Positions 1 through 64,000 of a DNA stretch of 64,000 nucleotides are shown in pieces. Position numbers and translations under genes: made by a program. The DNA lies in the NCBI GenBank assembly GCA_964594735.1, contig CAZQMS010000002.1:50023-114022 (forward strand), written 5' to 3'. The stretch's first letter is position 1, and every line of letters begins with the position of its first letter. Source of the stretch: an uncultured Candidatus Saccharibacteria bacterium (lineage in GTDB: Bacteria > Patescibacteriota > Minisyncoccia > Phycocordibacterales > UBA2100). The notes beneath the pieces are model-generated. The model did no database searches, was not told where the DNA came from, and worked only from the letters and a program-made list of their open reading frames with translations.

Positions 1-1472
1 GCGTTGATAACGTAGTCGTACGAGTATCTCATAATCTTTGCGCCGTGCCGAGTCACGAGTATTTTCTTTCCGGTATCGGCGAGAGAAATTTTTATTACGT
101 CGTGACCGAGAGAGACGCGGAGCTTCGGCAGCCGCTTCATGCGGCGCTCTATGATGCGGCGCAAGGCTTCCGGGTCGTATATACCCTCGTGCGTTACATA
201 CGACGCCGCAACAGATTCTCGTGCTAGCAGTTCTTGCTGTGGCATGGCTCGGAAGAGGGGGAGCCTGTGCGCCCTACACACGGACTCGAATGCACGTGCG
301 CTTACCCGGGAGTTGTGCGCGTCGATGCAATAGTAACTCGCAAAGTCCTGGATGAGCGCATCGCCGTACATCCGCTCAAACGACGCGGTGGAAGACTGTA
401 TCTCGTCGATGGTCTCAGTACTTCGGGGGTAGTGGTATCCCATATGATGTCGGAACTGGTTGTGTGACGTTGTGCCTGCGAGTATCTCGGTCGCGCGGTC
501 GAAGACGTGTACCTCATGGGTCCGCGCAAGTTCGAGAGCTGCGGTCATACCGAACACACCCGCGCCGATCACTGCGACTTTTTTTGCCTTCTGCGGCTTG
601 CACCGCGCTGCGACAGAAACTATACGCGCCCCCACCTCCACATCGGGGTAGTGCTCCCGAGAGCCTGTCACAATGCGCAACCATGCGCGCAATTCTTCTT
701 CGAGCGGTTCGCGTGCGCTCGTACACACGTACGTTTTTGTCGCACCCCGCCGACGTACGACCACACGACGAGAAACGAAGTCTGCTTCGACTCGCTCATT
801 CCTCGATGTCAGGGTGATTGAACGGACTTTCGATCGACCTTTCCAGCCCATAGAAAACGTGGCGTCGGCATTTCGATACCTCAGGCTCGCGGTAACGTGT
901 CGCTCGTCACCTATACACCAGACTGCCTCGGGCGCGCGCTGGAACAAGACATCCATAATGTCGAATACATGCAGGTTCTCGAGAGCGGGATCCTCGCCAC
1001 GATATGTATTGCGCGGGTTGAGGTGCGTACCTTCGATATGCCAAGTCTGGCGCGGGTTGATACTCTTGATGAGACGCGCGGTAACGGGGTGATATCGATA
1101 AATGTGCCCAACGAATAGAGTATGGGGACACTTTTGGGCGAGAGTAGCGAGCGAACGGGCTTCACGTGCAGACGCTGCGAGCGGCTTTTCCACGAAGACA
1201 TGCGCGTGGCGCAGACAGCGGCGGATCAGTGCAGCGTGGGATGAGTACGGAGTCACGACATCGACCGCATCAACGTTCTTGAGCAGTGTATTGGAGAGGG
1301 AAGAGTACACGGGCACTCCAAACGTTCTTCGAAGTGTTCTCGCGTGAATGGCCGACCTGACCACTATGCCCGCGAAGCGGATCACCCCTCTTTTATCAAG
1401 GGCCTCAAGGATGCGAGCGTGATGCTGACCGAATCGGCCTGCTCCTATAAGCAGCACTCGTGGCGTCTTCAT
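1..1472 (-). CDS. Gfo/Idh/MocA-like NAD-binding oxidoreductase, N-terminal Rossmann domain plus a second dinucleotide-binding segment. Partial: the C-terminus runs off the window start.
   Basis: Hand translation of the minus strand from the ATG at 1472: MKTPRVLLIGAGRFGQHHARIL... with no in-frame stop down to position 1. A second GxGxxG (VAVIGAGVFG) follows. It is absent from the ORF track because its stop lies outside the window. Start codon is 4 bp from the downstream GT2 gene. Confidence 0.5.
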   Translation of the reverse strand, partial: MKTPRVLLIGAGRFGQHHARILEALDKRGVIRFAGIVVRSAIHARTLRRTFGVPVYSSLSNTLLKNVDAVDVVTPYSSHAALIRRCLRHAHVFVEKPLAASAREARSLATLAQKCPHTLFVGHIYRYHPVTARLIKSINPRQTWHIEGTHLNPRNTYRGEDPALENLHVFDIMDVLFQRAPEAVWCIGDERHVTASLRYRNADATFSMGWKGRSKVRSITLTSRNERVEADFVSRRVVVRRRGATKTYVCTSAREPLEEELRAWLRIVTGSREHYPDVEVGARIVSVAARCKPQKAKKVAVIGAGVFGMTAALELARTHEVHVFDRATEILAGTTSHNQFRHHMGYHYPRSTETIDEIQSSTASFERMYGDALIQDFASYYCIDAHNSRVSARAFESVCRAHRLPLFRAMPQQELLARESVAASYVTHEGIYDPEALRRIIERRMKRLPKLRVSLGHDVIKISLADTGKKILVTRHGAKIMRYSYDYVIN

Positions 1473-2395
1473 GTTTTCTTCCGTACCTCACGCACGAAAT
1501 AAGGTGACGTATTCGTGATCGCATAGTGCATGCGCAGTGACATCTCGGCCAAGAAACCAATCATAAAAAGCAGAACTCCAAGTATGGTAAAAAGCGTCCC
1601 GACAATCGGAAGTGGGGTGTCGGAAAGGTTCCGTACATCAGAAATCCGGAGCAAGATCGCCGCAGTGAATGCAGTGATGGCAAAAAGCCCCGAGACAAGC
1701 CCCGCGCCGCCGAAAAAGCGCATTGGACGGGCCATGTATCGGACGAAAAACGCAATCGCGACGAGGTCAAACCCTCCCCTAATCATTTTGAGTATCGAGA
1801 CTTTTGCAGAGCCAAACTCGCGTGCGTAATGTTCCACAGACAATTCCGCGATGCGCGCACCGCGTTGGTGCGCGACCGCCGGTAGGAATACTTGTGCCTC
1901 TCCCCAGAGCCGGAAATCTTTAATGAATGAGCTGCGGTACGCTTTGAGGCCGCAGCCGAAATCGTGTATGTGCAGACCGAGCATATTCCGCGCTATCGTA
2001 TTCGCAACTCGTGAGAAGGCGACTCGTGTCCAATGATCGCTGCGTGCCTTGCGCCACCCGATGACGGCGTCGAAACCATCCTCCAACTTTGCGAGAAATC
2101 GAGGAATGTCTCTCGGGTCATTCTGCATATCTGCGTCGAGCAGTACGATGATTTCACCGCTGGCGTGGAAAATCCCGGTGTCGATGGCGGCGGTCTGGCC
2201 GTAGTTGCGTTGCAACCGAATAAGTGTGAGTGGTTTCAGAGAATTGGCAACGTCCACCGAGACGTCAGTCGACCCGTCATCCACAAAGATAATCTCAAAG
2301 GGTCGAGGCTCATCGCGCAAGGCACGAACTATCGATGCATGAAGCCGCCTAAGGTTTTCCGCCTCGTTGTATATCGGTACGACGATGGATATCAT
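1469..2395 (-). CDS. Family 2 glycosyltransferase, polyprenyl/dolichyl-phosphate sugar synthase-like (GtrB/Ppm1-like), with C-terminal TM helices
   Basis: VVPIYNEAENL...FVDDGSTD...DADMQNDP motifs of GT2 (DXD). Two predicted TM helices at the C-terminus, as in GtrB and DPM synthases. Confidence 0.8.
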   Translation of the reverse strand: MISIVVPIYNEAENLRRLHASIVRALRDEPRPFEIIFVDDGSTDVSVDVANSLKPLTLIRLQRNYGQTAAIDTGIFHASGEIIVLLDADMQNDPRDIPRFLAKLEDGFDAVIGWRKARSDHWTRVAFSRVANTIARNMLGLHIHDFGCGLKAYRSSFIKDFRLWGEAQVFLPAVAHQRGARIAELSVEHYAREFGSAKVSILKMIRGGFDLVAIAFFVRYMARPMRFFGGAGLVSGLFAITAFTAAILLRISDVRNLSDTPLPIVGTLFTILGVLLFMIGFLAEMSLRMHYAITNTSPYFVREVRKKT

Positions 2396-3078
2396 ACGCG
2401 TTTCTTGTCATTGTACCGCCGAATGTCCTCAGGTGTACTGAAGGACACCAGGGGTCGTCCGAATACCGCACGCACTCGATGTGACGCGACGAACGAGTTC
2501 ATGATCAGCGCGAGTGGGTATTCTCCACTCGGGTGACGTTCAGGTTTATAGGAAAACAGGTCAGTATTTACCAGCATGAGACCTCCTCCGGCCAAGTCTG
2601 AAGACGGCCGCTTCGGTTTCTCGGTTATCCGAAGAATCCTATTGCCCCTTGCCGAAAGTGTCACGATACCGGATTCATGCGGACGCGGCACGCGGATACA
2701 GAGCCATGAAAGACCTGAGCGCAGGCACGCTCGGACATCACGGGCACGTATTAGCTCGTCACCGTAGATGATTAAGAATCGCTCATGGGCCTTAGTGAAG
2801 AATTTCCTGGCGGCGAGCACTGGGCGGGCCGTGCCGTCGAGCGTCTGTTGTTCGAGGTAGAAAATGCGCTTACCCCGATAGGTATCACCGAAATGTTCGC
2901 GGATTCGGTCACCGCGATATCCGATGACGACGATGACCTCGTCTACCTCTTTTGGAAGCGCGGCAAAAATATGGTCCAGCAAAGGTCGCCCCGCGACTCG
3001 AATGAGGGCCTTGGGCTGGTGTTTAGTGAGGTGGCGCATCCTCTTGCCGCGTCCGGCAGCAAGGATTATGGCTTTCAT
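2392..3078 (-). CDS. Sugar-phosphate nucleotidyltransferase (NTP-transferase family)
   Basis: N-terminal MKAIILAAGRGKRM (G-x-G-T-R-like pyrophosphorylase signature). 4-bp overlap with the downstream GT2. Confidence 0.7.
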   Translation of the reverse strand: MKAIILAAGRGKRMRHLTKHQPKALIRVAGRPLLDHIFAALPKEVDEVIVVIGYRGDRIREHFGDTYRGKRIFYLEQQTLDGTARPVLAARKFFTKAHERFLIIYGDELIRARDVRACLRSGLSWLCIRVPRPHESGIVTLSARGNRILRITEKPKRPSSDLAGGGLMLVNTDLFSYKPERHPSGEYPLALIMNSFVASHRVRAVFGRPLVSFSTPEDIRRYNDKKRV

Positions 3079-3082
3079 GGCG

Positions 3083-3532
3083 TCACTGTATAGAGCGTGT
3101 TTCTGATGTCAATTTGGTTGAGGGGGGCTCGTGAACTGGTCCAAATATGACAAATCGGTACAAGAGAAAGCTTTCTGCGGCGATGATGGCGCTTGCGATG
3201 AGTTGCGCGATGACGTACCAAAGCCCAAACCATTCGACGAGCACGTACAGAAGGAGAGTGTTGAGGCCGAGGTTACCAAGCGCTACGGCAAAATAGAGAC
3301 CGGCTTGCGAACCAACCCTATGTGTCGAACGCTCGGCAAACGTCCACCACTTCTGCATGGTGAAGCTCACGCAGAATGCGAGCACGAATGCGACAACGGA
3401 AGAAAGGATGTACCAGAGACCCGCGAACTCCGTAAGCACGTAAAGTGTACCGACGTTGACAGCCGTTGCTGTTCCGCCGGAAATGAGGAATCGGATGACG
3501 AGCAGGCTCCCGGCGGCGAGTGAAGGATTCAT
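3083..3532 (-). CDS. GtrA-family membrane protein (polysaccharide synthesis / bactoprenol-sugar flippase-like)
   Basis: ~149 aa with 4 TM helices and a GtrA-like N-terminus (FLISGGTATAVNVGTLYVL...WWTF). It sits next to the GtrB-like GT2. Confidence 0.65.
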   Translation of the reverse strand: MNPSLAAGSLLVIRFLISGGTATAVNVGTLYVLTEFAGLWYILSSVVAFVLAFCVSFTMQKWWTFAERSTHRVGSQAGLYFAVALGNLGLNTLLLYVLVEWFGLWYVIAQLIASAIIAAESFLLYRFVIFGPVHEPPSTKLTSETRSIQ

Positions 3533-3558
3533 AGTGTATTGTTGCGTATAACCCTACT

Positions 3559-5010
3559 ATGAATTTCCACGAGCGCCTATCGAAGGACGTGGTTCTCGTC
3601 GCTATAATCGTTGCGATTGCACTCGTAGTGCGAATTGTTTCCTTTTCATACCTCTACGTTGTTGCGGAATCGAACTCGGCGGCAAGCCCGTATCCTGTTG
3701 TCGCAGGCGATTCAACGCACTATGTCACGTTTGCAACTAGTCTGCTTGAGCGTGGGACGTACGAAGAGTCACCCGGTGTACCGCATCGGGGCTGGCCCGT
3801 TGGGTACCCGCTTCTCCTCGCTGCTGCGAAACTCCTGACTGGCAGCATGATACCGCTCATTCTGCTGCAGCTCGTTCTCACCTGCGTCGCGATAGCTCTT
3901 ATGTATAGAATGGCGCTTGCACTCGTGCCCCGCACGTTCGCGCTCTTGCCACCATTCGTGTATGCGCTAGACCCCATGGTCGCGTTTGTCGACTCGACGC
4001 TGCTGACAGACGGGCTTTTTAGCGCACTCATGGTCTGTATGATTTACCTACTGTTCTTCGCACGGCGACCCAGACCTCTCACACGGTATGCGCTTTCTGG
4101 GGCAATACTCGGGATGGCGATACTGCTTCGCCCCATCGCGCAGTTCCTCATACTGGTCATTCCTGTGGTAGTGGTATTCCACGCATGGTACAACCGCGCG
4201 CTGAGCGCCTCGCACGGGTGGCGGGTCGCGACATTCGTCGTACTGTGCGCGGTCTTCGTGACGCCATGGATGATGCGCAATCAGCTTGTATTCGGTTCGT
4301 TCGAGGTCTCGAATCTTGGTGGGTACAATCTGCTTACGAACCATGTGCGAGGATTTCTCGCGTGGCGTGCTTTCAGCGAGAGCGATACGCCGGTGCCCGC
4401 GATACTCGCGATGCGTCGAGCGGATAACCCGATATATACTGAAGTCACGGAGCGTATTGAATCAGATCTTTCGCTCCGTACACCGGATGGGGAAGACAGA
4501 CTTTCCTACATGGGGGGACTTGCGCTTTCGTACATATTCGCCGATCCCGTCCGGTATGCATATTTTCATTCCGTGAATACGACACCCTTCTTTCTTTCGA
4601 GCAGCATTGCGTCGTATGGACAGATTGTTCGTCAGCTCGGGAAGAACGAGGGCTTTTTTGCGCCCGTCATGGTCGCGCTCGTCGAGACGTGGCAACAGAT
4701 GCGCGACCCGGAAAGCGTGGGTGCGCTTTTCGTGGCGGTGCGCTCCGTGGCACTGGTCGTCCTTGAGATCGGGGCGTGGGCGCTCGCGACGCTTCTTGCG
4801 CTCTGGGGTCTTTACACGCGCAGGAGAGAGTTCCCCGTGCTCCTGTGTGCGCTTCTTGTGGCGTATTTCGCCGCACTCACTGGACCGATGTCGAACTCCA
4901 GATACCGCATACCTGCTGAGCCCTATCTATTGATACTGACTGCGGTCGGATTGCATGTCCTCGCGCGACGAGGGCAAGCGCCGCCACGCCATGAGGTAGA
5001 GCGCATATGA
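3559..5010 (+). CDS. Polytopic membrane glycosyltransferase, PMT/ArnT-like (GT39/GT83-type) candidate
   Basis: 483 aa with more than 10 predicted TM helices. The architecture is typical of polyprenyl-phosphate-sugar dependent GT-C enzymes. The family call is by architecture only. Confidence 0.45.
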   Translation: MNFHERLSKDVVLVAIIVAIALVVRIVSFSYLYVVAESNSAASPYPVVAGDSTHYVTFATSLLERGTYEESPGVPHRGWPVGYPLLLAAAKLLTGSMIPLILLQLVLTCVAIALMYRMALALVPRTFALLPPFVYALDPMVAFVDSTLLTDGLFSALMVCMIYLLFFARRPRPLTRYALSGAILGMAILLRPIAQFLILVIPVVVVFHAWYNRALSASHGWRVATFVVLCAVFVTPWMMRNQLVFGSFEVSNLGGYNLLTNHVRGFLAWRAFSESDTPVPAILAMRRADNPIYTEVTERIESDLSLRTPDGEDRLSYMGGLALSYIFADPVRYAYFHSVNTTPFFLSSSIASYGQIVRQLGKNEGFFAPVMVALVETWQQMRDPESVGALFVAVRSVALVVLEIGAWALATLLALWGLYTRRREFPVLLCALLVAYFAALTGPMSNSRYRIPAEPYLLILTAVGLHVLARRGQAPPRHEVERI

Positions 5011-6653
5011 CGCGCACGAGAGAGGCGATCGTCGTATTCGTCACGTTCACTATCATTGCGGCGGCGGGAATCGCACTCAGCTTGTCGGCGCCGTATGTAC
5101 AGGATAGTGATGAGCTGACGTACCTCGTCGGTACACTCCAGGCTACGAAGGGAACGTTGCCGGACGCTGACATGCTCAAGGGGTACGATACGGGGCCGTA
5201 CCTCTATCCTCATGTTCTTGCTCGATGGTATGAGCCGCTCGGACACAATACGTTCAAGTCCGCGTACCTCTTCGTCCTCATCGTGGCGATGGGGTCGTCC
5301 GTGTACGTCGCAGCACGCCTCCTCTGCCTGCCGTGGATGCTCTCGCTCGTCTATGCAATAGTCGCGCTTATGCCGCGTTACTCCGCAGGGCTCGAGACGC
5401 TCGGCGCGCTCACTTTCCGAGAAGCGCAAGGGAGAGCAATGGCGGTCCCGCTCTTCTTCATAGCGAGCGCCTTGATTGTCCGGCGAATCAGTAGCGGCAG
5501 ATCGCTATGGCCTCTATTTGCGATCGTCGGCCTATGCTCCTTCCTTCACCCGGTCACTGTCATGCTTTTCGCATGTGTCGCACTCATCGGCTCCGCCGTC
5601 GCGCTCTTTGCGCGCGGCGCTCAGTTCCTGCGAGTGGCGCGCGAGGTTTTGTTCTCGGGACTTGCGTTCCTTGCAGGAGGTGCGTACTTTTTTATCGAGG
5701 TGATACGCCGGTTGTTCTCTGGCTCATCGGGCGAAGCTGTAGATGTAGACGCGTACGTACGCGCTGTGACAGAGCGCGTCGCCTGGGAATTCCCTTCCGC
5801 AACGCTCGCGTGGTTTCCCCACATGTTCATCGTGAGCGCGCTTTTTGTTGCGGTGCTTGTGGTCTGGCGCACTGTGCCGTCTCTGCGTGCTCTCACTGAA
5901 AGATTCCCGTTGCCGTACGGACGAGATCTCTACCTCTGGGGAAGCACTGTGGCGATCTCGGCGCTCGTTCTTTGCGTGGCTCTCCCCGGGGCAAACCTTT
6001 ATGTGATGGAGCATTTTGGTGCGCCGTACATCTTCCAGCAGTGGAGTAGGATTGCGAAATTCTTTTACTTCGGATTGCTCTTTGCCTCTATGCCCGCTAC
6101 CTACGCGCTTTGGATGCGTGGACGCGAGCGTTTCAATGCCGTGGTGGTCGGCATCTCGTTCCTGATCTGTGGTGTGGCAAGCTCCTCGTTCGCATTCGAG
6201 CTAGCGCAGTTCGTCGCGGGGTATCCAAATTATGAGCGCGCGTACATTCCGCAATTGCTCTCAGGTGCGCTGAGCGATACGACTCCGTCAGAATACCGGG
6301 CTGTCTGCGATGCGCTTAAAAATGCGGGAATTACATCAGCTGCGACGGTGCTCAGTGGGGACTTCGCCCTCCGGTACTATTGCGAAGCCAACCTGTTCGT
6401 GACGAGCGAGGAGGGAGGGGCGCTCTTGCAGCGTCCGCGGACGGAGGTAGTGTCATGGCACGAGCGTCTGCTCGCGCAGCGTGAAGCCCTCAACAGTGAT
6501 GATCCGTCAACGATTGTCGATTTTGCTGACAGTATTGGTGCGGAGGCCATTGTCCTAACTTCGCGTAATGCGCGTGCCAATTTTGATTCGCTCGACCGGG
6601 TACAAGTGATTAGAACGTCGACGCACACCGTCGTGCGACTGATTGCACCGTAG
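5007..6653 (+). CDS. Polytopic integral membrane protein (GT-C-like / hypothetical)
   Basis: 548 aa with many TM helices. 4-bp overlap with the upstream gene implies an operon. Confidence 0.45.
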   Translation: MTRTREAIVVFVTFTIIAAAGIALSLSAPYVQDSDELTYLVGTLQATKGTLPDADMLKGYDTGPYLYPHVLARWYEPLGHNTFKSAYLFVLIVAMGSSVYVAARLLCLPWMLSLVYAIVALMPRYSAGLETLGALTFREAQGRAMAVPLFFIASALIVRRISSGRSLWPLFAIVGLCSFLHPVTVMLFACVALIGSAVALFARGAQFLRVAREVLFSGLAFLAGGAYFFIEVIRRLFSGSSGEAVDVDAYVRAVTERVAWEFPSATLAWFPHMFIVSALFVAVLVVWRTVPSLRALTERFPLPYGRDLYLWGSTVAISALVLCVALPGANLYVMEHFGAPYIFQQWSRIAKFFYFGLLFASMPATYALWMRGRERFNAVVVGISFLICGVASSSFAFELAQFVAGYPNYERAYIPQLLSGALSDTTPSEYRAVCDALKNAGITSAATVLSGDFALRYYCEANLFVTSEEGGALLQRPRTEVVSWHERLLAQREALNSDDPSTIVDFADSIGAEAIVLTSRNARANFDSLDRVQVIRTSTHTVVRLIAP

Positions 6654-6711
6654 TATTGCTCCTCAGTTGCGCGTTTGTTTCGAGGGATAAGGTCACATAT
6701 ACTGGCTACCA

Positions 6712-7410
6712 TTGCTCATGAAAGTCGATGTCTGCATCCCGGCGTACAACGAGGCGCGCATCATCGCCGACTCTGTGCGCCGCGTACAAAATGTCATGGC
6801 TTCGCGCGGAATCGATGCGCACATTTGTGTCGTGGATAACGGATCGACAGATGGAACGGCGAATGCCGTAGTAGCGACTGGAGCGAGCGTGCTTCGCGTA
6901 GATGAGAGAGGCAAGGGCGCCGCGGTCATCTCGTGCGCTCGAGCATCGCAGGCCGATACCTTCTGCTTCATCGATGCTGATCTCTCTGCCGATCCGGGAG
7001 ACATGTCGGAGTTGCTCGAGCTGATTCGGACTGACGCGTGCGATATCGCTATTGGTTCGCGGCTTCTCAACACGCATGTCGTGCGCAGGGGTGTGTTCCG
7101 CACGTTTACCTCGAAGGTCTTCAATACGTTGCAGCGTCTTATTGTCGGCGTTGGTGCGAGGGATGTGCAGTGCGGGCTCAAATGTATGAACGTGAAGGGG
7201 CGAGCACTTCTCGCGACGTGCGAAGAGAAAGGATGGTTCTTTGACATGGAGCTGCTTGCGCGGGCAGAAAAGTCAGGACTGCGCGTAAAAGAAGTCCCGG
7301 TACACTGGCAGGAAGACAGGTATAAGGGCAGGAAGAGCAAACTGCGCCTCCTACGGGACGGCGCGGGTGCGCTCCGTGCTATGTTCCGTATCAGAAAAAT
7401 GCTTAGATAG
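6712..7410 (+). CDS. Family 2 glycosyltransferase (DPM-synthase-like, soluble)
   Basis: VCIPAYNEARII...VVDNGSTDGT...IDADLSADP motifs. Confidence 0.8.
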   Translation: MLMKVDVCIPAYNEARIIADSVRRVQNVMASRGIDAHICVVDNGSTDGTANAVVATGASVLRVDERGKGAAVISCARASQADTFCFIDADLSADPGDMSELLELIRTDACDIAIGSRLLNTHVVRRGVFRTFTSKVFNTLQRLIVGVGARDVQCGLKCMNVKGRALLATCEEKGWFFDMELLARAEKSGLRVKEVPVHWQEDRYKGRKSKLRLLRDGAGALRAMFRIRKMLR

Positions 7411-7415
7411 CCGGT

Positions 7416-8126
7416 ATGGAACGCCAAGCCTTTGAGCTCCTGAAAAAGATGGAATCCTCGTGGTGGTACCGAGGTCGCGCCGCTGCGATGCGCGCAGCAC
7501 TCGCACGCGCGGGATTTGAGCGGGTGCGCGAAGTGCTTGATTTTGGAGCGGGCTTTGGTGGGATGTATCGAGAGCTCGCGCTCTGTGGCGAGGCTGTGTT
7601 CGCGTTTGAGCCCGATGCAGAAGCCCAGCGAGTCGCGCGTGAGCATCCTTACGCGGCGATTTTCTCTACGGATACGGAAGCACTTTCACGAGCATACGAC
7701 CTCGTTGGCCTTTTTGATGTGGTTGAGCATATCGAGCATGACGATGTTTTCCTGAAGAAGGCTTACTTGGCACTTCGCGGGGGTGGCCGCGTAGCGATTA
7801 CGGTGCCAGCTTTCCCTTTTCTTTGGAGTGTACATGATGTGAATCACCATCATTTCCGCCGGTACACCAAGGCGAGTATGACGTCAGTTCTCAGGAGTGC
7901 AGGATTCGAGGTCGAATACGCGAGCTATTGGAACATGTCGCTCTTCATCCCCGCTGCGCTGATGCGTCTCGTCGGACGTTCGGGGGAGGGAACGCTTACG
8001 ATGTCCCCTTGGCTCGATGCCGTTTTCTTCGCGGTGGTCTGGCTCGAGTCCCGCCTTTTGCGATTCGTGCCGCTTCCTTTCGGAACGGGTCTCGTGGTGA
8101 TCGCGCGCAAGGCTTCAGGAACGTAG
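7416..8126 (+). CDS. Class I SAM-dependent methyltransferase
   Basis: VLDFGAGFGGM motif I and a downstream acidic motif. Confidence 0.7.
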   Translation: MERQAFELLKKMESSWWYRGRAAAMRAALARAGFERVREVLDFGAGFGGMYRELALCGEAVFAFEPDAEAQRVAREHPYAAIFSTDTEALSRAYDLVGLFDVVEHIEHDDVFLKKAYLALRGGGRVAITVPAFPFLWSVHDVNHHHFRRYTKASMTSVLRSAGFEVEYASYWNMSLFIPAALMRLVGRSGEGTLTMSPWLDAVFFAVVWLESRLLRFVPLPFGTGLVVIARKASGT

Positions 8127-8136
8127 TGCGAGGATT

Positions 8137-10386
8137 GTGGCGGACAATCGGCAGGGTGCTACAATCCCGGCTATGACGATACTGGAAAAGACGCTTCGCT
8201 GGATTGCGCTCGCCGGCGTGTTTGCGCTCCCGTTTGTGTGTCTATTGGTGACCTCGTCGCTCTTCTTTCCCTACATTACGGGTAAGAACTTCGCCTTTCG
8301 CATCATCGTCGAGATAAGCGTCGCCGCCTGGCTCGCGCTCGCACTCGTGAACCCCGCATATAGACCCCGGCGCTCGTGGGTACTCGCGGCACTCGCTGTA
8401 TTTGTTGCCATTATCGGGCTTGCCGACATCCTCGGCGAATACCCCTTTAAGAGCATCTGGAGCAACTACGAGCGCATGGACGGGTGGGTGACAATCGCGC
8501 ACCTCCTCGCGTACACCGTGGTCGCCGCCTCGATGCTCCAGACGGAGAAGCTCTGGCGGTGGCTGTGGTGGACGACGCTCGGCGTGTCTGCGTACCTCGC
8601 CGTATACGGCCTCTTCCAAGTTACCGGCCAGATTGCACTCGGTCAGGGTGGTGCGGCGGGATTGAGCGGCCGCATTGACGCGACTTTCGGCAATCCCATC
8701 TACTTCGCGGCGTACATGCTCTTCCACATATTCCTTGCGGCGATGCTCTGGGCGCAGCAGTGGGTGGAAAAGGGCCAGCGGAAGCGCGTCGGCATCTCGC
8801 TCGCGTACGGCTCCATCATCGTGTTCGATACCATCGCGCTCCTCCTCACCGGTACGCGCGGCGCGATTCTCGGTCTCGTCGGTGGCGCACTCCTCGCGGC
8901 GCTTCTCGTGCTCGTGCAAGCAAGTCATTCGCGCAATGCTTGGCGCGCAGCGGCAGCGATGGTTGTGGGCCTCCTTGTGCTTATCGGCGGGTTCTTCATG
9001 GTAAAAGACCAGGCATGGGTGCAGCGCATCGGTTTCCTCCAGCGCCTCGCCACCATCTCGCTCGATGATGCGACGACCAAGGCGCGCTTTATCAACTGGT
9101 CTATGGCATGGCAAGGCGTACAGGAAAAGCCGATTTTGGGCTGGGGTCAGGAGAACTACGCGCTCGTCTTCGACAAGTACTACGACCCGCGCATGCACAG
9201 TCAAGAGCCGTGGTTTGACCGCGTGCACAACATTGTCTTCGACTGGTGGGTCGCAGGCGGGACGCTCGGCCTCCTCGCGTACCTCTCGATATTCGTGGCG
9301 GCGCTCTCTGCGCTCCTCTTTTCGCGTGGTTTTAGTATCGCGGAGAGGTCTATTCTCGTGGGTCTCCTGGCGGGCTATTTCGTGCACAATTTCTTCGTTT
9401 TCGACAACGTAACAAGCTACATCCTCTTCGGCACGGTGCTCGCTTTTATCGCGTATCGAGCCAGCAAGGCACGAGATGCGAAAGCACTCTGGAGTGGCGC
9501 AATCAACCGCACGTACCTCCCGTACGTTGCGACGCTGTCTGCACTCGCGCTGCTTTTCGCGGCGTGGGGTATCAATCAAAAGCCGCTCGCGGCGAATAAA
9601 CTCCTGCTCCAGGCGCTCGCGCCGCAAGGACAGCCTGCGACAAATCTCGACTTCATGCGGCAATCGATCGAACTTGGCACCTTCGGGATGCAAGAGGCGC
9701 GGGAGCAGCTAGCGCAGATGGCAGCACAGGCGAGCCAGATGAATATTCCCGACGACACGAAGCGGCAATTCTTTGAGCTCGCTGCATCCGAAATGCGCAA
9801 GCAAGAAGATATGTCGCCTCTCGATGCGCGGTTCCCGCTCTTTCTCGGCGTGCTCTACGGCGCCTACGACTTGCACGACGACGCAAAGGCAGCGTACGAG
9901 CGCGCGCTTGCAGATTCTCCAAAGAAACAGGCAATCCTTATTCAGCTCGCGGAAAATGCGGTGGCGCGCGGCGATACAGCGGCTTCGCTCGCGTACTATA
10001 AGCAGGCGCACGAGCTCGAGACAGACTTCCCGACAGCGGCAGTGCTTTACGGTTCGGCACTTATCTTGAGCGGTGAGACGGAACAGGCAGAAGCGGTGCT
10101 CGCGCCGTATATCGAGAGAGGGCAGGCTGCAGATACGCGCCTCCTTGCAGCGTATCGTTCGACGAACCAGCTCGCGCGCAGCGTACCTGTGTGGGAAGCG
10201 GCAATACGCACAAATCCACAGGATGCGCAGCTTTACTTCACGCTCGCAGCAATTCATTACCTCTCAGGCAACAGGACTGCGGCTGTCGCGGCGCTCGAAG
10301 ATGCAAAGCGTGCGATACCGGGCATCGCCGGAGAGGCCGACACCGTGATAGAGCAGATACGCACCGGTACTGCCGAGGTGCTCTAA
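8137..10386 (+). CDS. O-antigen ligase/polymerase (Wzy_C-like) membrane protein with a C-terminal TPR repeat domain
   Basis: N-terminal ~450 aa has more than 10 TM helices with a large loop. C-terminal ~250 aa is Ala/Leu-rich and TPR-like (AYERALADSPK..., LAAIHYLSGNRTAAVAALEDAKRA). Confidence 0.65.
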   Translation: MADNRQGATIPAMTILEKTLRWIALAGVFALPFVCLLVTSSLFFPYITGKNFAFRIIVEISVAAWLALALVNPAYRPRRSWVLAALAVFVAIIGLADILGEYPFKSIWSNYERMDGWVTIAHLLAYTVVAASMLQTEKLWRWLWWTTLGVSAYLAVYGLFQVTGQIALGQGGAAGLSGRIDATFGNPIYFAAYMLFHIFLAAMLWAQQWVEKGQRKRVGISLAYGSIIVFDTIALLLTGTRGAILGLVGGALLAALLVLVQASHSRNAWRAAAAMVVGLLVLIGGFFMVKDQAWVQRIGFLQRLATISLDDATTKARFINWSMAWQGVQEKPILGWGQENYALVFDKYYDPRMHSQEPWFDRVHNIVFDWWVAGGTLGLLAYLSIFVAALSALLFSRGFSIAERSILVGLLAGYFVHNFFVFDNVTSYILFGTVLAFIAYRASKARDAKALWSGAINRTYLPYVATLSALALLFAAWGINQKPLAANKLLLQALAPQGQPATNLDFMRQSIELGTFGMQEAREQLAQMAAQASQMNIPDDTKRQFFELAASEMRKQEDMSPLDARFPLFLGVLYGAYDLHDDAKAAYERALADSPKKQAILIQLAENAVARGDTAASLAYYKQAHELETDFPTAAVLYGSALILSGETEQAEAVLAPYIERGQAADTRLLAAYRSTNQLARSVPVWEAAIRTNPQDAQLYFTLAAIHYLSGNRTAAVAALEDAKRAIPGIAGEADTVIEQIRTGTAEVL

Positions 10387-10742
10387 AACAGTCTTGCGCC
10401 GCTGCACGCGACGCATATAATACTGAGGTGAGTGCCACAAAGTGTGGCTCGCAGATTGAAAGTCGCTGAAGTACCGCCCGCAAGGGCGGTATTCAGTTTC
10501 TCCCGCACAACAGTCATGCAAAAGCACCCCTTGCGGGGTGCTTTTGAAGGGCGCACTGCGGAGGACGGGTGCGAGCTCCAAAAAGTGAAAGTCTTATGTG
10601 AGTGCCGCCGCCCTCCGCGATGCGTCCTTTTCTATCTGCTGAAAGCGTAGCACCGAGAACATGTTTGGCAAGCGTTCGCGAGCGAAAAAAATTGTGCATA
10701 CATGGACGCGAGTTATCCTGTGAAAGTGTTCTCATATAATTA

Positions 10743-10789
10743 TTATCTACATCAGAAATTCATTTTCAAAAAATAAAAAGTTATCCACA
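10743..10789. promoter_or_regulatory. Two DnaA-box-like 9-mers (TTATCTACA at 10743-10751, perfect TTATCCACA at 10781-10789) inside a ~200-bp AT-rich island
   Basis: Read directly from the sequence. Surrounding 10700-10900 is ~70% AT in a ~60% GC window. Confidence 0.35.
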
Positions 10790-10887
10790 TAATTATTTCA
10801 AAAAACATTTCTTTCCGTGCATGAGTGCAATAATAAAACAAACGCTGTAGCGTTTCGCGCGCGAAGCGAAGGTCGAGTTTAATACTC

Positions 10888-10977
10888 ATGAAAAAAATTA
10901 CATCTATGGCAAAGAAAAAGAAGGCGAAAAAGACAGCCAAGAAAAAGAAGGCCACGAAGCGCAAGAAGCGCGCGTAG
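10888..10977 (+). CDS. Micro-ORF encoding a 29-aa (or 23-aa from the second ATG at 10906) highly Lys-rich peptide
   Basis: MKKITSMAKKKKAKKTAKKKKATKRKKRA*. It is preceded by an AT-rich region and immediately followed by a strong intrinsic terminator. Below the 60-aa ORF track cutoff. Confidence 0.3.
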   Translation: MKKITSMAKKKKAKKTAKKKKATKRKKRA

Positions 10978-10982
10978 TCTCG

Positions 10983-11008
10983 AAAAAGCCCCCGCAAGGG
11001 GGCTTTTT
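10983..11008 (+). terminator. Rho-independent terminator (GC hairpin AAAAAGCCCCCGCAAGGGGGCTTTTT)
   Basis: Perfect 7-bp GC stem with a GCAA loop, flanked by an A-tract and a T-tract. Confidence 0.6.
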
Positions 11009-11220
11009 CATTTTCAAACATTTTCAAACATTACCGTGGCGCAGCCACGGCTGTAATTGAAGATTGAAAATGAAAAAGCGACCGGAGCCGGGGACCCTTC
11101 GAGCGGGGAGGTGAGGTGGGGCCTGCGCGCGCTCGCGTAGCGAGCGACGCGTGGGCTTTTTTATAGGGTGCTGCATGGTATTGCACAGCTCGCGCAGTTC
11201 ATGGAAGAAGAAGTCGCAGA

Positions 11221-13776
11221 GTGGTAGGATGGGTATCCATGTCATTTTGGAGGGGACTCATAGGAGACACCAATGTCGCGGCGCTCAGGCGTGCGCAGCC
11301 TATTGTGGCGGCGGTCAATGCGCTCGAGGACACGTTCCGCGCGCTCTCCGACGACGCGCTGAGGGCCAAGTCGGCCGAGTTTAAGGAGCGCCTGAATCCG
11401 CCAGCCGGCGGAGGGGATACGCTCGATAGCCTTGCCCCAGAGGCTTTTGCGGCGGTCCGCGAAGCGTCGCGCCGTACCCTCGGGCAGCGTCATTTCGATG
11501 TGCAGCTCATCGGCGGCATGATATTGCATCAGGGCGGAATCGCTGAAATGCGCACGGGTGAAGGCAAGACGCTCGTCGCCACACTCCCCGCGTACCTCAA
11601 TGCGCTCGAGGGTAGAGGCGTGCACATTGTGACCGTCAACGACTACCTCTCCCGCCGCGATGGCGCATGGATGGGGCAGATATACTACGCACTTGGCCTC
11701 TCTGTGGGCGTGCTCAACCACGAGTCCTCATTTATATACGACCCGTCGCACGTGCCGCCCGAAATAAAGGCAGAAGAAGAGGCGCAGCAGGATAAAGAAG
11801 GCAGCTTCAAGGTCGCGGGCGATTTCCTCCGCCCGTGCACGAGGAGGGAGGCGTACGCCGCCGACATCACGTACGGTACCAACAACGAATTCGGCTTCGA
11901 CTACCTCCGCGACAACCTCGAGTACGAGGCGGGCAACCTCCGCCAGCGTATCCCACAAGAGGGTGGCTATCGCTTCGCGATTGTCGACGAAATAGACTCC
12001 ATCCTCATTGACGAAGCGCGTACCCCGCTCATTATTTCCGCACCCGTCTCGCGGGCCGAGTCGCTTTATGGGCAATTCGCGCAGATAGCGCGCGGCATGG
12101 TGCGCGAAGAGGACTACACGGTCGACGAGAAGCACAAGCAGATAGCCATGACTGATGCGGGCATCGAGAAGGCGCAGGCCGCACTGGGGCTCGACAATAT
12201 CTATACGGATGCCGGTATCAAGATGGTGCACCACCTCGAGACGGCCGTGCGGGCAAAGGCCATTTTTGAGCGCGACAAAGACTACGTCGTCCGCGATGGC
12301 GCCATCATTATTGTCGATGAGTTCACGGGCCGCCTCCAGCCAGGGCGACGCTGGTCCGATGGCCTGCACCAGGCCATCGAGGCAAAAGAGGGGGTCGCCG
12401 TGCAGCAGGAGAGTCGTACTTTCGCATCGATTACATTCCAGAATTACTTCCGGCTCTACGACAAGCTCGCCGGCATGACAGGTACTGCCGCCACCTCCTC
12501 TGAGGAGTTCTACAAAGTGTATGGTCTCAACGTGGCGAGCGTCCCGACCAACAAGCCCATCCAGCGCGAGGACCTCGACGACCTCATCTTGCAAACTGAA
12601 AACGGTAAGATGAAAGCCATCGCGAAGCGCGTGCGTGAGCTCCACGAGAAAGGGCAGCCGGTCCTCATCGGCACGGTATCGGTGGAGAAAAACGAACTCC
12701 TCTCCGCGTACTTCAAGCAGGAGGGTATTCCGCACGAAATGCTCAATGCCAAGAACCACGAGCGCGAGGGCGAGATAATCGCGCAGGCGGGAAAGAAGGG
12801 CGCGGTCACAATCGCGACCAACATGGCAGGGCGCGGCGTCGACATCAAACTCGGTGGTAATCCCGGCACTCCGGATGTGTATGAGGAGGTGAAATCGCTC
12901 GGCGGTCTTTTTGTGCTCGGTACGGAGCGGCACGAAGCGCGACGAATCGACAATCAGCTGCGCGGCCGCTCAGGGCGACAGGGTGATCCAGGCGTGACGC
13001 AGTTTTACGTCTCTCTCGAGGACAGTCTCATGCGCGTCTTTGCAAGCGACGTCATCAAGCGGGTAATGGGCTCTTTCAATATCCCGGAGGACGAACCGAT
13101 TTTCAACAAGATGATAACGCGCTCTCTTGAGAAGGCGCAGACGAGGATAGAGGAGATACACTTCGACTCGCGCAAGCATGTGCTCGCGTACGACGACGTC
13201 CTCAACATCCAGCGCCAGAGTATTTACGCACGCCGCAGGGCACTCCTTACCGGCGGCGACGATGCGGTGCTCGCAGAGCTCGAGCGGCTCGCGCTTTCTG
13301 ATGCGGCTCTTGCTCAAGCTATACAGAAAAAGAAAGAGGAGCTTGCGGATGCGTTTGTGCCGACGGTGCGTCGCATTCTCCTGCAGGGCATCGACTTCCT
13401 CTGGGTGGAGCATCTCGAAGCGATGGAGTACTTGCGCTCGAGTGTGAATTTGCGCGCGTACGGACAGCGCGACCCGCTCGTCGAGTATAAAAAGGAGGGG
13501 AGGAAACTCTTTGATCAGTTGGAGGAGACATACGCATCGCATGTGAGAACGCTCATACCAAATATCGGTATGACGCAGCAAGTGCGCACTGCGCCGGTGC
13601 AGGAGCGCGCCGTGTCGCGCGCCGTGCAATCGATAACTGCGCAGTCGGCTGTAGTGGGGAAGAAAGAGTACGGTCGCAATGACAAGGTGACTATCACCAA
13701 TGGTACTGAGACGAAAGAAATGAAATTTAAGAAAGCAGAGCAGCTTCTCGCAGACGGCTGGCGCATTGTCGCGTAG
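11221..13776 (+). CDS. secA: Preprotein translocase ATPase SecA
   Basis: DEAD-like motor signatures (MRTGEGKT Walker A, IVDEIDSILIDEARTPLIIS, TNMAGRGVDIKLGG), 851 aa. The start could instead be the internal Met at 11239. Confidence 0.95.
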   Translation: MVGWVSMSFWRGLIGDTNVAALRRAQPIVAAVNALEDTFRALSDDALRAKSAEFKERLNPPAGGGDTLDSLAPEAFAAVREASRRTLGQRHFDVQLIGGMILHQGGIAEMRTGEGKTLVATLPAYLNALEGRGVHIVTVNDYLSRRDGAWMGQIYYALGLSVGVLNHESSFIYDPSHVPPEIKAEEEAQQDKEGSFKVAGDFLRPCTRREAYAADITYGTNNEFGFDYLRDNLEYEAGNLRQRIPQEGGYRFAIVDEIDSILIDEARTPLIISAPVSRAESLYGQFAQIARGMVREEDYTVDEKHKQIAMTDAGIEKAQAALGLDNIYTDAGIKMVHHLETAVRAKAIFERDKDYVVRDGAIIIVDEFTGRLQPGRRWSDGLHQAIEAKEGVAVQQESRTFASITFQNYFRLYDKLAGMTGTAATSSEEFYKVYGLNVASVPTNKPIQREDLDDLILQTENGKMKAIAKRVRELHEKGQPVLIGTVSVEKNELLSAYFKQEGIPHEMLNAKNHEREGEIIAQAGKKGAVTIATNMAGRGVDIKLGGNPGTPDVYEEVKSLGGLFVLGTERHEARRIDNQLRGRSGRQGDPGVTQFYVSLEDSLMRVFASDVIKRVMGSFNIPEDEPIFNKMITRSLEKAQTRIEEIHFDSRKHVLAYDDVLNIQRQSIYARRRALLTGGDDAVLAELERLALSDAALAQAIQKKKEELADAFVPTVRRILLQGIDFLWVEHLEAMEYLRSSVNLRAYGQRDPLVEYKKEGRKLFDQLEETYASHVRTLIPNIGMTQQVRTAPVQERAVSRAVQSITAQSAVVGKKEYGRNDKVTITNGTETKEMKFKKAEQLLADGWRIVA

Positions 13777-14203
13777 CGCAAATAACCTCCCTTTACACGA
13801 GACGACGGGTGTTGTGTGTACTTCTGTCGCTTTTGTCGCGTTAGGCAGCAAGATATATTGAAAGTTGAGTACGGATGATTGAACGTAGGGTTGGCATAGG
13901 ACTAGCTGCGCTCACGACGCGCTACTCGAGTTCCACATTCTCGCCTCCTACATTCAGTATCTCGGCGCCCGAGATGGCTTTGTGTAGCGGCACATCTCGG
14001 CGGGCTCGGCTACGCGAGGGTTAGCAATCAGGCAAAAACGACGGGCGAAGTGCGAAGCGCGTAGGGACGCCACAGTAGACTTTCGGGTGGCGGATCTAAC
14101 GTGGGTGGCAGCGATAGGCCGCTACCGACGTGCAGGACTCAGGTGTGGCAGGGCTATGCGAGGGTATTCCATGCAGGCGCGGGAGGTCGTATGATGCCAG
14201 CGT

Positions 14204-15661
14204 ATGACTCAGTACGTGCCCACCATAGGACTCGAAATACATGCTGAGCTTCGCACTGAGACGAAGATGTTTTGCAGTTCGAAAAATGATCCTGATGAGG
14301 CAAGACCCAACGTAAACATCTGCCCCGTCTGCATGGCGCACCCAGGGACGCTACCGGTAATAAACAAGCAGGCAGTCATGCATGTATTGCGTGTGGGTAC
14401 GGCGCTGGGCGCGAAGCTTGCCGATTACACGGAGTTCGACCGCAAGAACTATTTCTATCCGGATTTGCCAAAGGGGTACCAGCTCTCGCAGTACGAGTAT
14501 CCGCTTGTCTCGGGAGGCGAGCTCGCTGGCGTAGCTATTACACGCGTGCATCTCGAGGAAGACACGGCAAGCTCGATGCATGATGAAGCGACGGGTGAGA
14601 CCACCATCGACTACAACCGTGCGGGTGTCCCGCTCATGGAACTCGTCACCGAGCCGGTGATCCATAGCGCAGAGCAGGCTGGTGAATTTGCGCGTGAGCT
14701 GCAGCTACTCCTCAGGGCGCTCGGCGCGAGTGAGGCCAATATGGAAAAGGGCGAGATGCGTGTCGAGGCCAACGTATCGGTAGGGATTGGAGAGACGCTG
14801 GGTACCAAGGTAGAGATCAAAAACCTCAACTCTTTCAACGCAATGGAGCGAGCGGTACGCTACGAGATTGAGCGACAGAAAGCGCTTCTCGAACGGGGTG
14901 AGAAGGTCCGGCAAGAGACGCTCGGTTGGGATGAGACCAAGCAGGCTACCTTTGCGCAGCGCAGCAAAGAGGGAAGCGCCGACTACCGCTACTTCCCAGA
15001 CCCTGATTTGCCCAGCCTCAAACTTACCGAAGTACGAAGTATGAGTTACGAAACGCTGCTCGCAACGTTGCCAGAGTTGCCGGCGCAGAAGCGTGCGCGG
15101 TACGTGGCTGCTGGCGTAAAGGCCGAAGACGCAGATTCATTCGTAAAGGATGAGCGATTTGGCGTATTCTTCGAAGAAGTGGTCAGCAGCTTGCCGGAGG
15201 CGCAGCATGCAATCGCGAGCAACTACATTGCCAATGACCTGGCAGGCATCGTCTCCGCCGCCGCTAAAGCTAAGGTGGACAGGCGAGACATTGAGAGTCG
15301 AGATTCGATTTCAAGCGCTGGAATACCTGTCGAGGCAAAGCATTTTGCTGAGCTCGTGACTTTAGTGGCCGAGAGGAAGGTAACCTCCCGCGCCGCAAAG
15401 GATATTCTCGCGCTTATGGTGCAAGAGGGGGGTAGCCCGAGTGCTCTAGCTGAGAAGCACGATTTGCTGCAGAAGACTGATTCAGGGCTTCTGGAGAGTG
15501 TCGTGAAGGGGGTAATCGAATCAAATCAAAGCGTGGCAGCGGATTACAGGGCCGGCAAGGGTGCTGCACTCGAGTTTCTTCTCGGGCAGTGCATGAGGCA
15601 GCTGAAGGGCGCGGGGGATCCCGTTGTACTGCGTGAGATGCTTACGAAGGCAATGTCCTGA
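14204..15661 (+). CDS. gatB: Asp-tRNA(Asn)/Glu-tRNA(Gln) amidotransferase subunit B
   Basis: N-terminus MTQYVPTIGLEIHAEL...NICPVCMAHPGTLPV and 485 aa length, typical of GatB. Confidence 0.95.
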   Translation: MTQYVPTIGLEIHAELRTETKMFCSSKNDPDEARPNVNICPVCMAHPGTLPVINKQAVMHVLRVGTALGAKLADYTEFDRKNYFYPDLPKGYQLSQYEYPLVSGGELAGVAITRVHLEEDTASSMHDEATGETTIDYNRAGVPLMELVTEPVIHSAEQAGEFARELQLLLRALGASEANMEKGEMRVEANVSVGIGETLGTKVEIKNLNSFNAMERAVRYEIERQKALLERGEKVRQETLGWDETKQATFAQRSKEGSADYRYFPDPDLPSLKLTEVRSMSYETLLATLPELPAQKRARYVAAGVKAEDADSFVKDERFGVFFEEVVSSLPEAQHAIASNYIANDLAGIVSAAAKAKVDRRDIESRDSISSAGIPVEAKHFAELVTLVAERKVTSRAAKDILALMVQEGGSPSALAEKHDLLQKTDSGLLESVVKGVIESNQSVAADYRAGKGAALEFLLGQCMRQLKGAGDPVVLREMLTKAMS

Positions 15662-15663
15662 CG

Positions 15664-15972
15664 GTGTATACTCGAGATATGGCGAAGAAGAACGCTCGTG
15701 CATCAGATAAGGTAGACACGATTGAAAAGCTCGCAATTCTTGTGCACGAGGGCTTTGAGCGTATAGACGAGCGGTTCGAGCGCATGGATAAGCGATTTGA
15801 TGAGGTAGACGCCCAGCTGCATGATATGCGGGCTGAATTGGCAGATATACGTCGCAGAATCGAAAGATTGGAAGCCCTGGGTGCGAATCATGCCGGATTT
15901 ACGAAGGAAATTGACCACCTCATCGCGCGTGTCACCGCGCTCGAGAAGCGTCTGGCAAGATCGAGTAAGTAG
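15664..15972 (+). CDS. Small coiled-coil protein (hypothetical). First gene of the giant-fibre array.
   Basis: 102 aa with heptad-rich ERFERMDKRFDEVDAQLHDMRAELADIRRRIERLEAL. Begins 3 bp after gatB. Confidence 0.45.
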   Translation: MYTRDMAKKNARASDKVDTIEKLAILVHEGFERIDERFERMDKRFDEVDAQLHDMRAELADIRRRIERLEALGANHAGFTKEIDHLIARVTALEKRLARSSK

Positions 15973-16034
15973 CGCTGTCCACACTATCTCGCCTGAGCGA
16001 GCAACCGAGATTCGGCTCAATGTATACTTATCTC

Positions 16035-17018
16035 ATGGCAGATGAGATATACCTCGGCAACACGACATATGTATCTTCAAAGCGCGCGGCAAAGGAATAC
16101 GGCTACGCGCAGGACTACGTCGGGCAGCTTGCGCGTGGTGGAGTCATCGACGCGCAGCGCGTAGGCGGGCTCTGGTACGTGAATCCCGCCTCGCTCGAGG
16201 CGTATAAGCGCAATGCTGAGGCCTATGTGCCAAAGATTGCAGAATCCTCCATACGCCCTCCTGAGGCCGCAGACACGCTTATAACCTTCGACGGCAAGGA
16301 TTACGTCTCCGCGGCCAAGGCAGCGCGCCTCACAGGCTACAACCCAGACTACGTGGGGCAGCTCGCGCGCGCCGGCAAAGTGCTCTCCAGGCAGATTGGG
16401 AACCGCTGGTATGTAGAGCGCGATGGACTTCTTGCGCACAAGGCGCAGAAAGACGCGCTGCTTGCAAACGTACAGGCAGAGTCCGTGGGCCTCGTGCGCC
16501 CCGTACAGCCTGCACCTGCGCCGCAAAAGGCAGAGGAAAGGCCTGTGTCGTTCTACACCTATTCGAGGGACGAGAAGCACCTTATGCCGGTGATGAACAA
16601 ACCACAGCCAACAGAGGACGGTCGACATGCGGCGACTGATGTGAACGTGGGGACGAATAGCGCGGTGCGAAGCACGGAGCTGGAGGTACTGCCGAATACC
16701 GTACCGATACGCATCGTCCAGACCCCCGTTCGTGCCAGTGTCGCACCGCGCGCAGAGGCAGCGGCGGTGCCGCTTCGCCGGGGTCGGACATCCGGAATGA
16801 CTAAGAGTCTAGCGCTCAAAGCGGGAGTGGCTCTCACGGTGGTGATCGTGATGTCGTACGGCTTTGCGTCGATCAAGAGCGAGTCACTCTATGCGATGTA
16901 CGACGCAGCCGACCTCAGCGCAGTCGAGACCATGACGGCGAATGCCGCGAGCGGACTAGATGCCCTCCTAGACCTCTTGGAAGCCGCTGTGAGCAACGAA
17001 GTTCACTATTCTCGCTGA
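16035..17018 (+). CDS. Membrane protein with two tandem excisionase-like HTH_17-type domains and a C-terminal TM helix
   Basis: Two internal repeats (YVSSKRAAKEYGYAQDYVGQLARGGVIDAQRVGGLWYV and YVSAAKAARLTGYNPDYVGQLARAGKVLSRQIGNRWYV) match the HTH_17 pattern. There is a TM helix at aa ~265-285. The longest ORF starts at 16020. Confidence 0.6.
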   Translation: MADEIYLGNTTYVSSKRAAKEYGYAQDYVGQLARGGVIDAQRVGGLWYVNPASLEAYKRNAEAYVPKIAESSIRPPEAADTLITFDGKDYVSAAKAARLTGYNPDYVGQLARAGKVLSRQIGNRWYVERDGLLAHKAQKDALLANVQAESVGLVRPVQPAPAPQKAEERPVSFYTYSRDEKHLMPVMNKPQPTEDGRHAATDVNVGTNSAVRSTELEVLPNTVPIRIVQTPVRASVAPRAEAAAVPLRRGRTSGMTKSLALKAGVALTVVIVMSYGFASIKSESLYAMYDAADLSAVETMTANAASGLDALLDLLEAAVSNEVHYSR

Positions 17019-17361
17019 GTATCCCACAGTCGATAGCCACAAAGCGGCGCCCGAAAGGGCGCCGCTTGTCATTTGTGCGTTGCACGCGCGAAATGTCGCT
17101 TTACATCGTTGCTCGGGAGTCCGAGTCGGCGCGGAGGTGCGGGTAGGTACGAGGCGAGAGGTTGTAGTGACGAGAATTCTTAAAAAAAGCGGAGAATTTT
17201 TTGCGCGTTGAAGCGAACTCGGAAGAAAAAAATAAAAAATGTCCGATACGAAATTCGTGTAATGTTTTCCACACAAAATCGTGTCCAATATGCGTCCAAT
17301 ACACGAAAAGACTAGTAAACTGTTAGATAAATCGTGCATCCGGCCTGATGAACAAACGCTC

Positions 17362-20300
17362 ATGAGCAACGAAATTTTCTTCGACGGATTGAAGTACATC
17401 TCGGCCGGCGATGCGTCTGAGACTACGGGACTTTCGCGTGACTATATCGCGAGACTTTGTCGCGACGGAAAGCTTCGCGGAAGGCGGGTTGGGAAGAACT
17501 GGTACGTCGATGAAGAGTCGCTCAGGCGTTTTGGTATCGAACAGGAGCATCAGAAGGCGGTGCGTAGGGTGCAGCTGTCGGAAGAGAGGGTGCGAGAGTA
17601 CCGCGGCGCGGCGGACAAGCCGCAAAGTTTAAAGTTGCAAGTAGAAAGTGAAAAGGCGACGGCCGTGACTGCGGTCACGAGCCATGAGTCACCAGTCACC
17701 CCCAAGGTGGCGCAACCAGTTGCGCCGACGGCCGTGACGAAAACATTTGCGGCGCACGCGAAGCACGTGCAGGACAAGCTTGCGGCCGCAGCGCTCGCAC
17801 AAAGTGCGAGAGTCGCACATGCGATGCCGTCTATCGCTGCAGCACCAAGTGGTGTGCATGAAGCGGTCGCACGTACGCTCAGCCATGCGCACGTGCATGT
17901 GCCGGTGTACACGCTCACACCTGCGGCGGAATTCTTGCAGAAGTTCGTTGCAATCTTTGTTGCGTTCACCATGACATTTGGCACGTACGCTTTTGTAGAC
18001 CCGGCGTACGCACGCTTTGCGGTAGAGTCTGCTCGCGGATTTCTCGCGAGCACTACAGAGTCGCTCGCACGCATTGATGACGCTGCTGATCGCGCGATGC
18101 GTGTGGCGCATAGCTCTGCGTACTTCGCTGCGGAGAATCCTGAGGTGGCGCTCGCGCAAGTCTCGAGCGCGACGCTCGCATTTATCCCGAACGCGCTGCA
18201 GAATCTCGCGCGCTCGTTCAACACGAGTGTCGACACCTTTGTCTACAACATCCTTTTCTCCGACGGTGCGACGAATTCTCTCGCGCTCACGCCGCTCGAC
18301 CCAGGATTTGTGGACGCGACAGCGCCGTATGAGCGTGCGCAGCAATTGGCAGCGCAGACATCTGTGCCACCCACCGTCGCAACGAGTACGACGACCGTCA
18401 TCACCAATGAGCGAATCGTCGAGCGCATCATTGAGACGGAGCGTATTGTCGCCGCGGCGGGCGGCATCAACGATGCGGACCTCGAATTGCGTCTTTCGGC
18501 GCTCGAGCAGCGCCTCACAGGCCTCGTCGCCGGTGTCTCTACGGCACAGACCACAAGCGTGAACAACGTCTACCAGACAGTGGCGCTCACCAACAAAATC
18601 GACCAGCTCAGTAGCGTCGACATTTCGGACTCTACGATTACGGGGGGCACCCTTTCGGGAGTGTCGCTGAGCGATATTTCATTCTCCGGTACCGCCACCA
18701 CGACCTTCGCCAATGGGATTGACCTTGCCGACGGGTGCTTCGCCGTAGATGGCGCGTGTATCACCGGCGGCGGTGGCTCTGTAGACACGAGCGTCTCGAA
18801 CAACTGGACGGCGCTCCAGATATTCTCAGGCGGTGCATCGAGTACCAACTTCTCCAACTTTGGTACCGCGTACTTCGGCGGCAGCGCGACGACGACCATC
18901 GACTCGACGGGGGCGCTCTCGCTCGCTAACCTCACCAATTCACTCTTGTGGGTAAATGGTAGCGGCACGGTCGCCGCGACGACGACGCCTACCGCCGCCT
19001 ATTTCATCGCCACGTCTACATCCCTTGCTTCTTCGTTCCCGTACGCATCATCGACCGCACTCTCCGTCTCGGGCACCGCATTCTTCCCCGGCTCCGGTAT
19101 CTGGGATTCATCCGGCAACGTCGGTGTTGGGGACACAACTCCAAGCTATGCACTCGATGTCAATGGCGTCGTGGCAACCAATAATTACTTCTTCAATACA
19201 AACACTGCGGCAACGCAAGTTCTCCTGAATAGTGGAACGACGTATTACGGTAACATTCAAAATGAAAGTGGTTCGCCGGACCGCTGGTCACTCGGGTATG
19301 GCACTACAAACACCACGGCACTCAAGACGCCGGTTCTCACTTGGACGAGTGGCGGAAATGTAGGTATTGGTACTTCGACGCCGTGGGCGAAGTTCTCGAT
19401 TGCGAACTCGACGGGCGACACCGCTGGCCAAGCGCTCTTCACCATCTCCTCCTCGACCGCATCTGCGACGACGACGCTCTTCCACGTGGCGAATAGTGGG
19501 AATGTGGGGGTGGGTACATCCAGTCCCATGGGGTTGTTTTCAGTGAGTGGTCAAATGACGAGTGACAGTTGGTGTTCGAACACACTCAGTGTCTGTGTGT
19601 ATCCTAGCAGCGGATTTTTCGCTATACGTAATCGGGCTAATAGCGCGTACGCACCAGTCTCGTTGGCTAACGTCTACTTTGGTGACGCGAATGTATATGT
19701 TGGTGGCGCAGGCATCACTGACACAGGGTCAACTCTTACGGTGGGAGGGAATTTAAGTGCCCATGCGTTTTATGACAAGGGCAACACTGCCTATTATCTA
19801 GACCCCGCGGCGGCAACATCTCTCATTGTTGCCGGCAAGGTCGGTGTGGGCACTACGTCGCCACTCGCCAAATTCGCAGTGCACGCTAACAACGGCGAGA
19901 CCAATACGCGGCTCTTTGAAATCGCATCTTCGACTGCGAGTGCGACGACAACACACTTTGTAGTGACCAACAGCGGGAATGTGGGTGTTGGGACAGCGAG
20001 TCCGTCAGGAAAATTGCACGTTGAAAACGGTAGATTTCTGGCAACAAGAAGTTCCAACAGCAAAGCGGCACACATCGCGTCGTTTGGTTCTTCGGCTAGC
20101 GCGGGGAACTCCTTGATAATTTACGGCGGAAACAATAGCGGAGACCCAATGTACATCGGCACAGACTACTGGTCTTCCGATGGTCAGTTGAGACTCGGCA
20201 CCTATACGACACCGGATACGATTGCGCTCGCAACGAACGGCAACGTCGGCATCGGGACGACGGATCCTCAGGCACTATTGCAAGTGCGTAAAAATCAGGC

Positions 20301-23300
20301 TGCAAGCACATGGGTTTCGGTTGCAAATTCGAATGCCGGTGGAACGGCAGGGTATCAGATTGGTTATACGAGCGCGGGCGAGATGGCTTCCCTCTATAGT
20401 GATATGGCGACAAATGATTTGTACTTGAAAAACGTTGCTACGGGCGGAGATTTCCGCGTCCTCGTTGAAGACACTACAGAGGCACTGACAATCTTAAACA
20501 CCGGCAACGTCGGCATAGGGACGACGACGCCCGGGTCGCTGCTCAACCTGTATGGAACAGGAAGCGGTACGGAACTTCGAATCGACAATGGTGGTGCCGA
20601 CGGCGACCCGTTCGTAAGCTTTGCACTTTCTGGTACACAAACATGGATTGCGGGAATCGACGATAGCGATAGTGACACGTTCAAGATAAATGCCACTTCC
20701 GGCAACTTCAACACAACAGGCCTCGCCATCACCACTTCCGGCAACGTCGGCATCGGGACGGCGAGTCCGCAAGGTGGTCTTTCCGTTGCGAGCGCGCTCA
20801 CGAGCACATCTCCCAGCGTTGTGGGGTGGCATCTCGGGACAACAGGCGGAACGACAAATGGACTTGAATCGTACAATACCGCAGCTACATACCTCGACTT
20901 CAGCAGTGTTTCGGAGCGCGATTATGATTTCCGACAGATCTTCACCGCCTCCACGAACGATTTACAATTTATTTCTTCTTCTACAAATCCTATCCTAACG
21001 CTCAAAGGAACCGGCAACGTCGGCATCGGGACGGTGAGTCCTGCCACTGCACTGCACATGTTGGGTAACTTCAGGATTCGACCTACTGGCGCCAGTACCG
21101 ACCTCAATATTTTGTTGAATTCTTCCGACCTTAGCATAGAAGGGACCGGTAGCTTGCGGCTGTCGTCGTCAGGTTCATCGCTCAAATACACTGTTGGCGC
21201 CTCGGGTGTTGGCGAAGTAGACCACATCTTTTACGGTGGCGGTTCGACCGCGGTCGCGCGCATTGAATCAAACACGCAGGCCGAGTATGCGAGACTGTCA
21301 CTGCAATCTGGTACCGCAAACAATTTCAGCCAACCCTATTTCACTATCACGTCGAATGGAGGCTCGACTGGCAACATCTTTACACTCAATTCGGCTGGCA
21401 ACGTCGGAGTAGGGACGACGACGCCGTGGGCGAAGTTCTCGATTGCAAACAATACGGGCGACACGGCGGGCCAGGCGCTCTTCTCCATCTCTTCCTCCAC
21501 CGCATCCGCAACGACGACTCTCTTCCACGTAGCGAACAGCGGGAATGTGGGTATTGGGACGGCGAGTCCTAGTTACGGACTGGATGTAACGGGGACAGGA
21601 AGACTTACTTCAACATTTGCGTGGGGTACAAGCGGTGCCACATACATGTACACGATTGGAGGAACGCAGAGGTACGGTTATTCCACAGCGAACGCGAATG
21701 TTCTGTATTCAGGCGGGAGTGGTGGTCTAACGATTTGGAATCAAGCTGACAGCTCGGAACTTGTTCGCATTACCGATTCTGGCAACGTCGGCATCGGGAC
21801 GACGAGTCCGTATAAGCATTTATCGATAAGCAGTAGTGCCAACTCCGACACCTCAGTAGTCATCGCTAATACGCATGCCAGTTTTAGCGCCGCAGTTTCG
21901 TCGACATACCAAACCGCGACCAAACGTTTCGATGCAGGATTGCTCGGTAACAGTAATTCTGTTGCTCCGAACTCATACTATATATACGATTCCAATAACG
22001 ATGCATTCCGCTTCATTGTGGGCGCGACGGGTAACATTGGTGTCGGTACAACAAGTCCGACCAACAAGCTCTCAATCGAGTCCAACACTGCGACGATTGG
22101 AGGACTTGCGGAAAATCTCAGGGTTGCAGGGGATCAGTACGAAGTAGGCATCGGGCTCGCGAACTACGGCTCTGGCGGCAACACATGGTCGCTCATGGCA
22201 ACGCGGGGGAACTCGTCTTTCGGAGGTGCAAAATTCCTCATCGCTGATTCCGCAGCTAACCGTTTCGCAATCGACTCCTCCGGCAACGTCGGCATCGGGA
22301 CGACGTCGCCACTTACGAAACTTTCAGTTCAGGGCACTGCGGGTGACAACGACGTCTTCAACGTCGCGTCGTCGACGGGTGCGAGCATGTTCTATGTCGA
22401 TTCGAGCGGGAAGGTCGGCGTGGGCACGATGACGCCTGATTATGCCTTCACCGTAAGCGGCACCGCTGCGACGTATGCCAGCGTGCAAAATTCCGCCGAT
22501 GAAGAAGCCGGTATTTTCTTCAGCACTGCAGCAAACGGCGGCAACGGCTGGGCACTGTTTATGGACGGGTCCAACGTAAACGATTTGGGCGCGACGCACA
22601 GGCTCGGCTTCTATTCCACAGATCTCAGTGCGACCACGATGACGCTCGACGGTGTGACGGGGAATGTGGGAATCGGGACGACGACGCCGTACAGCAAGCT
22701 CACAGCATGGGGCGGCGCGAGCGGCAACATTTTTGAAGCGGTCACGTCGGCCTCGACCACGGCGCTTCGCATCGCGGCAGATGGATTTGCGACGACGACA
22801 CTTTCCGGTCTCAGCATCAGCGGCAGCGCGACATCCACGTCCAACGTCGGCTTCAACCTCACTGCCGGCTGCTTCTCTATAAATGGTACGTGCGTCGGTG
22901 GGGGCAGTGGTTCGGGTACGGTCGGTAGCGGCACTACGGGGTGGTTCCCGTACTATGCGGGAGATGGCACGACACTCACCGCCACCTCCTCGATCTTCCT
23001 CGCAACAAGCGGCAAGATCGGCATCGGGACGACGACGCCGCGCAGGGGGCTGTCTGTTGTATCTTCTTCAGCGGCAGACACCAATGCCGAGTTTACGAGT
23101 ACGGCAAATGACGGATTTGGGGGATTCAACATATACAATAACTTCGGCACGCTCGTTACATCACTAGTCCACTCCAATGCCGGGGCAAGCGTTAATGCCA
23201 GTTCGACCTGGTTTGGTACAAGAAATGATGAGTCGCTACATCTTGTCACCAATGGCGCAACTCCGCGCCTGACTATCGACTCTTCCGGCGACGTCGGCAT

Positions 23301-24477
23301 CGGGACGACAACTCCGCGCTCGTTGCTCCATGTGGCGGGTACCGACCTCAGCTCGTTCACCGGCACAAGCAACGGCCTGCTGACTGTCGACGGTACATCG
23401 GGCAACAATTCGTATTATCAGGCGATCGATTTCAACGCGAGCGTAGTGAATGGGCGCACAACCCCCTTGGCGCGAATCGCGTCGCAGCGAACTGGGTCTG
23501 GCTCGTACCTCTACTTCGGTACGTCGAACAGTTATGCATCTGGTATTACCAACACCGCTCTTACGATTAATCCGAGTGGCAACGTCGGTATCGGTACGAC
23601 GACGCCGTATGCGAAGCTGACCGTATGGGGAAGCGGGACGGGGACGAATCCGCTGAGCGAGTGGGTCGACAGCGCGTCGACCACGATTGCGCGCATCCTC
23701 GAGAACGGCACGGCGTATTTCGCGGGCAACCTCGGCGTGGGCACCACATCGCCATTCCGCAAATTCTCGGTGACAGCGGCAGCAGCGAATCCGCAGGTGG
23801 CTATCTCGTACGACGATTCCACGGTTGCCTCGCTCCAGGTAGATTCGACGGGCGACCTCATCGTGACGGCGAGCGGACAGAATGTACTCCTCAACGACGA
23901 CAACATGCTCGTCTGCGCATCCGGATGCCCCACGTCGCCGACCGGCGCGGGCAAGCTCTACGTAGAGACGGCAGCGGGAATAGGCACCACGACTCCTGCG
24001 GCCAAGCTCACCATAGAGACGCAAGACAGCTCGACCAACTTCATCCAGGTCGCTTCGACCACCGCGCAGTCTATATTTGTCATCAATGCCAACGGCAACG
24101 TGGGCGTGGGTACGTCGACGCCGTTTGCCAAATTCACCGTGGGTGCAAATGGCGCGATTGCGACGGTAGAAAACAGCCTCTCCGATGGCGCGACGGTGGC
24201 TATCAACTGGCGCGACGGCAACCAGCAGAAGGTCGTGCTCGGCGGCAACCGCACGATTACATTCTCCAACTTCATCGCCGGACAAATCCTGCGCCTCGTC
24301 GTCTGCCAAGACGGCACGGGAAGCCGCACGCTCACGTGGCCTGCCGTCGTGCGCTGGCAGGGGGGAAGCGCGCCGACACTCACCACTACCGCCAACAGCT
24401 GCGACCTCGTCTCATTTGTCGCGACCAATGCCACGTCGAGCTTGGTGGTCTTTGGTGCTGCGGCGTTGGACTTCTAA
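17362..24477 (+). CDS. Giant fibre protein A (~2370 aa). Excisionase-like HTH N-terminal domain, single TM helix, long Thr/Gly/Ser-rich beta-helix-like repeat region with GNVGIGTTTP repeats, and a distinct C-terminal tip domain without S74.
   Basis: N-terminus MSNEIFFDGLKYISAGDASETTGLSRDYIARLCRDGKLRGRRVGKNWYV. TM helix FVAIFVAFTMTFGTYAFV. More than 15 copies of [GS]GNVG[IV]GT[TA][ST]P...K[LF]. The ORF track start at 17281 is probably an N-terminal over-extension. Confidence 0.85.
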   Translation: MSNEIFFDGLKYISAGDASETTGLSRDYIARLCRDGKLRGRRVGKNWYVDEESLRRFGIEQEHQKAVRRVQLSEERVREYRGAADKPQSLKLQVESEKATAVTAVTSHESPVTPKVAQPVAPTAVTKTFAAHAKHVQDKLAAAALAQSARVAHAMPSIAAAPSGVHEAVARTLSHAHVHVPVYTLTPAAEFLQKFVAIFVAFTMTFGTYAFVDPAYARFAVESARGFLASTTESLARIDDAADRAMRVAHSSAYFAAENPEVALAQVSSATLAFIPNALQNLARSFNTSVDTFVYNILFSDGATNSLALTPLDPGFVDATAPYERAQQLAAQTSVPPTVATSTTTVITNERIVERIIETERIVAAAGGINDADLELRLSALEQRLTGLVAGVSTAQTTSVNNVYQTVALTNKIDQLSSVDISDSTITGGTLSGVSLSDISFSGTATTTFANGIDLADGCFAVDGACITGGGGSVDTSVSNNWTALQIFSGGASSTNFSNFGTAYFGGSATTTIDSTGALSLANLTNSLLWVNGSGTVAATTTPTAAYFIATSTSLASSFPYASSTALSVSGTAFFPGSGIWDSSGNVGVGDTTPSYALDVNGVVATNNYFFNTNTAATQVLLNSGTTYYGNIQNESGSPDRWSLGYGTTNTTALKTPVLTWTSGGNVGIGTSTPWAKFSIANSTGDTAGQALFTISSSTASATTTLFHVANSGNVGVGTSSPMGLFSVSGQMTSDSWCSNTLSVCVYPSSGFFAIRNRANSAYAPVSLANVYFGDANVYVGGAGITDTGSTLTVGGNLSAHAFYDKGNTAYYLDPAAATSLIVAGKVGVGTTSPLAKFAVHANNGETNTRLFEIASSTASATTTHFVVTNSGNVGVGTASPSGKLHVENGRFLATRSSNSKAAHIASFGSSASAGNSLIIYGGNNSGDPMYIGTDYWSSDGQLRLGTYTTPDTIALATNGNVGIGTTDPQALLQVRKNQAASTWVSVANSNAGGTAGYQIGYTSAGEMASLYSDMATNDLYLKNVATGGDFRVLVEDTTEALTILNTGNVGIGTTTPGSLLNLYGTGSGTELRIDNGGADGDPFVSFALSGTQTWIAGIDDSDSDTFKINATSGNFNTTGLAITTSGNVGIGTASPQGGLSVASALTSTSPSVVGWHLGTTGGTTNGLESYNTAATYLDFSSVSERDYDFRQIFTASTNDLQFISSSTNPILTLKGTGNVGIGTVSPATALHMLGNFRIRPTGASTDLNILLNSSDLSIEGTGSLRLSSSGSSLKYTVGASGVGEVDHIFYGGGSTAVARIESNTQAEYARLSLQSGTANNFSQPYFTITSNGGSTGNIFTLNSAGNVGVGTTTPWAKFSIANNTGDTAGQALFSISSSTASATTTLFHVANSGNVGIGTASPSYGLDVTGTGRLTSTFAWGTSGATYMYTIGGTQRYGYSTANANVLYSGGSGGLTIWNQADSSELVRITDSGNVGIGTTSPYKHLSISSSANSDTSVVIANTHASFSAAVSSTYQTATKRFDAGLLGNSNSVAPNSYYIYDSNNDAFRFIVGATGNIGVGTTSPTNKLSIESNTATIGGLAENLRVAGDQYEVGIGLANYGSGGNTWSLMATRGNSSFGGAKFLIADSAANRFAIDSSGNVGIGTTSPLTKLSVQGTAGDNDVFNVASSTGASMFYVDSSGKVGVGTMTPDYAFTVSGTAATYASVQNSADEEAGIFFSTAANGGNGWALFMDGSNVNDLGATHRLGFYSTDLSATTMTLDGVTGNVGIGTTTPYSKLTAWGGASGNIFEAVTSASTTALRIAADGFATTTLSGLSISGSATSTSNVGFNLTAGCFSINGTCVGGGSGSGTVGSGTTGWFPYYAGDGTTLTATSSIFLATSGKIGIGTTTPRRGLSVVSSSAADTNAEFTSTANDGFGGFNIYNNFGTLVTSLVHSNAGASVNASSTWFGTRNDESLHLVTNGATPRLTIDSSGDVGIGTTTPRSLLHVAGTDLSSFTGTSNGLLTVDGTSGNNSYYQAIDFNASVVNGRTTPLARIASQRTGSGSYLYFGTSNSYASGITNTALTINPSGNVGIGTTTPYAKLTVWGSGTGTNPLSEWVDSASTTIARILENGTAYFAGNLGVGTTSPFRKFSVTAAAANPQVAISYDDSTVASLQVDSTGDLIVTASGQNVLLNDDNMLVCASGCPTSPTGAGKLYVETAAGIGTTTPAAKLTIETQDSSTNFIQVASTTAQSIFVINANGNVGVGTSTPFAKFTVGANGAIATVENSLSDGATVAINWRDGNQQKVVLGGNRTITFSNFIAGQILRLVVCQDGTGSRTLTWPAVVRWQGGSAPTLTTTANSCDLVSFVATNATSSLVVFGAAALDF
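19363..19525 (+). repeat. ~165-bp unit repeated at 21398-21565 (same gene) and 35365-35530 (giant gene B), ~85-90% identity
   Basis: All three encode GNVG[IV]GT[ST]TPWAKFSIAN[SN]TGDTAGQALF[TS]ISSSTASATTTLFHVANSG. Confidence 0.75.
22655..22915 (+). repeat. ~260-bp segment ~90% identical to 34555-34815 (giant gene A vs B)
   Basis: Both encode TTTPYSKLT[AV]WGG..GNIFEAVTSASTTALRIAADGFATTTLSGL.ISGSATSTSNVGFNL..GCF.INGTCVGGGSG, with largely identical DNA. Confidence 0.75.
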
Positions 24478-24483
24478 TCATCT

Positions 24484-24969
24484 ATGACAACTATTCACCA
24501 ATTCGAAGACATGATGGCCTGGAAGAAGGCGAGGGAGCTCGCACGCGAGGTCTACACGGCGTTGCGCAGCAACAAGGACCGCGGATTTACCGACCAGATT
24601 CAGAGGGCAAGCGTTTCTGTCGTCTCGAACATCGCAGAAGGATTTGAAAGCGGCACGCGCGATATGTTCCTCAATTATCTCTACATCGCAAAAGGTTCGT
24701 GTGGGGAAGTGCGCGCGCAGCTCTACATCGCACACGACATCGGATACATAAACGTTCAAACATTTACATATTTGAATGACCTTGCTTTGCAGACTTCGCG
24801 GCTGATTTCTTCTTTCATCAAAGCGCTCAAGGGTTCGCCTCATCAGGGACTGCAGAGGAAGAAGGAACAGACGAAAGAAGAGAAATCCACAGAAGAATTT
24901 CTCCAGGATGCGCGCAAAGAACTAGCGAAAGTGATGCCGCACATATACGGGGTGGATGCGAAGAAATGA
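24484..24969 (+). CDS. Four-helix-bundle protein (23S rRNA intervening-sequence protein family, PF05635/TIGR02436) with a Lys/Glu-rich C-terminal tail
   Basis: DMMAWKKARELAREVY...SVVSNIAEGFESGTRDMFLNYLYIAKGSCGEVRAQLYIAHDIGYI matches the family consensus. Starts 7 bp after giant gene A. Confidence 0.85.
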   Translation: MTTIHQFEDMMAWKKARELAREVYTALRSNKDRGFTDQIQRASVSVVSNIAEGFESGTRDMFLNYLYIAKGSCGEVRAQLYIAHDIGYINVQTFTYLNDLALQTSRLISSFIKALKGSPHQGLQRKKEQTKEEKSTEEFLQDARKELAKVMPHIYGVDAKK

Positions 24970-27900
24970 ATATGTATAAACGTTTTAACATTCAAGGTGT
25001 AATGGAAAATGCGTGGCGCTGGCGGCTCGTCATAGCTGCAGCTCTGGCTATCGGCTACTTCACCGCGCAATTCGCCCTGCTCCAGCTCCCGCAGGCGGAG
25101 GCGGCGTATACGATAGGCAACAGCGCGCGCTTCAACGACGATGATAGCGCGTATCTCACGCGCACTCCTTCTTCCGGTGGTAATCGCCAGAAGTTTACCC
25201 TCAGCGTCTGGTTCAAGCGCGGCAACTTGTCGACCGCGCAGTACATATTCCAGGCGGGTGCTGACAACAACAACCGGACCATAGTCGGGGAGTTTCGAAG
25301 CGCTGGATCAGTGGACGCAATTCGAGTCGCGCAAGTCGACGCTGGTGTAGTAACTCTTCTTGAGGATACCTGTGGCGTGTTTCGTGACCCTGCCGCTTGG
25401 CAACACCTTGTGGTGGCTGTCGATACCACTCAAGCCGCTGGGGCAGATCGGGTGCGTGTGTACGTCGACGGTATACAGCACGACCCTTGCACGAGCGAAA
25501 CAACGATTACACAAAATACAAACACGTACGTAAATCACACGGTTGCACAGTACGTAGGCACCAACTTGGGCACAGGGAGCTTTTACGACGGCTATATGGC
25601 AGATGTGCACTTCATCGACGGGCAGGCGCTCACACCGAGCGACTTCGGCGAATACGACGACAACGGCTACTGGCGGCCTAAGAGTTACACGGGCACGTAC
25701 GGTACCAATGGCTTCAAGTTCAATTTCGGCAACGGAAGCGAACTCGGCGACGACGTAAGCGGCAACGCGAACGACTGGACGGCCACCAACATGGACGCAA
25801 CCGACCAAGTCATCGACACGCCGACAAATTCGTTTGCAACCTGGAATTACCTTGTACAAAGCGGTATCTCTCAAGGCAACTTGCGAGCTGTCACGATCGG
25901 TAGTTACAGCACGACAGGTTTTCTGCACCTAACCGACATTCCGGTGGAAAGCGGATCATTCTACTGCGAGGTGACGCAGGTTAGCGAAACTGATGCGGTC
26001 ACTGCGGTCGTCGGAGTATACGCCCCTTCCGCTGCGGTATACACACAGGCCGGATCGGAGCCGTACCGTGTCGCATACCGCAGCGACGGTCAAAAGGACG
26101 TTGTTGGTACTGCATCAGCATACGGCGCTTCATGGGATCCGGGAGACATTATCGGTGTCGCACTCAATGCGAGCACAAATGCAGTCGAATTCTACAAAAA
26201 CGGATCTGCGCAAGGCAGTATCGATATTCCGTTTTCGGGCCCGTACGTGCTTCTCGTTCACGACCATACCGGGTCCCAGACGGCGACCCTCGATTTGAAC
26301 TGCGGTCAGGGTGGGCAAAGCGGTCTCACGTACGACAGCGCGAGCGGAGGATACTTTGAATACACGCCACCAAGCGGTTTCAAGGCGCTCTCCACATCCA
26401 ATCTGCCCGAGCCGGATGTGGCGGTGCCCAAGAATTATTTTGATGCGGTGACGTACACAGGCACGGGTGCGCCGCTCAACGTCCTCCAGACGGGTACAAG
26501 CACCAATGGGACGGGCTTCATACCTGACCTTGTGTGGCTCAAGGGCAGAGCCACGTCGACGAGCCATGGTCTTTTCGATTCAATCCGCGGAGTGGTGCAG
26601 CGGCTCGCGCCAGAAGTGAATACTGCGGAGACTACGGAGACAGAATCGCTCACCGGTCTCGTGCCGCTTGGGTACGTATCGCAGCTCACCAATCCCGGCG
26701 GCAACAACGAGCTGGACAACGCGCGCGGTGTCTTTGTGGTCGGCAACTACGCATACGTCACCAACGAAACGCGTGACTCTCTTGCGGTGATAGACGTATC
26801 CGACCCTGCGAATCCAACATTCGTGACTGAGGTGCGGAACCCCAATGGCAGCAACGAACTCGATGGCGCGCGAGGCATATACGTCAGCGGCAACTATGCG
26901 TACGTGGCTACCGTTACTCGTGACTCACTCGCCATCATCGACATCTCGAATCCGCTTAGCCCCAGCTTTGTGACCGAGGTCATAAGCCCCAATGGTAGCA
27001 ACGAGCTCGATGGTGCAACGGGGGTGTATGTTTCGGGAAATTACGCGTATGTCGCCGCAGCCACCCGAGACTCACTGGTCATTCTCGACATTTCCAACCC
27101 CGCAAGCCCGAGCTACGTGTCAGAAGTGCGCAGTCCAGGGGGCAACAATGAACTCGACGGTGCCTTTAGTGTGTTCGTGCAGGGCAACTACGCCTATGTG
27201 GCCAACCTCACCCGCGATTCACTCGTGGTCATCGACGTTTCCACCCCGGCGAGCCCGAGCTTCCTCGCTGAGGTGCGCGACCCAGGAGGACAAAACGAGC
27301 TCAATGGCGCAGCTGTTGTGTCTGTGCAGGGGAACTACGCATACGTATCTGCGAATACACGGGATTCGCTCGTCGTTATCGATATATCCACTCCGGCGAG
27401 TCCGAGCTACGTGACAGAACTCCGTACGGGTTCGGGCGGTCTGCTCAATGCCATACACGGACTCTACGTGTCGGGCAGCTATGCATACGCCACAGCGGAG
27501 GCGCGTGACTCACTCGCCATTATCGATATATCGACCCCGACAAGCCCGAAGTTTGTCACCGAAGTTCGCCCCGGAGGAACCGATGGCCTTCTCAACGGAG
27601 CGCGCGGAGTCTTTGCGCTTGGCGACTATGTGTACGTAACCACCGGAGCAGGTGATGCGTTCACGATTATACAGGCGACCGATTGGCCGAGCGGCTTTAC
27701 GGTCGGTACCGATACCGAGTTCAACTACTCCGGAGAGACGTACGCCTCATGGCTCTGGAAAGAAAGTGTGACGAGCGGCTTCGATATCGTGACGTATACC
27801 GGTACCGATGCGAGCAATCGCAATGTATCGCATTCGCTCGGTGTCACACCGGACTTCGCCATCGTCAAGGATCGCAACAATGCGATGAGCTGGTACGCGT

Positions 27901-29102
27901 GGCACAGCTCGTTTTCGGGAGCGACCACATTCGCGATAGTCGATACGGATGCCGCCACGTCGACCACGAGTTCACCGTGGGGGACCGGGAGTTGGACATC
28001 GTCTACATTCCGCGTCACCAACGACGCAACCAACAACACAAACGCGCTGGATATTACAGGTACGGAACTGCTTCTCCAGGGCGACGGTGCAGATGCCGCG
28101 ACGACTTTTACAGACAGCTCTCCGGTCGGTCGCACCATGACCGCCAACGGCAACGTGCAGATAGACACTGCGCAGAGCAAGTTCGGTGGTTCATCAATAC
28201 TTTTCGACGGGACAGGCGACTACCTGAGCGTGGCAGACAACGGTGATTTCGACTTTGGTACAGGGAACTTCACGATCGATGTGTGGGTCCGCTTCACCGA
28301 CAGCACCGGAAGTCACACAATCCTGAGCGGGCTTGATAGCGGCGACCTGATGTTTGCCAAAGATACCGATGGCTCCTTGCGCTGGGGTCGGTCACTCGTC
28401 GCATGGGACACGATTACCCCCGACCTGACGTGGACCAACGGCGTCTGGTATCACCTTGCGGTGACGCGTTCTGGCAATTCCGTGAGGATATTCAGGGATG
28501 GTGTGCTGATAGATACCGAGACAGAGACCCAATCGTACAACGTTACGACGACCTTTGCCGTAGGGCAGCGCGAGGGCACACACTTTTTCAACGGGCACAT
28601 GGATCAGCTCCGTATCGACAAAGGTACGGCGCGTTGGACGGCGGCGTTTACACCCTCGACTGTCGCGTATCACGACGGCAGCTACGTCGCCTACCTCTTT
28701 GCTGCAAAGGAGGGCTTTTCCGACTTTGGCATCTATACGGGCAATGGCAGTGCGGACGGGCCGTTCGTATACACCGGCTTTAAGCCGCGGTTCATCATGT
28801 TTAAGCGCACCAACAGTACAGCCAACTGGCGCATCATGGACTCGGCTCGCTCGACGTACAACCCTGCCACGCACCTCCTTTTCCCGAGCGTATCCACCGC
28901 AGAGACGACCACTGACTCGGTGGACTTCCTCGCCAATGGTTTCAAGCTCCGTAGTACAAGCACCAACATAAACGGAGGCAGCAACCAGTATATCTATGCC
29001 GCATTTGCCGACGTGCCCTTTAAATACTCGGCAAGCACGCCAGCAGTAGAGGCGGGTGTGAACAACGGATTTATTCCGTTCCTCATCGGAATGGAGATAT
29101 GA
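24966..29102 (+). CDS. Large surface protein (1378 aa): signal-anchor, ConA-like/LamG lectin-like domains, an 8-blade LVIVD-repeat beta-propeller, and a C-terminal Laminin_G_3 domain
   Basis: Eight ~42-aa repeats of the form GNYAYVA..TRDSLxVIDVSxPxSPSxVxEVRxPGGxNELDGA (LVIVD repeat, PF08309). C-terminal ...GNFTIDVWVRF...WYHLAVTRSGNSVRIFRDGVL...GHMDQLRID is a LamG-like lectin fold. ATGA overlap with the upstream gene. Confidence 0.85.
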   Translation: MNMYKRFNIQGVMENAWRWRLVIAAALAIGYFTAQFALLQLPQAEAAYTIGNSARFNDDDSAYLTRTPSSGGNRQKFTLSVWFKRGNLSTAQYIFQAGADNNNRTIVGEFRSAGSVDAIRVAQVDAGVVTLLEDTCGVFRDPAAWQHLVVAVDTTQAAGADRVRVYVDGIQHDPCTSETTITQNTNTYVNHTVAQYVGTNLGTGSFYDGYMADVHFIDGQALTPSDFGEYDDNGYWRPKSYTGTYGTNGFKFNFGNGSELGDDVSGNANDWTATNMDATDQVIDTPTNSFATWNYLVQSGISQGNLRAVTIGSYSTTGFLHLTDIPVESGSFYCEVTQVSETDAVTAVVGVYAPSAAVYTQAGSEPYRVAYRSDGQKDVVGTASAYGASWDPGDIIGVALNASTNAVEFYKNGSAQGSIDIPFSGPYVLLVHDHTGSQTATLDLNCGQGGQSGLTYDSASGGYFEYTPPSGFKALSTSNLPEPDVAVPKNYFDAVTYTGTGAPLNVLQTGTSTNGTGFIPDLVWLKGRATSTSHGLFDSIRGVVQRLAPEVNTAETTETESLTGLVPLGYVSQLTNPGGNNELDNARGVFVVGNYAYVTNETRDSLAVIDVSDPANPTFVTEVRNPNGSNELDGARGIYVSGNYAYVATVTRDSLAIIDISNPLSPSFVTEVISPNGSNELDGATGVYVSGNYAYVAAATRDSLVILDISNPASPSYVSEVRSPGGNNELDGAFSVFVQGNYAYVANLTRDSLVVIDVSTPASPSFLAEVRDPGGQNELNGAAVVSVQGNYAYVSANTRDSLVVIDISTPASPSYVTELRTGSGGLLNAIHGLYVSGSYAYATAEARDSLAIIDISTPTSPKFVTEVRPGGTDGLLNGARGVFALGDYVYVTTGAGDAFTIIQATDWPSGFTVGTDTEFNYSGETYASWLWKESVTSGFDIVTYTGTDASNRNVSHSLGVTPDFAIVKDRNNAMSWYAWHSSFSGATTFAIVDTDAATSTTSSPWGTGSWTSSTFRVTNDATNNTNALDITGTELLLQGDGADAATTFTDSSPVGRTMTANGNVQIDTAQSKFGGSSILFDGTGDYLSVADNGDFDFGTGNFTIDVWVRFTDSTGSHTILSGLDSGDLMFAKDTDGSLRWGRSLVAWDTITPDLTWTNGVWYHLAVTRSGNSVRIFRDGVLIDTETETQSYNVTTTFAVGQREGTHFFNGHMDQLRIDKGTARWTAAFTPSTVAYHDGSYVAYLFAAKEGFSDFGIYTGNGSADGPFVYTGFKPRFIMFKRTNSTANWRIMDSARSTYNPATHLLFPSVSTAETTTDSVDFLANGFKLRSTSTNINGGSNQYIYAAFADVPFKYSASTPAVEAGVNNGFIPFLIGMEI
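26640..27660 (+). repeat. Eight tandem ~126-bp repeats encoding the LVIVD beta-propeller blades
   Basis: Recurrent ...GGCAACTACGCATACGT... / ...GACTCACTCG...ATCGAC... units visible in nucleotide and protein sequence. Confidence 0.7.
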
Positions 29103-29671
29103 CACATGGAGAACGACGTATGAAAAACGAATCACATAAAACGAAAAACGAAGTACGAAGTACGAAGTGCGCGAACTCGTATAAGGAGTTCTACATGACG
29201 GGCATTGCAATCTTACTTCTTGCATCGTGCTTCATGCTTCGTCCTTACATTGTCTCGGGTGGTTCTATGGAGCCGACGCTATCCGCAGGCGATGTCGTGA
29301 TAGTTGAAAAGTTGAGTCACCGGTTCGACAAGCTCACGGCAGGCAGATTCGGCATCAGTCGAGGCGACATCTTGGTGCACCGCAATCCGCACCAGAAAGA
29401 GGTGATTGAAGTGAAGCGGGTAGTAGGCATGCCGGGTGAGCTCGTGGAGCTTGGCGAGGATGGGGTGACGGTCACGGATAGCGAGGGAAGAATCACGAAG
29501 TATGAAGCAGGAAGCACGATAGGCGGGACGAACAATGGGGCATTTCGCATCCAGCTTAGTCCCGAAGATTACTTCGTCCTCGGAGACAACCGCAGCAAGA
29601 GTAGCGATGGCAGAGATTTTGGAGCAGTACAGAAGGCAGACATTATCGGCACATTATTAATCACCTTATAA
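29099..29671 (+). CDS. lepB: Type I signal peptidase (S26 family)
   Basis: SGGSMEPTL catalytic Ser box, VHRNP, RVVGMPGE and GDNRSKSSDGR boxes, with an N-terminal TM anchor. ATGA overlap with the LVIVD gene. An alternative start lies at 29192. Confidence 0.85.
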   Translation: MTHGERRMKNESHKTKNEVRSTKCANSYKEFYMTGIAILLLASCFMLRPYIVSGGSMEPTLSAGDVVIVEKLSHRFDKLTAGRFGISRGDILVHRNPHQKEVIEVKRVVGMPGELVELGEDGVTVTDSEGRITKYEAGSTIGGTNNGAFRIQLSPEDYFVLGDNRSKSSDGRDFGAVQKADIIGTLLITL

Positions 29672-29676
29672 ATCGT

Positions 29677-30933
29677 ATGCAAAGAGAAGAAACGGGACGA
29701 AGGGGAGGAAGGGGGCTGCTGGAATTCATCCAGTATCACAACGCCGTGCCGGTGGCACTCGGCATCATCGTCCTCGGTGGTGGCGGAGTCTTTGCAGCGA
29801 CGAATCCGGAAGCCATCTACTCGGCCACAGAAGAAGTCCTCACGGTGGACAACACATACCTCGTAGGGAAAGACCTCACCGGCTACAGCCCGCGCGCGGT
29901 CATCACGGCCGTCCTCGAAGACGAAGAGAACTACAACGTCGAGTACGAATTTCACACCATCGATGTCGAGGGGTACGTGTGGCGCGACGTCGTCAAGAAA
30001 GAGACGATGCAGGTCTCAAAGGTAGATCTCGGACAGTATCGTGACCTCGGTCTCTACGTGACGCAGCAGCTCCGACAAGTGATTGAGCGCGAGGCAGCAC
30101 GCCTCACGAAAACGCAGGAGAACGCGCGCAGCGCGGTGACGCAACTCACGGTCGCCACCACGTACGGCGGACTCATCGGCAAGTTCCTCGACGAGAGCAC
30201 GGAGGTTCTGCCTGGGTACACGCCGGTGGTCGCACCCGCGCAAACCGCCGCTGTTGCAGCCGTATTTGGTCCCGCAGAGGGAGGAGAAGGAGGTACCAAT
30301 CACGAAGGAGGCAGTACGAGCGCGAGCGGGCTCAAGATCGGCCTCCAGCTCCTCGGCAACAATCCCGCACGCATCCCCGTGGGAACGCAGTACGCTGACC
30401 TCGGCGCAGTGCTCGTCGACCCGTACAACACCAACGTGGGCGTCTACCTGTCCATCAATGGTGAAGAGAAAGCTAACTGGACGGGCATCGACACCTCAAC
30501 GACGACGGCACACACAATCGAGTACCGTGCGACAGACCCGAGCGGTGCGGTGATAACCGTGCGTCGCATTGTGCTCGTGGGCGATGCCGCGAATCCTGGC
30601 GGCGAAGTGAGCGAGGCGGGGAATGTGAGGCCGGTGGTACAAACGAACAACAACCAAGACACAACGACCAACAACGAACAAACGACAGATGCCCAAGACG
30701 AGGTGAGTGGGACGCCGTCAAGTGAGACGGAAGCATCCACGTCGACACCGGCCGTAGCCGAGGAGGAGCAAGCAGAGGAAGCGACGGAGGGCGAGGCTGG
30801 AACGACGGAAAGCGAAGTGGGAAGTGCGGAGAATGTGGAAACTCCGACGGAGACGGCAACTACAACAGCAGGCACTTCATCAGATACACATAGCGATAAG
30901 GCGGAGCAAGCGACCACCACACCTGAAAATTGA
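29677..30933 (+). CDS. Membrane-anchored protein with a DUF5011 (Cry22Aa-like Ig) domain and an acidic Thr/Glu-rich C-terminal tail
   Basis: N-terminal TM VPVALGIIVLGGGGVFAA. LLGNNPARIPVGTQYADLGAVLVDP...HTIEYRATDPSGAVITVRRIVLV matches DUF5011. Low-complexity T/E/A tail. Confidence 0.75.
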   Translation: MQREETGRRGGRGLLEFIQYHNAVPVALGIIVLGGGGVFAATNPEAIYSATEEVLTVDNTYLVGKDLTGYSPRAVITAVLEDEENYNVEYEFHTIDVEGYVWRDVVKKETMQVSKVDLGQYRDLGLYVTQQLRQVIEREAARLTKTQENARSAVTQLTVATTYGGLIGKFLDESTEVLPGYTPVVAPAQTAAVAAVFGPAEGGEGGTNHEGGSTSASGLKIGLQLLGNNPARIPVGTQYADLGAVLVDPYNTNVGVYLSINGEEKANWTGIDTSTTTAHTIEYRATDPSGAVITVRRIVLVGDAANPGGEVSEAGNVRPVVQTNNNQDTTTNNEQTTDAQDEVSGTPSSETEASTSTPAVAEEEQAEEATEGEAGTTESEVGSAENVETPTETATTTAGTSSDTHSDKAEQATTTPEN

Positions 30934-33900
30934 CCATGAACGAGTCCTTTATCAGCGCAATTGCACACTTCATCCGCGACGCCGGCGAGATAATCGCTGT
31001 GCGCCTGCTGGAGTGGGTGCGCGGGGTAATGGACACAGCACTTGGCCATGCTAAAGCCGATCTGCAGCAGCATGCACAGAAGGCGGTGAGTGTGGTAAAG
31101 CATGCCGCATCGCAAGCGACTACAGGCGAGCGTATTCCTCTCGCTCTGCCGGAACCAGCGCCGATGCTGCGTCTCTCTGCCGCATCCACGAATGCGCTGG
31201 GCGGGTACATGGCGGCAGTGCTCGGCTTTGCGCTCGTCTTCAACTATGCGCCGGCGGTCTACGAAAAGAGCGCTGCATACGCAGCGTGGGCGGCGCAAGA
31301 AGCACGTTCGCAGACGGCGCTTGTGTCGATGTTTAGTTTGGGGCCAATCTCACAAAAGCCGGCGATAGATCTACAGCAGCTTTTCCGCGCTCCGACGAGT
31401 ACGCCGAGCATGAAGTTGCCCAGGCCTGCACTCGCGCCGAGCAGTACAGGAGCGTCGGTGCAGGCACCGAGCGCAACGACTCCGAGCACTCGCGAGTCGG
31501 TGCAACCGCCCGTCTTCCGCCAGGCCGCGCAGTCGATACAGAATGTGTACAACACCTATCCGGTCGTCGAGCGTATCCGGGAAGAGGTGCGTTACGTGAA
31601 TGTGGGAGCGACGGGCGATATCTCCGACCAGCTCAATGAACTCTACGAGCGCATTCAGCGGCAGATAGGATCACTCAGCACGAACACGAGCGCACAATTC
31701 ACGCAGACGTACCAGGTGGTCTCGCAGAGCCAACGAATCGATCAGCTCGGGAGCGTCGACATCTCCGACTCTGATATCACGGGCGGGACAATAACAGGGA
31801 GCACATTGAGCGACGTATCTTTCGCATCGGGATTCTCTCTCGGTGTGGCGAGTGGCGGCACGGGGACGACCACTGCACCGAGCTATGGGCAGCTGCTCCT
31901 CGGCAACAGTGCGGGCGGCTACGATCTGGTAGCAACGTCGAGTCTCGGTATCACGGGTGGCGGAGGCGCGTCGCTCACCGGCACCACGGGGCAGCTCGCA
32001 TATTTCTCAGGTACCGATACGGCCGTCGGCACCTCGACGCTGTTTATAGCGACGACCGGCGGCATAGGCATAGGCACAACCACGCCAGCTGGTGCACTGC
32101 AGATAACTCATGATCCCAACGATGATAGCGCGCTCGTGCTCGACCAGCTCAACGATTCTACCGCGCTCAACTCCAAGTCGGCTCTCTACATCACCAACAC
32201 CGATCCTACTGAGAGCAACTGGGGCATCATAGGCTTTGGTATCGACCCTCTCGGTTCGCCCGCTGCGAAGATTGGCGTGCAGTTCACCGACCGCGCACAA
32301 AATTTCGGCGACATTGTTTTCGGTACGCGAAATGCCTCCGGCATGAACGAGTGGGTGCGACTCACGAGCGAAGGCAATTTTGGCATCGGGACGAGCAATC
32401 CTGGAGCGAAGCTTGAGGTGGCAGGCGGCGCATCGACGACACGGCTTTCGGTGTTCGATGTAGCCTATTTCGGGGGCAGTGCTACATCTAGCTTCGACTC
32501 GACCGGCTCGCTCTCACTCGCCGCGCCACTCGCCACATCGAGCGGCGGCACCGGCATTAGCTCGTACAGCGTCGGCGACATCCTCTATGTCAACAGCGTC
32601 GGCACACTCGCGAGGCTCGCCGCAGGAAGCGCAGGACAAGTGCTCAAGATATCCGCAGGCGTCCCATCGTGGGGAGCAGACGCGACGGGCGGCGGTGGTG
32701 CAGGTGCATTTGCCACATCATCGGATAATCTCCTCATCTCTCCGACCGACACCGACAATGTGCTCGTCCTCGGCGCAAGCGCGACGAGTACCACCGGAAA
32801 TATTTTCGAGGTCAACGGCGCGTCACTCTTCCGCAGCATCGTGACCGCATACGGCGCAGTCACCGCGCCATACTTTTCTGCGACGAGTTCTACGGCGTCC
32901 ACCTTCACTGGGGGCCTCCTCTCGCTCGCATCTACCACCATCGGCGGCGGCTCGGCGACAACTGGCCTCACTATCTCGGGCGGCGCTACGACGACGGGGA
33001 ATGCATATTTTGGAGGAAATGTAGGTATCGGAGTAAGTCCCGCCTATACACTCGACGTGGCCGGTCGGGGCCGATTTGTCGGCGCCAATGGTGCGGTGGG
33101 CGCTATCGGCGGGGAGGATTATGTACTTTCTCTCCAGAACAACGGCAACAGCAGCTGGCTCGAGATACTCAATCAGGGCGGCGCGGGACAAGGTGTGTTC
33201 TTCGGCGTCTCGGACAACCGCACGGCCAACGCTTTCGAGCTATGGAACTACCAGGCGGGCCCGATAGATTTCTTCACGAGTACTGATGCTTCCGACGGCT
33301 CAAATAGGTTGCGCATTGCCGCCGACGGCAAAGTCGGCATTGGGACGACCTCGCCGTGGGGGAAGCTCTCTGTCGCCGCTGCCGACAACGCGTCTGCCCC
33401 GCAATTCGTGGTTGCATCATCGACATCTGCAAGTTTCGTCGTGACAAGCAGCGGCAACGTGGGGCTTGGTACGGCGAATCCTGACGCACTTTTGACGCTT
33501 GCGGGTGGCTCGATTCATATGGTCTTGGGCGCAAGAAATACATATATCGGCGATGCCGACTTGCTCCCCATCACACCTACGGGCGGTCCTGATGTTGCGG
33601 ATTTCTATATTACTGGCGGGACGAACAATGACTTTTTCATCGCATCGCAAGCGAACGGCACTGGAGAGGGACTGCGCTTCGGCAATGCTTCCGACGCGGG
33701 GGCGACCTTTACTGAATACATGACCATCCTGGGAGCTGGCACGGGAGCAGGCAGAGTCGGCATCGGGACGACGTCGCCAGGCTCGATACTCTCCGTGCAA
33801 GGCGTGGGCAACTTCGTTGCAAGCGCGACGAGCACGTTCTACAACGGACTCTCGCTCGTCGGTTCGCTCAATGTCGGCGGCTCGGCCACAAGCACCTTCG

Positions 33901-36900
33901 CGCAAGGTATCAACCTGTCAGGTGGATGCTTCTCAATAAATGGTACGTGCGTCGGAGGGAGTTCCGTTTCATCGCTCAACAATCTTTCTGATGCTGCTTC
34001 CGATAGCGACACGCTCTATCTCGGTACCAATGTCGGGGGTGACCCCAGCTTTTCTGGCGACGTGGTAGTTGGACCGGGGGCATTGAGCGCTTCTAGCGAA
34101 TCAAGCGGAAACGCTATTTTGGGATACCAGGCGGCGTCTGCAGGCAGTGCAATCCATCAGTTGTCCGTGCTCGGCTACGATGCATTTAGAAATATTAATA
34201 GCACAACGGGCGGCGTGGCGATCGGTCTGAATGCTGGGTACGGCGAGTCCGGGCTCTACAGCGCAAGCGGCTTGGTACTAGTGGGCTACCAAGCGGGGTA
34301 CAAGTTGCAGACTGGCGCCAACGAGAATACGCTCATCGGCCAAAATTCGGGGTACGAGCTTACGACAGGCTTGGGCAACGTTCTCATCGGTTCGTCCAAT
34401 TCGGTAGCATCGCGCGAGCAGGTAACCACTGGCAATCGCAATATCGCTATCGGTTATCGGGTAGCGTTGCCAAGCCAAACCGCAAACTACCAGCTCAACA
34501 TCGGCAATCTCATATATGGCACGGGGCTCGATGGTACGGACTACACCGTCTCCACTGGCAACGTCGGCATCGGGACGACGACGCCGTACAGCAAGCTCAC
34601 CGTGTGGGGCGGCAGCACCGGAAATATATTTGAGGCGGTCACGAGTGCGTCGACGACCGCGCTTCGCATCGCGGCAGATGGATTCGCGACGACGACACTG
34701 AGCGGCCTCAACATCTCCGGCAGCGCGACGTCCACGTCCAATGTAGGCTTCAATCTCTCCGGCGGATGCTTCGCAATCAATGGCACGTGTGTCGGGGGAG
34801 GCAGTGGCGGCGTCGCGCTAGGCGATGAAAATACCTGGACGGCGCTCCAGACATTCCAGCTCGGACTATTGTCGCAAGCGTCTTCGACCATCGGTGGCGG
34901 TACTGCTACAACAGGTCTCACCATTTCAGGTACCGGTACAACTACCGGCGCTCACTACGTGGGCGGCGGGCTCACCGTCAATAGCTCTACTGGCAGTTCG
35001 TTCTTGGGAACAGGGGACGTGTATCTCGGAAGTGGGACGCTCGTACAAGGTTTGGGTGGCGCACCCGACCTTTCTGTCGAGGGTTATATCAACACGAATG
35101 CCGGGATTAACACTGGTGGCGATGTGCGAATCGGTGGTAGTAGCGCGTCGATCTGGACTGCGCTCGGCGGTTCCGCTGACTTGGGAGTACAAGGTTGGAT
35201 AAATGCGAATACAGGACTTCAAACTGCGCAGGGTAGCGCTTCTACCCCTGGCCTGGTGTTTTACTCCACAAACAACACCGGCATATTCGCGACAGATGCA
35301 AATGCGAGCGCCGGCCTCGGATTTTCGACACAGGGTAGTGAAAGATTGCGGATAAGCAACACGGGCAACGTCGGCATCGGGACGACGACCCCGTGGGCGA
35401 AGTTCTCGATTGCCAACTCGACGGGCGACACCGCGGGTCAGGCGCTTTTCACCATCTCCTCCTCGACCGCGAGCGCGACCACAACGCTCTTCCATGTGGC
35501 CAACAGTGGCAAAGTCGGTGTGGGAACGCAGAGCCCGACCGCACTGTTTACAGTGGAGGGGGGAAATATCGGCATTGATGGTAATGCGTCTGCACAGCAA
35601 TTTTTTGGCGCAGGAGGCAATGTTGCTGGTACGAACACCACTGGCGGCGTTATGACTGTATTCGGCCATGCACCGAATACGTATCAGGACGTGTCGACGC
35701 CGCCGCATGATGGGTCGAACTTCGTAGGTGCTGCTGGATTCATTGCACGCGGATTCAGCGAGTCAGCTCAGTATCGCGGGAGTTTGGAGTTTTTCACAAA
35801 GACGGCAAGCGCAGCAAATGCCACGAGCAGGATGGTCATCACCCACGACGGCAACGTCGGCATCGGGGATACGAGCCCGGCGGCTCTCCTGACAGTGGGT
35901 GCGAACGACCTATTCCAAGTTGATTCATCCGGCAATGTGAGCATCCCCCAAGGCCAGTACCTGCGCTTCGCCGGTGCAACTGCAGACCAAGAGCAAATAG
36001 GATCTACTGCCACAGGACAGCTTGATCTCTTCGCGCGCGGAGCCATCAACGTGATTGCCGACACCAACAACAACGATACTGATGCAGATACCAACGCCTT
36101 TACAGTACGTACGAACGCCACGACGGTCGCCGGAGCCACGAGCCTCTTTTCGGTACGGCAAAGCGGCAACGTCGGTGTGGGGGCAACAGAGCCCAGTCAC
36201 AAACTTACCGTCGCCGGCGGATCCAACGGCGCAGCTTCGACGCTGAAAATCCAAAACACATCCGGTGCCGCCGACTCAACCGCCACCCTATTTCTCAACA
36301 CGAGCTCAAGCGCAAGCGACACCACAGTCGGTGCGCAGATCCAATCTATCCGAACGAATACAGGCGGAGGTGGTAGCAACGAGCTTGCCTTCAGCACAAG
36401 CCTCACGACGACCATGACCGAGCACATGCGCATTCTCGCTTCTGGCAATGTCGGCATCGGTACGACGTCGCCACTTACAAAGCTTTCGATCCAGGGTACT
36501 GCGGGCGCCAACGACGTGTTCAATATCGCATCGTCGACCGGTGCGAGCCTGTTATACGTCAATGCGAGCGGCAATGTTGGAGTTGGGACGGCTTCGCCGG
36601 GCGGGAAGCTCCATGTATACAGCGGTGCTGCCGGCGTATCTGCGAACAGTTCGCTCGATGACTTCGTTATTGAGGGCAGTGGCGACACCGGCATGTCAAT
36701 TCTGACGCCCAACAGCAACACTGCGTACTATGGATTCGGCGACCCAGACGATAGCTTTGTGGCGGGGGTGCGGTATCTTCACGCTTCGGACCGGTTGGAC
36801 CTAATCTCAGGCAACTCGACGGGAGTTTCAGTTCTGGGCACAGGTCACGTCGGCATTGGCAATACTGACGCGGTTTCGCTTCTGACCATCACTGCAGATT

Positions 36901-38264
36901 CTGCCGATTCGACAGATGTCGATAAGAACCAACTAACGCTTCGCTCGCGCCGCCAGTCCATATCTAGCTCGGCCACTGCCGCGCTCATCGGCGGTATCAA
37001 CTTTGACACCGACGACACGAGCCTCACGTCGCCAGGAACCACGACCGCGTCGATACGCGTCATTGCGACGAATACACACACGACATCCCAGTACGCCGCC
37101 GCAATGGAGTTCTTTACGTCGACAGGCGTTACACGGACGCGCAACTTCCGCATTGGACCGACGGGCAACATAAGTCTCAACTCATTTGCGTCTGCTACCG
37201 GCAACACCGTCTGCTACGACACGACGTCAGTGTCCGGCATGAACACGTTCGCCACCTGCTCCTCGGATGAGCGGCTCAAGCACGATATCGCGACGCTCCA
37301 GAGTGGCGGGCTTGAGAGGATACTTTCGCTACGTCCGGTGAATTTCGTGGGCAATGACGACGCCTCGGGCAAAATGCGCGCAGGCTTTATCGCGCAGGAA
37401 GTGCTCGGCATAATCCCGGAAGCGATAGGTCAAAACCCCGCCGACGGGTACTACACGCTCGACACCGGCTCGATACTCTCGCACTCGGTGAAGGCGATTC
37501 AGGAACTCAATCTGAAAGTTGAGAGCATCGCATCGACAACATTGGAACTCGCGCCGGAGTCTCTGGGCGCGCGCGTGTTCGCGTCGCTCAAGACGCGTCT
37601 CATCACGTGGTTTGCCGATGCAGCGAGTGGAATCGGCGACTTCTTCGCGAATCGCGTGCGCACCAAAGAGCTCTGCGTGGGTGACGGTAGTGGAGAGACG
37701 TGCATCACGAGAGCGCAGCTCGATGCACTGATAGCGGGCGTTGCGCAGGCTTCATCGAGCGGTGGGGGCGGGGGAGGTGGTCAGAATGAGTCGCCCACCG
37801 AAGATGCACACGATGACCCAGTCGATACAGAAGCTCCAGTGATTACGATTCACGGCAACAATCCGGCGGTGCTCCAAATCGGAGAAGCGTACAGCGACCT
37901 GGGCGCGAGCGTGAGCGACCCTTCGACAGGCTCAGGGCAGGCAAACGAGAACCTGGGAATCAAGGTGAGTGTCAATGGTGGTGAGGAGATTGGACTCGGC
38001 TTGATAGTCATCGACACCTCTCTGCCCGGTGAACACACCATCGAATACCGTGCCACCGACCAAGCGGGCAATGTCGGCACCGCGACGCGTACGGTCTTGG
38101 TAGTCGACCCGAATCCTTCGTCAGACGAATCAGCATCTGTAGAGCCCAATATTGAGCCTCTCGAAGAGGTACCCACGGACGACGATACGGATGTAGAAGA
38201 GGTGGCCAGTACGACCTCATTAGATACACAAAGCGATCAAACGGGGCAAGCGCCATCCAATTGA
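30930..38264 (+). CDS. Giant fibre protein B (2444 aa): N-terminal TM anchor, paralogous stalk and GNVGIGTTTP repeat region, Peptidase S74 intramolecular-chaperone autoprocessing domain, DUF5011 Ig-like domain, acidic tail
   Basis: CSSDERLKHDIATL...LRPVNFVGNDDASGKMRAGFIAQEVLGIIPEAI...YYTLDTGSILSHSVKAIQEL (S74/CIMCD signature). Then PVITIHGNNPAVLQIGEAYSDLGASVSDP...HTIEYRATDQAGNVGTATRTVLV (DUF5011). ATGA overlap with the upstream gene. Confidence 0.85.
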   Translation: MTMNESFISAIAHFIRDAGEIIAVRLLEWVRGVMDTALGHAKADLQQHAQKAVSVVKHAASQATTGERIPLALPEPAPMLRLSAASTNALGGYMAAVLGFALVFNYAPAVYEKSAAYAAWAAQEARSQTALVSMFSLGPISQKPAIDLQQLFRAPTSTPSMKLPRPALAPSSTGASVQAPSATTPSTRESVQPPVFRQAAQSIQNVYNTYPVVERIREEVRYVNVGATGDISDQLNELYERIQRQIGSLSTNTSAQFTQTYQVVSQSQRIDQLGSVDISDSDITGGTITGSTLSDVSFASGFSLGVASGGTGTTTAPSYGQLLLGNSAGGYDLVATSSLGITGGGGASLTGTTGQLAYFSGTDTAVGTSTLFIATTGGIGIGTTTPAGALQITHDPNDDSALVLDQLNDSTALNSKSALYITNTDPTESNWGIIGFGIDPLGSPAAKIGVQFTDRAQNFGDIVFGTRNASGMNEWVRLTSEGNFGIGTSNPGAKLEVAGGASTTRLSVFDVAYFGGSATSSFDSTGSLSLAAPLATSSGGTGISSYSVGDILYVNSVGTLARLAAGSAGQVLKISAGVPSWGADATGGGGAGAFATSSDNLLISPTDTDNVLVLGASATSTTGNIFEVNGASLFRSIVTAYGAVTAPYFSATSSTASTFTGGLLSLASTTIGGGSATTGLTISGGATTTGNAYFGGNVGIGVSPAYTLDVAGRGRFVGANGAVGAIGGEDYVLSLQNNGNSSWLEILNQGGAGQGVFFGVSDNRTANAFELWNYQAGPIDFFTSTDASDGSNRLRIAADGKVGIGTTSPWGKLSVAAADNASAPQFVVASSTSASFVVTSSGNVGLGTANPDALLTLAGGSIHMVLGARNTYIGDADLLPITPTGGPDVADFYITGGTNNDFFIASQANGTGEGLRFGNASDAGATFTEYMTILGAGTGAGRVGIGTTSPGSILSVQGVGNFVASATSTFYNGLSLVGSLNVGGSATSTFAQGINLSGGCFSINGTCVGGSSVSSLNNLSDAASDSDTLYLGTNVGGDPSFSGDVVVGPGALSASSESSGNAILGYQAASAGSAIHQLSVLGYDAFRNINSTTGGVAIGLNAGYGESGLYSASGLVLVGYQAGYKLQTGANENTLIGQNSGYELTTGLGNVLIGSSNSVASREQVTTGNRNIAIGYRVALPSQTANYQLNIGNLIYGTGLDGTDYTVSTGNVGIGTTTPYSKLTVWGGSTGNIFEAVTSASTTALRIAADGFATTTLSGLNISGSATSTSNVGFNLSGGCFAINGTCVGGGSGGVALGDENTWTALQTFQLGLLSQASSTIGGGTATTGLTISGTGTTTGAHYVGGGLTVNSSTGSSFLGTGDVYLGSGTLVQGLGGAPDLSVEGYINTNAGINTGGDVRIGGSSASIWTALGGSADLGVQGWINANTGLQTAQGSASTPGLVFYSTNNTGIFATDANASAGLGFSTQGSERLRISNTGNVGIGTTTPWAKFSIANSTGDTAGQALFTISSSTASATTTLFHVANSGKVGVGTQSPTALFTVEGGNIGIDGNASAQQFFGAGGNVAGTNTTGGVMTVFGHAPNTYQDVSTPPHDGSNFVGAAGFIARGFSESAQYRGSLEFFTKTASAANATSRMVITHDGNVGIGDTSPAALLTVGANDLFQVDSSGNVSIPQGQYLRFAGATADQEQIGSTATGQLDLFARGAINVIADTNNNDTDADTNAFTVRTNATTVAGATSLFSVRQSGNVGVGATEPSHKLTVAGGSNGAASTLKIQNTSGAADSTATLFLNTSSSASDTTVGAQIQSIRTNTGGGGSNELAFSTSLTTTMTEHMRILASGNVGIGTTSPLTKLSIQGTAGANDVFNIASSTGASLLYVNASGNVGVGTASPGGKLHVYSGAAGVSANSSLDDFVIEGSGDTGMSILTPNSNTAYYGFGDPDDSFVAGVRYLHASDRLDLISGNSTGVSVLGTGHVGIGNTDAVSLLTITADSADSTDVDKNQLTLRSRRQSISSSATAALIGGINFDTDDTSLTSPGTTTASIRVIATNTHTTSQYAAAMEFFTSTGVTRTRNFRIGPTGNISLNSFASATGNTVCYDTTSVSGMNTFATCSSDERLKHDIATLQSGGLERILSLRPVNFVGNDDASGKMRAGFIAQEVLGIIPEAIGQNPADGYYTLDTGSILSHSVKAIQELNLKVESIASTTLELAPESLGARVFASLKTRLITWFADAASGIGDFFANRVRTKELCVGDGSGETCITRAQLDALIAGVAQASSSGGGGGGGQNESPTEDAHDDPVDTEAPVITIHGNNPAVLQIGEAYSDLGASVSDPSTGSGQANENLGIKVSVNGGEEIGLGLIVIDTSLPGEHTIEYRATDQAGNVGTATRTVLVVDPNPSSDESASVEPNIEPLEEVPTDDDTDVEEVASTTSLDTQSDQTGQAPSN
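37850..38100 (+). repeat. ~250-bp near-identical segment shared with 42110-42365 (DUF5011-coding region of giant proteins B and C)
   Basis: Direct comparison shows long identical runs, e.g. agcgtgagcgacccttcgacaggctcag...gcaaacgagaacctgggaatcaaggtgagtgtcaatggtggtgaggag... and ...atagtcatcgacacctctct...gaacacaccatcgaataccgtgccaccgaccaagcgggcaatgtcggcaccgcgacgcgtacggtc. Confidence 0.8.
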
Positions 38265-38293
38265 TATGAACAGCTCGATTTTCTCACACATCT

Positions 38294-41200
38294 ATGGCTG
38301 ATCACATCCAATTCGACGGAAGAACGTATGCGCAACTTGCGGATGCTGCCTCTATTGTCGGCACTGACGAGGCACACGTGCGATTGCTCGGCACTCAGGG
38401 CAAAGTTTTCCTGCGCGCAGTGGGGAAAAAAATATACGTAGACGTGGAAGGCCTACGCAAGGCACTCGCTGCTCCGCCTGCTGCACGCCTCGTACAGCAG
38501 GAGCCACCTGCGGTTGCTGCGAATGCTGCACAGACGAAGGAGGCGCCGCCCATGGCTGCAGCACCGAGCTCATTGCATCAATCTGCGGCGCTGCCACATG
38601 CAATCACGATGCTGTCGCAGGTCGCGTCGGCAAAAGTGGCACAAGCGCAGCAGCGAGCGACCTCATCGATAATGAGGAAGACCACGTCGCAAAGCAAGGT
38701 GATGCAGACGCAACCGAGGGTGTACATATCGCCGGCCACGGAGAAACGCATCCAGCTGCCTACGAACGAGGCCAAACCCACGTCATCACGAGCGACCGCT
38801 TCCGCGCCTCACGCGATTCCCGCGAAGACGTCGGCGGAGCTTTCCGCGGCCGGTGCGCTGTCGGCTATCATCTTGCCCCCGACTCAGCACCTTTCTGCGG
38901 CAGGCCGCTCCGTCTTGACGACGGGCGCGGCACTCGCGGCGTTCGTATTTGTCGTCGGTCTCGGTGTTGCGGCATCAAGCCATGCACCGGCCGCGCTCAC
39001 CTGGGCAGACAAGATTCACAACCAGGTTGCTTCCGCTGTTCGTGCTGGCAGTGTCTCGTATTCACCGACGATGGGTACTGTCGAGAGCGCCACACCACAG
39101 AATTCTCCCAGCGAGCTGCAAGCGAGCGCAACCGCTACGACGCTCCTATCGTCTGCGACGACGTCCCAGCCCATCTACTACGTCTACAATTACCCAGTCA
39201 TCGAGCGGGTAACAGAGGAGGTGCGCTACATCAATGCGAGTACTCCAGCAGAATTCAATGCTGCGCTGGATGACCTGTACAATCGCATCCAACAGCAGAT
39301 TCAGAGCCTGAGCATCACAACCAACACGAGCTTCGCACAGCAGTACCAAGTCATCTCGCAGTCGAGCAATATCGACCAGCTCGGGAGCATTACCATCGAG
39401 GATTCGACAATTACCGGTGGCACAATTAGCGGTGCGACTATTTCGGGAGGTTCTGTGACAGCGACCGCATACTCCGGCACTCTCGGCATCGCAAACGGCG
39501 GCACTGGTACCACCACCGCTCCGTCGGCCAATCAAGTGTTTCTCGCCGCTGCCGATGGCACGTGGTCATATGTCGCGACGTCATCGCTCGGCATCTCGGG
39601 CGGCGCCGACACAAGTGTCTCCAACACCTGGACCGCGCTCCAGCTTTTCTCCGGAAACGCCTCCTCGACCAACTTCTCCACTTTCGGCACCGCGTATTTC
39701 GGCGGAAATTCCACAACTACAATCGATTCGACCGGCGCGATCACCGTCACATCCTCGAGCGCCAACACCTTCCCGTATGCATCCACGACGGCGCTCACCG
39801 TCTCGGGGACAGCGTATTTCGGCAATATCTTTAGCGGTACGGGGCACACGATTACTGGTACGTACGCATTCGGTTCCGGTGCGACGCATAGCATCTCTGG
39901 CAGCTACGCGTTCGCCGGCGGCGGCCAGCAGAATACATTGTCGGCAGAAGCCACAGCAGCGGTAGGCGGATACGGCAACACGGCGAGCCAATCGTATGCA
40001 TTCGTAGGAGGCGGTCAGGCGAATACCGCAAGCAATGTGTACGCCGCGATTATCGGCGGCGTGTCGCATGTGGCGAGCGGAGCAAAGTCATTCATCGGGG
40101 GCGGAGAACAGAACACGGTTTCCGGAGAGAATGCCGCGAGTGCCGGTGGTTATGGCAACACAGCGAGCGCGTTCGGTACATTTGCGGGAGGCGGTCAGAA
40201 TAATCAAGCACAAGATGTCTACGACGCTGTCGTGGGTGGTACCGGAAACGTGGCAAATGGCGGCAATGCGTTTATCGGCGGCGGTACCGACAACGACGCA
40301 ACGGGCGACAAGTCGGGAACCGTCGGGGGTTATGGCAACACGGCCGCGGGAGAAAGCAGCTTCGTCGGCGGTGGTCAAGCAAATCAAGCGCTCGACGTGT
40401 ATGACGTCGTCCTGGGTGGGGCCGGACATACGGTCAACGGCGGCTACTCATTCGCGCTTGGCGGGCAGGGCAACACCGTGACGGGTGACTACAGCGGCGC
40501 TTTCGGTCGCGCGCTTACCGTGAGCGGCACCGGCTCCTTCGGCTTTGGTCTAGACGGCGGTTCCCACACGATCTCCGCCAACAACACATTTGCAATCCTG
40601 GGCGGCAACGTCGGCATCGGGACGACGACGCCCAGTGCCAAGCTTGTCGTACAAAACGATTCCTCAAACAACGTGCTGCTCGTGAAGGGCAGTGGTGGGT
40701 CAACCGTCTACTTTAACAATCTATCAGGCTCTGATTTGGCGACTATCGGGTACGCCAATAATCATCTATCTTTGATTAACTCCAACCCCTCAGGTTCGTT
40801 GCTTGTATACACTGGCGGCAGTGAGCGCTTGCGTATCACCGAGACCGGCAACGTCGGCATCGGGACGACGACGCCGTGGGGCAAGCTCTCCATCACTGCG
40901 ACTGACAACGCCTCTGCCCCACAATTTGTCGTTGCGTCATCTTCCGCTACGAGTCTGGTTGTCACTGCAAGCGGCAATGTGGGTATCGGGACGACACAAC
41001 CGGAACAGTTGCTACGCGTTGGCGTAACCAGTTCGGCTTTTGATCATGATGGAACCGTGGCAATAGGGAGCGATGCGTCAGGTATAGCGCTCCACCTTGA
41101 GGAAAATACCGGGGCTGAGGGATGGAAAGTTGGAATCAATGCGGCAGGCGATATGCTCTTCGATGATTCAACTGCAGGTAACACAATGGTTATTTTTCAG

Positions 41201-42514
41201 GACGGAACAGGCAACGTCGGCATTGGGACAACGACGCCCGCCTCTAAGTTGAACATTCATTATGGCTCCGTCTCCTCCAGCGATACTACACCGCTTGAAA
41301 TTTTGCGCCTCGGATGGGACGGCTCCAGTGCAGACGAGCAAGCGGGGGTCGGTGTCAAAATCGCCTTTCATGGATCCAATGCCAACAATCTTCCATCCAC
41401 TGCGGAGGTCGCTAATATAGGGACGACGAGAGTGAGCGGCGTGGAGGGTAGTACGCTTACCTCGCTTCTTTTTTCTACGAACGACGGTACTACGCTTGCG
41501 GAAAGACTGCGAATCACCGGAGCCGGCGATCTCATCGTGGCGGCGACCAATTCATCGGGTGGCAACACGTCGCTCTGCTGGGACGGCTCCGGTTCATCCA
41601 CATGGGGCGGTTGTACCTCGCTCGCAAAGTACAAGGACAATGTGACCAACTTGTCGCTTGGACTCGACGCTGTGTTGCAGCTCCGCCCGGTAGAGTTCGA
41701 CTGGAATGAACACAGTGCGGCCATCGGACACGACCTCGGCTTTATTGCCGAAGAAGTAGAGGCTATCAGCCCGCTACTCGCGGAGCATAGCGGTCAGGGT
41801 GGTGCGCTGTCTGGCGTAAAGTACAACACGATGTCGGCCTTGCTCGTGAGGGCTGTGCAAGACATCGCAAATCTAGCGGATGCGTTCAAAGTTAAGCTCA
41901 TTGCGTGGTTCGGGAATGCCGGGAACGGGATTGCGGATTTCTTTGCAGACAACGTTCGAGCCCGTAATCAACTCTGCGTCGGCTCGACGTGCGTCAACGA
42001 GGCGCAGCTCGCCGCGCTGCTCGCCAATTCGGCGAGTGGTGCAGGTGGAAACGGTTCTCCCGCCGCGCCCGGCGCCGAAATTACCCCGGTGAATGATACG
42101 GAACCACCAACAATCACCATCCTCGGCAACAACCCGGCGACGGTGCAGGTGGGTGATGCGTATAGCGACCTCGGCGCAAGCGTGAGCGACCCTTCGACAG
42201 GCTCAGCGCAGGCAAACGAGAACCTGGGAATCAAGGTGAGTGTCAATGGTGGTGAGGAGGTTGAACTCGGTTTGATAGTCATCGACACCTCTCTACCGGG
42301 CGAACACACCATCGAATACCGTGCCACCGACCAAGCGGGCAATGTCGGCACCGCGACGCGTACGGTCATTGTCGAGGGGATTGCAAGCGACGGGGATCAG
42401 GAGGCAGAGGAGGATTCACTGCCTCAGAATGTGTCCACCGAGGAAGTCGACGACACGGGTGACGGGTCCGCGCCTGATGAAGAGCACGGTGATGCTCCGC
42501 CCTCAGAGGGCTAG
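38294..42514 (+). CDS. Giant fibre protein C (1406 aa): excisionase-like HTH N-terminal domain, TM helix, repeat-rich fibre, Peptidase S74 chaperone domain, DUF5011 Ig-like domain, acidic tail
   Basis: N-terminus MADHIQFDGRTYAQLADAASIVGTDEAHVRLLGTQGKVFLRAVGKKIYV. TM helix LTTGAALAAFVFVVGLGVAA. S74-like CTSLAKYKDNVTNLSLGLDAVLQLRPVEFDW...LGFIAEEVEAISPLL. C-terminal DUF5011 nearly identical to that of protein B. Confidence 0.85.
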   Translation: MADHIQFDGRTYAQLADAASIVGTDEAHVRLLGTQGKVFLRAVGKKIYVDVEGLRKALAAPPAARLVQQEPPAVAANAAQTKEAPPMAAAPSSLHQSAALPHAITMLSQVASAKVAQAQQRATSSIMRKTTSQSKVMQTQPRVYISPATEKRIQLPTNEAKPTSSRATASAPHAIPAKTSAELSAAGALSAIILPPTQHLSAAGRSVLTTGAALAAFVFVVGLGVAASSHAPAALTWADKIHNQVASAVRAGSVSYSPTMGTVESATPQNSPSELQASATATTLLSSATTSQPIYYVYNYPVIERVTEEVRYINASTPAEFNAALDDLYNRIQQQIQSLSITTNTSFAQQYQVISQSSNIDQLGSITIEDSTITGGTISGATISGGSVTATAYSGTLGIANGGTGTTTAPSANQVFLAAADGTWSYVATSSLGISGGADTSVSNTWTALQLFSGNASSTNFSTFGTAYFGGNSTTTIDSTGAITVTSSSANTFPYASTTALTVSGTAYFGNIFSGTGHTITGTYAFGSGATHSISGSYAFAGGGQQNTLSAEATAAVGGYGNTASQSYAFVGGGQANTASNVYAAIIGGVSHVASGAKSFIGGGEQNTVSGENAASAGGYGNTASAFGTFAGGGQNNQAQDVYDAVVGGTGNVANGGNAFIGGGTDNDATGDKSGTVGGYGNTAAGESSFVGGGQANQALDVYDVVLGGAGHTVNGGYSFALGGQGNTVTGDYSGAFGRALTVSGTGSFGFGLDGGSHTISANNTFAILGGNVGIGTTTPSAKLVVQNDSSNNVLLVKGSGGSTVYFNNLSGSDLATIGYANNHLSLINSNPSGSLLVYTGGSERLRITETGNVGIGTTTPWGKLSITATDNASAPQFVVASSSATSLVVTASGNVGIGTTQPEQLLRVGVTSSAFDHDGTVAIGSDASGIALHLEENTGAEGWKVGINAAGDMLFDDSTAGNTMVIFQDGTGNVGIGTTTPASKLNIHYGSVSSSDTTPLEILRLGWDGSSADEQAGVGVKIAFHGSNANNLPSTAEVANIGTTRVSGVEGSTLTSLLFSTNDGTTLAERLRITGAGDLIVAATNSSGGNTSLCWDGSGSSTWGGCTSLAKYKDNVTNLSLGLDAVLQLRPVEFDWNEHSAAIGHDLGFIAEEVEAISPLLAEHSGQGGALSGVKYNTMSALLVRAVQDIANLADAFKVKLIAWFGNAGNGIADFFADNVRARNQLCVGSTCVNEAQLAALLANSASGAGGNGSPAAPGAEITPVNDTEPPTITILGNNPATVQVGDAYSDLGASVSDPSTGSAQANENLGIKVSVNGGEEVELGLIVIDTSLPGEHTIEYRATDQAGNVGTATRTVIVEGIASDGDQEAEEDSLPQNVSTEEVDDTGDGSAPDEEHGDAPPSEG

Positions 42515-42568
42515 CATAACCACAGGTGGCACTCGTGGTGAGCTTCTGCCGTGGGGTATACTCGGCAC

Positions 42569-43576
42569 ATGGCAAAAATCGCTATCAACGGCTTCGGCCG
42601 CATCGGAAGAGGCTTTACTCGCGCTATTCAGGAGCGGCCAGAACTCGAACTTGTCGCGGTCAACGACCTCACCCCGGTCGAGAGTCTCGCGTACCTCTTG
42701 AAATTCGATACGGTTTACGGACGTGCAAAATTTGATGTATCGGCAGAGGGCGGAACGCTCGTTATCGGTGGGAAAAAGGTACGCGTGGCGGCAGAAAAAG
42801 AGCCAGAGAAACTTCCCTGGAAGGAGCTCGGCGTCGATATCGTTATCGAATCGACTGGCCTTTTCACCGACGCGGAAAAGGCGAAAGGGCACATCACCGC
42901 CGGTGCGAGGAAGGTGGTCATTTCGGCTCCGGGCAAGGGCGAGGGGCTCGAGACGATACTCATCGGTGCCAACGAGTCGAAATTTGGCACGTGCGACATC
43001 ACTTCCAATGCATCCTGCACAACCAACGCAGCATCGCCGCTCGTGGGCATCTTGGATGAGGCGATAGGTATCGAGCGCGCAATCCTCAATACGACGCATG
43101 CGTACACAGCGAGCCAGAGCCTCGTCGACGGCGGCAAGTCCAAAGACCTCCGCGAGAGCCGCGCCGCAGCGCTCAACATGGTGCCGACGTCGACCGGCGC
43201 AGCGAAAGCGACCGCGCTCGCGTATCCGCAGCTCGCGGGAAAGTTTGACGGTGTATCCGTGCGCGTCCCCGTCCCCGCAGGCTCACTTGTCGACGTGACA
43301 TTCGTGGCGAAGAGGGCAACGAGCACCGAAGAGGTGAATGCTGCGCTGAGGGCTGCGGCTGGGAGCGACAGGTGGCGGCGCGTATTTGCAGTCAGCGATG
43401 AGCAGCTCGTGTCGTCTGACATTCTTGGGCTGCCATATGGCTCGATTGCTGACCTTTCCATGACGCGCGTTGTCGACGGGACGCTCGTGAAGGTGCTCGC
43501 ATGGTACGACAATGAAATGGGGTACGTGCATACGCTCGTCGAGCATGTCGTAGAAGTGGCACGAACACTCGAGTAA
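42569..43576 (+). CDS. gap: Type I glyceraldehyde-3-phosphate dehydrogenase
   Basis: MAKIAINGFGRIGR...SNASCTTNA (active-site Cys). ~335 aa. Confidence 0.95.
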   Translation: MAKIAINGFGRIGRGFTRAIQERPELELVAVNDLTPVESLAYLLKFDTVYGRAKFDVSAEGGTLVIGGKKVRVAAEKEPEKLPWKELGVDIVIESTGLFTDAEKAKGHITAGARKVVISAPGKGEGLETILIGANESKFGTCDITSNASCTTNAASPLVGILDEAIGIERAILNTTHAYTASQSLVDGGKSKDLRESRAAALNMVPTSTGAAKATALAYPQLAGKFDGVSVRVPVPAGSLVDVTFVAKRATSTEEVNAALRAAAGSDRWRRVFAVSDEQLVSSDILGLPYGSIADLSMTRVVDGTLVKVLAWYDNEMGYVHTLVEHVVEVARTLE

Positions 43577-43647
43577 ACAGCTGACAGATAACAGTTTACA
43601 AAATATGCAATTCATTACTGTTGGCTGTACACTGTAATCCGTAAACT

Positions 43648-44139
43648 ATGCACGTCTATTTTGCCTCCGATCACGCAGGGTTCGAGCTGAAGAATACGCT
43701 CGCGGCGTATGTACGAGACGAGCTTGGCTACGAGGTAGAAGATTGCGGCGCACTCGCATATGACGCGGCCGACGATTACCCTGCCATCATTGCGTCAGCG
43801 GCTCGGAAGCTTTCCGCGGACGTGGCGAATGGTCTGGACAACAGAGCCATCATTTTTGGTGCCTCCGGCCAGGGTGAGGCGATTGTCGCCAATCGCTTCA
43901 AGGGGGTACGCGCTGTTGTGTATTACGGCGGCGTCACGACGCAGACCGATGCGGCAGGGAAGACTTTTAATATGATTGTGTCGACGCGCGAACACAACAG
44001 CGCCAACGCGCTCTCGCTCGGCGCGCGCTTTCTATCGGCAGAAGATGCGAAGCGCGCGGTCAAAGAGTGGCTTGAAGCCCCGTTTTCCGGGGATGAGAGG
44101 CATGCGCGGCGCATTGCGAGTATCGATCAGCAGCTGTGA
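43648..44139 (+). CDS. rpiB: Ribose-5-phosphate isomerase B (RpiB/LacAB family)
   Basis: MHVYFASDHAGFELKN...IIFGASGQGEAIVANRF. Confidence 0.85.
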   Translation: MHVYFASDHAGFELKNTLAAYVRDELGYEVEDCGALAYDAADDYPAIIASAARKLSADVANGLDNRAIIFGASGQGEAIVANRFKGVRAVVYYGGVTTQTDAAGKTFNMIVSTREHNSANALSLGARFLSAEDAKRAVKEWLEAPFSGDERHARRIASIDQQL

Positions 44140-44183
44140 GCAACGCATGTTGATTTCTTCGTCAGCGGGGTATACTTCTCTTT

Positions 44184-44405
44184 ATGAGCGACATGCGTTT
44201 CGACACCAGCAATGATGAGTTCGGACAGCGGCCCGTTTCTCAGCCAGGTGGCGATTTCGCGGATAAGCTTGTCGCATGGGGGCTCGTGGGCGACCGTCAG
44301 ACTGCCATCTATACACTCATCGGTATAGGTGCGATCGCTCTCATCGTGGCGTTTTTCTTCTTTACCAGCGGTGGCTCGGACGCACCTCCACTGCTCCCTC
44401 AGTAA
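44184..44405 (+). CDS. Small membrane protein (hypothetical, 73 aa) preceding the pilin gene
   Basis: C-terminal TM helix IYTLIGIGAIALIVAFFFF. Ends 4 bp before the pilin start. Confidence 0.35.
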   Translation: MSDMRFDTSNDEFGQRPVSQPGGDFADKLVAWGLVGDRQTAIYTLIGIGAIALIVAFFFFTSGGSDAPPLLPQ

Positions 44406-44409
44406 GGTC

Positions 44410-44895
44410 ATGCGCACCAATTCACATATGCAGCAATCTTCCGCAGGTCACGGCTTGCTTCGTCGAACTTCTCGCAATGCGGGCTTCACGCTCATCGAGC
44501 TTCTCGTCGTTATCGCAATTATTGGCCTGCTCTCGTCAGTTGTTCTCGCATCTCTCAACAGTGCGAGGCAGAAGGGTCGCGACGCACGCCGCGTCGCTGA
44601 CCTCAAACAGCTCCAGGTCGCGCTCGAACTCTACTACTCATCACAGGGAAATCCCGCATACCCAAGCGCGCTCTCGACGCTCGCACCGACATACATCGCA
44701 AGCATACCCGTCGATCCTCAAACCGGCGCGGCATACAATTTCACTGCGTACACGGTCAGCTCCACCGTCGTGTCCTACTGCATTGGCGCAGTGATGGAGG
44801 CCACGGTGCCGTCTCCTGCAGACACATGCAATGTTCCAGCTGGCGCATCGCCCTCGACCGAGCCCACGGGCAGTTACCGCGTCGGTCCGCAATAA
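44410..44895 (+). CDS. Type IV pilin / pseudopilin with class III (prepilin peptidase) signal
   Basis: ...RNAG|FTLIELLVVIAIIGLLSSVVLASL: G-F-T-L-I-E-L N-methylation motif with Glu at +5. The longest ORF starts at 44329, but Met28 (44410) or 44428 is more plausible. Confidence 0.75.
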   Translation: MRTNSHMQQSSAGHGLLRRTSRNAGFTLIELLVVIAIIGLLSSVVLASLNSARQKGRDARRVADLKQLQVALELYYSSQGNPAYPSALSTLAPTYIASIPVDPQTGAAYNFTAYTVSSTVVSYCIGAVMEATVPSPADTCNVPAGASPSTEPTGSYRVGPQ

Positions 44896-44896
44896 A

Positions 44897-45640
44897 ATGA
44901 AATATCTCTGCGACCCACACATACTCCCGACGAACACCTGTCCGCCGGACATCTCTGAGCTTGGAAGACGCACGGAACAATTCGCCGGATTTGCAGCGCA
45001 AGTGCAGCTCGATGTCTCGGACGGGATCTTTTCTCCTGTGACATCGTGGCCGTATTTTGAGGGACAGCTGGCGGAACTAGAAAGGATGGCGGGAAATGGT
45101 CAGAAGCTTCCTCATGCTGAGCAGATTGCATATGAAGTGCATCTTATGGTGCAAGAGCCTGCGCGCGTTGGCGAGCTGCTTGCGAAGGCGGGTTGTGCGC
45201 GGCTTTTGTTGCATGTGGAAGCTCTGTCGGATACATCGCAGATACCGGGTATTCTCGCCGCGTGGAAAGCCGTCGGCGCGAAAGAGGTCGGAGTCTCGCT
45301 CCTCATTGATACGCCGCTTGAGTCCATCGATTCATTCATCGCAGGCTGCGATGTTGTGCAGCTCATGTCCATCGCAAAGATTGGCGCGCAGGGGCAGCCT
45401 TTCGACGAGAGGGCGCTCACCCGCGTCGAAGAGCTGCATGCGAAGTATCCTGAGCTTATGGTCGCTGTCGACGGTGGCGTAGGGGAGTCAAATATTGAAG
45501 ACCTGGTCCGCGCTGGGGCGAATCGTCTCTGCGTCGGCTCGGCTATCTCAAAGAGCGACAATCCCTCCCAGGCCTTTGCGCGCCTCCAAGAGAGGGCGAT
45601 GCGCGGATGCACACCCCCTCTGGCGAGCCAGGTAGTATAA
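44897..45640 (+). CDS. rpe: Ribulose-phosphate 3-epimerase
   Basis: QLDVSDGIFSP (matches H-x-D-V-M-D-G), HLMV, and VAVDGGVG motifs. Start chosen at MKYLCD, since the upstream extension overlaps the pilin. Confidence 0.75.
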   Translation: MKYLCDPHILPTNTCPPDISELGRRTEQFAGFAAQVQLDVSDGIFSPVTSWPYFEGQLAELERMAGNGQKLPHAEQIAYEVHLMVQEPARVGELLAKAGCARLLLHVEALSDTSQIPGILAAWKAVGAKEVGVSLLIDTPLESIDSFIAGCDVVQLMSIAKIGAQGQPFDERALTRVEELHAKYPELMVAVDGGVGESNIEDLVRAGANRLCVGSAISKSDNPSQAFARLQERAMRGCTPPLASQVV

Positions 45641-45647
45641 TCGCGGC

Positions 45648-46484
45648 ATGGTTCTCACAGATGCCGATATACATGGTCTTGAACAGCAGGCCAACAAAAT
45701 TCGCCAGACAATCATAGAGATGCTCGCGGCGGCAGGTTCGGGTCACACGGCAGGGCCGCTCGGTATGACCGATATTTTCACCGCACTCTATTTTCACGTT
45801 CTCAAAAATGACCCAAAGAATCCCGAGTGGGAGGAGCGCGATAGACTCTTCCTTTCCAACGGGCATATCACGCCCGTGCGCTACGCCACGATGGCACACG
45901 CGGGATATTTCCCAGTCGAAGAGTGCCTGACGCTTCGCAAGTTTGGCTCGCGACTCCAGGGACATCCAGAGCGAGAAAAACTTCCGGGCGTCGAGACGAC
46001 ATCGGGACCGCTGGGGAGCGGTCTCTCGCAGGCGACGGGGTATGCGTACGCCGCGCGGATGGATAAGAAAACATTTCGAGTGTATTGCGCAATGTCCGAC
46101 GGCGAGCAGCAGGAGGGCAACACGTGGGAGGGCGCGATGTTTGCAGGGCACTACAAGCTCTCGAATCTCGTCGCCATCATGGACCGCAATAACATCCAGA
46201 TAGAGGGAAATACCGAGGATGTGATGTCGCTTGAGCCCATGCGTGCGAAGTACGAAGCATTTGGCTGGCACGTCATCGAAATCGACGGGCACAACATCGC
46301 GCAGTTCATTGGAGCGTGCGATGAATCAAAATCGATTCAGGACAAGCCAACACTCATTCTCGCGCACGTCACGCCGGGTAAGGGCATCAAGAGCATGGAG
46401 AATGACTACAAGTGGCACGGCAAACCGCCAAGCAAAGACGAGGCCACCAAGTTCTTGCAAGAACTTGGTCGAGTTGGCAGTTGA
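45648..46484 (+). CDS. Transketolase, N-terminal (thiamine-diphosphate-binding) subunit
   Basis: AAGSGHTAGPLGMTDIFTAL...GPLGSGLSQATGYAYA...SDGEQQEGNTWEGAMFAGHYKL... Confidence 0.9.
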   Translation: MVLTDADIHGLEQQANKIRQTIIEMLAAAGSGHTAGPLGMTDIFTALYFHVLKNDPKNPEWEERDRLFLSNGHITPVRYATMAHAGYFPVEECLTLRKFGSRLQGHPEREKLPGVETTSGPLGSGLSQATGYAYAARMDKKTFRVYCAMSDGEQQEGNTWEGAMFAGHYKLSNLVAIMDRNNIQIEGNTEDVMSLEPMRAKYEAFGWHVIEIDGHNIAQFIGACDESKSIQDKPTLILAHVTPGKGIKSMENDYKWHGKPPSKDEATKFLQELGRVGS

Positions 46485-46507
46485 CAGTTTACAGTTGACA
46501 GAAATGC

Positions 46508-46846
46508 ATGTCAGATTTCCGAGAACTCACCGTCTGGCAGCGTTCAATGCAACTCGCTCGCGAGGTCTACCGCATCACAATAAAGCTTCCCGATGATGAG
46601 CGCTTCGGTCTGACCAGTCAGATGCGCCGATGCGCTGTATCGGTCGCGTCAAACATCGCCGAAGGCTCAAAGAGGCGGACGAAGCAAGACTTCACGCAAT
46701 TTCTGAAAATCGCCTCCGGGTCTGCGGCCGAGCTTGAGACGCAACTGTTACTGGCGAAAGACATATATGGACTGGAATCTGATACCGTGCTCGGATTGCT
46801 GAAGGAAGTGCAGCGGATGCTGGAGGCGTTGATGAAAAGACTGTAA
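46508..46846 (+). CDS. Four-helix-bundle protein (23S rRNA IVS protein family), second paralog, inserted between the transketolase halves
   Basis: LTVWQRSMQLAREVYRIT...VSVASNIAEGSKRRTKQDFTQFLKIASGSAAELETQLLLAKDIYGL. Confidence 0.85.
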   Translation: MSDFRELTVWQRSMQLAREVYRITIKLPDDERFGLTSQMRRCAVSVASNIAEGSKRRTKQDFTQFLKIASGSAAELETQLLLAKDIYGLESDTVLGLLKEVQRMLEALMKRL

Positions 46847-46876
46847 ACTGTTCACTGTAAACCGTAAACTTGATTT

Positions 46877-47863
46877 ATGTTGAATTCTGAAATGAAATTG
46901 CGAGATGATATCTGGGAGGGTGCAGCACTTTCTCCCACGCGTCAGGGTTTTGGTGAGGGACTCGTGATCGCGGGCGAGCAGGACGAAAAAATCGTCGCCC
47001 TATCTGCCGACCTTACCGAGTCGACCAAGATGGACCTCTTCGCCAAGAAATTCCCCGGACGATTCGTGCAAGTCGGCGTCGCCGAGCAGAATCTCGTGAC
47101 GGTGGCCTCTGGCATGGCCAATTACGGCAAAATCCCTTTTTGCACCTCGTACGCTGCGTTCTCGCCGGGCCGTAACTGGGAGCAGATACGTACGACCATC
47201 GCGCTCAACAACGTGCCGGTAAAAATCGTCGGCTCACACGCGGGACTTCTCACGGGCCCCGACGGCGCGACGCACCAAATGCTCGAGGATCTCGCGCTCA
47301 TGCGCGCAATGCCGAACATGGTTGTACTCTCGCCATGCGATGCGGAGGAGGCGAAAAAGGCGACGATCGCTGCTGCACAAAATGGCACACCGGTCTACAT
47401 CCGCGTCGAGCGCGAGAAGATGCCGCAGATGACGACCGCGGAGACGCCTTTCACACTCGGCAAAGCGAATGTGATGTGGAATAGCGATGCGCCACAGGTT
47501 GCGCTCTTCGCGACGGGCTCACTTACGCACAATGCGCTGAAGGCTGCCAAGCAGCTAGAAGGCGAGGGTGTGCAGGTGAGCGTCACGAATATTCATACGA
47601 TAAAACCCATCGACGCGGAGACAATCGTGCGTGAAGCGAAAAGAGCCGGCGCGGTCGTCTCGGTGGAAGAGCATCAAATCAATGGGGGACTCGGCAGCGC
47701 GATAGCGGAAGTGCTCGCACGCGAGGCGCCGACTCCAATGGAATTCGTCGCCGTGAAAGATACGTTCGGCGAATCGGGCACCGCAGCGGAGCTTATCGAG
47801 GCATACGGACTTGGTGTCAGAGACATTGTTGCTGCGACAAAGAAAGCGCTCAGCAGAAAATAA
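46877..47863 (+). CDS. Transketolase, C-terminal (pyrimidine-binding plus C-terminal domain) subunit
   Basis: FGEGLVIAGEQDEKIVALSADLTESTKMDLF...VGVAEQNLVTVASGMA... Confidence 0.9.
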   Translation: MLNSEMKLRDDIWEGAALSPTRQGFGEGLVIAGEQDEKIVALSADLTESTKMDLFAKKFPGRFVQVGVAEQNLVTVASGMANYGKIPFCTSYAAFSPGRNWEQIRTTIALNNVPVKIVGSHAGLLTGPDGATHQMLEDLALMRAMPNMVVLSPCDAEEAKKATIAAAQNGTPVYIRVEREKMPQMTTAETPFTLGKANVMWNSDAPQVALFATGSLTHNALKAAKQLEGEGVQVSVTNIHTIKPIDAETIVREAKRAGAVVSVEEHQINGGLGSAIAEVLAREAPTPMEFVAVKDTFGESGTAAELIEAYGLGVRDIVAATKKALSRK

Positions 47864-47920
47864 AAGAAGACGGCGCCACGAGGGCGCCGTCAGTTGTTCG
47901 GCCGCGTTGGCCGTGAGGAA

Positions 47921-48514
47921 CTATGTTGTCGGGAGCGGAGCGCAATTCGGCTCTTCGTAGAAGCTGAAGGCGCCGAGGGTGGCGACCCGATTGAGCTTCT
48001 CGAAGAAGTCGAGTCCTTTGCCCTTTGTGATGCCGAGACGCTTTTTGTCCGCCGGCTTAAGCGTTGAGAGGCGCTTAGGGGAGAGCTTGAAGTACCGAAC
48101 GCACTCCCATCCACGCGGGAGAAACTGATCCCGCCACGCACCGTCGTAGACTTCTCCAGTGACTCGCTGCACCTGTGACCAGATGAGGAAGTCGCTCAGA
48201 GTTAGGTCAAGTGGCATGTTGATGCCGCTGAATGCGCCGGGCTTGTCGCGGTTGCCGCAGACTGTATTCGGCCACCTGCGGCTCGTGTCGTCGCGACGTG
48301 CGATGACGACCATTGCGATCATTCGCCATACTCCGACAATCTCACTTCGCGCCTCGCGGAACACGATGTCCGTGAGACAGTCTCCCTCATCGTTGACGAA
48401 CTTCGCGGGCGTCACCGACGGTTTCTCATTCGCTTCAGCAACGGTCGCTGGCGAAAAAGAAGCGAACAAGAGAATCACGCCGCAAGCGGCGTGCATCATA
48501 TTCTTGAAACGCAT
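47921..48514 (-). CDS. Secreted cell-wall hydrolase, SleB/Hydrolase_2 family
   Basis: Signal peptide followed by CLTDIVFREARSEIVGVWRMIAMVVIARRDD.SRRWPNTVCGNRDKPGAFSG, the SleB-like core. Confidence 0.7.
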   Translation of the reverse strand: MRFKNMMHAACGVILLFASFSPATVAEANEKPSVTPAKFVNDEGDCLTDIVFREARSEIVGVWRMIAMVVIARRDDTSRRWPNTVCGNRDKPGAFSGINMPLDLTLSDFLIWSQVQRVTGEVYDGAWRDQFLPRGWECVRYFKLSPKRLSTLKPADKKRLGITKGKGLDFFEKLNRVATLGAFSFYEEPNCAPLPTT

Positions 48515-48615
48515 TTTGAACTCCTTACGCGATACGAGTTAGGAGTAGGGCAACAACCCCTCCATATGTAATTATACCACGAGGGACAGGGGAGTCAATA
48601 TCCTTGAAAATGGCT

Positions 48616-49605
48616 CTAGAGAGCCGTTGATTTGAAGTCGGCAGGGCGTGCGGCGTAGAGTTCCTCAATGCGCTCGGGAGTAAGGAGTCCTTTTTGTGCG
48701 CCGATTTCCTGCACGACGTACGCAGAATTTATGAGCCCGCGCATGAGCGCTTCCTCGAGGCTAAGGCCCTTGAGAAGGTACGCGACCGTTGTCGACGCCG
48801 TCGCATCCCCTGCACCGGTCCGCTCCACCGGCGGCTTCGGGTCTGGGTACATGGGTATGTGCCAGGCGCTGCCGCTTTCATCCATTGCGTACGAGCCATT
48901 TCGGCCGTCGGTGATAACCATCTGCTTTACGCCAAGGGCGCGCATCCCTTCGAGCAGCTTCTTGAGGTCGGTCTCCTCAGTCTTCAAAATCAGCTGAGCC
49001 TCTTCTTTATTGCAGAAACATATTTCCGAGGCCTCATACACATCTTTGAGTTCATCAGCGCCGAGTTTTATCTGGAACGTGCCGGGCTGAAAAGCGAGCT
49101 TCGCGCCGCTTTGCTTCGCGTACGCCGCTATCTCGTGCTGGTATTTCTCCGTGCCCTCACCGAGCGAAGAGAGATACAGCCATTTCGGCGCTTCAGCGAG
49201 ATTGGGGAGTGAGTAGGTGAAGTGTTCGTGCTTGATGAGGATGGTGCGCTCGCTCTCATACCAGAGCACGTAGTGGTAATTCGTGACCTTGCCCGGCTCT
49301 TTCACGATGTGTTCGGTCGCGACGCCGTTTTTTGCAAAAGTGTCGATAATGAGCTGCCCGTGCGCATCATCGCCCACCGAGCCGCGAAAAGCGGACGCGA
49401 GGCCGAGCCGCGCACATGCGACCGATGCGTTGGACGCGTTGCCGACCGCAGGCACTTCGACGGCGAATTCGAAAGGGATTTTCTGGCCAAATTTTACGCA
49501 GAGCTCGCAGTCTTCATTGTTTATGTTGCAGTGAACCTTGGCCTCTTGGAGTCGGATAAAGCAGTCGATAACAGGGTCGCCGATGGCGAGTACATCGTAT
49601 TGCAT
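48616..49605 (-). CDS. PfkB-family carbohydrate kinase (ribokinase-like)
   Basis: VLAIGDPVIDCF at the N-terminus and the GAGDA anion-hole motif near the C-terminus. Confidence 0.8.
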   Translation of the reverse strand: MQYDVLAIGDPVIDCFIRLQEAKVHCNINNEDCELCVKFGQKIPFEFAVEVPAVGNASNASVACARLGLASAFRGSVGDDAHGQLIIDTFAKNGVATEHIVKEPGKVTNYHYVLWYESERTILIKHEHFTYSLPNLAEAPKWLYLSSLGEGTEKYQHEIAAYAKQSGAKLAFQPGTFQIKLGADELKDVYEASEICFCNKEEAQLILKTEETDLKKLLEGMRALGVKQMVITDGRNGSYAMDESGSAWHIPMYPDPKPPVERTGAGDATASTTVAYLLKGLSLEEALMRGLINSAYVVQEIGAQKGLLTPERIEELYAARPADFKSTAL

Positions 49606-49656
49606 GAGAAAATTGTAACATGTGGGCGCCTGAGGATTCTTGAGCGTGCTACACTG

Positions 49657-50634
49657 GTGGCCTTGAAACAGTCGAGCGACAGGAATCTTTCTCTAGAGTT
49701 CGTCCGCGTGACGGAGGCGGCCGCGATAGCGGCGGCGCAGTGGGTGGGGAAGGGTGAGGCGAAAAAGGCCGACGGTGCAGCGGTCGATGAGATGCGGGCG
49801 CGGTTCAACCAGCTCGATTTTCGCGGGAAAATAGTCATTGGCGAAGGCGCAAAAGACGAAGCTCCCGAACTCTACACGGGAGAAATCGTCGGGCTCGGCA
49901 AAGGGAAGCCGACACTCGATATCGCGGTCGACCCGCTTGAATGCACCGACAGTGTGGCCAACGGCCGCTACAATGCGCTCTCTGTCATCGCTTCGGGGCC
50001 AGCTGGTTCCCTACTTTCCGCACCGGATACATACATGGACAAAATCGCGGTGGGGCCTCATGCGAAAAGAGTCATCGATATTGATGCACCGGCGGGTGAG
50101 AACGTACGCAGGGTCGCAAAAGCGCTCGGCAAGAAGCCTGAGGACATCACCGTGCTCACGCTCGAGCGCGACCGCCACATCCCTATCATTGAATCCGTGC
50201 GCAAGGCTGGTGGAAAAGTGCGGCTCATCACCGACGGCGATGTCGCGGGTGCGATAGCGACTGCGATGCCCGGGAGCGGCATCGACATGCTCATCGCCAT
50301 CGGCGGCTCGACCGAGGCGGTGCTCGCGGCAGTGCCGCTCAAAATTCTCGGCGGCGAAATCCTCTGCCGTTTCAAGCCCAAAGACGACAAGCACGCAAAG
50401 CTCGTTTCTGATGCGGGACTGAGTACCAAGAAAATCTACACAGCGGACATGCTCGCAAAGGGCAAGATGCTCACCTTTGCCGCGACAGGGGTCATCGACG
50501 GGCCGCTTCTGCAGGGTGTCCGATTCGACGGGGATAGTGCAACGACGCATTCACTCGTGATTCGCGGAGAATCGGGTACCATACGATATGTGACGGCGCA
50601 GCATCCAGAGTGGAAGCGCATTAGTAAAAAATAA
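49657..50634 (+). CDS. glpX: Fructose-1,6-bisphosphatase class II (GlpX)
   Basis: LEFVRVTEAAAIAAAQWVGKGEAKKADGAAVDEMR...VIGEGAKDEAPELYTGE...DIAVDPLECT matches GlpX. The 470-aa track ORF overlaps the divergent pfkB gene, so I propose a GTG start at 49657 (or TTG 49663), aligned to the GlpX N-terminus. Confidence 0.8.
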   Translation: MALKQSSDRNLSLEFVRVTEAAAIAAAQWVGKGEAKKADGAAVDEMRARFNQLDFRGKIVIGEGAKDEAPELYTGEIVGLGKGKPTLDIAVDPLECTDSVANGRYNALSVIASGPAGSLLSAPDTYMDKIAVGPHAKRVIDIDAPAGENVRRVAKALGKKPEDITVLTLERDRHIPIIESVRKAGGKVRLITDGDVAGAIATAMPGSGIDMLIAIGGSTEAVLAAVPLKILGGEILCRFKPKDDKHAKLVSDAGLSTKKIYTADMLAKGKMLTFAATGVIDGPLLQGVRFDGDSATTHSLVIRGESGTIRYVTAQHPEWKRISKK

Positions 50635-50643
50635 TCATTTCAT

Positions 50644-51684
50644 ATGGCAGACAGGGACATGCTCAAAAAGGTAGCGCAAGAACTCCTCGCGGGAGGCCGC
50701 GGCATCCTCGCCGCCGACGAAAGCACGGCGACGATAGGGAAACGGTTTGAGACTATCAATATTGAAAATTCGGAGCCGAATCGTCGCGCCTATCGCGAGA
50801 TGCTCTTCACGACGCCCGGTCTCGGCCAGTACATCTCGGGCGTCATCATGTACGACGAGACTATCAAGCAGTCCTCCGCTGATGGCCGCACATTTGTAGC
50901 GATACAACAGTCTCAGAACATGCATCCCGGCATCAAAGTCGATCTCGGCACCGAAGCGCTGCCCGACTCCCCCGAAGAAAAATTCACGAAAGGCATCGAG
51001 GGTCTTGGCGGGAGGCTCAACGAGTATGCGGCTCTTGGCGCGAAGTTCGCAAAATGGCGTGCGGTCATCACGATTGGCGAGTCCGCCGGCGGGCGGATCC
51101 CGACCGAGGCATGCATCGCGCGCAATGCGGACGACCTTGCTGAATACGCGCGTCTCTGCCAGGAGGCCGGCATTGTGCCCATCGTCGAGCCGGAGGTGCT
51201 TATGGATGGGTCGCACACGATGGCGCGTTGCGAAGAGGTGAGCAAGGCGACACTCGCCGCAGTATTTGCCGCGATTGAGAAAAAGGGCGTGCTGCTCGAG
51301 GGTATGATTCTGAAGACCAACATGGTCGTGCCAGGAAAAAAATCGGGCGAGTCGGCGACCGCCGAACAAGTCGCAGAGGCCACGCTGCGCGTATTCAATG
51401 CAGTCCTGCCGAGCGCGCTCGCAGGTCAGGCATTTCTCTCCGGTGGGCAGAAAGATGTCGAAGCCACTGAGAACCTCAATGCGATGTACGCTGCGGGAAA
51501 TCCGAAGTGGCCACTCACCTTCTCGTACGGCCGCGCCCTGCAGGACATGCCACTCAAAACCTGGGCTGGCAAAGCAGAAAATGTGGCAGCGGCGCAGAAA
51601 GCACTGCTCCACCGCTCCAAGATGAATTTCCTCGCGGCGCAAGGGAAGTACGCTAGAGAGATGGAGGGCGAGTTGGGCGCATAA
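50644..51684 (+). CDS. fba: Fructose-bisphosphate aldolase, class I
   Basis: GILAADESTATIGKRF, the Schiff-base Lys region (LEGMILKTNMV), and 346 aa length. Confidence 0.9.
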   Translation: MADRDMLKKVAQELLAGGRGILAADESTATIGKRFETINIENSEPNRRAYREMLFTTPGLGQYISGVIMYDETIKQSSADGRTFVAIQQSQNMHPGIKVDLGTEALPDSPEEKFTKGIEGLGGRLNEYAALGAKFAKWRAVITIGESAGGRIPTEACIARNADDLAEYARLCQEAGIVPIVEPEVLMDGSHTMARCEEVSKATLAAVFAAIEKKGVLLEGMILKTNMVVPGKKSGESATAEQVAEATLRVFNAVLPSALAGQAFLSGGQKDVEATENLNAMYAAGNPKWPLTFSYGRALQDMPLKTWAGKAENVAAAQKALLHRSKMNFLAAQGKYAREMEGELGA

Positions 51685-51730
51685 AGGCGCAATATTGAAT
51701 TATTCATACTCTGGGGTATACTCCGAGACC

Positions 51731-52375
51731 ATGATAGTGAAGCTTGAAGTCAGCACGCGCGATGCCGGAGTTTCGGCGCAAGCGGTACGCGAAAAGGGCG
51801 CTGTCCCGGCTGTTTTCTATGGTCCCAAAGAATCGGCCACCCCAATCGCCATCGACGGCCGGAAGCTTCTCGCAATTTGGAAAGAGGCGGGCGAGACGAC
51901 CATCATCACGCTCACTGGCGCCGGTGAGGACAAGGATACGCTCATCAAAGACATCCAGAAGGACCCTGTTACGGGTGCACTGCTCCATGCCGACTTCTAC
52001 GTGCTCGAGAAGGGTAAGAAAATTACGCTCAACATTCCGCTCGAATTCGTTGGTCTCGCTCCTGCAGAAAAGGCTGGTCACGTCATCTCCAAGGCGCTCC
52101 ACGAAATCGAAATCGAGGTCGCACCTGCCGAGCTGCCGCAGCACCTTGAGGTAGACGTCTCTGCTCTCGCCAATGTGGGCGACCACATCACCGCCGCGCA
52201 GATAAAGCTTCCGCCGAGCGCGACGCTCCTCTCGGGCGCTGATGAAATCGTTGCATCTGTCACGGCACACGTCGAAGAAAAGGAAGTGCACGAGACGCCC
52301 GCGGCACCGGCAGAGGGTGCCCCCGAAGAGGGAGAGGCCGCTGCGGCTCCTGAAGGAGAAGCGAAGAGCGAATAG
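51731..52375 (+). CDS. rplY: Ribosomal protein bL25 (Ctc-form, with acidic C-terminal extension)
   Basis: MIVKLEVSTRD...GAVPAVFYGP...ITLNIPLEFVG. The longest ORF begins 36 bp upstream. Confidence 0.75.
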   Translation: MIVKLEVSTRDAGVSAQAVREKGAVPAVFYGPKESATPIAIDGRKLLAIWKEAGETTIITLTGAGEDKDTLIKDIQKDPVTGALLHADFYVLEKGKKITLNIPLEFVGLAPAEKAGHVISKALHEIEIEVAPAELPQHLEVDVSALANVGDHITAAQIKLPPSATLLSGADEIVASVTAHVEEKEVHETPAAPAEGAPEEGEAAAAPEGEAKSE

Positions 52376-52538
52376 TCACGAGAACCGGCGCGCGAGCGCC
52401 GGTTTTGAGTAATATGGTTCTGGTATAACCCCATGAGATACTCAAAATGGCTTTGGTGCAGTATCCAACTACTGCCATGACGCAATCCTCCTTTCAAGCT
52501 CGAATGTAATATCTCACGGGGTATAATCGTCAGAACGT

Positions 52539-53888
52539 ATGCGTATGGGGCGAATTGTATATGTCGTAGCGACGGCACTGTTTGTCTCGTCTTCCCTATT
52601 CCTCCCCTCTTTTTCCTCGGCGCAGGTCACCGATGCAGCAGAGCGGGCGCGCCTTCAGGCAGAGCTCGATCAGATAGAGCGAGACATAGCCAACAACAGG
52701 GGGACCCTTTCCGAGCTCCAGAAAGAGCGCACTACACTTGAGCGCGATATCTCCATCCTCGACAATAAGATAAGAATCGCGCAGCAGCAGATTCGCCAGA
52801 CAGACCTCACTCTCCGGCAAATACAAACCGACATTACGGACAAGCAGCAGGCGATGCGCCTTATTGATGCAAAAGTGGTGAAAGGCCAAGAGTCCCTCGC
52901 ACAGATAATCCGCCGCACGCGCGAGATAGACGACCTCTCGATTGCGACACTCGCCCTCGCGACGGGGTCGATAACAGAAATATTCGAGCAGGTAGACAAC
53001 TACGAGCAAATCCAGCGCGCACTCGGGCAGTCTTTCGATGAGATGGCGCTCTACAGGGCCGAGCTGGAAGATAGGAAAAAGACTCTTGAAGAGAAAGAAG
53101 ACGAAGCGAGGCAGGTGCGCACTGCGCAGGTCATCGCGCGGCAGGCGATAGAGGAAGACGAAAAAGAAAAGCAGAGCATCCTCACGGCGACGAAAGGCCA
53201 AGAGAAAACGTACGAGCAGATTATCGCCGAGAAACAAAAGAAAGCGGCCGAGATACGCGCGGCCCTCTTCGGCCTGCGCGATACGAGCGCGATACCTTTT
53301 GGCACTGCCTACGATTACGCCAAAGAGGCTTCGCAGGGCACTGGTGTACCGCCGGCGCTCATCCTCGCCATTCTCACACAGGAGACCAACCTCGGCGCGA
53401 ATCAGGGTTCATGCTACGTGAAGAGTCTCTCGACCGGCGATGGTGTCGGCAAGAATACCGGCCGCGCGTTCAGCAAGGTGATGGCGGCGCCGCGGGACAC
53501 GACGCCGTTCCAGACTATTACCGAGGCGCTCGGTATCGACTGGGCGACGACGCCGGTCTCCTGCCCACAATCGGTAGGATACGGCGGAGCCATGGGCCCG
53601 TCGCAGTTCATCCCTTCGACGTGGATGCTCTACAAGAACCGACTTTCAGCGCTCTCTGGCCAGAGCATGCCGGACCCGTGGCATGCACGCACTGCCATCA
53701 TGGCGACGGCGCTTCTTATGGAGGACAATGGCGCCGATGGGGGGACGCGGGAGAGTTGGCGCAGAGCGGCACTCCGCTACTTTGCGGGCGGCAACTGGAA
53801 CAAGCCGGCCAACGCCCCGTACGGAGACGGCGTCCTCAGGCACATGGATAAAATTCAAGCAGAAATAGATATTCTTGAGGGGAGATAA
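52539..53888 (+). CDS. Secreted coiled-coil protein with a C-terminal lysozyme-like / lytic transglycosylase-like domain
   Basis: Signal peptide and ~250 aa of heptad-rich coiled coil. The C-terminus has LILAILTQETNLG (candidate catalytic Glu in an SLT-like context). It resembles EnvC/NlpD-type septal regulators fused to a muramidase fold. Confidence 0.55.
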   Translation: MRMGRIVYVVATALFVSSSLFLPSFSSAQVTDAAERARLQAELDQIERDIANNRGTLSELQKERTTLERDISILDNKIRIAQQQIRQTDLTLRQIQTDITDKQQAMRLIDAKVVKGQESLAQIIRRTREIDDLSIATLALATGSITEIFEQVDNYEQIQRALGQSFDEMALYRAELEDRKKTLEEKEDEARQVRTAQVIARQAIEEDEKEKQSILTATKGQEKTYEQIIAEKQKKAAEIRAALFGLRDTSAIPFGTAYDYAKEASQGTGVPPALILAILTQETNLGANQGSCYVKSLSTGDGVGKNTGRAFSKVMAAPRDTTPFQTITEALGIDWATTPVSCPQSVGYGGAMGPSQFIPSTWMLYKNRLSALSGQSMPDPWHARTAIMATALLMEDNGADGGTRESWRRAALRYFAGGNWNKPANAPYGDGVLRHMDKIQAEIDILEGR

Positions 53889-54010
53889 GGGAGGTTCAAA
53901 CTTGCTGTTTTTCATATCCCTAGATTCTGTCCGGCCGGCAATGATTTAGGGATATCGCACATGAGTAAGAAACGACCCCGGGACGCGAAACATGTCCGGG
54001 GTCGAAGCGC

Positions 54011-54382
54011 TTAGATCTGTGGGTGCGAGTACCGGGTGAGCACAGCGCGCACCGAAAGCCTGAACTCCTCGGTGAGTGTCTTGAGCTCGCGCAGCGCACG
54101 TTGCGCCGCGATCGCGCTTCCCGCACGTTCAGCAGCAATCGCCGCGTGTGCGATAGAGGCAAGTTCGCGCGATTGTGCGATGAGGCGGTCAAATTCCCTT
54201 TCACAGGAGCGTATCCGGTCTAGCCCCTTGCAGACGATTGTCTTCGCATGTTCCGTCTCTTCGACAAGCGCGATCCCGGGCGGCAGCGCAACTGCCGGCG
54301 GCGGTGGTAGCAGTACCTGGGCGCTCGCGACGTTCGAAGTGGTTATATGCCATAAGAGGCATAGAAAGCAGATGACTCTCAT
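54011..54382 (-). CDS. Small secreted hypothetical protein (from MRVICFLCLLW..., predicted signal peptide)
   Basis: Signal-peptide-like N-terminus with a VASA|Q cleavage site. It lies in the 600-bp gap between converging genes. Coding status is uncertain. Confidence 0.3.
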   Translation of the reverse strand: MRVICFLCLLWHITTSNVASAQVLLPPPPAVALPPGIALVEETEHAKTIVCKGLDRIRSCEREFDRLIAQSRELASIAHAAIAAERAGSAIAAQRALRELKTLTEEFRLSVRAVLTRYSHPQI

Positions 54383-54504
54383 TGTGTGATTCCTCCCTGC
54401 TCGCAGTAGAACATGGCGCGATATCCGGTCAAGGATTTGTATTTTGACGGGCTTACGGTATAGTATCGCGACCCTCCTCCGCCTACAGCTTTGGACGGGC
54501 ACGC

Positions 54505-54774
54505 ATGAAAAAGGAAATCCACCCGGAAAATTACCGCGCAGTTATCTTCGAGGACGTGACCTCGGGGAAGCGTTTTCTCATTGGCTCCACCATCGAGACG
54601 GAAAAGACCGACAAGTGGGACGATGGCAAGGAATACCCTGTCTTCCAGATCGAAATCTCCAGCGCCTCACACCCCTTCTACACCGGCCAGTCCAAGACAA
54701 TCGACACTGCCGGTCGCGTCGAGAAGTTTAAGACCCGCGCAGCTGCCGCGAAGGGTAAGAAGTCCTCGAATTAA
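54505..54774 (+). CDS. rpmE: Ribosomal protein bL31
   Basis: [21 protein letters not shown]...HPFYTG. Confidence 0.9.
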
Positions 54775-54827
54775 CGACATTGATATATAGCCGCCGCCCA
54801 CCTCGGGCGGCGGCTATACTTATAGGT

Positions 54828-55817
54828 ATGGCCGAGACCAAACACATAAACCCCGACGAGTTCGCCGACGACCAGCGCGTGGCGTACCTCATTCCCGAGT
54901 GGAAGCGCCTCACGCAGGCGGAAAAAGACGCGATGGAACTCATCGAGGTAGACCCCGCGATGAAAGAGCTTGCCGAGAAAGAGCTCGAAGAGATTGCCCA
55001 GCAAAAAGACGCGCTCATGGCGCAGATGGAAAGCATCATTGGCAAGCCCGAAGAGCGCGAGTGGCCGAATGAAATCGTGCTTGAAGTGCGAGCCGGCGTC
55101 GGCGGCGACGAGGCATCGCTTTTTGCAGAGGACTTGGCGCGTATGTACCTCCGCTTTGCGGAATCAAAGGGATGGAAGACTCGCTCGCTCGATGAGTCGC
55201 GCGCAGGTGTCGGTGGCTACAAGGAAGCGCAATTCGAAATAAAGGGGCAAGACGTATACCGCACGCTCCAGTATGAGACAGGCGTGCACCGGGTGCAGCG
55301 CGTGCCGGCTACAGAAAAAGCCGGGCGCACGCATACCTCTACCGCGTCGGTCGCGATATTGCCGATATACAAGCGCACCAAAATCGAGGTGAACTGGTCT
55401 GACATCGATATCGAGACGAGTCGCTCGGGAGGCGCTGGAGGTCAAAACGTCAACAAGGTAGAGACTGCGGTTCGCCTCATCCACAAGCCCACAGGCATCG
55501 ACGTGCGTTGCCAGTCAGAGCGCAGTCAGGTGCAGAATAAGGAAAAGGCGTACCTCCTCATGGTGAGTCGTCTTCAACAGATGCAGGATGAAAAGGAGGC
55601 GCGCGAACGTGCAGCCGACCGCAAGCAGCAGGTGGGGACGGGAGATAGGTCCGAGAAGATTCGCACCTACAACTTCCCCCAAGACCGCGTCACAGACCAC
55701 CGTATCAAGGAATCGTGGTCGAACATTGAGGGCATTATGGAGGGGCGTATCGGACCTATTTTGGAGGCACTCGCGAAAGCAGAGGGCGGAGATGCGTCGG
55801 TTGCGGACGAGGAGTAA
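54828..55817 (+). CDS. prfA: Peptide chain release factor 1
   Basis: GGQ motif ([22 protein letters not shown]) and PAT tripeptide ([10 protein letters not shown]), typical of RF1. Confidence 0.9.
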
Positions 55818-55961
55818 CCCCACACCACATCCTCACCCCTATCTGGCCCGAAATATTTGAGCTTGTCGGATGTGGTGAGGGGCTCTGCCGCCCTTGCGAG
55901 CGCGGCTCCGCTCTGGTACTATCCCAGCACTCCGCCCAACGGCGGATTCAACATAATAGAC

Positions 55962-56690
55962 ATGGCATCAATAGCTGATATCAAGAATCTTTTCGAAGCC
56001 GGAGCACATTTCGGCTTCTCCCGCGCACGCCGCCACCCCACGGCTGCGCCCTACCTCTTTGGCACCAAGGATAGGACAGACATCTTCGACCTCGAGGAAA
56101 CGGGCCGCCGACTTGCGGCTGCGTGCGATTTCGTCGCTTCCGTCGCAGGGGCGGGCAAGCAGGTCCTCTTTGTCGGTGGTAAGCACGAAGCAGTCGCGAC
56201 CGTGCAGAGCCTTGCGGAGAAAATCGGCGCGCCGTACGTGGCTGGTCGCTGGATAGGAGGAAGCCTCACCAATTTCAAGAATATTCGCAAGCGCATCGAC
56301 CGCCTCCAGAAGCTCACGGCGGAGCGCGAATCAGGTGAACTCGAGAAGTACACCAAGAAAGAGCGCCTCCTCATCGATCGTGAGATTGAAGTACTTCTCG
56401 CGCGCTTTGGTGGACTCGTAACCATGAACGACCTCCCAGGTGCGCTCTTTATCGTGGACACGCGTCACGAGGACACGGCGGTCAGGGAGGCCAACCAGCT
56501 CGGCATTCCTGTCGTCGGTCTCGCATCGAGCGACTGCGATTTTTCTCTCGTGCAGTATCCAATTCCTGGCAATGATACGTCTGTCCGCAGCATCCGCCTC
56601 GTCGCAGAGGCTATCGCGGAAGCGTACCAGAGCAGTAAGCGCGCCCCTGTTTTGACTGGTGCTCCGGCCGCGAAGCCGCAGCAGCGCTAG
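55962..56690 (+). CDS. rpsB: Ribosomal protein uS2
   Basis: MASIADIKNLFEAGAHFGF...FVGGKHEA...DTRHEDTAVREANQLGIPVVGL. Confidence 0.9.
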   Translation: MASIADIKNLFEAGAHFGFSRARRHPTAAPYLFGTKDRTDIFDLEETGRRLAAACDFVASVAGAGKQVLFVGGKHEAVATVQSLAEKIGAPYVAGRWIGGSLTNFKNIRKRIDRLQKLTAERESGELEKYTKKERLLIDREIEVLLARFGGLVTMNDLPGALFIVDTRHEDTAVREANQLGIPVVGLASSDCDFSLVQYPIPGNDTSVRSIRLVAEAIAEAYQSSKRAPVLTGAPAAKPQQR

Positions 56691-56731
56691 TGTTATAATC
56701 CGTAAATCGGCCCTCAGGGCCACCTAGTACT

Positions 56732-57313
56732 ATGGCAGTATCTGACGATTTGAAAACTTTGCGCGATGAAACGGGTGTTTCTATCATGCAATGCAAGAAG
56801 GCTCTTGAGGAAGCCGGAGGCGACATCGAGAAAGCAAAAGTAATTCTGCGCAAGGCATCGGCCGCTATCGCCACGAAAAAGGCTGACAGGGAACTCGGTG
56901 CGGGTGTCGCATCTGCGTACGTGCACGCCGGAGGCGCTGTCGTGGGGGCTATCGTGCTCGCATGTGAGACAGATTTCGTGTCGAAGAACGAGGAATTTGG
57001 CAAGCTCGCGCGCGACATCGCGATGCATATCGCAGCGATGAAGCCGCAGTTCAAGACGCGCGAGGATGTAAAGGAAAGTGATATCCGTGCCGCGAAGGAA
57101 GTCTTTGCGGAGGAAGCCGCCAATGTGCCGGAGGCTAAGCGCGAGATGGTCGTCCAGGGCAAGCTCGACGCATACCTCAAGGAACGCGTGCTCTTGGAGC
57201 AGCCATTCGTAAAAAACGGAGACGTCACCATAAAAGAACTCATCGATTCGCACGTGCAGAAGTTTGGAGAGAAAATCGAGGTCGTTAGGTTTGAGCGTTT
57301 GTCCGTCAAATAA
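56732..57313 (+). CDS. tsf: Elongation factor Ts (short, 193-aa form)
   Basis: LRDETGVSIMQCKKALEEAGGDIEKA (UBA-like N-terminus) followed by the dimerization core. Confidence 0.9.
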   Translation: MAVSDDLKTLRDETGVSIMQCKKALEEAGGDIEKAKVILRKASAAIATKKADRELGAGVASAYVHAGGAVVGAIVLACETDFVSKNEEFGKLARDIAMHIAAMKPQFKTREDVKESDIRAAKEVFAEEAANVPEAKREMVVQGKLDAYLKERVLLEQPFVKNGDVTIKELIDSHVQKFGEKIEVVRFERLSVK

Positions 57314-57315
57314 TC

Positions 57316-57726
57316 ATGATGGTCGCCGCATCATTTTTCCTCGCATCTCTCACTGGTCTTGCACTTCTCTTTACGCTGAAAGCACTCGAGGTGAGGCGTG
57401 GGCGCACCTTTTTGCCGACTATACATCGGTACGCCGACGAATTCGCGCTCGCGCTCAAGGCAATGATGTTCCGGACGGGCATCATGCTCTCGCGCATTCC
57501 GCCCATGCTTGTGCTGATTACGCGATACGCGCTGCATGAGCTTGCGCTCGGCGCTGCGAAGCTCGCGCGTGTGGCCGAGGCGCAGTCGCACAGAATAGCC
57601 GACCTTGTATCCCACAAGCGTTCTTTTGAGAAGCGGGCGGACAGGCCGCAGGGCCCGCGTTCGACCTTCCTTAAACAAGTGGGGGATGTAAAGAACGGCG
57701 GGCACGACGAACGCGAAGAAGTGTAG
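57316..57726 (+). CDS. Hypothetical membrane protein
   Basis: 136 aa with two predicted TM helices. 3 bp after tsf. Confidence 0.4.
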   Translation: MMVAASFFLASLTGLALLFTLKALEVRRGRTFLPTIHRYADEFALALKAMMFRTGIMLSRIPPMLVLITRYALHELALGAAKLARVAEAQSHRIADLVSHKRSFEKRADRPQGPRSTFLKQVGDVKNGGHDEREEV

Positions 57727-57741
57727 TATTCTTTTTTCGCT

Positions 57742-57814
57742 GCCGCTTTAGCTCAGTTGGTAGAGCAACGCTTTTGTAAAGCGAAGGTCCCCGGTTCGAG
57801 TCCGGGAAGCGGCT
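57742..57814 (+). tRNA. tRNA-Thr (anticodon UGU)
   Basis: Manual cloverleaf: acceptor GCCGCTT/AAGCGGC, D-arm GCTC-AGTTGGTA-GAGC, anticodon stem with loop TTTGTAA (anticodon TGT), T-arm CCCGG-TTCGAGT-CCGGG. No encoded CCA. Confidence 0.85.
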
Positions 57815-57826
57815 CAAATTTCCACC

Positions 57827-59386
57827 ATGCCGAACAATGAACACACAGACGCGTATTGGTACCTGCACGTCGGACGCGCGAGCGATTTAGTCGGCCGTGA
57901 CCGGATACTGTACCGATTTTTTGAGATGCTACCCGGCATCCTCTCTCTTTCCACGCTCGGTCTTTTCATCCTGCTGTCGTTTGTAAAACCGGTGTGGGCA
58001 GCGTACCTCACCATCGTCTTCGCGGCGTACTGGCTCTTCAAGACCATGTACCTCTCTGTGCATTTGCGACACGATTTCAAGAGGATACGGCACCATCTCT
58101 CGATCAATTGGCGCGAGCGTCTCGACAACCTCAAATATTCGCATGTCGTGCACCTCGTCATCTTCCCCTTTTACGATGAACCGTACGAGGTAGTGGTAGA
58201 CAGCATCCAGGCGCTCCTCAAGGCATCGTGGGACCCCAAGCGCATCGCCGTCGTGCTTGCGGCTGAGGAACGGGCGGGTGAAAAGGCGAGAGAGATAGCT
58301 GAGCGCGTAGAAGCAGAATTCAAAAATACATTTCTCTCGATTATTCACACGATTCACCCCGAAGGTCTCCCCGGCGACATTCCCGGCAAGGGGTCAAATA
58401 TTTCGTACGCCGCCGAAGAGGCGAGAAAGCGCGTGCTCGATGCGCATGGCATTCAATACGGCGATGTGCTCGTCTCCGCATTCGACATCGACACGGTTGT
58501 CTATCCGCAATACTTTGCGTGCCTGACGTGGTACTACCTCACTGCGGAGAGGCCTGAGCGCGCCTCGTTCCAGCCCGTACCGCTCTACAACAACAACATC
58601 TGGGATGCGCCGGTGCTTGCGCGCGTCATGGCATACTCGAGCTCGTTTTGGCAAATGATTCAGCAGGAGCGGCCGGAGAAACTTGCGACGTTCTCATCGC
58701 ACGCAGTGCCATTTCAGGCGCTGCGTGAAGCAGGGTATTGGCAGCGCAACGTCGTCTCTGAGGATTCGCGCATATTCTGGAATCTTTTCGTGCGGTACGA
58801 CGGCGACTACCGCGTCGTGCCGATGGCGTACCCCGTATCCATGGACGCCAATGTGGCACCGACCTTTTTCGGCACGGTAAAAAATGTCTACAAGCAGCAC
58901 CGCAGGTGGACGTACGGCGCAGAAAATATCGCGTACATCCTTTTTGCATTTATAAAGAATCCCCGCATCCCGCTCGGCAAAAAGATTCGCGCCGCATTCG
59001 TGCAAATCGAGGGATTCTGGTCGCTCACGACGCATCCGCTCATTCTTTTCTTCGTAGGGTGGCTGCCGCTCTTTATCGGTGGGCGCGCGTTCAACGCGAC
59101 GGTGCTCTCCTACAACCTCCCCTTCGTCGCGCGTATCTTTCTCATGCTCGCCATGTTCGGGCTCATAGTTTCGGCGGCACTCTGCATGTACCTGCTTCCC
59201 GAGAGGCCAGCACACCACGGACGCGTAAAGCATGCGATGATGGTGCTTCAGTGGGTGCTCGTGCCCTTTACCATGGTGGCCTTCAGTTCTATTCCGGGGC
59301 TCGATTCGCAAATGCGCCTCTTGTTCGGTCGATACCTCACATTTTGGGTCACGCCTAAGGGCAGATTGTCTTCACCGAAACAGTAG
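57827..59386 (+). CDS. Processive family-2 glycosyltransferase, integral membrane (cellulose-synthase-like, Q(Q/R)xRW motif)
   Basis: N-terminal TM helices, then a GT2 core (FPFYDEPYEVV..., DIDTVVYPQYF) and KQHRRW. C-terminal TM helices. Confidence 0.8.
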   Translation: MPNNEHTDAYWYLHVGRASDLVGRDRILYRFFEMLPGILSLSTLGLFILLSFVKPVWAAYLTIVFAAYWLFKTMYLSVHLRHDFKRIRHHLSINWRERLDNLKYSHVVHLVIFPFYDEPYEVVVDSIQALLKASWDPKRIAVVLAAEERAGEKAREIAERVEAEFKNTFLSIIHTIHPEGLPGDIPGKGSNISYAAEEARKRVLDAHGIQYGDVLVSAFDIDTVVYPQYFACLTWYYLTAERPERASFQPVPLYNNNIWDAPVLARVMAYSSSFWQMIQQERPEKLATFSSHAVPFQALREAGYWQRNVVSEDSRIFWNLFVRYDGDYRVVPMAYPVSMDANVAPTFFGTVKNVYKQHRRWTYGAENIAYILFAFIKNPRIPLGKKIRAAFVQIEGFWSLTTHPLILFFVGWLPLFIGGRAFNATVLSYNLPFVARIFLMLAMFGLIVSAALCMYLLPERPAHHGRVKHAMMVLQWVLVPFTMVAFSSIPGLDSQMRLLFGRYLTFWVTPKGRLSSPKQ

Positions 59387-60213
59387 TGTCTATGCAACCG
59401 CTCTCGAAACTGGCACGTAGAATGTATTTCGCGGTTTTCTTCGCGCTCTTTCTCGTATGCATCCCCGTCGCAATATTTTTTGCGAGCGGGTATCGATTGA
59501 GCAGCGAATTTGGCTTCGTGCGCACAGGCGGTGTCTATCTGTCTGTCCCGTACAACGATGCTGAGGTCTATGTGAATGGCGAGTCGGTCGGCAGGAGTGG
59601 ACTTCTGAATAGAGGGTTTTACATCGACAGCCTCGCGCCGGATGCGTATGAGATTCGTGTAGAGCGCGAAGACTCGCTCCCATGGTATCGCACGCTCATC
59701 GTCGAGCCGGAGGTGGTGACGGATGCACGCGCTCTGCTTATTCCTGAGGCGCTCGACATATACCCGCTTACATTTGCCAACACCACATCGACCTCGACGC
59801 GCTCTATCTCGCGCGAGCAGTACGACCTGTACCTCGACACTTTTGACACAGAGCTTGCGTCGACGACTGTGGGCAGAGATGGCGAGACACTCTTTGTAGA
59901 AGGTGGAGATGTGTTTGTTCGACTTCTCGATGAGTCGACAATCCCCTCGAGCAGATTCTGCGCGAGACCCTCATTTTGTACGAGAGAGATTGCTATCGAA
60001 GAGACTCGGCAGAAGGCGACGGGGGCATTTTATATAGGCGACAATGTGGTCTACGTCACGACTGAGGGCGGTGTCTTTTTTGCCGAGCCTGATGTGCGGC
60101 CGACATCGGTCACAGCTGCTGTATACGCGCGCCGCGGCTCCGACGCCCGCCTTATTGACGGACGGCTCATCGTGAAAGACGAGGATGAACTCTACGAGGT
60201 TGAGGGTCTGTAG
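59386..60213 (+). CDS. Membrane-anchored PEGA-like domain protein (hypothetical)
   Basis: N-terminal TM. DAEVYVNGESVGRSG...YEIRVEREDSLPWYRTLIVEPE resembles a PEGA domain. ATGA overlap with the GT2 gene. Confidence 0.45.
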   Translation: MSMQPLSKLARRMYFAVFFALFLVCIPVAIFFASGYRLSSEFGFVRTGGVYLSVPYNDAEVYVNGESVGRSGLLNRGFYIDSLAPDAYEIRVEREDSLPWYRTLIVEPEVVTDARALLIPEALDIYPLTFANTTSTSTRSISREQYDLYLDTFDTELASTTVGRDGETLFVEGGDVFVRLLDESTIPSSRFCARPSFCTREIAIEETRQKATGAFYIGDNVVYVTTEGGVFFAEPDVRPTSVTAAVYARRGSDARLIDGRLIVKDEDELYEVEGL

Positions 60214-60255
60214 GCGTACGTGCTCGCCTGAAGCGCACGGGGTATACTAACGCCC

Positions 60256-60987
60256 ATGCAAGAGGGGCACCTACACCCAATTTCGCACCTCATCCGGGAG
60301 GCGAATCGGATTTTCTACAAAATGGGCTTTACCCTCGCGTCCGGGCCGCTCCTCGAGAGCGAGTGGTACAACTTCGACGCGCTCAACGTGCCCAAAGACC
60401 ACCCGGCGCGCGACATGCAGGACACTTTCTTCCTCAAGGACGAGCCGGGGTATGTCTTGCGCACGCACACGTCGCCGGTGCAAGTGCGGTACATGGAGGC
60501 GCAATTGAAAAAGGGAATACAGCCGCCGTACCGAGTGATAGTGCCGGGCAAGGTATTCCGCAATGAGGCGACCGACATGACGCACGAAGCTGAATTTTTC
60601 CAGATAGAGGGGCTCGCGGTCGGAGAGGACATCACGCTCGCACACCTCAAAGGTACGCTCGAAAAGTTTTTCAAGGAACTTTTCAAGGGCGCCAATGTCG
60701 AGGTACGATTCCGACCGAGCTTCTTTCCTTTCGTCGAGCCGGGTGTCGAGGTGGACATGCGCCTCGTCGGAAGCGATGTGCCGGAGAAGCTTCGCGACCG
60801 CTGGATAGAGATGATGGGAGCGGGCATGGTGCACCCCTCTGTGCTGCGCAACGCAGGCGTCGACTCCGTGAGGTACCGCGGCTTCGCTTTCGGCATGGGG
60901 CTCGACCGACTCGCGATGCTCCGCTGGGGTATCGACGACGTCCGCCACATGCACTCGGCAGATTTGCGGTTTATCAATCAATTCTAA
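60256..60987 (+). CDS. pheS: Phenylalanine--tRNA ligase alpha subunit (minimal catalytic-core form)
   Basis: HPARDMQDTFF motif 2 region, FRPSFFPFVEPGVEVD, and GAGMVHPSVL motif 3. Confidence 0.9.
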   Translation: MQEGHLHPISHLIREANRIFYKMGFTLASGPLLESEWYNFDALNVPKDHPARDMQDTFFLKDEPGYVLRTHTSPVQVRYMEAQLKKGIQPPYRVIVPGKVFRNEATDMTHEAEFFQIEGLAVGEDITLAHLKGTLEKFFKELFKGANVEVRFRPSFFPFVEPGVEVDMRLVGSDVPEKLRDRWIEMMGAGMVHPSVLRNAGVDSVRYRGFAFGMGLDRLAMLRWGIDDVRHMHSADLRFINQF

Positions 60988-60991
60988 ACGT

Positions 60992-61456
60992 ATGGACCCT
61001 GCAGACGTATTCAAGAATATTGTTACGAGCGTGCAGTACGCGTCGGTCGCCACGGTTTCGAAAGATGGCGTACCATGGAACTCACCTGTCTTCATAGCGT
61101 TTGACGACAAGTACAATTTTTACTGGGCATCTTGGCGCAACAACCAGCATTCAAAAAACATTGCAGAAAATCCCGTCGTTTTTCTCGTCGTGTACGATTC
61201 GAGCGTCTCTGAGGGAGATGGAAGAGGTGCGTACATCTTGGCTGAGGCGCACGAGCTTTCTGAGGCCGCAGAAATCGAAGAGGCAATGAAGTATCATTAC
61301 GGCCGGAAGAAAAAGGCCGCGCGTAAGGCAGAAGAATTTATGGGCGAATTTCCGCGCCGCATGTACAAAGCCGAGCCGAAACAGCTGTGGATCAATCATG
61401 ACGGAACAATAGATGGAAATTTTGTCGACCTTCGCACAGAAATCCCGCTACCGTAA
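60992..61456 (+). CDS. Pyridoxamine 5'-phosphate oxidase-like FMN-binding split-barrel protein
   Basis: YASVATVSKDGVPWNSPVFIAFDD...FYWASWRNNQHSKNIAENPVVFLVVYD matches the PNPOx-like fold pattern. Confidence 0.55.
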   Translation: MDPADVFKNIVTSVQYASVATVSKDGVPWNSPVFIAFDDKYNFYWASWRNNQHSKNIAENPVVFLVVYDSSVSEGDGRGAYILAEAHELSEAAEIEEAMKYHYGRKKKAARKAEEFMGEFPRRMYKAEPKQLWINHDGTIDGNFVDLRTEIPLP

Positions 61457-61458
61457 GT

Positions 61459-61824
61459 ATGAAAATCTTTTTTGCACATTACCGACATGCTGACTACGAA
61501 AAGGACCTGTACGAACCGCTCCGCGCGAGTGTCTTGAGCACTGAGCACGAGATAATTCTTCCCCATGAGCACGGCAGCGTGATTAAAACAAAGGATGTTA
61601 TCCGCAGCGCTGACGTGGTTTTTGCGGAAGTGTCGTATTCTGCAACAGGCGTCGGCATTGAGCTCGGTTGGGCGGATGCGTTTGGCAAGCCAATTGTTTG
61701 TTTATATAAAAAGGGCACGAAACCGTCCGGTTCGCTTCAGTTTCTCACAAGCGAAATACTCGAGTACGAGAACGGTGACGATTTGGTAGGCAAAGTTGCT
61801 TTGGCGATTGCACGACATCTATGA
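61459..61824 (+). CDS. Nucleoside 2-deoxyribosyltransferase-like (YtoQ-like) protein, hypothetical
   Basis: 121 aa, alpha/beta with ...ADVVFAEVSYSATGVGIELGWADAFGKPIVCLY, typical of the NDT-like family. Confidence 0.4.
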   Translation: MKIFFAHYRHADYEKDLYEPLRASVLSTEHEIILPHEHGSVIKTKDVIRSADVVFAEVSYSATGVGIELGWADAFGKPIVCLYKKGTKPSGSLQFLTSEILEYENGDDLVGKVALAIARHL

Positions 61825-63674
61825 AGGTCTCACGTGATTGGCTCCAGACATTTTTCGATGCGCCGCTGTCGGATGCGCAGAAGCTCGGTGATGCACTCAC
61901 GTTCCATGCATTTGAGATAGAGAGTATATCGAGTCCGCCGGCTGGCGGAGATATTCTCGACGTGAAGGTGACGCCAAACCGCGGACATGATTGCCTATCG
62001 CATCGCGGTATTGCCAAAGAGCTCTCGGCGATTCTCCAGATTCCGATGAAAGCCGACCCGCTTCGTCGCGCACCGACACTCGAACCGAAGACAGAGACGG
62101 TGCGTGTCGCTGTTGAAGTTCCAGCACTCTGCTCACGCTTCACTGCAGCGCACATTCGCGGCGTGAAAGTCGGCCCGTCGCCCCTCGCTATTCAAAAAGC
62201 GCTTGAGAGTATCGGTCAGCGCCCGATAAACAACGTGGTCGACATCACGAATTACGTGATGTTCCATCTCGGCCAGCCGCTTCACGCGTTTGATATGGCC
62301 AAGTTGCGCGAAAAAGACGGTGTGCGTTCTCTTGTGGTGCGCAAGGCAAAAAATGACGAGACGCTTGTCGGGCTCGACGAGAAGAAGTACGAACTTACCG
62401 ACAACATGCTCGCAATAGAGGACGCCTTTGCCGGCGCAGCAGTCAGTATTGCGGGCGTAAAAGGTGGACTTCCTACGGGTATCGACGAGGACACGAGCGA
62501 AGTTCTGCTCGAAGCGGCCAATTGGGACGGTGCAACCATCCGGAAGACGTCGCAGGCGCTGAAGCTCCGCACCGACGCTTCCGCGAGGTTTGAGCAGGTC
62601 ATATCGCCCGAGCTTGCAGCGTATGGTCTGAAGGCTGCCGTCGATATGGTGCTCGAGCTTTCCGGTGGGGAGCTCGTGGGATATGTCGATGAGTACCCGA
62701 CGCGGGCGCAAAAGCAGACGGCAAGTGTATCCGTTCTTCACATCAACAAAGTTCTCGGCACCTCATTTTCCGGCCAACATGTCGCCGAGATTCTCACACG
62801 TCTCGACCTTGCCCATACCCAGTCGGGAGATGAGTTCGAAGTTCACGTGCCCGTCGAACGGCTTGATTTGGGACTACCAGAAGATCTTATCGAAGAAGTC
62901 GCGCGCATCGCGGGCTACGAGCACGTGCCTTCTGTCGAGCTTCCGAATGCAGCGGAAGACCCCGAGGTAAATCTCGAGTACGCACGCAGCGAGCGCATCC
63001 GTGAATTCCTTGCCAAAGAAGGCTTCAGCGAAGTCTTTACATCCGTATTTACGACCAAGGGCGACCGCGTCGTGCTCAACAAAGTCGACGGCGTGAAGCC
63101 GCACTTGCGCCGGAATCTCACGGAATCGCTGCAAGAAGCGCTCGAAAGAAATGTGCGCAACAAAGATCTGCTCGGCATCAGCCAAGTGAAGCTGTTTGAA
63201 ATAGGGACGGTGTGGAAGGGTGGCAATGAAGAAATTACTGTCGAGCTTGCTGTAGAAAGGGTCAAAAAGATGAAGACTGCCGATGACTACAAAAAGATGC
63301 TCGATGCGTACCTGGCCGAGCATGGTGATATCACAACGTACCCAGACGTACCATTCACAAAAGTGGAGCGATACCAACCGTATTCAAAATACCCGTTCAT
63401 CGTCCGCGACATTGCGCTTTGGGTACCCTTCGACTCCGCTCAGGGCAAGCCCGAGGTTACAAGTGAAGATGTGCTGGCAGTTATTCGCGGTGCGGCGGGG
63501 GAGCTCCTGGTGCGCAGCTCTCTCTTTGATGAGTTTAAAAAGGACGGCCGCGTTTCGTACGCATTCCGACTCGTATTCCAATCTTTCGATAGGACCCTTA
63601 CCGATGGAGACGCAAACGAGCGCATGGAAAGTGTGAATGAGGCACTGAAGGCGAGGGGGTACGAGATTCGATAA
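61821..63674 (+). CDS. pheT: Phenylalanine--tRNA ligase beta subunit (short form lacking the N-terminal tRNA-binding domain)
   Basis: B3/4 domain (GIAKELSAIL...), B5 domain, and C-terminal FDX-ACB-like region. 617 aa. 4-bp overlap with the upstream gene. Confidence 0.9.
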   Translation: MKVSRDWLQTFFDAPLSDAQKLGDALTFHAFEIESISSPPAGGDILDVKVTPNRGHDCLSHRGIAKELSAILQIPMKADPLRRAPTLEPKTETVRVAVEVPALCSRFTAAHIRGVKVGPSPLAIQKALESIGQRPINNVVDITNYVMFHLGQPLHAFDMAKLREKDGVRSLVVRKAKNDETLVGLDEKKYELTDNMLAIEDAFAGAAVSIAGVKGGLPTGIDEDTSEVLLEAANWDGATIRKTSQALKLRTDASARFEQVISPELAAYGLKAAVDMVLELSGGELVGYVDEYPTRAQKQTASVSVLHINKVLGTSFSGQHVAEILTRLDLAHTQSGDEFEVHVPVERLDLGLPEDLIEEVARIAGYEHVPSVELPNAAEDPEVNLEYARSERIREFLAKEGFSEVFTSVFTTKGDRVVLNKVDGVKPHLRRNLTESLQEALERNVRNKDLLGISQVKLFEIGTVWKGGNEEITVELAVERVKKMKTADDYKKMLDAYLAEHGDITTYPDVPFTKVERYQPYSKYPFIVRDIALWVPFDSAQGKPEVTSEDVLAVIRGAAGELLVRSSLFDEFKKDGRVSYAFRLVFQSFDRTLTDGDANERMESVNEALKARGYEIR

Positions 63675-63678
63675 AAAA

Positions 63679-63706
63679 ATCGCCGGGATTTCGCCCGGCG
63701 ATTCAG
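63679..63706. terminator. GC-rich hairpin (ATCGCCGGG-ATTTCG-CCCGGCGAT) downstream of pheT. Possible bidirectional terminator.
   Basis: Perfect 9-bp stem immediately after the pheT stop, with an A-tract upstream. Confidence 0.45.
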
Positions 63707-64000
63707 CTCGACCGTTTGGCTTCAGCGTCGGGCAAATCCGCCCTGAGTTTGCCCTCCTGCTGGTGTGCGTATCTGCGACGCCGCCTCGAGTGCTCCTGGT
63801 GGACACTTGCGGACGAACCGTGTCGCCTTTACGAACCGCATCGTGCGCGTCAGTTTGCCCAAGTAGGCTCGCACCTGCGGCGGGTACAAATCCCAGAGAG
63901 CCCGCGTCCCTATGGGGCTTGGAGCAGGTCGCCCGTTTAGGTCTGGTTGCCATGCGGCGTGGAATCCGAGCACAGCCTGTGTTGTTGCACAGACCTGGGA

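Follow-up and report, generated by a model that had tools for sequence, protein, structure and literature searches.

Window interval 15664–42514 (the window being the whole 64-kb stretch of DNA that was analysed) probably encodes cell-surface fibres built from domesticated phage receptor-binding parts, with an inferred function as host-recognition adhesins. The conserved core of the island consists of a tandem-HTH protein (HTH2), a fibre of the type of giant protein G1, a DUF7483 protein, a type I signal peptidase (S26) and an Ig-like protein. As part of the same interpretation, the island is judged, on balance, to be a vertically inherited and fast-diversifying segment of the chromosome of a Kaiserbacteria-like bacterium of the candidate phyla radiation (CPR).

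Organization of the locus

Nine open reading frames, all on the + strand, are listed for this interval. The initial annotation had described eight genes, whose coordinates and sizes (332, 2398, 161, 1378, 190, 418, 2444 and 1406 aa, in gene order) agree with the listing; the total does not, the ninth being a 102-aa open reading frame at the 5′ edge. The features are as follows.

15664–15972, + strand: 102-aa coiled-coil open reading frame, GTG start 3 nt past the gatB stop; doubtful member
16020–17018, + strand: HTH2, 332 aa, two excisionase/MerR-type winged HTHs, TM at about residues 260–285, short outside tail
17042–17067, + strand: terminator-like hairpin, 11-bp stem with 9 GC pairs; pattern match only
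17290–24477, + strand: G1 giant fibre, 2395 aa from ATG 17290; the open reading frame opens at GTG 17281
17362–17610, + strand: G1 predicted cytoplasmic winged HTH, excisionase/MerR/RacA-like fold
17941–18000, + strand: G1 predicted signal-anchor TM helix (hydrophobicity window, residues 221–240)
24160–24474, + strand: G1 C-terminal tip, phage tail-fibre C-terminal beta-sandwich; Pfam PF26209 Phage_phiTE_241_C in homologues
24484–24969, + strand: 161-aa four-helix bundle, 23S_rRNA_IVP family
24966–29102, + strand: lectin-like 1378-aa protein, predicted secreted, SPRY/LamG/DUF7483
29099–29671, + strand: type I signal peptidase S26, 190 aa, with SGGSMEPT, KRVVGMPGE and GDNRSKSSDGR
29677–30933, + strand: 418-aa Ig-like protein, Ig-like domain (DUF5011) at residues 223–301, acidic tail
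30936–38264, + strand: G2 giant fibre, 2442 aa from ATG 30936; alternative TTG 30930
37263–37424, + strand: G2 S74 chaperone, canonical SDERLK at residue 2112
37842–38102, + strand: G2 Ig-like domain, then acidic tail
38294–42514, + strand: G3 giant fibre, 1406 aa, TM at about residues 203–235, 4 motifs
41618–41773, + strand: G3 S74 domain, SLAKYK at residue 1109
42113–42373, + strand: G3 Ig-like domain, then acidic tail

The 102-aa open reading frame shows only weak coiled-coil matches, below every cut-off, and gives no tblastn match in related loci L064, L065, L066 or L077. ATGA overlaps had been reported at three junctions. Those at 24966 and 29099 are present, but the junction at 30930 reads TTGA, i.e. 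a TTG start overlapping the upstream stop, with an ATG available at 30936. The database gene call starts G2 at 30936 (2442 aa) and G1 at 17290 (2395 aa). A gap of 260–340 nt separates HTH2 from G1, and this gap together with the strong terminator-like hairpin indicates at least two transcription units.

The island is flanked by secA, gatB, gap, rpiB, rpe and tkt. SecA (74–76% identity) and GatB (61–65%) are related to those of Candidatus Kaiserbacteria-like contigs, which bears out the CPR context proposed at the outset. HMM searches reproduce nearly all of the domains first assigned. No annotation as a known adhesin or S-layer system is found in relatives, whose proteins NCBI lists as "helix-turn-helix domain-containing protein", "tail fiber domain-containing protein" and "DUF5011 domain-containing protein".

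Fibre repeats and similarity to MAT fibres

G1, G2 and G3 are paralogous and, as first described, consist of Thr/Ser/Gly/Ala-rich repeats (G1: T 13%, S 12%, G 11%, A 11%) with a GNVGIGTxxP-type motif. The motif G[NKDHG][VIFL]G[IVL]G is found 38 times in all (21 times in G1, 13 in G2 and 4 in G3) at an irregular spacing of 42–368 aa; with a slightly narrower pattern it is absent from the rest of the window in every frame. The only DNA repeats in the window are the paralogous fibre cassettes, with 76–88% identity.

A phmmer search of the PDB shows similarity to the solved mosaic adhesive trimer (MAT) fibres of Bdellovibrio bacteriovorus. Repeats of G1 and G2 match Bd2133 (8OND) with E-values of 1.3e-9 and 4e-7, respectively, and the MAT fibre 8OJN is matched with an E-value = 3.6e-8. 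The alignments pass through the SGNxGxGTxxP capping-loop motif. PHROG tail-fibre families also match the fibre proteins (E-value = 1e-48). Homology to the solved MAT fibres supports a trimeric beta-helical fibre, the fibre type suggested initially. The monomer AF2 model of the G1 fibre just before the tip is of low confidence. The architecture had been considered unrecognized, but the fibre part belongs with the MAT/phage tail-fibre kind described in 2024, in which trimeric, surface-displayed, prey-recognising fibres end in S74 or alternative tips (Caulton et al., Nat Microbiol, 2024; PMC10769870).

The likeness to MAT fibres extends from direct sequence homology of the fibre modules, capping-loop motif included, to a mosaic beta-helical organization with several paralogues per genome and two classes of ending, one being an S74 chaperone that carries SDxxxK and the other a different tip domain. 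In both cases the user would be a small bacterium that needs to recognise other bacteria. However, MAT proteins are about 600–1000 aa in length and the window giants 1400–2440 aa. MAT proteins start with a signal peptide and a beta-rich domain, conserved and about 130 aa long, for retention on a diderm surface; judged by its description, the PDB entries being C-terminal fragments only, this N-terminus is not found in the giants, and G1 and G3 start instead with a winged HTH that leads to a signal-anchor helix and then to a helical neck. Also unlike MAT, an Ig-like domain plus acidic tail comes after each S74 domain here, and the locus further encodes a tandem-HTH protein, an S26 peptidase and a secreted partner with DUF7483. 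The lineages listed in the supplement of the MAT paper do not include CPR bacteria (PMC10769870).

Termini of the giant proteins

Residue numbers of G1 are counted from 17281; the start that aligns with homologues is at 17362. G1 displays a winged HTH (about residues 28–110), a disordered linker, one hydrophobic helix (about 221–240) after an N-terminal domain without signal peptide, a helical neck, the fibre, in which 21 capping-loop motifs are spread over residues 612 to 2272, and a tip that is a beta-sandwich and not an S74 domain. The block LTFGTYAxVDP at the TM helix is conserved in 23 homologues. The tip is predicted with confidence to be a beta-sandwich, and 236 viral structures match it, many under the name tail fibre.

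G2, with 13 motifs, shows a weak TM at about residues 89–107 (Kyte-Doolittle hydropathy 1.53) and no HTH-like domain. The N-terminus of G3 is divergent and winged-HTH-like, recognisable by alignment only and not by Pfam. Peptidase_S74 and DUF5011 ends had been assigned to two of the giants, and both domains are found in G2 and G3 (DUF5011 is now named Bact_surface_Ig-like). The Peptidase_S74 scores are 41.0 bits (G2) and 36.8 bits (G3) against a Pfam cut-off of 22, and the Ser and Lys are kept with conserved spacing. Of 36 homologues, 33 have D or S at the position after the Ser, but G3 has L. Acidic tails are common to all three Ig-domain proteins, with 15–17 D/E vs 1 K/R in the last 60 residues. 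The complete succession of HTH, TM, fibre, S74, Ig-like domain and acidic tail that had been described for the system is thus present in G3 only, since G2 is without HTH and G1 without S74.

With an above-threshold domain and the Ser...Lys pair, the S74 domains resemble those of phage K1F endosialidase, the L-shaped tail fibre pb1 of phage T5 and animal MyRF, and the same role, trimer folding followed by self-cleavage, would be expected in G2 and G3. Classical S74 domains are C-terminal, whereas in G2 and G3 an atypical stretch of about 280 residues follows, made up of a linker, the Ig-like domain and the acidic tail. In addition, SLAKYK of G3 differs from the S[D/S]xxxK of S74 proteins. Cleavage is uncertain because of the trailing residues and the Leu in G3.

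The DUF7483 protein and a two-gene phage module

The 1378-aa protein shows a signal peptide (residues 1 to about 46, AEA|AY), a DUF7483 domain interrupted by the insertion of an LVIVD propeller (about residues 580–900), a LamG/SPRY region and a Laminin_G_3 domain at 1081–1217. Its identification as an LVIVD/LamG lectin-like protein is confirmed (six LVIVD repeats, E-value = 1e-53; Laminin_G_3, E-value = 2e-27). DUF7483 (E-value = 1e-76) and SPRY are additions to that first description.

Homologues of the DUF7483 protein occur in phages, in 444 records that annotate them as tail-fibre or virion structural proteins. The phage proteins share 34–40% identity across all non-inserted regions; they lack the propeller, as does the 850-aa orthologue of L077. 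In three of four podophages examined, the gene directly upstream of the DUF7483 gene ends in a G1-type tip, with tip HMM E-values of 2e-27 (MEP301), 2e-21 (cyanophage SS120-1) and 5e-13 (roseophage CRP-811). The phage gene pairs are as follows.

Methylophilales phage MEP301: gp17-gp16
SS120-1: CYYG_00030-00029
CRP-811: 33-32

In Pelagiphage HTVC011P, DUF7483 genes are present with no tip domain detectable upstream. The adjacency of tip-fibre and DUF7483 genes in the three podophages points to a shared two-gene phage receptor-binding module. The same fibre to DUF7483 order is seen at seven cellular loci (the window, L069, L070, L072, L073, L077 and L083), with the 161-aa gene intervening in the window; L083 was found through the G1-type tip alone. 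L085 carries the tip together with the S26-Ig pair but lacks a DUF7483 gene, and neither is present in L084.

The podophage proteins share both domains and gene order with the window, but they are assembled in the cytoplasm onto the virion, carry neither a signal peptide nor a TM anchor, and include only short fibres of 131–876 aa. The cellular module is exported, membrane-anchored and much elongated, and the window DUF7483 protein carries the propeller and an additional LamG domain. Phage DUF7483 matches begin at residues 44–63, and cellular copies bear an N-terminal signal peptide. By sequence comparison, the predicted Sec signal peptide of the DUF7483 protein and the predicted winged-HTH and TM anchor of the fibre are gains of the cellular copies.

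The lectin tips first ascribed to the fibres are probably a separate secreted subunit and not part of a giant. In a Patescibacteria single-cell genome, a 2790-aa fibre carries an LVIVD propeller just before S74 and Ig, which indicates that this propeller is used at fibre tips. From gene adjacency, the G1 tip is proposed as the docking site of the DUF7483 protein.

Small genes of the island

The type I signal peptidase was correctly identified (Peptidase_S26, 107 bits; TIGR02227, 111 bits with a cut-off of 47; E-values 1e-30 to 4e-32), and its Ser and Lys boxes are intact; its dedication to this locus, as first described, is putative. S26 is present in the island of L069, L071, L072, L077, L083 and L085; no second S26 is found in the 64-kb window. 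The tapA-sipW-tasA operon of Bacillus subtilis and the pilus operons with SipA/LepA of Streptococcus pyogenes also place a signal peptidase gene inside a surface-fibre locus. The window S26 differs from these in being of the standard bacterial P-type with intact catalytic boxes.

The 418-aa protein starts with a hydrophobic segment, either a signal anchor or a cleavable signal (VFA|AT), followed by a domain of no known family. The DUF5011 domain assigned to it scores 25.5 bits, just under the Pfam cut-off of 27, but has other support: it shares 44% identity with the G2 and G3 Ig domains, and the L077 orthologue scores 35.7 bits. Orthologues with 46–54% identity adjoin S26 and precede gap in L072 and L077, and the S26 to Ig-like gene pair is found by Pfam in L083 and L085.

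The four-helix-bundle protein first described belongs to the 23S_rRNA_IVP family (TIGR02436, E-value = 9e-32). Its gene occupies the same slot in L069 (74% identity) and is missing from L070, L072, L073 and L077. This small gene is probably independent and fills a slot that varies.

Conservation in related genomes

In at least five related genomes, with GatB identity down to 47%, the island is bounded by gatB and gap; this placement is seen in L066, L072, L077 and L083. The upstream edge shows the same gene order, SecA-GatB-HTH2-fibre, in L064, L065 and L077, where HTH2 orthologues of 39–43% identity hold the same position. Synteny retains the five-gene core of the eight genes that had been grouped as one unit, with G2, G3 and the four-helix-bundle gene as variable extras; these three and the 102-aa open reading frame are not conserved among relatives. 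Close relatives differ strongly, in fibre length (1369 vs 2398 aa), in presence or absence of the propeller and in extra fibres.

Alternative explanations

The proteins could form a general surface coat or matrix (an S-layer-like canopy, or a matrix for aggregation or for attachment to particles or biofilm), the lectin-like protein binding the cell's own glycans. Very large surface proteins are common in Patescibacteria, with host binding usually only presumed (PMC13059738). Immediately upstream of the island there is a glycosylation cluster (GT2, PMT_2, Wzy_C/TPR) that is syntenic in relatives, and the LamG region weakly resembles an S-layer-domain protein structure (4QVS, E-value = 4e-8). 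However, SLH or other S-layer anchoring or lattice domains are absent from the locus proteins in Pfam and NCBIfam, and the homologues of the parts are specifically receptor-binding proteins, from phages and from a predatory bacterium. The strong variation of content and tips between close relatives is typical of recognition molecules rather than of structural coats. A coat is thus unlikely, though deserving of consideration.

The N-terminal domains raise another explanation, that the giants are trans-envelope sensors, either membrane-tethered DNA-binding regulators or nucleoid/DNA tethers, in which contact made by the fibre would be answered by the cytoplasmic winged HTH, with HTH2 in the same circuit and adhesion secondary. 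HTH2 was rightly described as a tandem-HTH membrane protein (HTH_17, 37.2 bits with a cut-off of 27; two stretches and a TM window) and is always directly upstream of the fibre. In G1, HTH_17 scores 25.6 bits, just under that cut-off, and the AF2 model of the HTH (residues 1–84) has a pLDDT of about 90. The excisionase/MerR-type winged helix is confident; Foldseek matches Pukovnik Xis, RacA (a chromosome anchor), TraN and BldC with probability 0.97–1.0 yet weak E-values of 0.07–0.4 (TMt 0.58–0.76 for Xis, RacA and BldC, about 0.35 for TraN). DNA binding is putative. The winged HTH is kept at the N-terminus of hundreds of giants: a winged-HTH-TM-neck profile retrieves 296 cluster representatives at E ≤ 1e-30, many of them 1.3–6.9 thousand aa, including complete HTH...S74+Ig proteins (P0249, P0251). 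But G2 appears to work without an HTH domain, components of signalling or regulated proteolysis are absent from the locus, and the S74 site would be extracellular, therefore unable to release the HTH. The winged HTH may be no more than a plug on the cytoplasmic side, for assembly or retention. A sensor is accordingly rather improbable.

A decaying prophage or a passively carried tail-fibre cassette without cellular function is suggested by the strong matches to phage tail-fibre and virion-protein families and by the phage-like gene pair, but is very improbable. Domain searches find no capsid, portal, terminase, tail tube, baseplate, integrase or lysis genes in the 64-kb window; the open reading frames are intact up to 2444 aa; the module sits between housekeeping genes at an identical chromosomal position in diverged genomes and not in a phage genome; its cellular copies have acquired a TM anchor and Sec signal peptide; and two scans of viral contigs give nothing close.

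An anti-phage or diversity-generating system, with the four-helix bundle as the Avd of a fibre-targeting DGR, can practically be dismissed: CPR bacteria are known DGR carriers and the bundle weakly matches the PHROG "Avd protein of DGR" (E-value = 6e-4), but the window contains no reverse transcriptase, no template/variable repeat pair (its DNA repeats being fibre cassettes) and no defence-system hit, PADLOC giving only weak coiled-coil and HTH matches, and in relatives (L065, L066) four-helix-bundle genes are scattered among housekeeping genes.

Proposed assembly and significance

If the proteins are host-recognition fibres, G1, G2 and G3 would be inserted N-in/C-out as single-pass proteins through a signal-anchor helix followed by a helical neck, with the winged HTH of G1 and G3 in the cytoplasm. 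The ectodomains would form trimeric beta-helical fibres of mosaic modules, each capped by a GNVGIGTxxPxxKL loop, and G1, scaled from MAT models, may measure tens of nm to roughly 100 nm. Folding of G2 and G3 would be aided by the S74 intramolecular chaperone, with probable self-cleavage at the Ser of SDERLK/SLAKYK freeing a chaperone-Ig-acidic-tail fragment; in G1 the phage tail-fibre beta-sandwich would take the place of S74. The DUF7483 protein, exported by Sec and trimmed by signal peptidase I, may dock on the tip of G1 and there form the distal subunit for carbohydrate binding and receptor recognition, and podophage homologues presumably dock likewise on tail fibres. Through this assembly the small cell would recognise glycans on the surface of a host or partner cell and hold on to them.

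In Absconditicoccaceae, giant membrane-targeted proteins have been proposed as host-recognition candidates (PMC13059738). They resemble the window giants in combining TM or signal segments with adhesion-type domains, but these are fibronectin III, integrin, concanavalin-type and adhesin-repeat domains, and their description includes neither a phage tail-fibre/S74 architecture nor an HTH anchor nor a conserved island (PMC13059738). If the interpretation is true, the island would represent a plausible host-attachment apparatus in CPR bacteria, a group whose attachment machinery is largely unknown.

Gene organization and flanking regions

The initial annotation's gene list for positions 15664–42514 is reproduced by an ORF map, with all genes on the + strand. 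The eight named genes stand, but the count does not, as the interval opens with a ninth ORF, a 102 aa coiled coil (15664–15972) that is not conserved in relatives.

Genes of the island by ORF map
16020–17018, +, tandem-HTH protein (HTH2), 332 aa
17281/17290–24477, +, giant fiber protein G1
24484–24969, +, four-helix-bundle protein, 161 aa
24966–29102, +, DUF7483 protein, 1378 aa
29099–29671, +, S26 type I signal peptidase, 190 aa
29677–30933, +, Ig-like protein, 418 aa
30930/30936–38264, +, giant fiber protein G2
38294–42514, +, giant fiber protein G3

Three ATGA start/stop overlaps had been proposed. Those at 24966 and 29099 are present, but the third junction reads TTGA with an ATG 6 nt downstream. 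The other intergenic gaps from G1 through G3 are 5–29 nt. The HTH2 gene is set apart from G1 by 260–340 nt and a strong terminator-like hairpin (17042–17067). The gene products recorded in the database start G1 at 17290 and G2 at 30936, and are singletons at 90% identity.

Both flanks consist of housekeeping genes: upstream are glycosyltransferases, a Wzy_C/TPR protein, secA and gatB, and downstream are gap, rpiB, rpe, a split transketolase, pfkB, glpX, a class I aldolase, the ribosomal protein L25 gene and prfA. The closest contigs are Candidatus Kaiserbacteria/Parcubacteria MAGs (SecA 74–76%, GatB 61–65% identity), so the CPR context that had been assumed is correct.

A glycosylation cluster (1469–10386) adjoins secA on its upstream side and carries a GT2, a nucleotidyl transferase, a PMT_2-like mannosyltransferase, a methyltransferase and the Wzy_C O-antigen-ligase-like/TPR protein. 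The Wzy_C/TPR-SecA-GatB order is preserved in two related contigs, L064 and L065. The Thr/Ser-rich fibers could be substrates of this cluster. On the other flank, the 470 aa glpX ORF (49222–50634, +, GTG start) overlaps the opposite-strand pfkB-family gene (48616–49605, −) by ~380 nt; its true start is probably much later since the FBPase domain does not start before residue 154.

Domain content of the island proteins

Locus proteins were searched with Pfam and NCBIfam. HTH_17 is found in two stretches of the 332 aa protein, which also has one TM helix, as had been described, and at residues 40–84 of G1. By alignment the N-termini of G1 and G3 and both HTH domains of the 332 aa protein form one family; this domain is not present in G2. 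The 161 aa protein is a 23S_rRNA_IVP four-helix bundle. The LVIVD (six repeats) and Laminin_G_3 assignments in the 1378 aa protein are confirmed, and the chain also carries SPRY and DUF7483, with a cleavable signal peptide in front (cleavage between AEA and AY). Equally, the 190 aa protein is a type I signal peptidase whose catalytic boxes are intact, and two giants, G2 and G3, have a Peptidase_S74 intramolecular chaperone domain followed by an Ig-like domain (formerly DUF5011) close to the C-terminus. The Ig-like assignment of the 418 aa protein holds by its 44% identity to the G2/G3 Ig domains, but not by Pfam, where the match lies just under the cut-off. All three Ig-bearing proteins (418 aa, G2 and G3) end in an acidic tail. 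The hydrophobic N-terminus of the 418 aa protein may be a cleavable signal (between VFA and AT) instead of a membrane anchor.

GNVGIGTxxP-type motifs number 21 in G1, 13 in G2 and 4 in G3, with an irregular spacing of 42–368 aa, and are found nowhere else in the window.

Relationship to Bdellovibrio and phage fibers

The G1 and G2 repeats match Bdellovibrio fibers in sequence, Bd2133 (8OND, E-value = 1e-9) and 8OJN (E-value = 4e-8), and the alignments pass through a common SGNxGxGTxxP loop. G1 also matches PHROG tail-fiber families (E-value = 1e-48). The superfamily of mosaic adhesive trimers (MAT) consists of trimeric beta-helical fibers on the surface of the predator Bdellovibrio; the cell-proximal end is conserved, the tips are diversified and consist of an S74 chaperone with SDxxxK or of other folds, and one member binds prey glycans (PMC10769870). 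CPR bacteria are absent from that paper's list of other lineages. By analogy with MAT fibers, the giants would be expected to trimerize and to be displayed at the surface. However, MAT proteins have a signal peptide and a beta-rich domain at the N-terminus, whereas the island giants show no signal peptide there. Length scaling from published MAT models (550 Å per 922 aa; 150 Å per 370 aa) would make the G1 ectodomain, of ~2150 aa, roughly 85–130 nm long.

The S74 motif of G2 is canonical (SDERLK). That of G3, SLAKYK, retains Ser and Lys, and homologs have D or S at the +1 position. Autocleavage of both proteins is predicted from these motifs.

PDB sequence searches with the G1 tip (its C-terminal phage tail-fiber beta-sandwich domain) and with the S74-Ig region gave nothing useful. 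For G1, AF2 monomer models are informative only at the N-terminal winged HTH (residues 1–84) and over the C-terminal ~105 residues; confidence is low in the G1 fiber, linker and neck.

A phage two-gene module

Homologs of the 1378 aa protein appear in 444 phage records, the majority from podophages that infect Pelagibacter, picocyanobacteria, Methylophilales and Roseobacter; their annotations read virion structural protein, tail fiber protein or SPRY-domain protein. The matches span residues 44–618, 910–1026 and 1238–1355, leaving uncovered the signal peptide and the LVIVD and LamG insert. In three phages, Methylophilales phage MEP301, cyanophage SS120-1 and roseophage CRP-811, the DUF7483 homolog has as its direct upstream neighbor a gene ending in a G1-type tip (HMM E-values = 2e-27, 2e-21 and 5e-13, respectively); HTVC011P is an exception to this adjacency. 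The SS120-1 tip gene occupies the T7-like tail-fiber position, 3′ of the internal virion protein. PF26209 and PF26696 are precomputed on homologs. The same order, fiber then DUF7483, is found in cellular contigs: the window, L069, L070, L072, L073 and L077, and also L083, which was found via the tip alone.

These arrangements suggest a docking domain in the tip and a distal receptor-binding subunit in the DUF7483 protein. A cellular lineage appears to have adapted the phage pair for export, the DUF7483 protein gaining a signal peptide and the fiber gaining a membrane anchor and great length.

A further MEP301 gene (gp21, "tail structural protein", 8348–9226 of L078) weakly matches the fiber-plus-S74 region of G2 and G3 (E-values = 9e-8 and 6e-6). 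Together with its tip gene, MEP301 thus has relatives of both island fiber types.

A prophage remnant or tailocin is a weakened alternative. The window lacks phage structural genes, an integrase and a reverse transcriptase, and two viral-contig scans with the N-terminal half of the DUF7483 protein and with the G1 tip returned no relatives; the prophage or tailocin candidate was rejected on the lack of structural genes and of such relatives. Also weakened, a diversity-generating (DGR) or defense system was rejected, the former, with the four-helix bundle as Avd, for want of a reverse transcriptase and template/variable repeats in the window, and the latter as PADLOC matches are weak and to coiled-coil and HTH only.

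Conservation of the island

Gene orders in related contigs
L077 (588 kb contig): SecA, GatB, HTH2, 1369 aa fiber (G1-type tip, 53% identity), S26, NYN-domain gene, 850 aa LamG/SPRY/DUF7483 protein without propeller, Ig-like, GAPDH, RpiB
L072 and L083: fiber tip, DUF7483 protein(s), S26, Ig-like protein, GAPDH
L069: same slot holds a four-helix-bundle gene (74% identity); a further HTH-fiber starts after S26
L066 (GatB 47% identity): single frameshifted HTH...S74+Ig fiber between GatB and GAPDH
L085: tip, S26 and Ig-like protein kept; a transposase where DUF7483 would be

A comparison of these gene orders gives a core of HTH2, a G1-type fiber, the DUF7483 protein, S26 and the Ig-like protein, to which this genome has added G2 and G3. 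DNA cassettes 76–88% identical link G2 and G3 to G1 and to one another, a sign of recent duplication or gene conversion. The cassettes, repeated within as well as between the three fiber genes, are 150–280 nt (37824–38101 with 42095–42372; 22657–22910 with 34554–34807), one of them three-way (19354–19545, 21397–21588 and 35364–35555), and their DNA identity is far above the ~30–39% protein identity of the remaining fiber sequence. The pattern suggests cassette shuffling or gene conversion among the three paralogs.

The four-helix-bundle protein is not counted as a component because its family is scattered among housekeeping genes of relatives. 23S_rRNA_IVP genes lie between unrelated housekeeping genes in L065 (6735–7094) and L066 (13156–13503, 14012–14368), and the copy related to that of the window (24484–24969) is at 711–1187 of L069, between the fiber and DUF7483 genes. 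Their behavior is that of small genes that move on their own. The fiber/DUF7483 slot is occupied by other small genes too, S26 and the NYN-domain gene in L077. The pair of S26 and the Ig-like acidic-tail gene recurs (window 29099–30933; L072 8688–10612; L083 15774–17297; L085 4459–6152), and is kept in L085 despite the missing DUF7483 gene.

A genome scan with the whole 1378 aa protein gave mostly unrelated LVIVD propellers from many phyla, and also fiber-propeller mosaics. L002 (356–8728, Patescibacteria single-cell genome AM-311-L09) encodes a 2790 aa chain of fiber modules, six LVIVD, S74 and two Ig-like domains, with the propeller just before S74+Ig. The 3181 aa protein of L035 (8852–18397, Magasanikiibacteriota) has 19 LVIVD repeats alternating with fiber modules. 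Since these fibers incorporate LVIVD propellers, the propeller fits as a tip-type binding domain.

The winged-HTH anchor and its family

Residues 1–84 of the G1 model (AF2, pLDDT about 90) form strand-strand-helix-helix-strand-strand, then a long helix. The best Foldseek matches are mycobacteriophage Xis, RacA, TraN and BldC (probability 0.97–1.0), at E-values of only 0.07–0.4 owing to the small size of the domain. Beyond it come a disordered linker, one hydrophobic helix and a helical neck.

A winged-HTH-TM-neck profile matches 296 cluster representatives at E ≤ 1e-30 and 3204 at E ≤ 1e-10, among 1.84 billion, and many matches are 1.3–6.9 thousand residues long. The full HTH...S74+Ig architecture is found in two of the long members scanned, P0249 and P0251. 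With matches this numerous and these two complete, the winged-HTH-TM-fiber proteins form a sizeable, unnamed family. It is probably under-counted, as the genes break short-read assemblies and homologs are mostly partial, cut off at contig ends. One 2252 aa member, P0243, contains an Intein_splicing domain (residues 1201–1634, E-value = 9e-16), which would be unusual within an exported surface fiber.

The anchor raises the reading that a single chain ties a phage-derived receptor-binding fiber outside to DNA on the membrane's inner face, coupling host contact directly to gene regulation, nucleoid positioning or the processing of DNA that enters where the cell attaches. Such a one-protein trans-envelope contact sensor, with HTH2 as partner, would occur widely among Paceibacteria (hundreds of families). 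It is a weakened alternative, and we consider it improbable.

Proposed function and significance

The best-supported reading is that the island encodes a surface fiber apparatus that would recognize the surface of another cell, like MAT fibers and phage receptor-binding proteins; a general surface coat is a less well-supported alternative. For the recognition apparatus, Sec would export the components and signal peptidase I would trim them. The system is of a known kind, phage-tail-fiber or MAT-type adhesin fibers; new are the anchor, the co-opted phage partner protein and the conserved island. A literature search found no paper describing this system, and no link between CPR/Patescibacteria and S74, endosialidase-type or tail-fiber proteins.

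Little has been described of how CPR/Patescibacteria other than Saccharibacteria locate hosts and stay attached to them; the literature searched describes type IV pili in Saccharibacteria, and for other CPR only generic "large surface proteins". The island is a concrete, conserved and experimentally approachable candidate for host attachment. Its candidate parts are membrane-anchored fibers homologous to Bdellovibrio prey-recognition and phage tail fibers, and a secreted lectin-like partner common to podophages of abundant marine and freshwater bacteria. The locus documents what appears to be a two-gene phage receptor-binding module domesticated through added export signals. If the recognition reading is right, a single toolkit for recognizing bacterial surfaces would serve phages, a predatory bacterium and the ultrasmall CPR bacteria, which are presumed episymbionts. 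The tip and DUF7483 sequences could serve to predict hosts of uncultured Kaiserbacteria.

Follow-up and report, generated by a model that had tools for sequence, protein, structure and literature searches.

Transmembrane transcription regulators are widespread (PMC10269533). In ToxR, CadC, TcpP and VtrA/VtrB an N-terminal cytoplasmic domain of DNA-binding type is followed by a linker, a single transmembrane (TM) helix and an outer part, and the proteins T, A and C described here are laid out in the same way. In the census HTH_17 accounts for 151 of 50,302 cases (PMC10269533), so a DNA-binding-type fold on a membrane protein is less of a surprise than the original prediction made of it; no Patescibacteria were found in the available portion of its supplementary text. 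Of the soluble proteins with a related fold, BldC binds head-to-tail on 2–4 direct repeats (PMC5859096), and for Vibrio parahaemolyticus the abstract of one report gives evidence that T3SS2 is assembled by membrane-localised expression, or transertion (PMC9977878). The locus under study lies in a 64,000-nt stretch of bacterial DNA, which is called the window here; all features given below are on its forward (+) strand. The module system that it encodes belongs to ultra-small CPR/Kaiserbacteria-like bacteria. A large part of bacterial diversity belongs to the CPR/Patescibacteria, whose members live attached to other cells; to our knowledge almost nothing is known of their surface appendages and gene regulation. 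In our literature search no paper connected HTH_17 to CPR or to giant surface proteins.

Four copies of a module of ~60 aa, rather than the ~45 aa proposed originally, are encoded in the window. Two of them open large fibre-like proteins, namely the 2371-aa product of gene A (17362..24477; module at aa 1–60, 17362..17541, the feature under study) and the 1406-aa product of its paralog C (38294..42514; aa 1–59, 38294–38470). The other two stand in tandem in the 327-aa bitopic protein T (16035..17018; T1 at aa 1–60, 16035..16214, and T2 at aa 80–140, 16272..16454). Translation reproduces the sequences quoted earlier for all these positions, and the motif M-[AS]-[DN]-x-I-x-[FL]-[DG]-G given for them has one noted misfit, T1, which reads L-G-N there. 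Searched against the six-frame translation of the window, a leave-one-out profile of 108 modules, all from other genomes, finds T1 with E=4.7e-27, T2 with 1.2e-28, A with 4.5e-29 and C with 1.6e-10; beyond these no further module appears in that translation, the next match having E=0.74. BLASTP links T to A (E=2e-11) and to C (E=1.8e-7), while the alignment of A with C starts at residue 1 and runs over ~575 aa (E=1e-43). These comparisons establish on sequence grounds that the four copies are homologous. Classes can be told apart among them: T1 has the signature QDYIGQLAR...RVGGLWYV, A-like orthologues and extra paralogs form a G class with three arginines in the recognition helix (RDYIARLCR), and the C copy is degenerate (W47->I, DY->AH). 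A word-indexed search returned only 4 matches with the module alignment as query and 17 with A residues 1–330, mostly fragments.

AlphaFold models of the module (pLDDT 86–97; >92 for T1 and >93 for T2) consist of an N-terminal beta-hairpin, an HTH, a beta-hairpin wing and a C-terminal helix, with the N-terminal strand pairing with the wing. Their closest structural matches in Foldseek are Xis, BldC, MerR, TraN and RacA. At the profile level Pfam HTH_17 (PF12728) matches two stretches of T at 37.3 bits, against a cut-off of 27, and A at 25.7 bits, slightly under it, with no match for C; TIGR01764 (cut-off 28.8) stays sub-threshold for both T (17.5 bits) and A (23.5 bits), and in the PHROG search the module matches excisionase families. 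A sequence search against solved structures gave nothing significant (best E=0.36). The excisionase/MerR-type HTH first proposed is thus borne out by profiles and models alike, including the fold comparison suggested as a check of the N-domain, and together they support the assignment of the module as an excisionase (Xis)/MerR-type winged HTH (wHTH) of the HTH_17 superfamily with an extra N-terminal beta-hairpin. Membership in better-delimited families is not indicated. The Pfam profiles MerR and MerR_1 find no match, which places the module outside the MerR family, and the helix after HTH2 in T has only 23 aa, with no helix of that kind after the module in A. Likewise, there is no match to Trans_reg_C, the OmpR-type wHTH of ToxR-like receptors, or to the RodZ profiles HTH_25 and DUF4115, so neither of these classes applies. 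Invariant or class-specific residues (D27, Y28, Q/R31, R34, R41/42, W47) fall on the recognition helix and wing, and basic residues concentrate on the same surface, which is the expected DNA-binding face. Counted by hand, the net charge comes to roughly 0 in A and T1 and roughly +3 in T2, which is no strong overall basicity. For the whole of T the model has a pTM of 0.37 and leaves the mutual placement of T1 and T2 unfixed.

Hydropathy analysis (Kyte-Doolittle, 19-aa window, >1.6) gives one hydrophobic segment each in A, C and T, the distance from module to segment being 130–190 aa, and no signal peptide was found ahead of this helix in module proteins; the position before a single TM helix that had been claimed for the module is thereby confirmed. 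T, A and C each combine an HTH_17-type module with one such segment, which is the structural definition of transmembrane transcription regulators (PMC10269533). In T the TM helix spans aa 257–279 (16803..16871; hydropathy 1.86 over aa 255–281, helical in the AlphaFold model). The putative signal anchor of A (aa 194–213, 17941..18000) is borderline at 1.64; 40 A-like proteins have an equivalent segment, the median start being aa 185. The segment of C is placed at aa ~203–235 (2.24; TM helix ~38915–38977). In the T family (n=150) the N-side flank of the helix has 3.9 lysines and arginines and the C-side flank 1.4, and by the positive-inside rule the module of this family is clearly predicted to be cytoplasmic, as had been claimed. 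The claim cannot be read from the flanks of A-like proteins (1.25 versus 1.5), which are uninformative for orientation; for A and C we infer an N-in topology from homology and from the extracellular-type C-terminal domains of A-like proteins.

The fibre-like nature of A and C, and of a further paralog B (2444 aa, 30930..38264), is established by matches to PHROG tail-fibre families (1e-48 for A, down to 6e-21) and, for B and C, by Peptidase_S74 and surface Ig-like domains in Pfam, in keeping with the giant surface-fibre proteins of the original prediction. Residues 57–393 of B align with 178–486 of C at 38% identity (BLASTP), and the two share the TM and post-TM region. A scan of B, with the profile included, found no module, and B serves as an internal control: its architecture in the TM and post-TM fibre parts is the same, and the module is absent. 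The orthologous giant of locus L034 lacks the module as well and has a cleavable signal peptide of the ordinary kind. Within the fibre cluster of the window there is also a gene for an S26 signal peptidase, and Ala-x-Ala-like motifs occur after the TM segments.

T is the conserved core of the system. Its likely start is 16035, rather than the annotated 16020, and behind the tandem wHTH modules follow a conserved helix (aa 129–151, 16419–16487; AlphaFold and alignment) in which H135, K136, K139 and D140 are invariant across 114 sequences, a disordered linker with the conserved short motifs TY..E..DLMP.L and IPIRV, the TM helix, and an outer tail of ~50 aa that contains an amphipathic helix (aa 297–319, 16923–16991). 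There are 590 homologues, every one annotated 'hypothetical' or 'DNA-binding protein', and the T/module family is large, with >400 clusters at 50% identity (E<=1e-30), and has no curated model or description; the median length is 320 aa among the best 150 cluster representatives, and 97% of the family have a TM segment. A module-bearing giant follows T in 33/33 genome loci and in 44 of 45 independently sampled metagenome loci that were chosen via T alone, which makes T and giant a conserved gene pair. T adjoins gatB, with secA two genes upstream; both are near T in 125/125 T-bearing loci, and the position is kept even at 29% identity. The window further has GAPDH, pentose-phosphate genes and the fibre genes in the neighbourhood. 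A scan of 29 ORFs revealed no recombinase, and a search of viral contigs yielded no relatives. A phage or mobile-element origin was rejected, since viral-contig relatives are lacking and the chromosomal context is fixed across species, and the module does not qualify as a true excisionase (recombination directionality factor), as no integrase or mobile element lies nearby.

Upstream of T (15976..16034) we recognise a box, TGTCCACA (15976–15983), an inverted repeat TATCTCG/CCGAGAT (15985–16011) and a -10-like TATACT (16023–16028) that ends 6 nt ahead of the ATG. The layout of box, N39-42, TATACT, N6-7 and start recurs upstream of T in genome loci, and a looser form of it is present in 66 of 78 metagenome loci. 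The promoter region of A (17240..17343) has phased boxes with a TCC core at 17240, 17265, 17281 and 17292, a CTAGTAAACTGTTAGATAAATCG block (17312–17334) and GCATCCGG (17336–17343). Promoters of this type contain 3–4 boxes with an 11–12-bp period, box spacings of 11–12, 22–23 and 34 nt far exceed shuffled controls, and a forward TTATCCACA (<=1 mismatch) precedes the A-type giant in 62/66 metagenome loci. Conserved forward boxes are common to T and A promoters. Between the two genes, a terminator-like hairpin 3' of T (17044..17065; GCGGCGCCC-GAAA-GGGCGCCGC, then a T-rich run) implies that T and A are separate transcription units. A CTAGTA...TACTAG palindrome was rejected as an RNA hairpin because it varies without compensating changes, and an Rfam search of the long T–A spacer gave no match.

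What binds the boxes is less clear-cut. In a first control they were found upstream of 32 of 39 module genes versus 4 of 142 other genes. They also precede a 29-aa Lys-rich ORF (17/20 loci), GAPDH in the window and the module-less giant in L034, and in L036 they are the same despite a different recognition helix, which suggests that they may belong to another factor. Moreover, TTATCCACA is the DnaA-box consensus, and phasing at 11 bp in one orientation also fits DnaA arrays, as at E. coli oriC. The idea that the boxes are a private operator of the module is hence reduced to a lead, because they are present before unrelated genes and unchanged in L036; given their DnaA consensus as well, they are only candidate operators. 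A replication origin between T and A, which phased TTATCCACA boxes and an AT-rich block might indicate, was rejected: GC skew is positive throughout the window and does not switch at 17 kb, and boxes similar to those of the spacer precede several genes.

The best of the readings, to which we give an even chance, is that the module is a membrane-tethered DNA-binding domain, acting as a transmembrane regulator and/or locus tether for surface-fibre genes. It would be kept at the inner membrane face by the disordered linker (about 75–245 aa) and one TM helix; T, with its TM helix and short outer tail, has two tandem modules as a built-in pair, and the N-terminus of the giant after T, predicted to be cytoplasmic, usually bears a module of a third class. 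From the membrane, DNA would then be bound by T and by the fibre N-termini in the manner of ToxR, CadC and VtrB, possibly head-to-tail on direct repeats, as in BldC and Xis. We infer DNA binding, a DNA target and any regulatory or tethering role because invariant and basic residues lie on the recognition helix and wing, because all close structural relatives are DNA binders, and because of the N-in topology of the T family, the T–giant pairing, the evidence that the module is not a transport tag, the candidate operators and the precedents. Against this reading speak the modest net charge, the DnaA-like boxes, the degenerate C module and the borderline TM segment of A. A more far-reaching proposal, which we hold to be rather unlikely, is that giant fibres are coupled through the membrane to DNA, with the HTH at the fibre base and T arranged head-to-tail on the phased promoter boxes. 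The state of the fibre (assembly, load or host-cell contact) would then be passed to transcription, or the membrane would retain the locus so that the making of proteins of 2,000–3,400 aa, from transcription through translation, is coupled to their export.

RodZ is a membrane-tethered HTH that can bind protein and not DNA, and it is possible, if doubtful, that the module is a protein–protein adaptor of this kind, its wHTH binding a cytoplasmic protein such as MreB, FtsZ/FtsA, DnaA or a secretion component, so that T and the fibres are positioned or clustered in the envelope via this partner. In RodZ, whose HTH binds MreB, the N-terminal HTH is likewise followed by a linker, a TM helix and an outer part; the linker motifs of T and the invariant helix after HTH2 look partner-binding, and the fixed housekeeping position of T by gatB and secA, the modest charge and the ability of DnaA to account equally well for the promoter boxes all agree with an adaptor. 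However, close structural relatives are all DNA binders, the conserved residues are those of recognition helix and wing, and the RodZ profiles HTH_25 and DUF4115 find no match. If DNA is bound, T, helped by the fibre N-termini, might simply anchor the chromosome or particular loci to the membrane as RacA does, without taking part in transcription. The structural matches include RacA, the linker is long and flexible enough to suit reaching the nucleoid, and the invariable vicinity of secA and gatB is what a housekeeping factor would show. We nevertheless consider such a general tether unlikely, since it leaves the module on neighbouring fibre genes unexplained, no repeated chromosomal binding sites are known for it, and the T and A promoters have conserved elements in common.

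The original prediction suggested that the module might serve for recognition or sorting in a dedicated pathway by which the giant fibres are exported or assembled. A variant of this idea is a very long signal-anchor region that is cut by signal peptidase and frees an HTH stub. Several large surface proteins begin with the module, which would fit, as would the S26 gene in the fibre cluster, secA two genes upstream of T and the Ala-x-Ala-like motifs. Yet T has two modules and exports ~50 aa only, B and the L034 giant are fibres of the exported type that have none, the latter using an ordinary signal peptide, an S26 gene is near the pair in 0/33 loci, and models of known sorting signals (KxYKxGKxW, YSIRK etc.; NCBIfam, Pfam) match neither T nor residues 1–330 of A, B and C. 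Such signals are found immediately ahead of the hydrophobic core, and the module stands 130–190 aa away from it. As T carries no passenger and the module is missing from B and from some orthologous giants, a sorting role finds no support and is very unlikely; nor is a folded wHTH known as a Sec/SRP targeting element. It is still less probable, and scarcely credible, that the fibre module is a functionless relic, a duplicated piece of T, as might be thought from the C copy, with its substitutions and missing Pfam match, and from lineages without a module on the giant. In G-class giants mean identity across species is 54% in the module versus ~30–40% elsewhere in the protein, the recognition helix is near-invariant, and this conservation suggests a module dN/dS well below 1; nor does a relic agree with the 44 module-bearing giants in the 45 unbiased loci.

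The module and T suggest an undescribed link between cell surface and DNA. With so precise an architecture and a strictly conserved partner gene, the system comes down to a concrete two-gene cassette with a short promoter region. Should the modules bind DNA, they would connect surface and chromosome in a single, minimal step, in organisms that have very few regulators, and would be the first DNA-binding domain built into a giant fibre; should protein be their target, they would point to a new cytoplasmic organiser of the envelope.

Each of the known systems shares a part of this design. ToxR-like proteins use an OmpR-type wHTH (Trans_reg_C) where an Xis/MerR-type domain is found here, and outside the membrane they have a small sensor domain, in contrast to ~50 aa in T or a tail-fibre-like fibre of 1,400–3,400 aa in the giants. 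BldC, Pukovnik Xis, Tn916 Xis and RdfS are free-standing soluble proteins of 50–70 aa, while the module is part of membrane proteins; its sequence similarity to BldC and the excisionases is not significant, and BldC sites recur every 9 bp as against 11–12 bp for the boxes described here. TraN of the Enterococcus plasmid pIP501 (PDB 4p0y) has two tandem excisionase-like wHTH in one chain, as T does, and is among the best Foldseek matches as well as the weak top sequence match (profile E=0.36–0.76, a similarity at the level of fold only), but, as a soluble protein of type IV secretion in the cytoplasm, it lacks the TM helix that T has. RodZ is bitopic like T, with an N-terminal cytoplasmic HTH, linker, TM helix and outer domain; its HTH is of the Xre type (HTH_25) and its outer domain is DUF4115, neither of which matches the module proteins. 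RacA, the chromosome anchor of Bacillus subtilis, resembles the module in fold and fastens DNA at a membrane-associated site through a MerR-like wHTH; it is specific to sporulation and reaches the membrane via a coiled coil and DivIVA, whereas T has its own TM helix.

The N-terminal module that the original prediction placed on the giant fibre-like protein A (17362-24477, plus strand), on its paralog C (38294-42514) and twice in the 327-aa membrane protein T (16035-17018, plus strand) is real. Translations of the three stretches agree with the sequences quoted there, and when the four copies are aligned, ten positions are invariant and identity to the A module is 34-35%. BLASTP connects T with A (E=2e-11) and with C (1.8e-7), while the alignment of A with C starts at residue 1 and extends over ∼575 aa (E=1e-43). 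As a non-circular control, a profile of 108 modules taken from other genomes only was run against the six-frame translation of the window and returned exactly four copies (the two in T, T1 and T2, at 4.7e-27 and 1.2e-28, A at 4.5e-29 and C at 1.6e-10), the next-best match having an E-value of only 0.74. The proposed similarity to Pfam HTH_17 (PF12728) holds for T, with two stretches above cut-off (37.3 bits), falls just short for A (25.7 bits versus a cut-off of 27) and is absent for the degenerate copy in C, to which this model gives no match.

The suspected HTH-like fold was recovered by AlphaFold as a winged HTH, in which a beta-hairpin precedes two helices and these are followed by a beta-hairpin wing and a C-terminal helix, with pLDDT of 86 for the isolated module and >92 for both modules within full-length T. 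This predicted layout makes the module a member of the Xis/MerR winged-HTH superfamily, yet one forming a distinct sequence family. Its sequences sort into three classes, T1 (QDYIGQLAR...RVGGLWYV), T2 (QDYVGQLAR...SRQVGNRWYV) and, on the giants, G (RDYIARLCR...GRRVGKNWYV), with mean identity of 54-69% within a class versus 35-43% between classes; D27, Y28, L32, R34, G36, G44, W47, Y48 and V49 are common to all three. On the recognition helix the exposed positions 30, 31 and 34, like the wing arginines, are fixed in each class and different across classes, a pattern that would be expected for a specific ligand and is compatible with DNA recognition.

The T-giant pair recurs far beyond the window. 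Scanning one genome per species, with loci chosen via A, gave 33 loci, all from Kaiserbacteria, Paceibacterota or Parcubacteria MAGs (some labelled 'Saccharibacteria'), and gatB is followed by T and an A-like gene in 33/33. Upstream of gatB lie secA, in all 29 loci where it was found, and likewise the Wzy_C/TPR gene in all 20. T-like proteins of these loci (292-337 aa) combine a TM helix with two modules; the A-like ones, up to >3,395 aa long, have one module (two in three loci) and a TM segment. Since this sample was chosen through A, a second one was drawn from metagenomes through T alone: a module-bearing gene directly follows T in 44 of the 45 loci where T was complete and the sequence ran on for 1.5 kb or more beyond it. 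The exceptions are L034, where T is followed by a 2,739-aa giant that lacks the module and carries an ordinary, cleavable signal peptide, and L036, with a T of 29% identity, where gatB is followed by a small MerR gene, then T, then surface proteins devoid of the module. T is thus the core that is conserved, and giants carry the module as a frequent addition. The small gene of L036, the most divergent T locus, encodes a soluble MerR/HTH_17 protein and is inserted in divergent orientation between gatB and T (9517-9837, minus strand), with a TTATCCACA box at its start. A full HMMER search gave 10,265 cluster representatives at E<=1e-3, of which 425 passed E<=1e-30, and the top 150 are all T-like; among 590 T homologues from a word-indexed search, the best 120 are named 'hypothetical' or 'DNA-binding protein'. 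No homologue of T was found in viral contigs. Between gatB and T, a coiled-coil-like ORF of 102 aa (15664-15972) has a counterpart in 0/33 related loci and may be lineage-specific or not a gene.

The description of A and C as surface fibres is fair. A, C and B (30930-38264) are paralogs by BLASTP and match PHROG 'tail fiber protein' families (A 1e-48, B 4e-36, C 6e-21), and B and C carry a bacterial surface Ig-like domain and Peptidase_S74 (Pfam), the intramolecular chaperone known from phage fibres and spikes. B and C share the TM and post-TM region (38% over ∼340 aa); BLASTP and profile searches of the window found no module in B. Two patches of A and B are 75-80% identical in amino acids (22609-22884 versus 34512-34781 and 21379-21594 versus 35346-35561) against ∼30% elsewhere, a sign that fibre genes may recently have undergone gene conversion or exchanged cassettes. 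The cluster also includes genes for a '23S rRNA-intervening sequence protein' (IVP, 24484-24969), found in only 1/33 related loci (L033), and an S26 signal peptidase (29099-29671), as well as the 1,378-aa surface protein D (24966-29102; LVIVD repeats, Laminin_G_3, SPRY, DUF7483 and an N-terminal hydrophobic segment), which belongs to another family than A/B/C and lacks the module.

A cytoplasmic module ahead of a single TM helix had also been proposed, and this is well founded for T. No signal peptide precedes any module copy in A, C or T, and a single hydrophobic segment is present in each of them (A 194-213, borderline at 1.64; C ∼203-235; T 255-281). In the AlphaFold model of T the modules are followed by a conserved helix (129-151) and a disordered stretch of ∼100 residues; after this come the TM helix (257-279) and, predicted to lie outside the cell, a short amphipathic helix. 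Among the best 150 cluster representatives of T-like proteins 97% have a TM segment, with median start at residue 251 and a tail of median 51 aa, and K/R counts of 3.9 on the N-side flank versus 1.4 on the C-side give a clear signature of N-in orientation. For A and C we infer the same location from homology to T, the absent signal peptide and the downstream extracellular-type domains, since in 40 A-like proteins (hydrophobic segment at median residue 185, after a low-complexity linker of median 112 aa) the K/R flanks, 1.25 versus 1.5, are uninformative. Beyond the modules of T (aa 129 to the C-terminus, 16419-17015), H135, K136, K139, D140 and L143 of the 129-151 helix are invariant, the disordered linker has short conserved motifs TY..E..DLMP.L (aa ∼176-185) and IPIRV (∼224), and the extreme C-terminus, outside the cell, a conserved E...Y.R.

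The T promoter has the order ATCCACA box, N39-42, TATACT, N6-7 and start codon; a strict form of this pattern occurs at the T gene in 12/38 sequences and a looser one in 66/78 metagenome loci. In the window (15976-16037) the box is TGTCCACA, followed by the inverted repeat TATCTCG...CCGAGAT and a TATACT ending 6 nt before ATG 16035, a spacing that suggests a leaderless mRNA. The database start of T (16020, 332 aa) lies inside this -10 element, so the protein is probably annotated five codons too long. Within the T-A spacer (259-923 bp), up to four forward boxes lie directly upstream of the A-like gene (TTATCCACA, TTCTCCAC, GATATCCCCA and GATATCC in L004), their TCC cores spaced by 11-12, 22-23 and 34 nt, with 18 pairs at exactly 34 nt versus 0.2 expected. 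The block CTAGTAAAATACTAGATAAATCG lies 3' of the array, just upstream of the fibre gene. Array and block are found at 17240-17343 in the window and between T and the giant gene in L001-L033 and L038-L117, and their conservation is far above that of surrounding non-coding DNA; 62/66 independent loci have a forward TTATCCACA with no more than one mismatch.

A link between boxes and module is a lead rather than proof. The box equals the consensus of DnaA boxes, and DnaA arrays have a phasing that fits it. The T-type layout also precedes GAPDH (42516-42571; AACCACAGG box, GGTATACT at 42555-42562 and ATG at 42569, which is likely the start rather than GTG 42551), so the box is not private to HTH genes. 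Boxes TTATCTACA (10743) and TTATCCACA (10781) occupy the AT-rich spacer before a 29-aa Lys-rich ORF (MKKITSMAKKKKAKKTAKKKKATKRKKRA, 10888-10977; whole region 10742-10977) between the Wzy_C/TPR gene and secA, where exact TATCCACA is kept in 17/20 related loci. Another lies upstream of the module-less L034 giant, a box-like AATCCACAG...TTTCTCCAGG (24884-24907) lies upstream of D in the 3'-terminal part of the IVP ORF, and in L036 the box is unchanged although the recognition helix differs. All this weakens the link, and the boxes could be sites for DnaA, for T and A or for some other factor. The T-A region is not a replication origin, as GC skew does not switch there.

A membrane-tethered DNA-binding module is the simplest reading, and that it binds DNA while held at the membrane and controls or tethers the genes for the fibres is, in our view, about evenly balanced between right and wrong. 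The module could instead be a RodZ-like protein adaptor, which we consider doubtful, or a RacA-like general tether, which is unlikely. The suggestion that it is a recognition or sorting tag for export or assembly of the giant fibres looks quite improbable, because T, with its two copies, sends no more than ∼50 aa across the membrane, B and the L034 giant, fibres of this same type, have no module, the S26 signal peptidase gene of the window cluster is absent in 33/33 related loci, no sorting-signal model matches, and the module is far from the hydrophobic segment. That the module on fibres is a relic seems hardly credible.

The literature gave no account of the T/module family, nor of giant surface proteins bearing an HTH, and NCBIfam no above-cut-off model for T or for residues 1-330 of A, B or C. 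New here are the Xis-type module in three classes, the double-module partner T fixed beside gatB, and fusion of the module to tail-fibre-like giants in CPR bacteria. The principle of a membrane-tethered DNA-binding domain is already known, and such proteins are a common architecture class (PMC10269533); in the counts given there HTH_17 is rare among transmembrane regulators (151/50,302), and the entries of the supplementary census available to us do not include Patescibacteria. Like T, TraN has tandem Xis-like domains in one chain, and BldC, which has the same fold, binds two to four direct repeats head-to-tail (PMC5859096). A report on Vibrio describes a secretion system, T3SS2, that is expressed and assembled at the membrane (transertion; PMC9977878).

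Follow-up and report, generated by a model that had tools for sequence, protein, structure and literature searches.

The surface fibres nearest to those described here are the MAT (mosaic adhesive trimer) fibres of Bdellovibrio bacteriovorus (Bd3182 and Bd2133, PDB 8OND; Caulton et al. 2024, PMC10769870), for which the capping-loop consensus V-G-G/N-pi-x-x-P-x-x-x-L comes from that same paper. The motif GNVGIGTTxPxxKL is a known feature of these fibres as well as of S74-type phage tail fibres. At the gp37/gp38 locus of T-even phages, short conserved motifs are said to recombine, swapping adhesin segments between closely related phages; this is reportedly the work of Tetart, Desplats and Krisch in 1998 (J Mol Biol). 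In the window, the whole stretch of 64,000 nucleotides that was analysed, GNVGIGTTxPxxKL opens each shaft module of three fibre genes, with 39 copies in total (21 in P1, 14 in P3, and 4 in P4). We put at roughly 75% the probability that the repeats of these genes are in-frame structural modules, duplicated or exchanged at several times in the past and then held by purifying selection on the protein, with the shaft variable and the ends kept. The anatomy of the repeats, their pattern of divergence, the homologies, and the variation among relatives, on which this reading draws, are direct observations.

P1 (17281-24477, + strand; 2398 aa) has an HTH_17-like N-terminus (Pfam HTH_17 at aa 40-84), one hydrophobic anchor (aa 221-240), a shaft with 21 motifs, and a non-S74 tip. 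It matches PHROG tail-fibre families 9942 and 18345 (E 1e-48) and, in phmmer searches of the PDB, 8OND Bd2133 (E 1e-9) and 8OJN (E 4e-8), in alignments that cover the motif and its downstream module; it is identical to the public protein P0001. The C-terminal tip domain (24094-24474, + strand; about 125 aa) is conserved among the orthologues and eight further family members, with amino acid identities of 92% to P0002, 71% to P0003, and 44 to 56% to six others, and it matches PHROG 9017, a tail-fibre family (E 2e-7). The AF2 model of the tip, which is only partly confident, has a beta-sandwich with a pLDDT of 70 to 86 in this domain alone; a monomer model of a shaft segment had a pLDDT of 35. 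P3 (30930-38264, + strand; 2444 aa), which has a different N-terminus from the HTH_17-like start of P1 and P4, carries its 14 motifs ahead of Pfam Peptidase_S74 (aa 2112-2165, 41.0 bits against a cut-off of 22, with SDERLK at aa 2112), a Bact_surface_Ig-like domain (aa 2305-2391), and an acidic tail. P4 (38294-42514, + strand; 1406 aa) runs from an HTH-like N-terminus and a hydrophobic anchor (aa 205-232) through UspA1-like head repeats (aa 556-775, matching the UspA1 head, PDB 3PR7, at E 5e-13) and 4 motifs to S74 (36.8 bits, cut-off 22; site variant S-LAKY-K) and an Ig-like domain (41.9 bits). The PHROG match, the PDB sequence matches to MAT fibres, and the S74 domains of P3 and P4 bear out the claim, made in an earlier note on this DNA, that these are fibre genes. 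Judging from sequence, we take all three to be paralogous, membrane-anchored, phage-tail-fibre-like surface proteins whose closest counterparts are the MAT fibres of Bdellovibrio. By homology they are probably trimeric; their homologues would place them on display at the cell surface, and we imagine that they bind host cells.

The fibre genes sit in a conserved chromosomal island that lies between gatB and gap, the GAPDH gene, in the genome of an ultrasmall, Kaiserbacteria-like member of the Patescibacteria, and is syntenic in three relatives (four genomes in total), with secA, gatB, and the GAPDH gene as flanks. The locus is cellular and not a prophage, with no other phage genes beside the fibre genes. 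The only signal-peptidase gene of the island lies at 29099-29671. A gene for a PF05635 four-helix bundle stands alone at 24484-24969, with no reverse transcriptase among the scanned window ORFs.

All four repeat sets listed in the earlier note are present, shifted by no more than about 10 nt, and they are not due to chance (self-BLASTN E 1e-37 to 1e-69); off-diagonal segments above 80% identity do occur, and the observation itself stands. The description of the units as near-identical does not: their DNA identity is 75 to 85%, and the longest exact run inside them is 32 nt. Unit 165 occurs twice in P1 (copy a, 19354-19545, aa 692-755; copy b, 21397-21588, aa 1373-1436) and once in P3 (copy c, 35364-35555, aa 1479-1542), all on the + strand, with identities of 76 to 79% across 192 nt and 80 to 85% across a core of 151 to 173 nt. 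Copy a, which consists of a motif, a 48-aa short module, and the next motif, is 80 to 85% identical to the other copies in nucleotides and 90 to 95% in amino acids (dS 0.9 to 1.2), and identity in its flank falls to about 25% inside 15 nt. Unit 254, the unit earlier given as about 260 bp, pairs P1 (22657-22910, +, aa 1793-1876) with P3 (34554-34807, +, aa 1209-1292) at 82% nucleotide and 92% amino acid identity (dS 0.69). Unit 150, the GIGTTSPLTKLS unit, likewise pairs P1 (22279-22428, +, aa 1667-1716, with motif copies at both sides) with P3 (36441-36590, +, aa 1838-1887), at 82 and 84% (dS 0.75).

Two further pairs had not been described. Unit 135 joins the conserved stalk of P1 (18784-18918, +) to P4 (39608-39742, +) at 75% nucleotide and 84% amino acid identity (dS about 1.9). 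The best repeat of the region codes for the C-terminal Ig-like domains of P3 (37824-38101, +) and P4 (42095-42372, +), the third and fourth giant genes; it has abrupt edges, 88 to 89% nucleotide identity, two exact runs (66 and 52 nt), a four-fold-site identity of 0.81, and a dS of 0.30, and is the youngest patch in common.

The units are in frame, with 20 to 32 differences per pair at codon position 3 and 1 to 10 at positions 1 and 2. Each pair offers just 45 to 92 codons for estimating dS. For the listed units, dS is 0.7 to 1.2 and dN 0.05 to 0.16; orthologues in the closest sequenced relative, L001 (secA, gatB, the GAPDH gene, and both P1 ends), have a dS of 0.7 to 1.6. The divergence of the repeat units is thus as old as the split of this genome from L001. 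Copies of a patch within the genome are 84 to 95% identical in amino acids, compared to at most 74% for the best match elsewhere and 64% for the closest relative. Nucleotide identity leaps from about 25% to 60 to 100% exactly where the motif starts and, in units 165 and 150, drops again past the next motif.

Among relatives, the P1 orthologues are 1335, 2145, 2256, and 2398 aa long, with both ends alike. Compared to its L001 orthologue, P1 has an amino acid identity of 70 to 100% outside aa 612-2148 and 20 to 30% inside, and BLASTN blocks stop at 19104 and resume at 23732, each within 10 nt of a motif copy (19114 and 23725). The unalignable cassette (19114-23724, + strand) opens at the first motif copy and reaches the 20th. 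L001 lacks P3 and P4, save for a 51-aa N-terminal stub of P3. The suggestion that fibre length or composition might vary therefore holds between related genomes, given the orthologue lengths and the absence of P3 and P4 from the closest relative; strain-level variants were looked for and none were found. Over evolutionary time, it is the shaft from the first to the penultimate motif that varies, and the membrane-proximal N-terminus and distal tip that are kept.

How might this mosaic have arisen? The long units are discrete patches, each with a motif followed by a short module and, in most cases, the motif after it; these patches were probably duplicated inside P1 or exchanged between P1 and P3 or P4 at several past times, with purifying selection on the protein then preserving them. 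DNA identity would be just 75 to 85% because the patches are old and were preserved at the protein level. Exchange may have proceeded by recombination at the motif; motif edges are also expected if selection keeps whole structural modules, and therefore they are no proof of crossover there. If, alternatively, nothing had been exchanged and the units were remnants of a single ancient duplication that took in an entire fibre gene, the rest having diverged past recognition around these few strongly constrained modules, the dN/dS of the patches (about 0.05 to 0.15) and the collinearity of P1 and P3 for most of their common units would be accounted for. Unit 254, however, breaks the order of the other units common to P1 and P3, and unit 165 is found twice in one gene and once in the other. 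Patch edges are abrupt and not graded, the L001 orthologue is without close copies of the modules despite gene ends that are 82 to 100% identical, and patch dS ranges several-fold, from 0.30 to 1.9, and therefore the events fall at different times. We regard a single duplication as quite improbable. A chimeric or collapsed assembly, finally, would be very improbable; the window does come from a metagenome-type assembly, and the sole public record of P1 is this very sequence, but ORFs of 7.2, 7.3, and 4.2 kb are uninterrupted and gene order and ends agree with three independent assemblies. Collapse would not yield copies that differ at 15 to 25% of positions, mainly synonymous ones. The worry that short-read assembly of the region is error-prone is not supported: no exact repeat is longer than 66 nt, the giant ORFs are intact, and their ends match the orthologues.

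Past duplication and exchange of modules leaves the question of whether the repeats are at work today. The long units had been put forward as a recombination substrate, but their dS matches that of the orthologues, and, not being near-identical, they are poor substrates for homologous recombination now. Present recombination potential would lie mainly in exact motif strings of 21 to 31 nt and in the Ig-like patch. The motif strings are all in one codon phase, and therefore any unequal exchange stays in frame. It is unlikely, in our judgment, that the long repeats currently drive frequent deletion, expansion, or conversion within populations. Such an active system could call on direct repeats in one orientation and one codon phase, on the younger Ig-like patch (dS 0.30) with its exact runs of 52 to 66 nt, on the unequal shaft lengths among relatives, and on the homogenised motif DNA. 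Yet the listed units are 15 to 25% diverged, with exact runs of at most 32 nt, and their synonymous divergence is at the between-species level, so that no exchange has refreshed them for long. Silent cassettes, invertible segments, a recombinase, and a reverse transcriptase were all not found in the window, and a search for polymorphic variants retrieved none. A crossover between P1 and P3 would also delete the island's only signal-peptidase gene, and therefore only conversion-type events might be tolerated. Thus, of the earlier proposal of repeat-mediated variation, historical module exchange and mosaicism are supported; an active repeat-driven system is not.

The motif itself is unusual at the nucleotide level. 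The exact 24-mer GGCAACGTCGGCATCGGGACGACG, which encodes GNVGIGTT, lies at 20239-20262 (+ strand), with other exact copies at 21781, 22282, 34557, 35364, 40604, and 40847 and 21-nt copies at 20740 and 21013; the flanks of these nine copies show random identity (about 25 to 30%). The 20-mer quoted earlier is really 23 nt, with 7 exact copies (9 for its first 20 to 21 nt). The claim of more than 15 occurrences is right for copies with up to 3 mismatches (20, with 0 expected by chance), but exact copies are fewer. Codon identity across the motifs is 0.514, compared to 0.326 expected (z 11.8), GGG encodes the third Gly in 25 of the 39 motifs as against 13% in the background, and the GC island is tightly confined to motif codons 0-7.

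The same string also occurs in fibre genes of microbes and viruses that are very distant from this bacterium. It is exact in at least 120 stretches of genome_contigs, at loci of 28 to 62% GC (one of them, L106, has a 2666-aa ORF with a GC3 of 0.23 and 7 exact copies), and in at least 120 stretches of viral_contigs, with a median host-ORF GC3 of 0.37; there, the likeliest AT-rich synonymous string gave 92, and a different all-GC3 string 1. An unbiased degenerate scan gave 5 copies against 0.008 expected, and 16 against 0.13 at up to 1 mismatch. Most ORFs with the string are AT-leaning, and its frequency is far above codon-usage expectation. Tentatively, GGCAACGTCGGCATCGGGACGACG could be a nucleotide-level "anchor" allele of the capping-loop motif, kept whatever the codon usage of the host and shared letter for letter by Patescibacteria, other bacterial phyla, DPANN and other archaea, phages, and giant-virus contigs. 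As the motif would be the sole homology between otherwise unrelated shaft modules, short-patch conversion, perhaps with a GC bias, would be limited to it, and a single allele would spread by horizontal exchange. If so, the string would serve as a shared handle for the recombination that shuffles modules inside and between genomes. It may also have a function of its own as nucleic acid, for example as a small hairpin (fold z-score of -2.2 to -2.9).

In comparison with known systems, the MAT fibres are closest. The shaft modules of P1 and P4 match the Bd2133 tip region and 8OJN; the capping-loop motif is the same, one conserved end serves for display with the remainder variable, and several paralogues occur per genome in an organism living on other cells. 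Both MAT C-termini, the S74 form (SDxxxK) and the independently folding tip, are represented, the former in P3 (SDERLK) and P4 (S-LAKY-K) and the latter in P1, whose tip is common to nine family members. Differences are also clear. The signal peptide of MAT fibres and the beta-rich domain, about 130 aa long, that is conserved at their N-terminus were not found by Pfam or hydrophobicity, and the PDB matches end short of the N-terminal region; here, an HTH_17-like N-terminus (P1 and P4) is followed by a single hydrophobic anchor at about aa 205-240. The proteins here have two to three times the length, the host genome belongs to the Patescibacteria, and it is the shaft that varies among relatives, whereas the tip is emphasised in MAT fibres. 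S74 is internal, followed in P3 and P4 by another 250 to 280 aa that include the Ig-like domain.

S74 phage fibres and spikes, such as the K1F endosialidase and the T5 L-shaped fibre, whose S74 intramolecular chaperone forms the C-terminus and is released once the trimer has formed, share PF13884, above cut-off here, and the Ser-Lys site (SDERLK in P3), but S74 is not the terminal chaperone in this locus, with about 280 aa (P3) and 250 aa (P4) beyond it, including Bact_surface_Ig-like and the acidic tail. The shaft modules match PHROG 9942 and 18345, families of cyanophage and pelagiphage fibres, at E 1e-21 to 1e-48, and are 28 to 32% identical to cyanophage fibre genes. Unlike phage fibre genes, those here are chromosomal and syntenic in four genomes, and have an N-terminal membrane anchor instead of virion attachment. 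With the trimeric autotransporter adhesins (UspA1/YadA), P4 shares the head repeats at aa 556-775; here, the envelope is likely of monoderm type and the anchor N-terminal, and YadA_anchor or another C-terminal beta-barrel family is absent from the Pfam scan of P4.

Cassette variation (Neisseria pilE/pilS, Borrelia vlsE) and diversity-generating retroelements have in common with this locus variable parts of surface proteins bounded by conserved repeats, and conversion-type exchange would be a plausible mode. Here, all copies lie in full-length ORFs without silent cassettes, and the repeats are old; a search for inverted repeats showed none longer than 31 nt or above 86% complementarity, and no recombinase was found in the window. 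We rejected a retroelement target, since mismatches are not adenine-specific (4 to 13 of 27 to 49 per pair) and lie at third codon positions, and the scanned window ORFs include no reverse transcriptase. The T-even gp37/gp38 locus offers a parallel in how segments are delimited: both are mosaic fibre genes divided by short motifs, here with patch edges at the motif and motif DNA more uniform than its surroundings. What sets this locus apart is the reach of the motif, an exact 24-mer across bacterial phyla, archaea, and viral contigs of varied base composition, at which exchange would take place.

By its gene content, the window is part of a cellular chromosome. The fibre region is flanked on one side by an O-antigen-ligase-like gene, secA, and gatB, and on the other by a GAPDH gene (gap), rpiB, transketolase, and more housekeeping genes. 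The interval from gatB to the GAPDH gene contains five genes whose products are exported or anchored: the giant fibre genes P1 (17281-24477, 2398 aa), P3 (30930-38264, 2444 aa), and P4 (38294-42514, 1406 aa), together with P2 (24966-29102, 1378 aa, with DUF7483, LVIVD, LamG, and SPRY domains) and the Ig-like P5 (29677-30933); a signal peptidase I gene (29099-29671) also lies within this interval. Every one of the nearest public relatives of P1 comes from Patescibacteria (Kaiserbacteria, Parcubacteria, and Paceibacterota among them), and three of them share the same gene neighborhood. One of these syntenic loci is in the 859-kb genome CP066682.1; its P1 homologue, P0003, carries the label Candidatus Kaiserbacteria in one source. 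The source of the window is thus most likely a Kaiserbacteria-like organism.

Several other features of the locus deserve mention. P2 is a fourth giant gene, with an architecture unlike that of the fibre genes; it contains six LVIVD blades as internal repeats (26706-27568, 147-nt period, 62 to 71% identity), matches the phage "virion structural protein" family PHROG 19943 very strongly (E 5e-151), and has orthologues of 839 to 1952 aa in relatives. Directly upstream of P1, and kept in four of four genomes, is a 332-aa gene (16020-17018) whose product has two HTH_17-like domains of the kind found at the N termini of P1 and P4, together with a hydrophobic C-terminal segment; this protein could help to anchor or assemble the fibres. 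Upstream of secA, an AT-rich intergenic region (10700-11030) is 91% identical to the closest sequenced relative, L001, above the conservation of neighboring genes. It contains a perfect TTATCCACA box at 10781 with a one-mismatch copy at 10743, and a lysine-rich micro-ORF of 23 aa (10906-10977, MAKKKKAKKTAKKKKATKRKKRA) with a terminator-like hairpin after it; no Rfam match was found for this region. The adjoining segment, 10518-10631, is inverted relative to L001.

The label "fibre genes" in the earlier note proved right. P1, P3, and P4 match PHROG tail-fibre families 9942 and 18345 (E down to 1e-48), cyanophage and pelagiphage fibre genes at 28 to 32% identity, and, by sequence, the Bdellovibrio MAT fibre structures (Bd2133 tip 8OND, E 1e-9; 8OJN, E 4e-8). 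In MAT fibres, a capping-loop consensus, V-G-G/N-pi-x-x-P-x-x-x-L, is sited on an intertwined trimeric beta-helix (PMC10769870). The motif GNVGIGTTxPxxKL of the P1, P3, and P4 shafts is this capping-loop motif; it occurs 21 times in P1, 14 times in P3, and 4 times in P4, dividing the shaft into short modules (42 to 49 aa) and long ones (approximately 80 to 130 aa).

Self-comparison of 17 to 43 kb of the window recovered every repeat listed in the earlier note, at E-values of 1e-37 to 1e-69, and these repeats are therefore not chance matches. Unit 165 occurs at 19354-19545, 21397-21588, and 35364-35555 (DNA identity of 80 to 85% in the core and 76 to 79% over 192 nt), unit 254 at 22657-22910 and 34554-34807 (82%), and unit 150 at 22279-22428 and 36441-36590 (82%), so that off-diagonal segments above 80% identity do exist. 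The observation thus holds in substance, but its degree needs correction: identities are 75 to 89%, and "near-identical" overstates units whose longest exact run is 32 nt. Two pairs had gone unlisted, one at 18784-18918 and 39608-39742 (75%) and an Ig-like pair near the C termini of P3 and P4 (37824-38101 and 42095-42372), which is the best in the region, at 88 to 89% with exact runs of 66 and 52 nt. The short string said to recur more than 15 times as a 20-mer is really 23 nt long; it has 20 copies if up to three mismatches are allowed (none is expected by chance) but only 7 exact ones, with 9 exact copies of its first 20 to 21 nt.

Every repeat copy keeps the reading frame, with one codon phase throughout, and each pair differs at 20 to 32 third codon positions versus 1 to 10 at each other position. 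For the listed units, dN is 0.05 to 0.16 and dS is 0.7 to 1.2; it is purifying selection on the protein that holds them together. Calibration on orthologous genes of the window and L001 gave a dS of 0.7 to 1.6 and a four-fold-site identity of 0.45 to 0.57, and the repeat copies have a four-fold-site identity of 0.39 to 0.61. The divergence among the listed units is thus about as old as that between the two genomes. The Ig-like pair alone is clearly younger (dS 0.30, four-fold-site identity 0.81).

Homologous recombination needs a minimal processing segment and falls steeply with divergence. Because they are 15 to 25% diverged, with exact runs of 32 nt or less, the long units are poor homology-dependent substrates; at present they would serve recombination weakly at best, and a high current potential is not supported. 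A crossover between P1 and P3 copies would also delete the signal peptidase gene, so presumably only conversion would be tolerated. The Ig-like patch would be a better candidate at present, as would the exact motif strings; the latter share one codon phase, so that unequal exchange between any two would gain or lose complete modules without a frameshift. The window yielded no silent cassettes, invertible segments, recombinase, or reverse transcriptase. A diversity-generating retroelement (DGR) was rejected on adenine-nonspecific mismatches and the absence of a reverse transcriptase from the window, invertible segments on the lack of meaningful inverted repeats, and tandem arrays because TRF finds none in the fibre genes. 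Nor is the suspected risk of misassembly borne out: the giant ORFs are uninterrupted, most differences between copies are synonymous, and the gene ends recur in three independent assemblies. The long repeats are old protein modules rather than fresh substrates, and they give no ground for distrusting the assembly.

How did the modules come to be shared? One old whole-gene duplication of P1 and P3 would leave shared units, but the sharing is confined to discrete patches: nucleotide identity jumps from approximately 25% to 60 to 100% exactly at the first base of the motif, and for units 165 and 150 it drops back immediately past the next motif. The order has changed as well, with unit 254 following units 165 and 150 in P1 and preceding both in P3, and P1 has two copies of unit 165, P3 only one. 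Copies within the genome are closest to each other, at 84 to 95% protein identity, versus at most 74% for the best match in another genome and only 64% in the closest relative, and dS among shared patches ranges from 0.30 to approximately 1.9. Together, the patch edges, the loss of collinearity, the closeness within the genome, and the spread of dS argue against that single event and for repeated patchwise duplication or conversion of modules. Patch edges at the motif would not prove crossovers within it, since selection for intact modules gives the same edge positions. The module exchange proposed earlier is supported as history, but not as a current potential of the long units.

The motif itself is encoded more uniformly than expected. 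The same codon is used across the 39 copies at a rate of 0.514, versus the 0.326 predicted from the genes' own codon usage (simulation, z 11.8), so codon usage is insufficient to explain it. Nine copies share an identical 21-mer although their flanks are unrelated (approximately 25 to 30% identity), and the canonical 24-mer encoding GNVGIGTT is found at 20239-20262 and in six other exact copies in the window. The third glycine codon is GGG in 25 of the 39 motifs, versus a 13% background; simple codon context also falls short, as GGG makes up 19 to 35% of the glycine codons before ACG elsewhere versus 64% in the motif. A second recurrent encoding, GGGAATGTGGGnATnGGGACGACG, is seen at 19498, 19975, 21541, and 22660, mostly at the motif closing a short module, and also in unrelated genomes and viral contigs (loci L030, L035, L038, L054, and L075). 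Homogenization is absent from the relatives' loci L001, L002, and L004 and present, with other strings, in L005 and L006.

Concerted evolution of the canonical string within one lineage became untenable when one genome per species was scanned: the exact 24-mer is present in at least 120 genome stretches. Among the matches listed, its bearers include many Patescibacteria classes, Gammaproteobacteria, Elusimicrobia, Omnitrophica, Planctomycetales, Bdellovibrionales, Acidobacteriota, and several archaeal groups; locus GC runs from 28% to 62%. In AT-rich host ORFs (GC3 of 0.16 to 0.37 outside the motif), the string is a sharply bounded GC island of the eight motif codons; the 2666-aa ORF at one such locus, L106, has a GC3 of 0.23 and seven exact copies. 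Because these loci had been chosen for the string, an unbiased sample was drawn from viral contigs with a degenerate pattern for every encoding of GNVGIGTT. It holds 246 instances and 206 distinct strings, and most instances track local AT-rich codon usage. The canonical string is the commonest of the 206 (5 observed versus 0.008 expected), 16 instances lie within one mismatch of it (versus 0.13 expected), at 9 loci (versus 0.13), and motif GC3 (0.38) exceeds the amino-acid-matched GC3 of the same ORFs (0.27; p 2e-5). In exact scans of viral contigs, the canonical GGCAACGTCGGCATCGGGACGACG was found in at least 120 stretches, with a median host-ORF GC3 of 0.37, the likeliest AT-rich synonymous string in 92, and another all-GC3 synonymous string in 1. 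Taken together, the genome and viral stretches with the canonical string (loci L012-L131 and L157-L367) include giant-virus contigs, and the copies are mostly in ORFs with AT-leaning codon usage. From these counts and scans, the over-representation of the canonical string is real. In the literature searched, no paper mentions the motif peptide, and none of those listed brings S74 or "chaperone of endosialidase" together with Patescibacteria.

What might keep one encoding in place? Our preferred candidate is short-patch conversion confined to the motif, which would be the only homologous core between otherwise unrelated modules; such conversion could be GC biased, and horizontal exchange would spread one motif allele. 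A small hairpin was another candidate, and the string with its flanks does fold better than shuffles (z -2.2 to -2.9). Complementarity at the predicted stem pair, however, reaches only a p of 0.06 once near-canonical copies are left out, and some control pairs are significant too. The footprint of an intein or homing endonuclease is unsupported, the NYN inteins of homologues being at TALTVSG|T, away from the motif. Were the string a recombination handle held in common, the free movement of fibre modules between phages and cells would have an explanation.

Fibre variation, as anticipated in the earlier note, is real between relatives. The flanking genes of L001 have 73 to 85% DNA identity to the window, and its P1 orthologue keeps 70 to 100% protein identity up to residue ~600 and from 2150 onward. 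From the first motif (19114) to the twentieth (23725), it falls to only 20 to 30% and the shaft is unalignable; BLASTN blocks stop and resume within 10 nt of these two motifs. P1 orthologues in four genomes share the N terminus and tip, with lengths of 1335, 2145, 2256, and 2398 aa and 5, 11 to 12 (the count varies with the motif pattern), 5, and 21 motifs, respectively. P3 and P4 (11.6 kb) are absent from L001, where a 74-aa ORF takes their place; over its first 51 residues it has 76% identity to the P3 N terminus. This stub ORF, an unrelated 185-aa membrane protein after it (L001 23476-24233), and then the GAPDH gene are direct evidence of gene loss or replacement at the P3/P4 spot. Fibre length, composition, and gene number therefore vary among related species. 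A search for strain-level relatives in which to compare repeat numbers found none in genome_contigs and only distant ones in metagenome_contigs. Exact searches with P4, the GAPDH protein, and P0001, the public protein identical to P1, yielded no contig.

Small mobile-type genes (Y1 transposase, PF05635 four-helix-bundle [Avd-like], NYN, and GIY-YIG) occupy island positions that differ by genome: 16449-17111 and 21764-22198 in L001, 16775-17266 and 23123-23782 in L002, 14644-15195 and 18954-19637 in L003, and 10204-10464 in L004. The window has the PF05635 gene alone (24484-24969).

The ends of the fibres are more constant than the shafts. An HTH_17-like domain opens both P1 and P4, with one hydrophobic segment after it at approximately aa 205 to 240, and this N terminus is the family's most widely conserved part, recognizable in approximately 50 of 60 homologues. 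Head repeats of the UspA1 type occur in P4 as well (3PR7, E 5e-13). Both P3 and P4 have a Peptidase_S74 chaperone domain scoring above the Pfam cutoff, with the canonical SDERLK site in P3, and 250 to 280 aa, including an Ig-like domain, lie C terminal to it. With S74 internal, predicted cleavage would free an Ig-like fragment. In P4, S-LAKY-K replaces the canonical SDxxxK (41615-41635, aa 1108 to 1114). P1 ends instead in a tip of approximately 125 aa conserved in nine family members; a tip model from these nine sequences is confident only over the last ~105 residues, and its Foldseek matches to phage spikes in the PDB have TM <0.3. A single-sequence structure model of a shaft segment has a pLDDT of 35. 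Several family members (P0018, P0020, P0022, and P0034) carry inteins with an inserted NYN nuclease domain at a conserved TALTVSG|T, a site present without intein in P1 (19057-19077) and P4 (39791-39811).

Patescibacteria live attached to other microbes, and to our knowledge the mechanism of host recognition is unknown for most of them. Our analysis suggests that here a Kaiserbacteria lineage displays MAT-like fibres, akin to phage tail fibres, that are held by a membrane anchor at the N terminus. Given the homologues, and the episymbiotic lifestyle of cultivated Patescibacteria, one can envision that the fibres bind host cells. In close relatives, shaft and gene content turn over while both ends are kept, which makes these genes concrete candidates for host-range determinants. 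One canonical encoding is found repeatedly in different domains of life and in viruses, counter to local codon usage, and this cross-domain conservation of an exact shaft-motif string is the point that most deserves further study. Judged by their sequences, P1, P3, and P4 are probably best described as membrane-anchored, MAT-like, phage-tail-fibre-like surface fibres. As mosaic fibres of the S74 type they resemble the MAT fibres; here they are found in Patescibacteria, with a different anchor and with the S74 domain internal.
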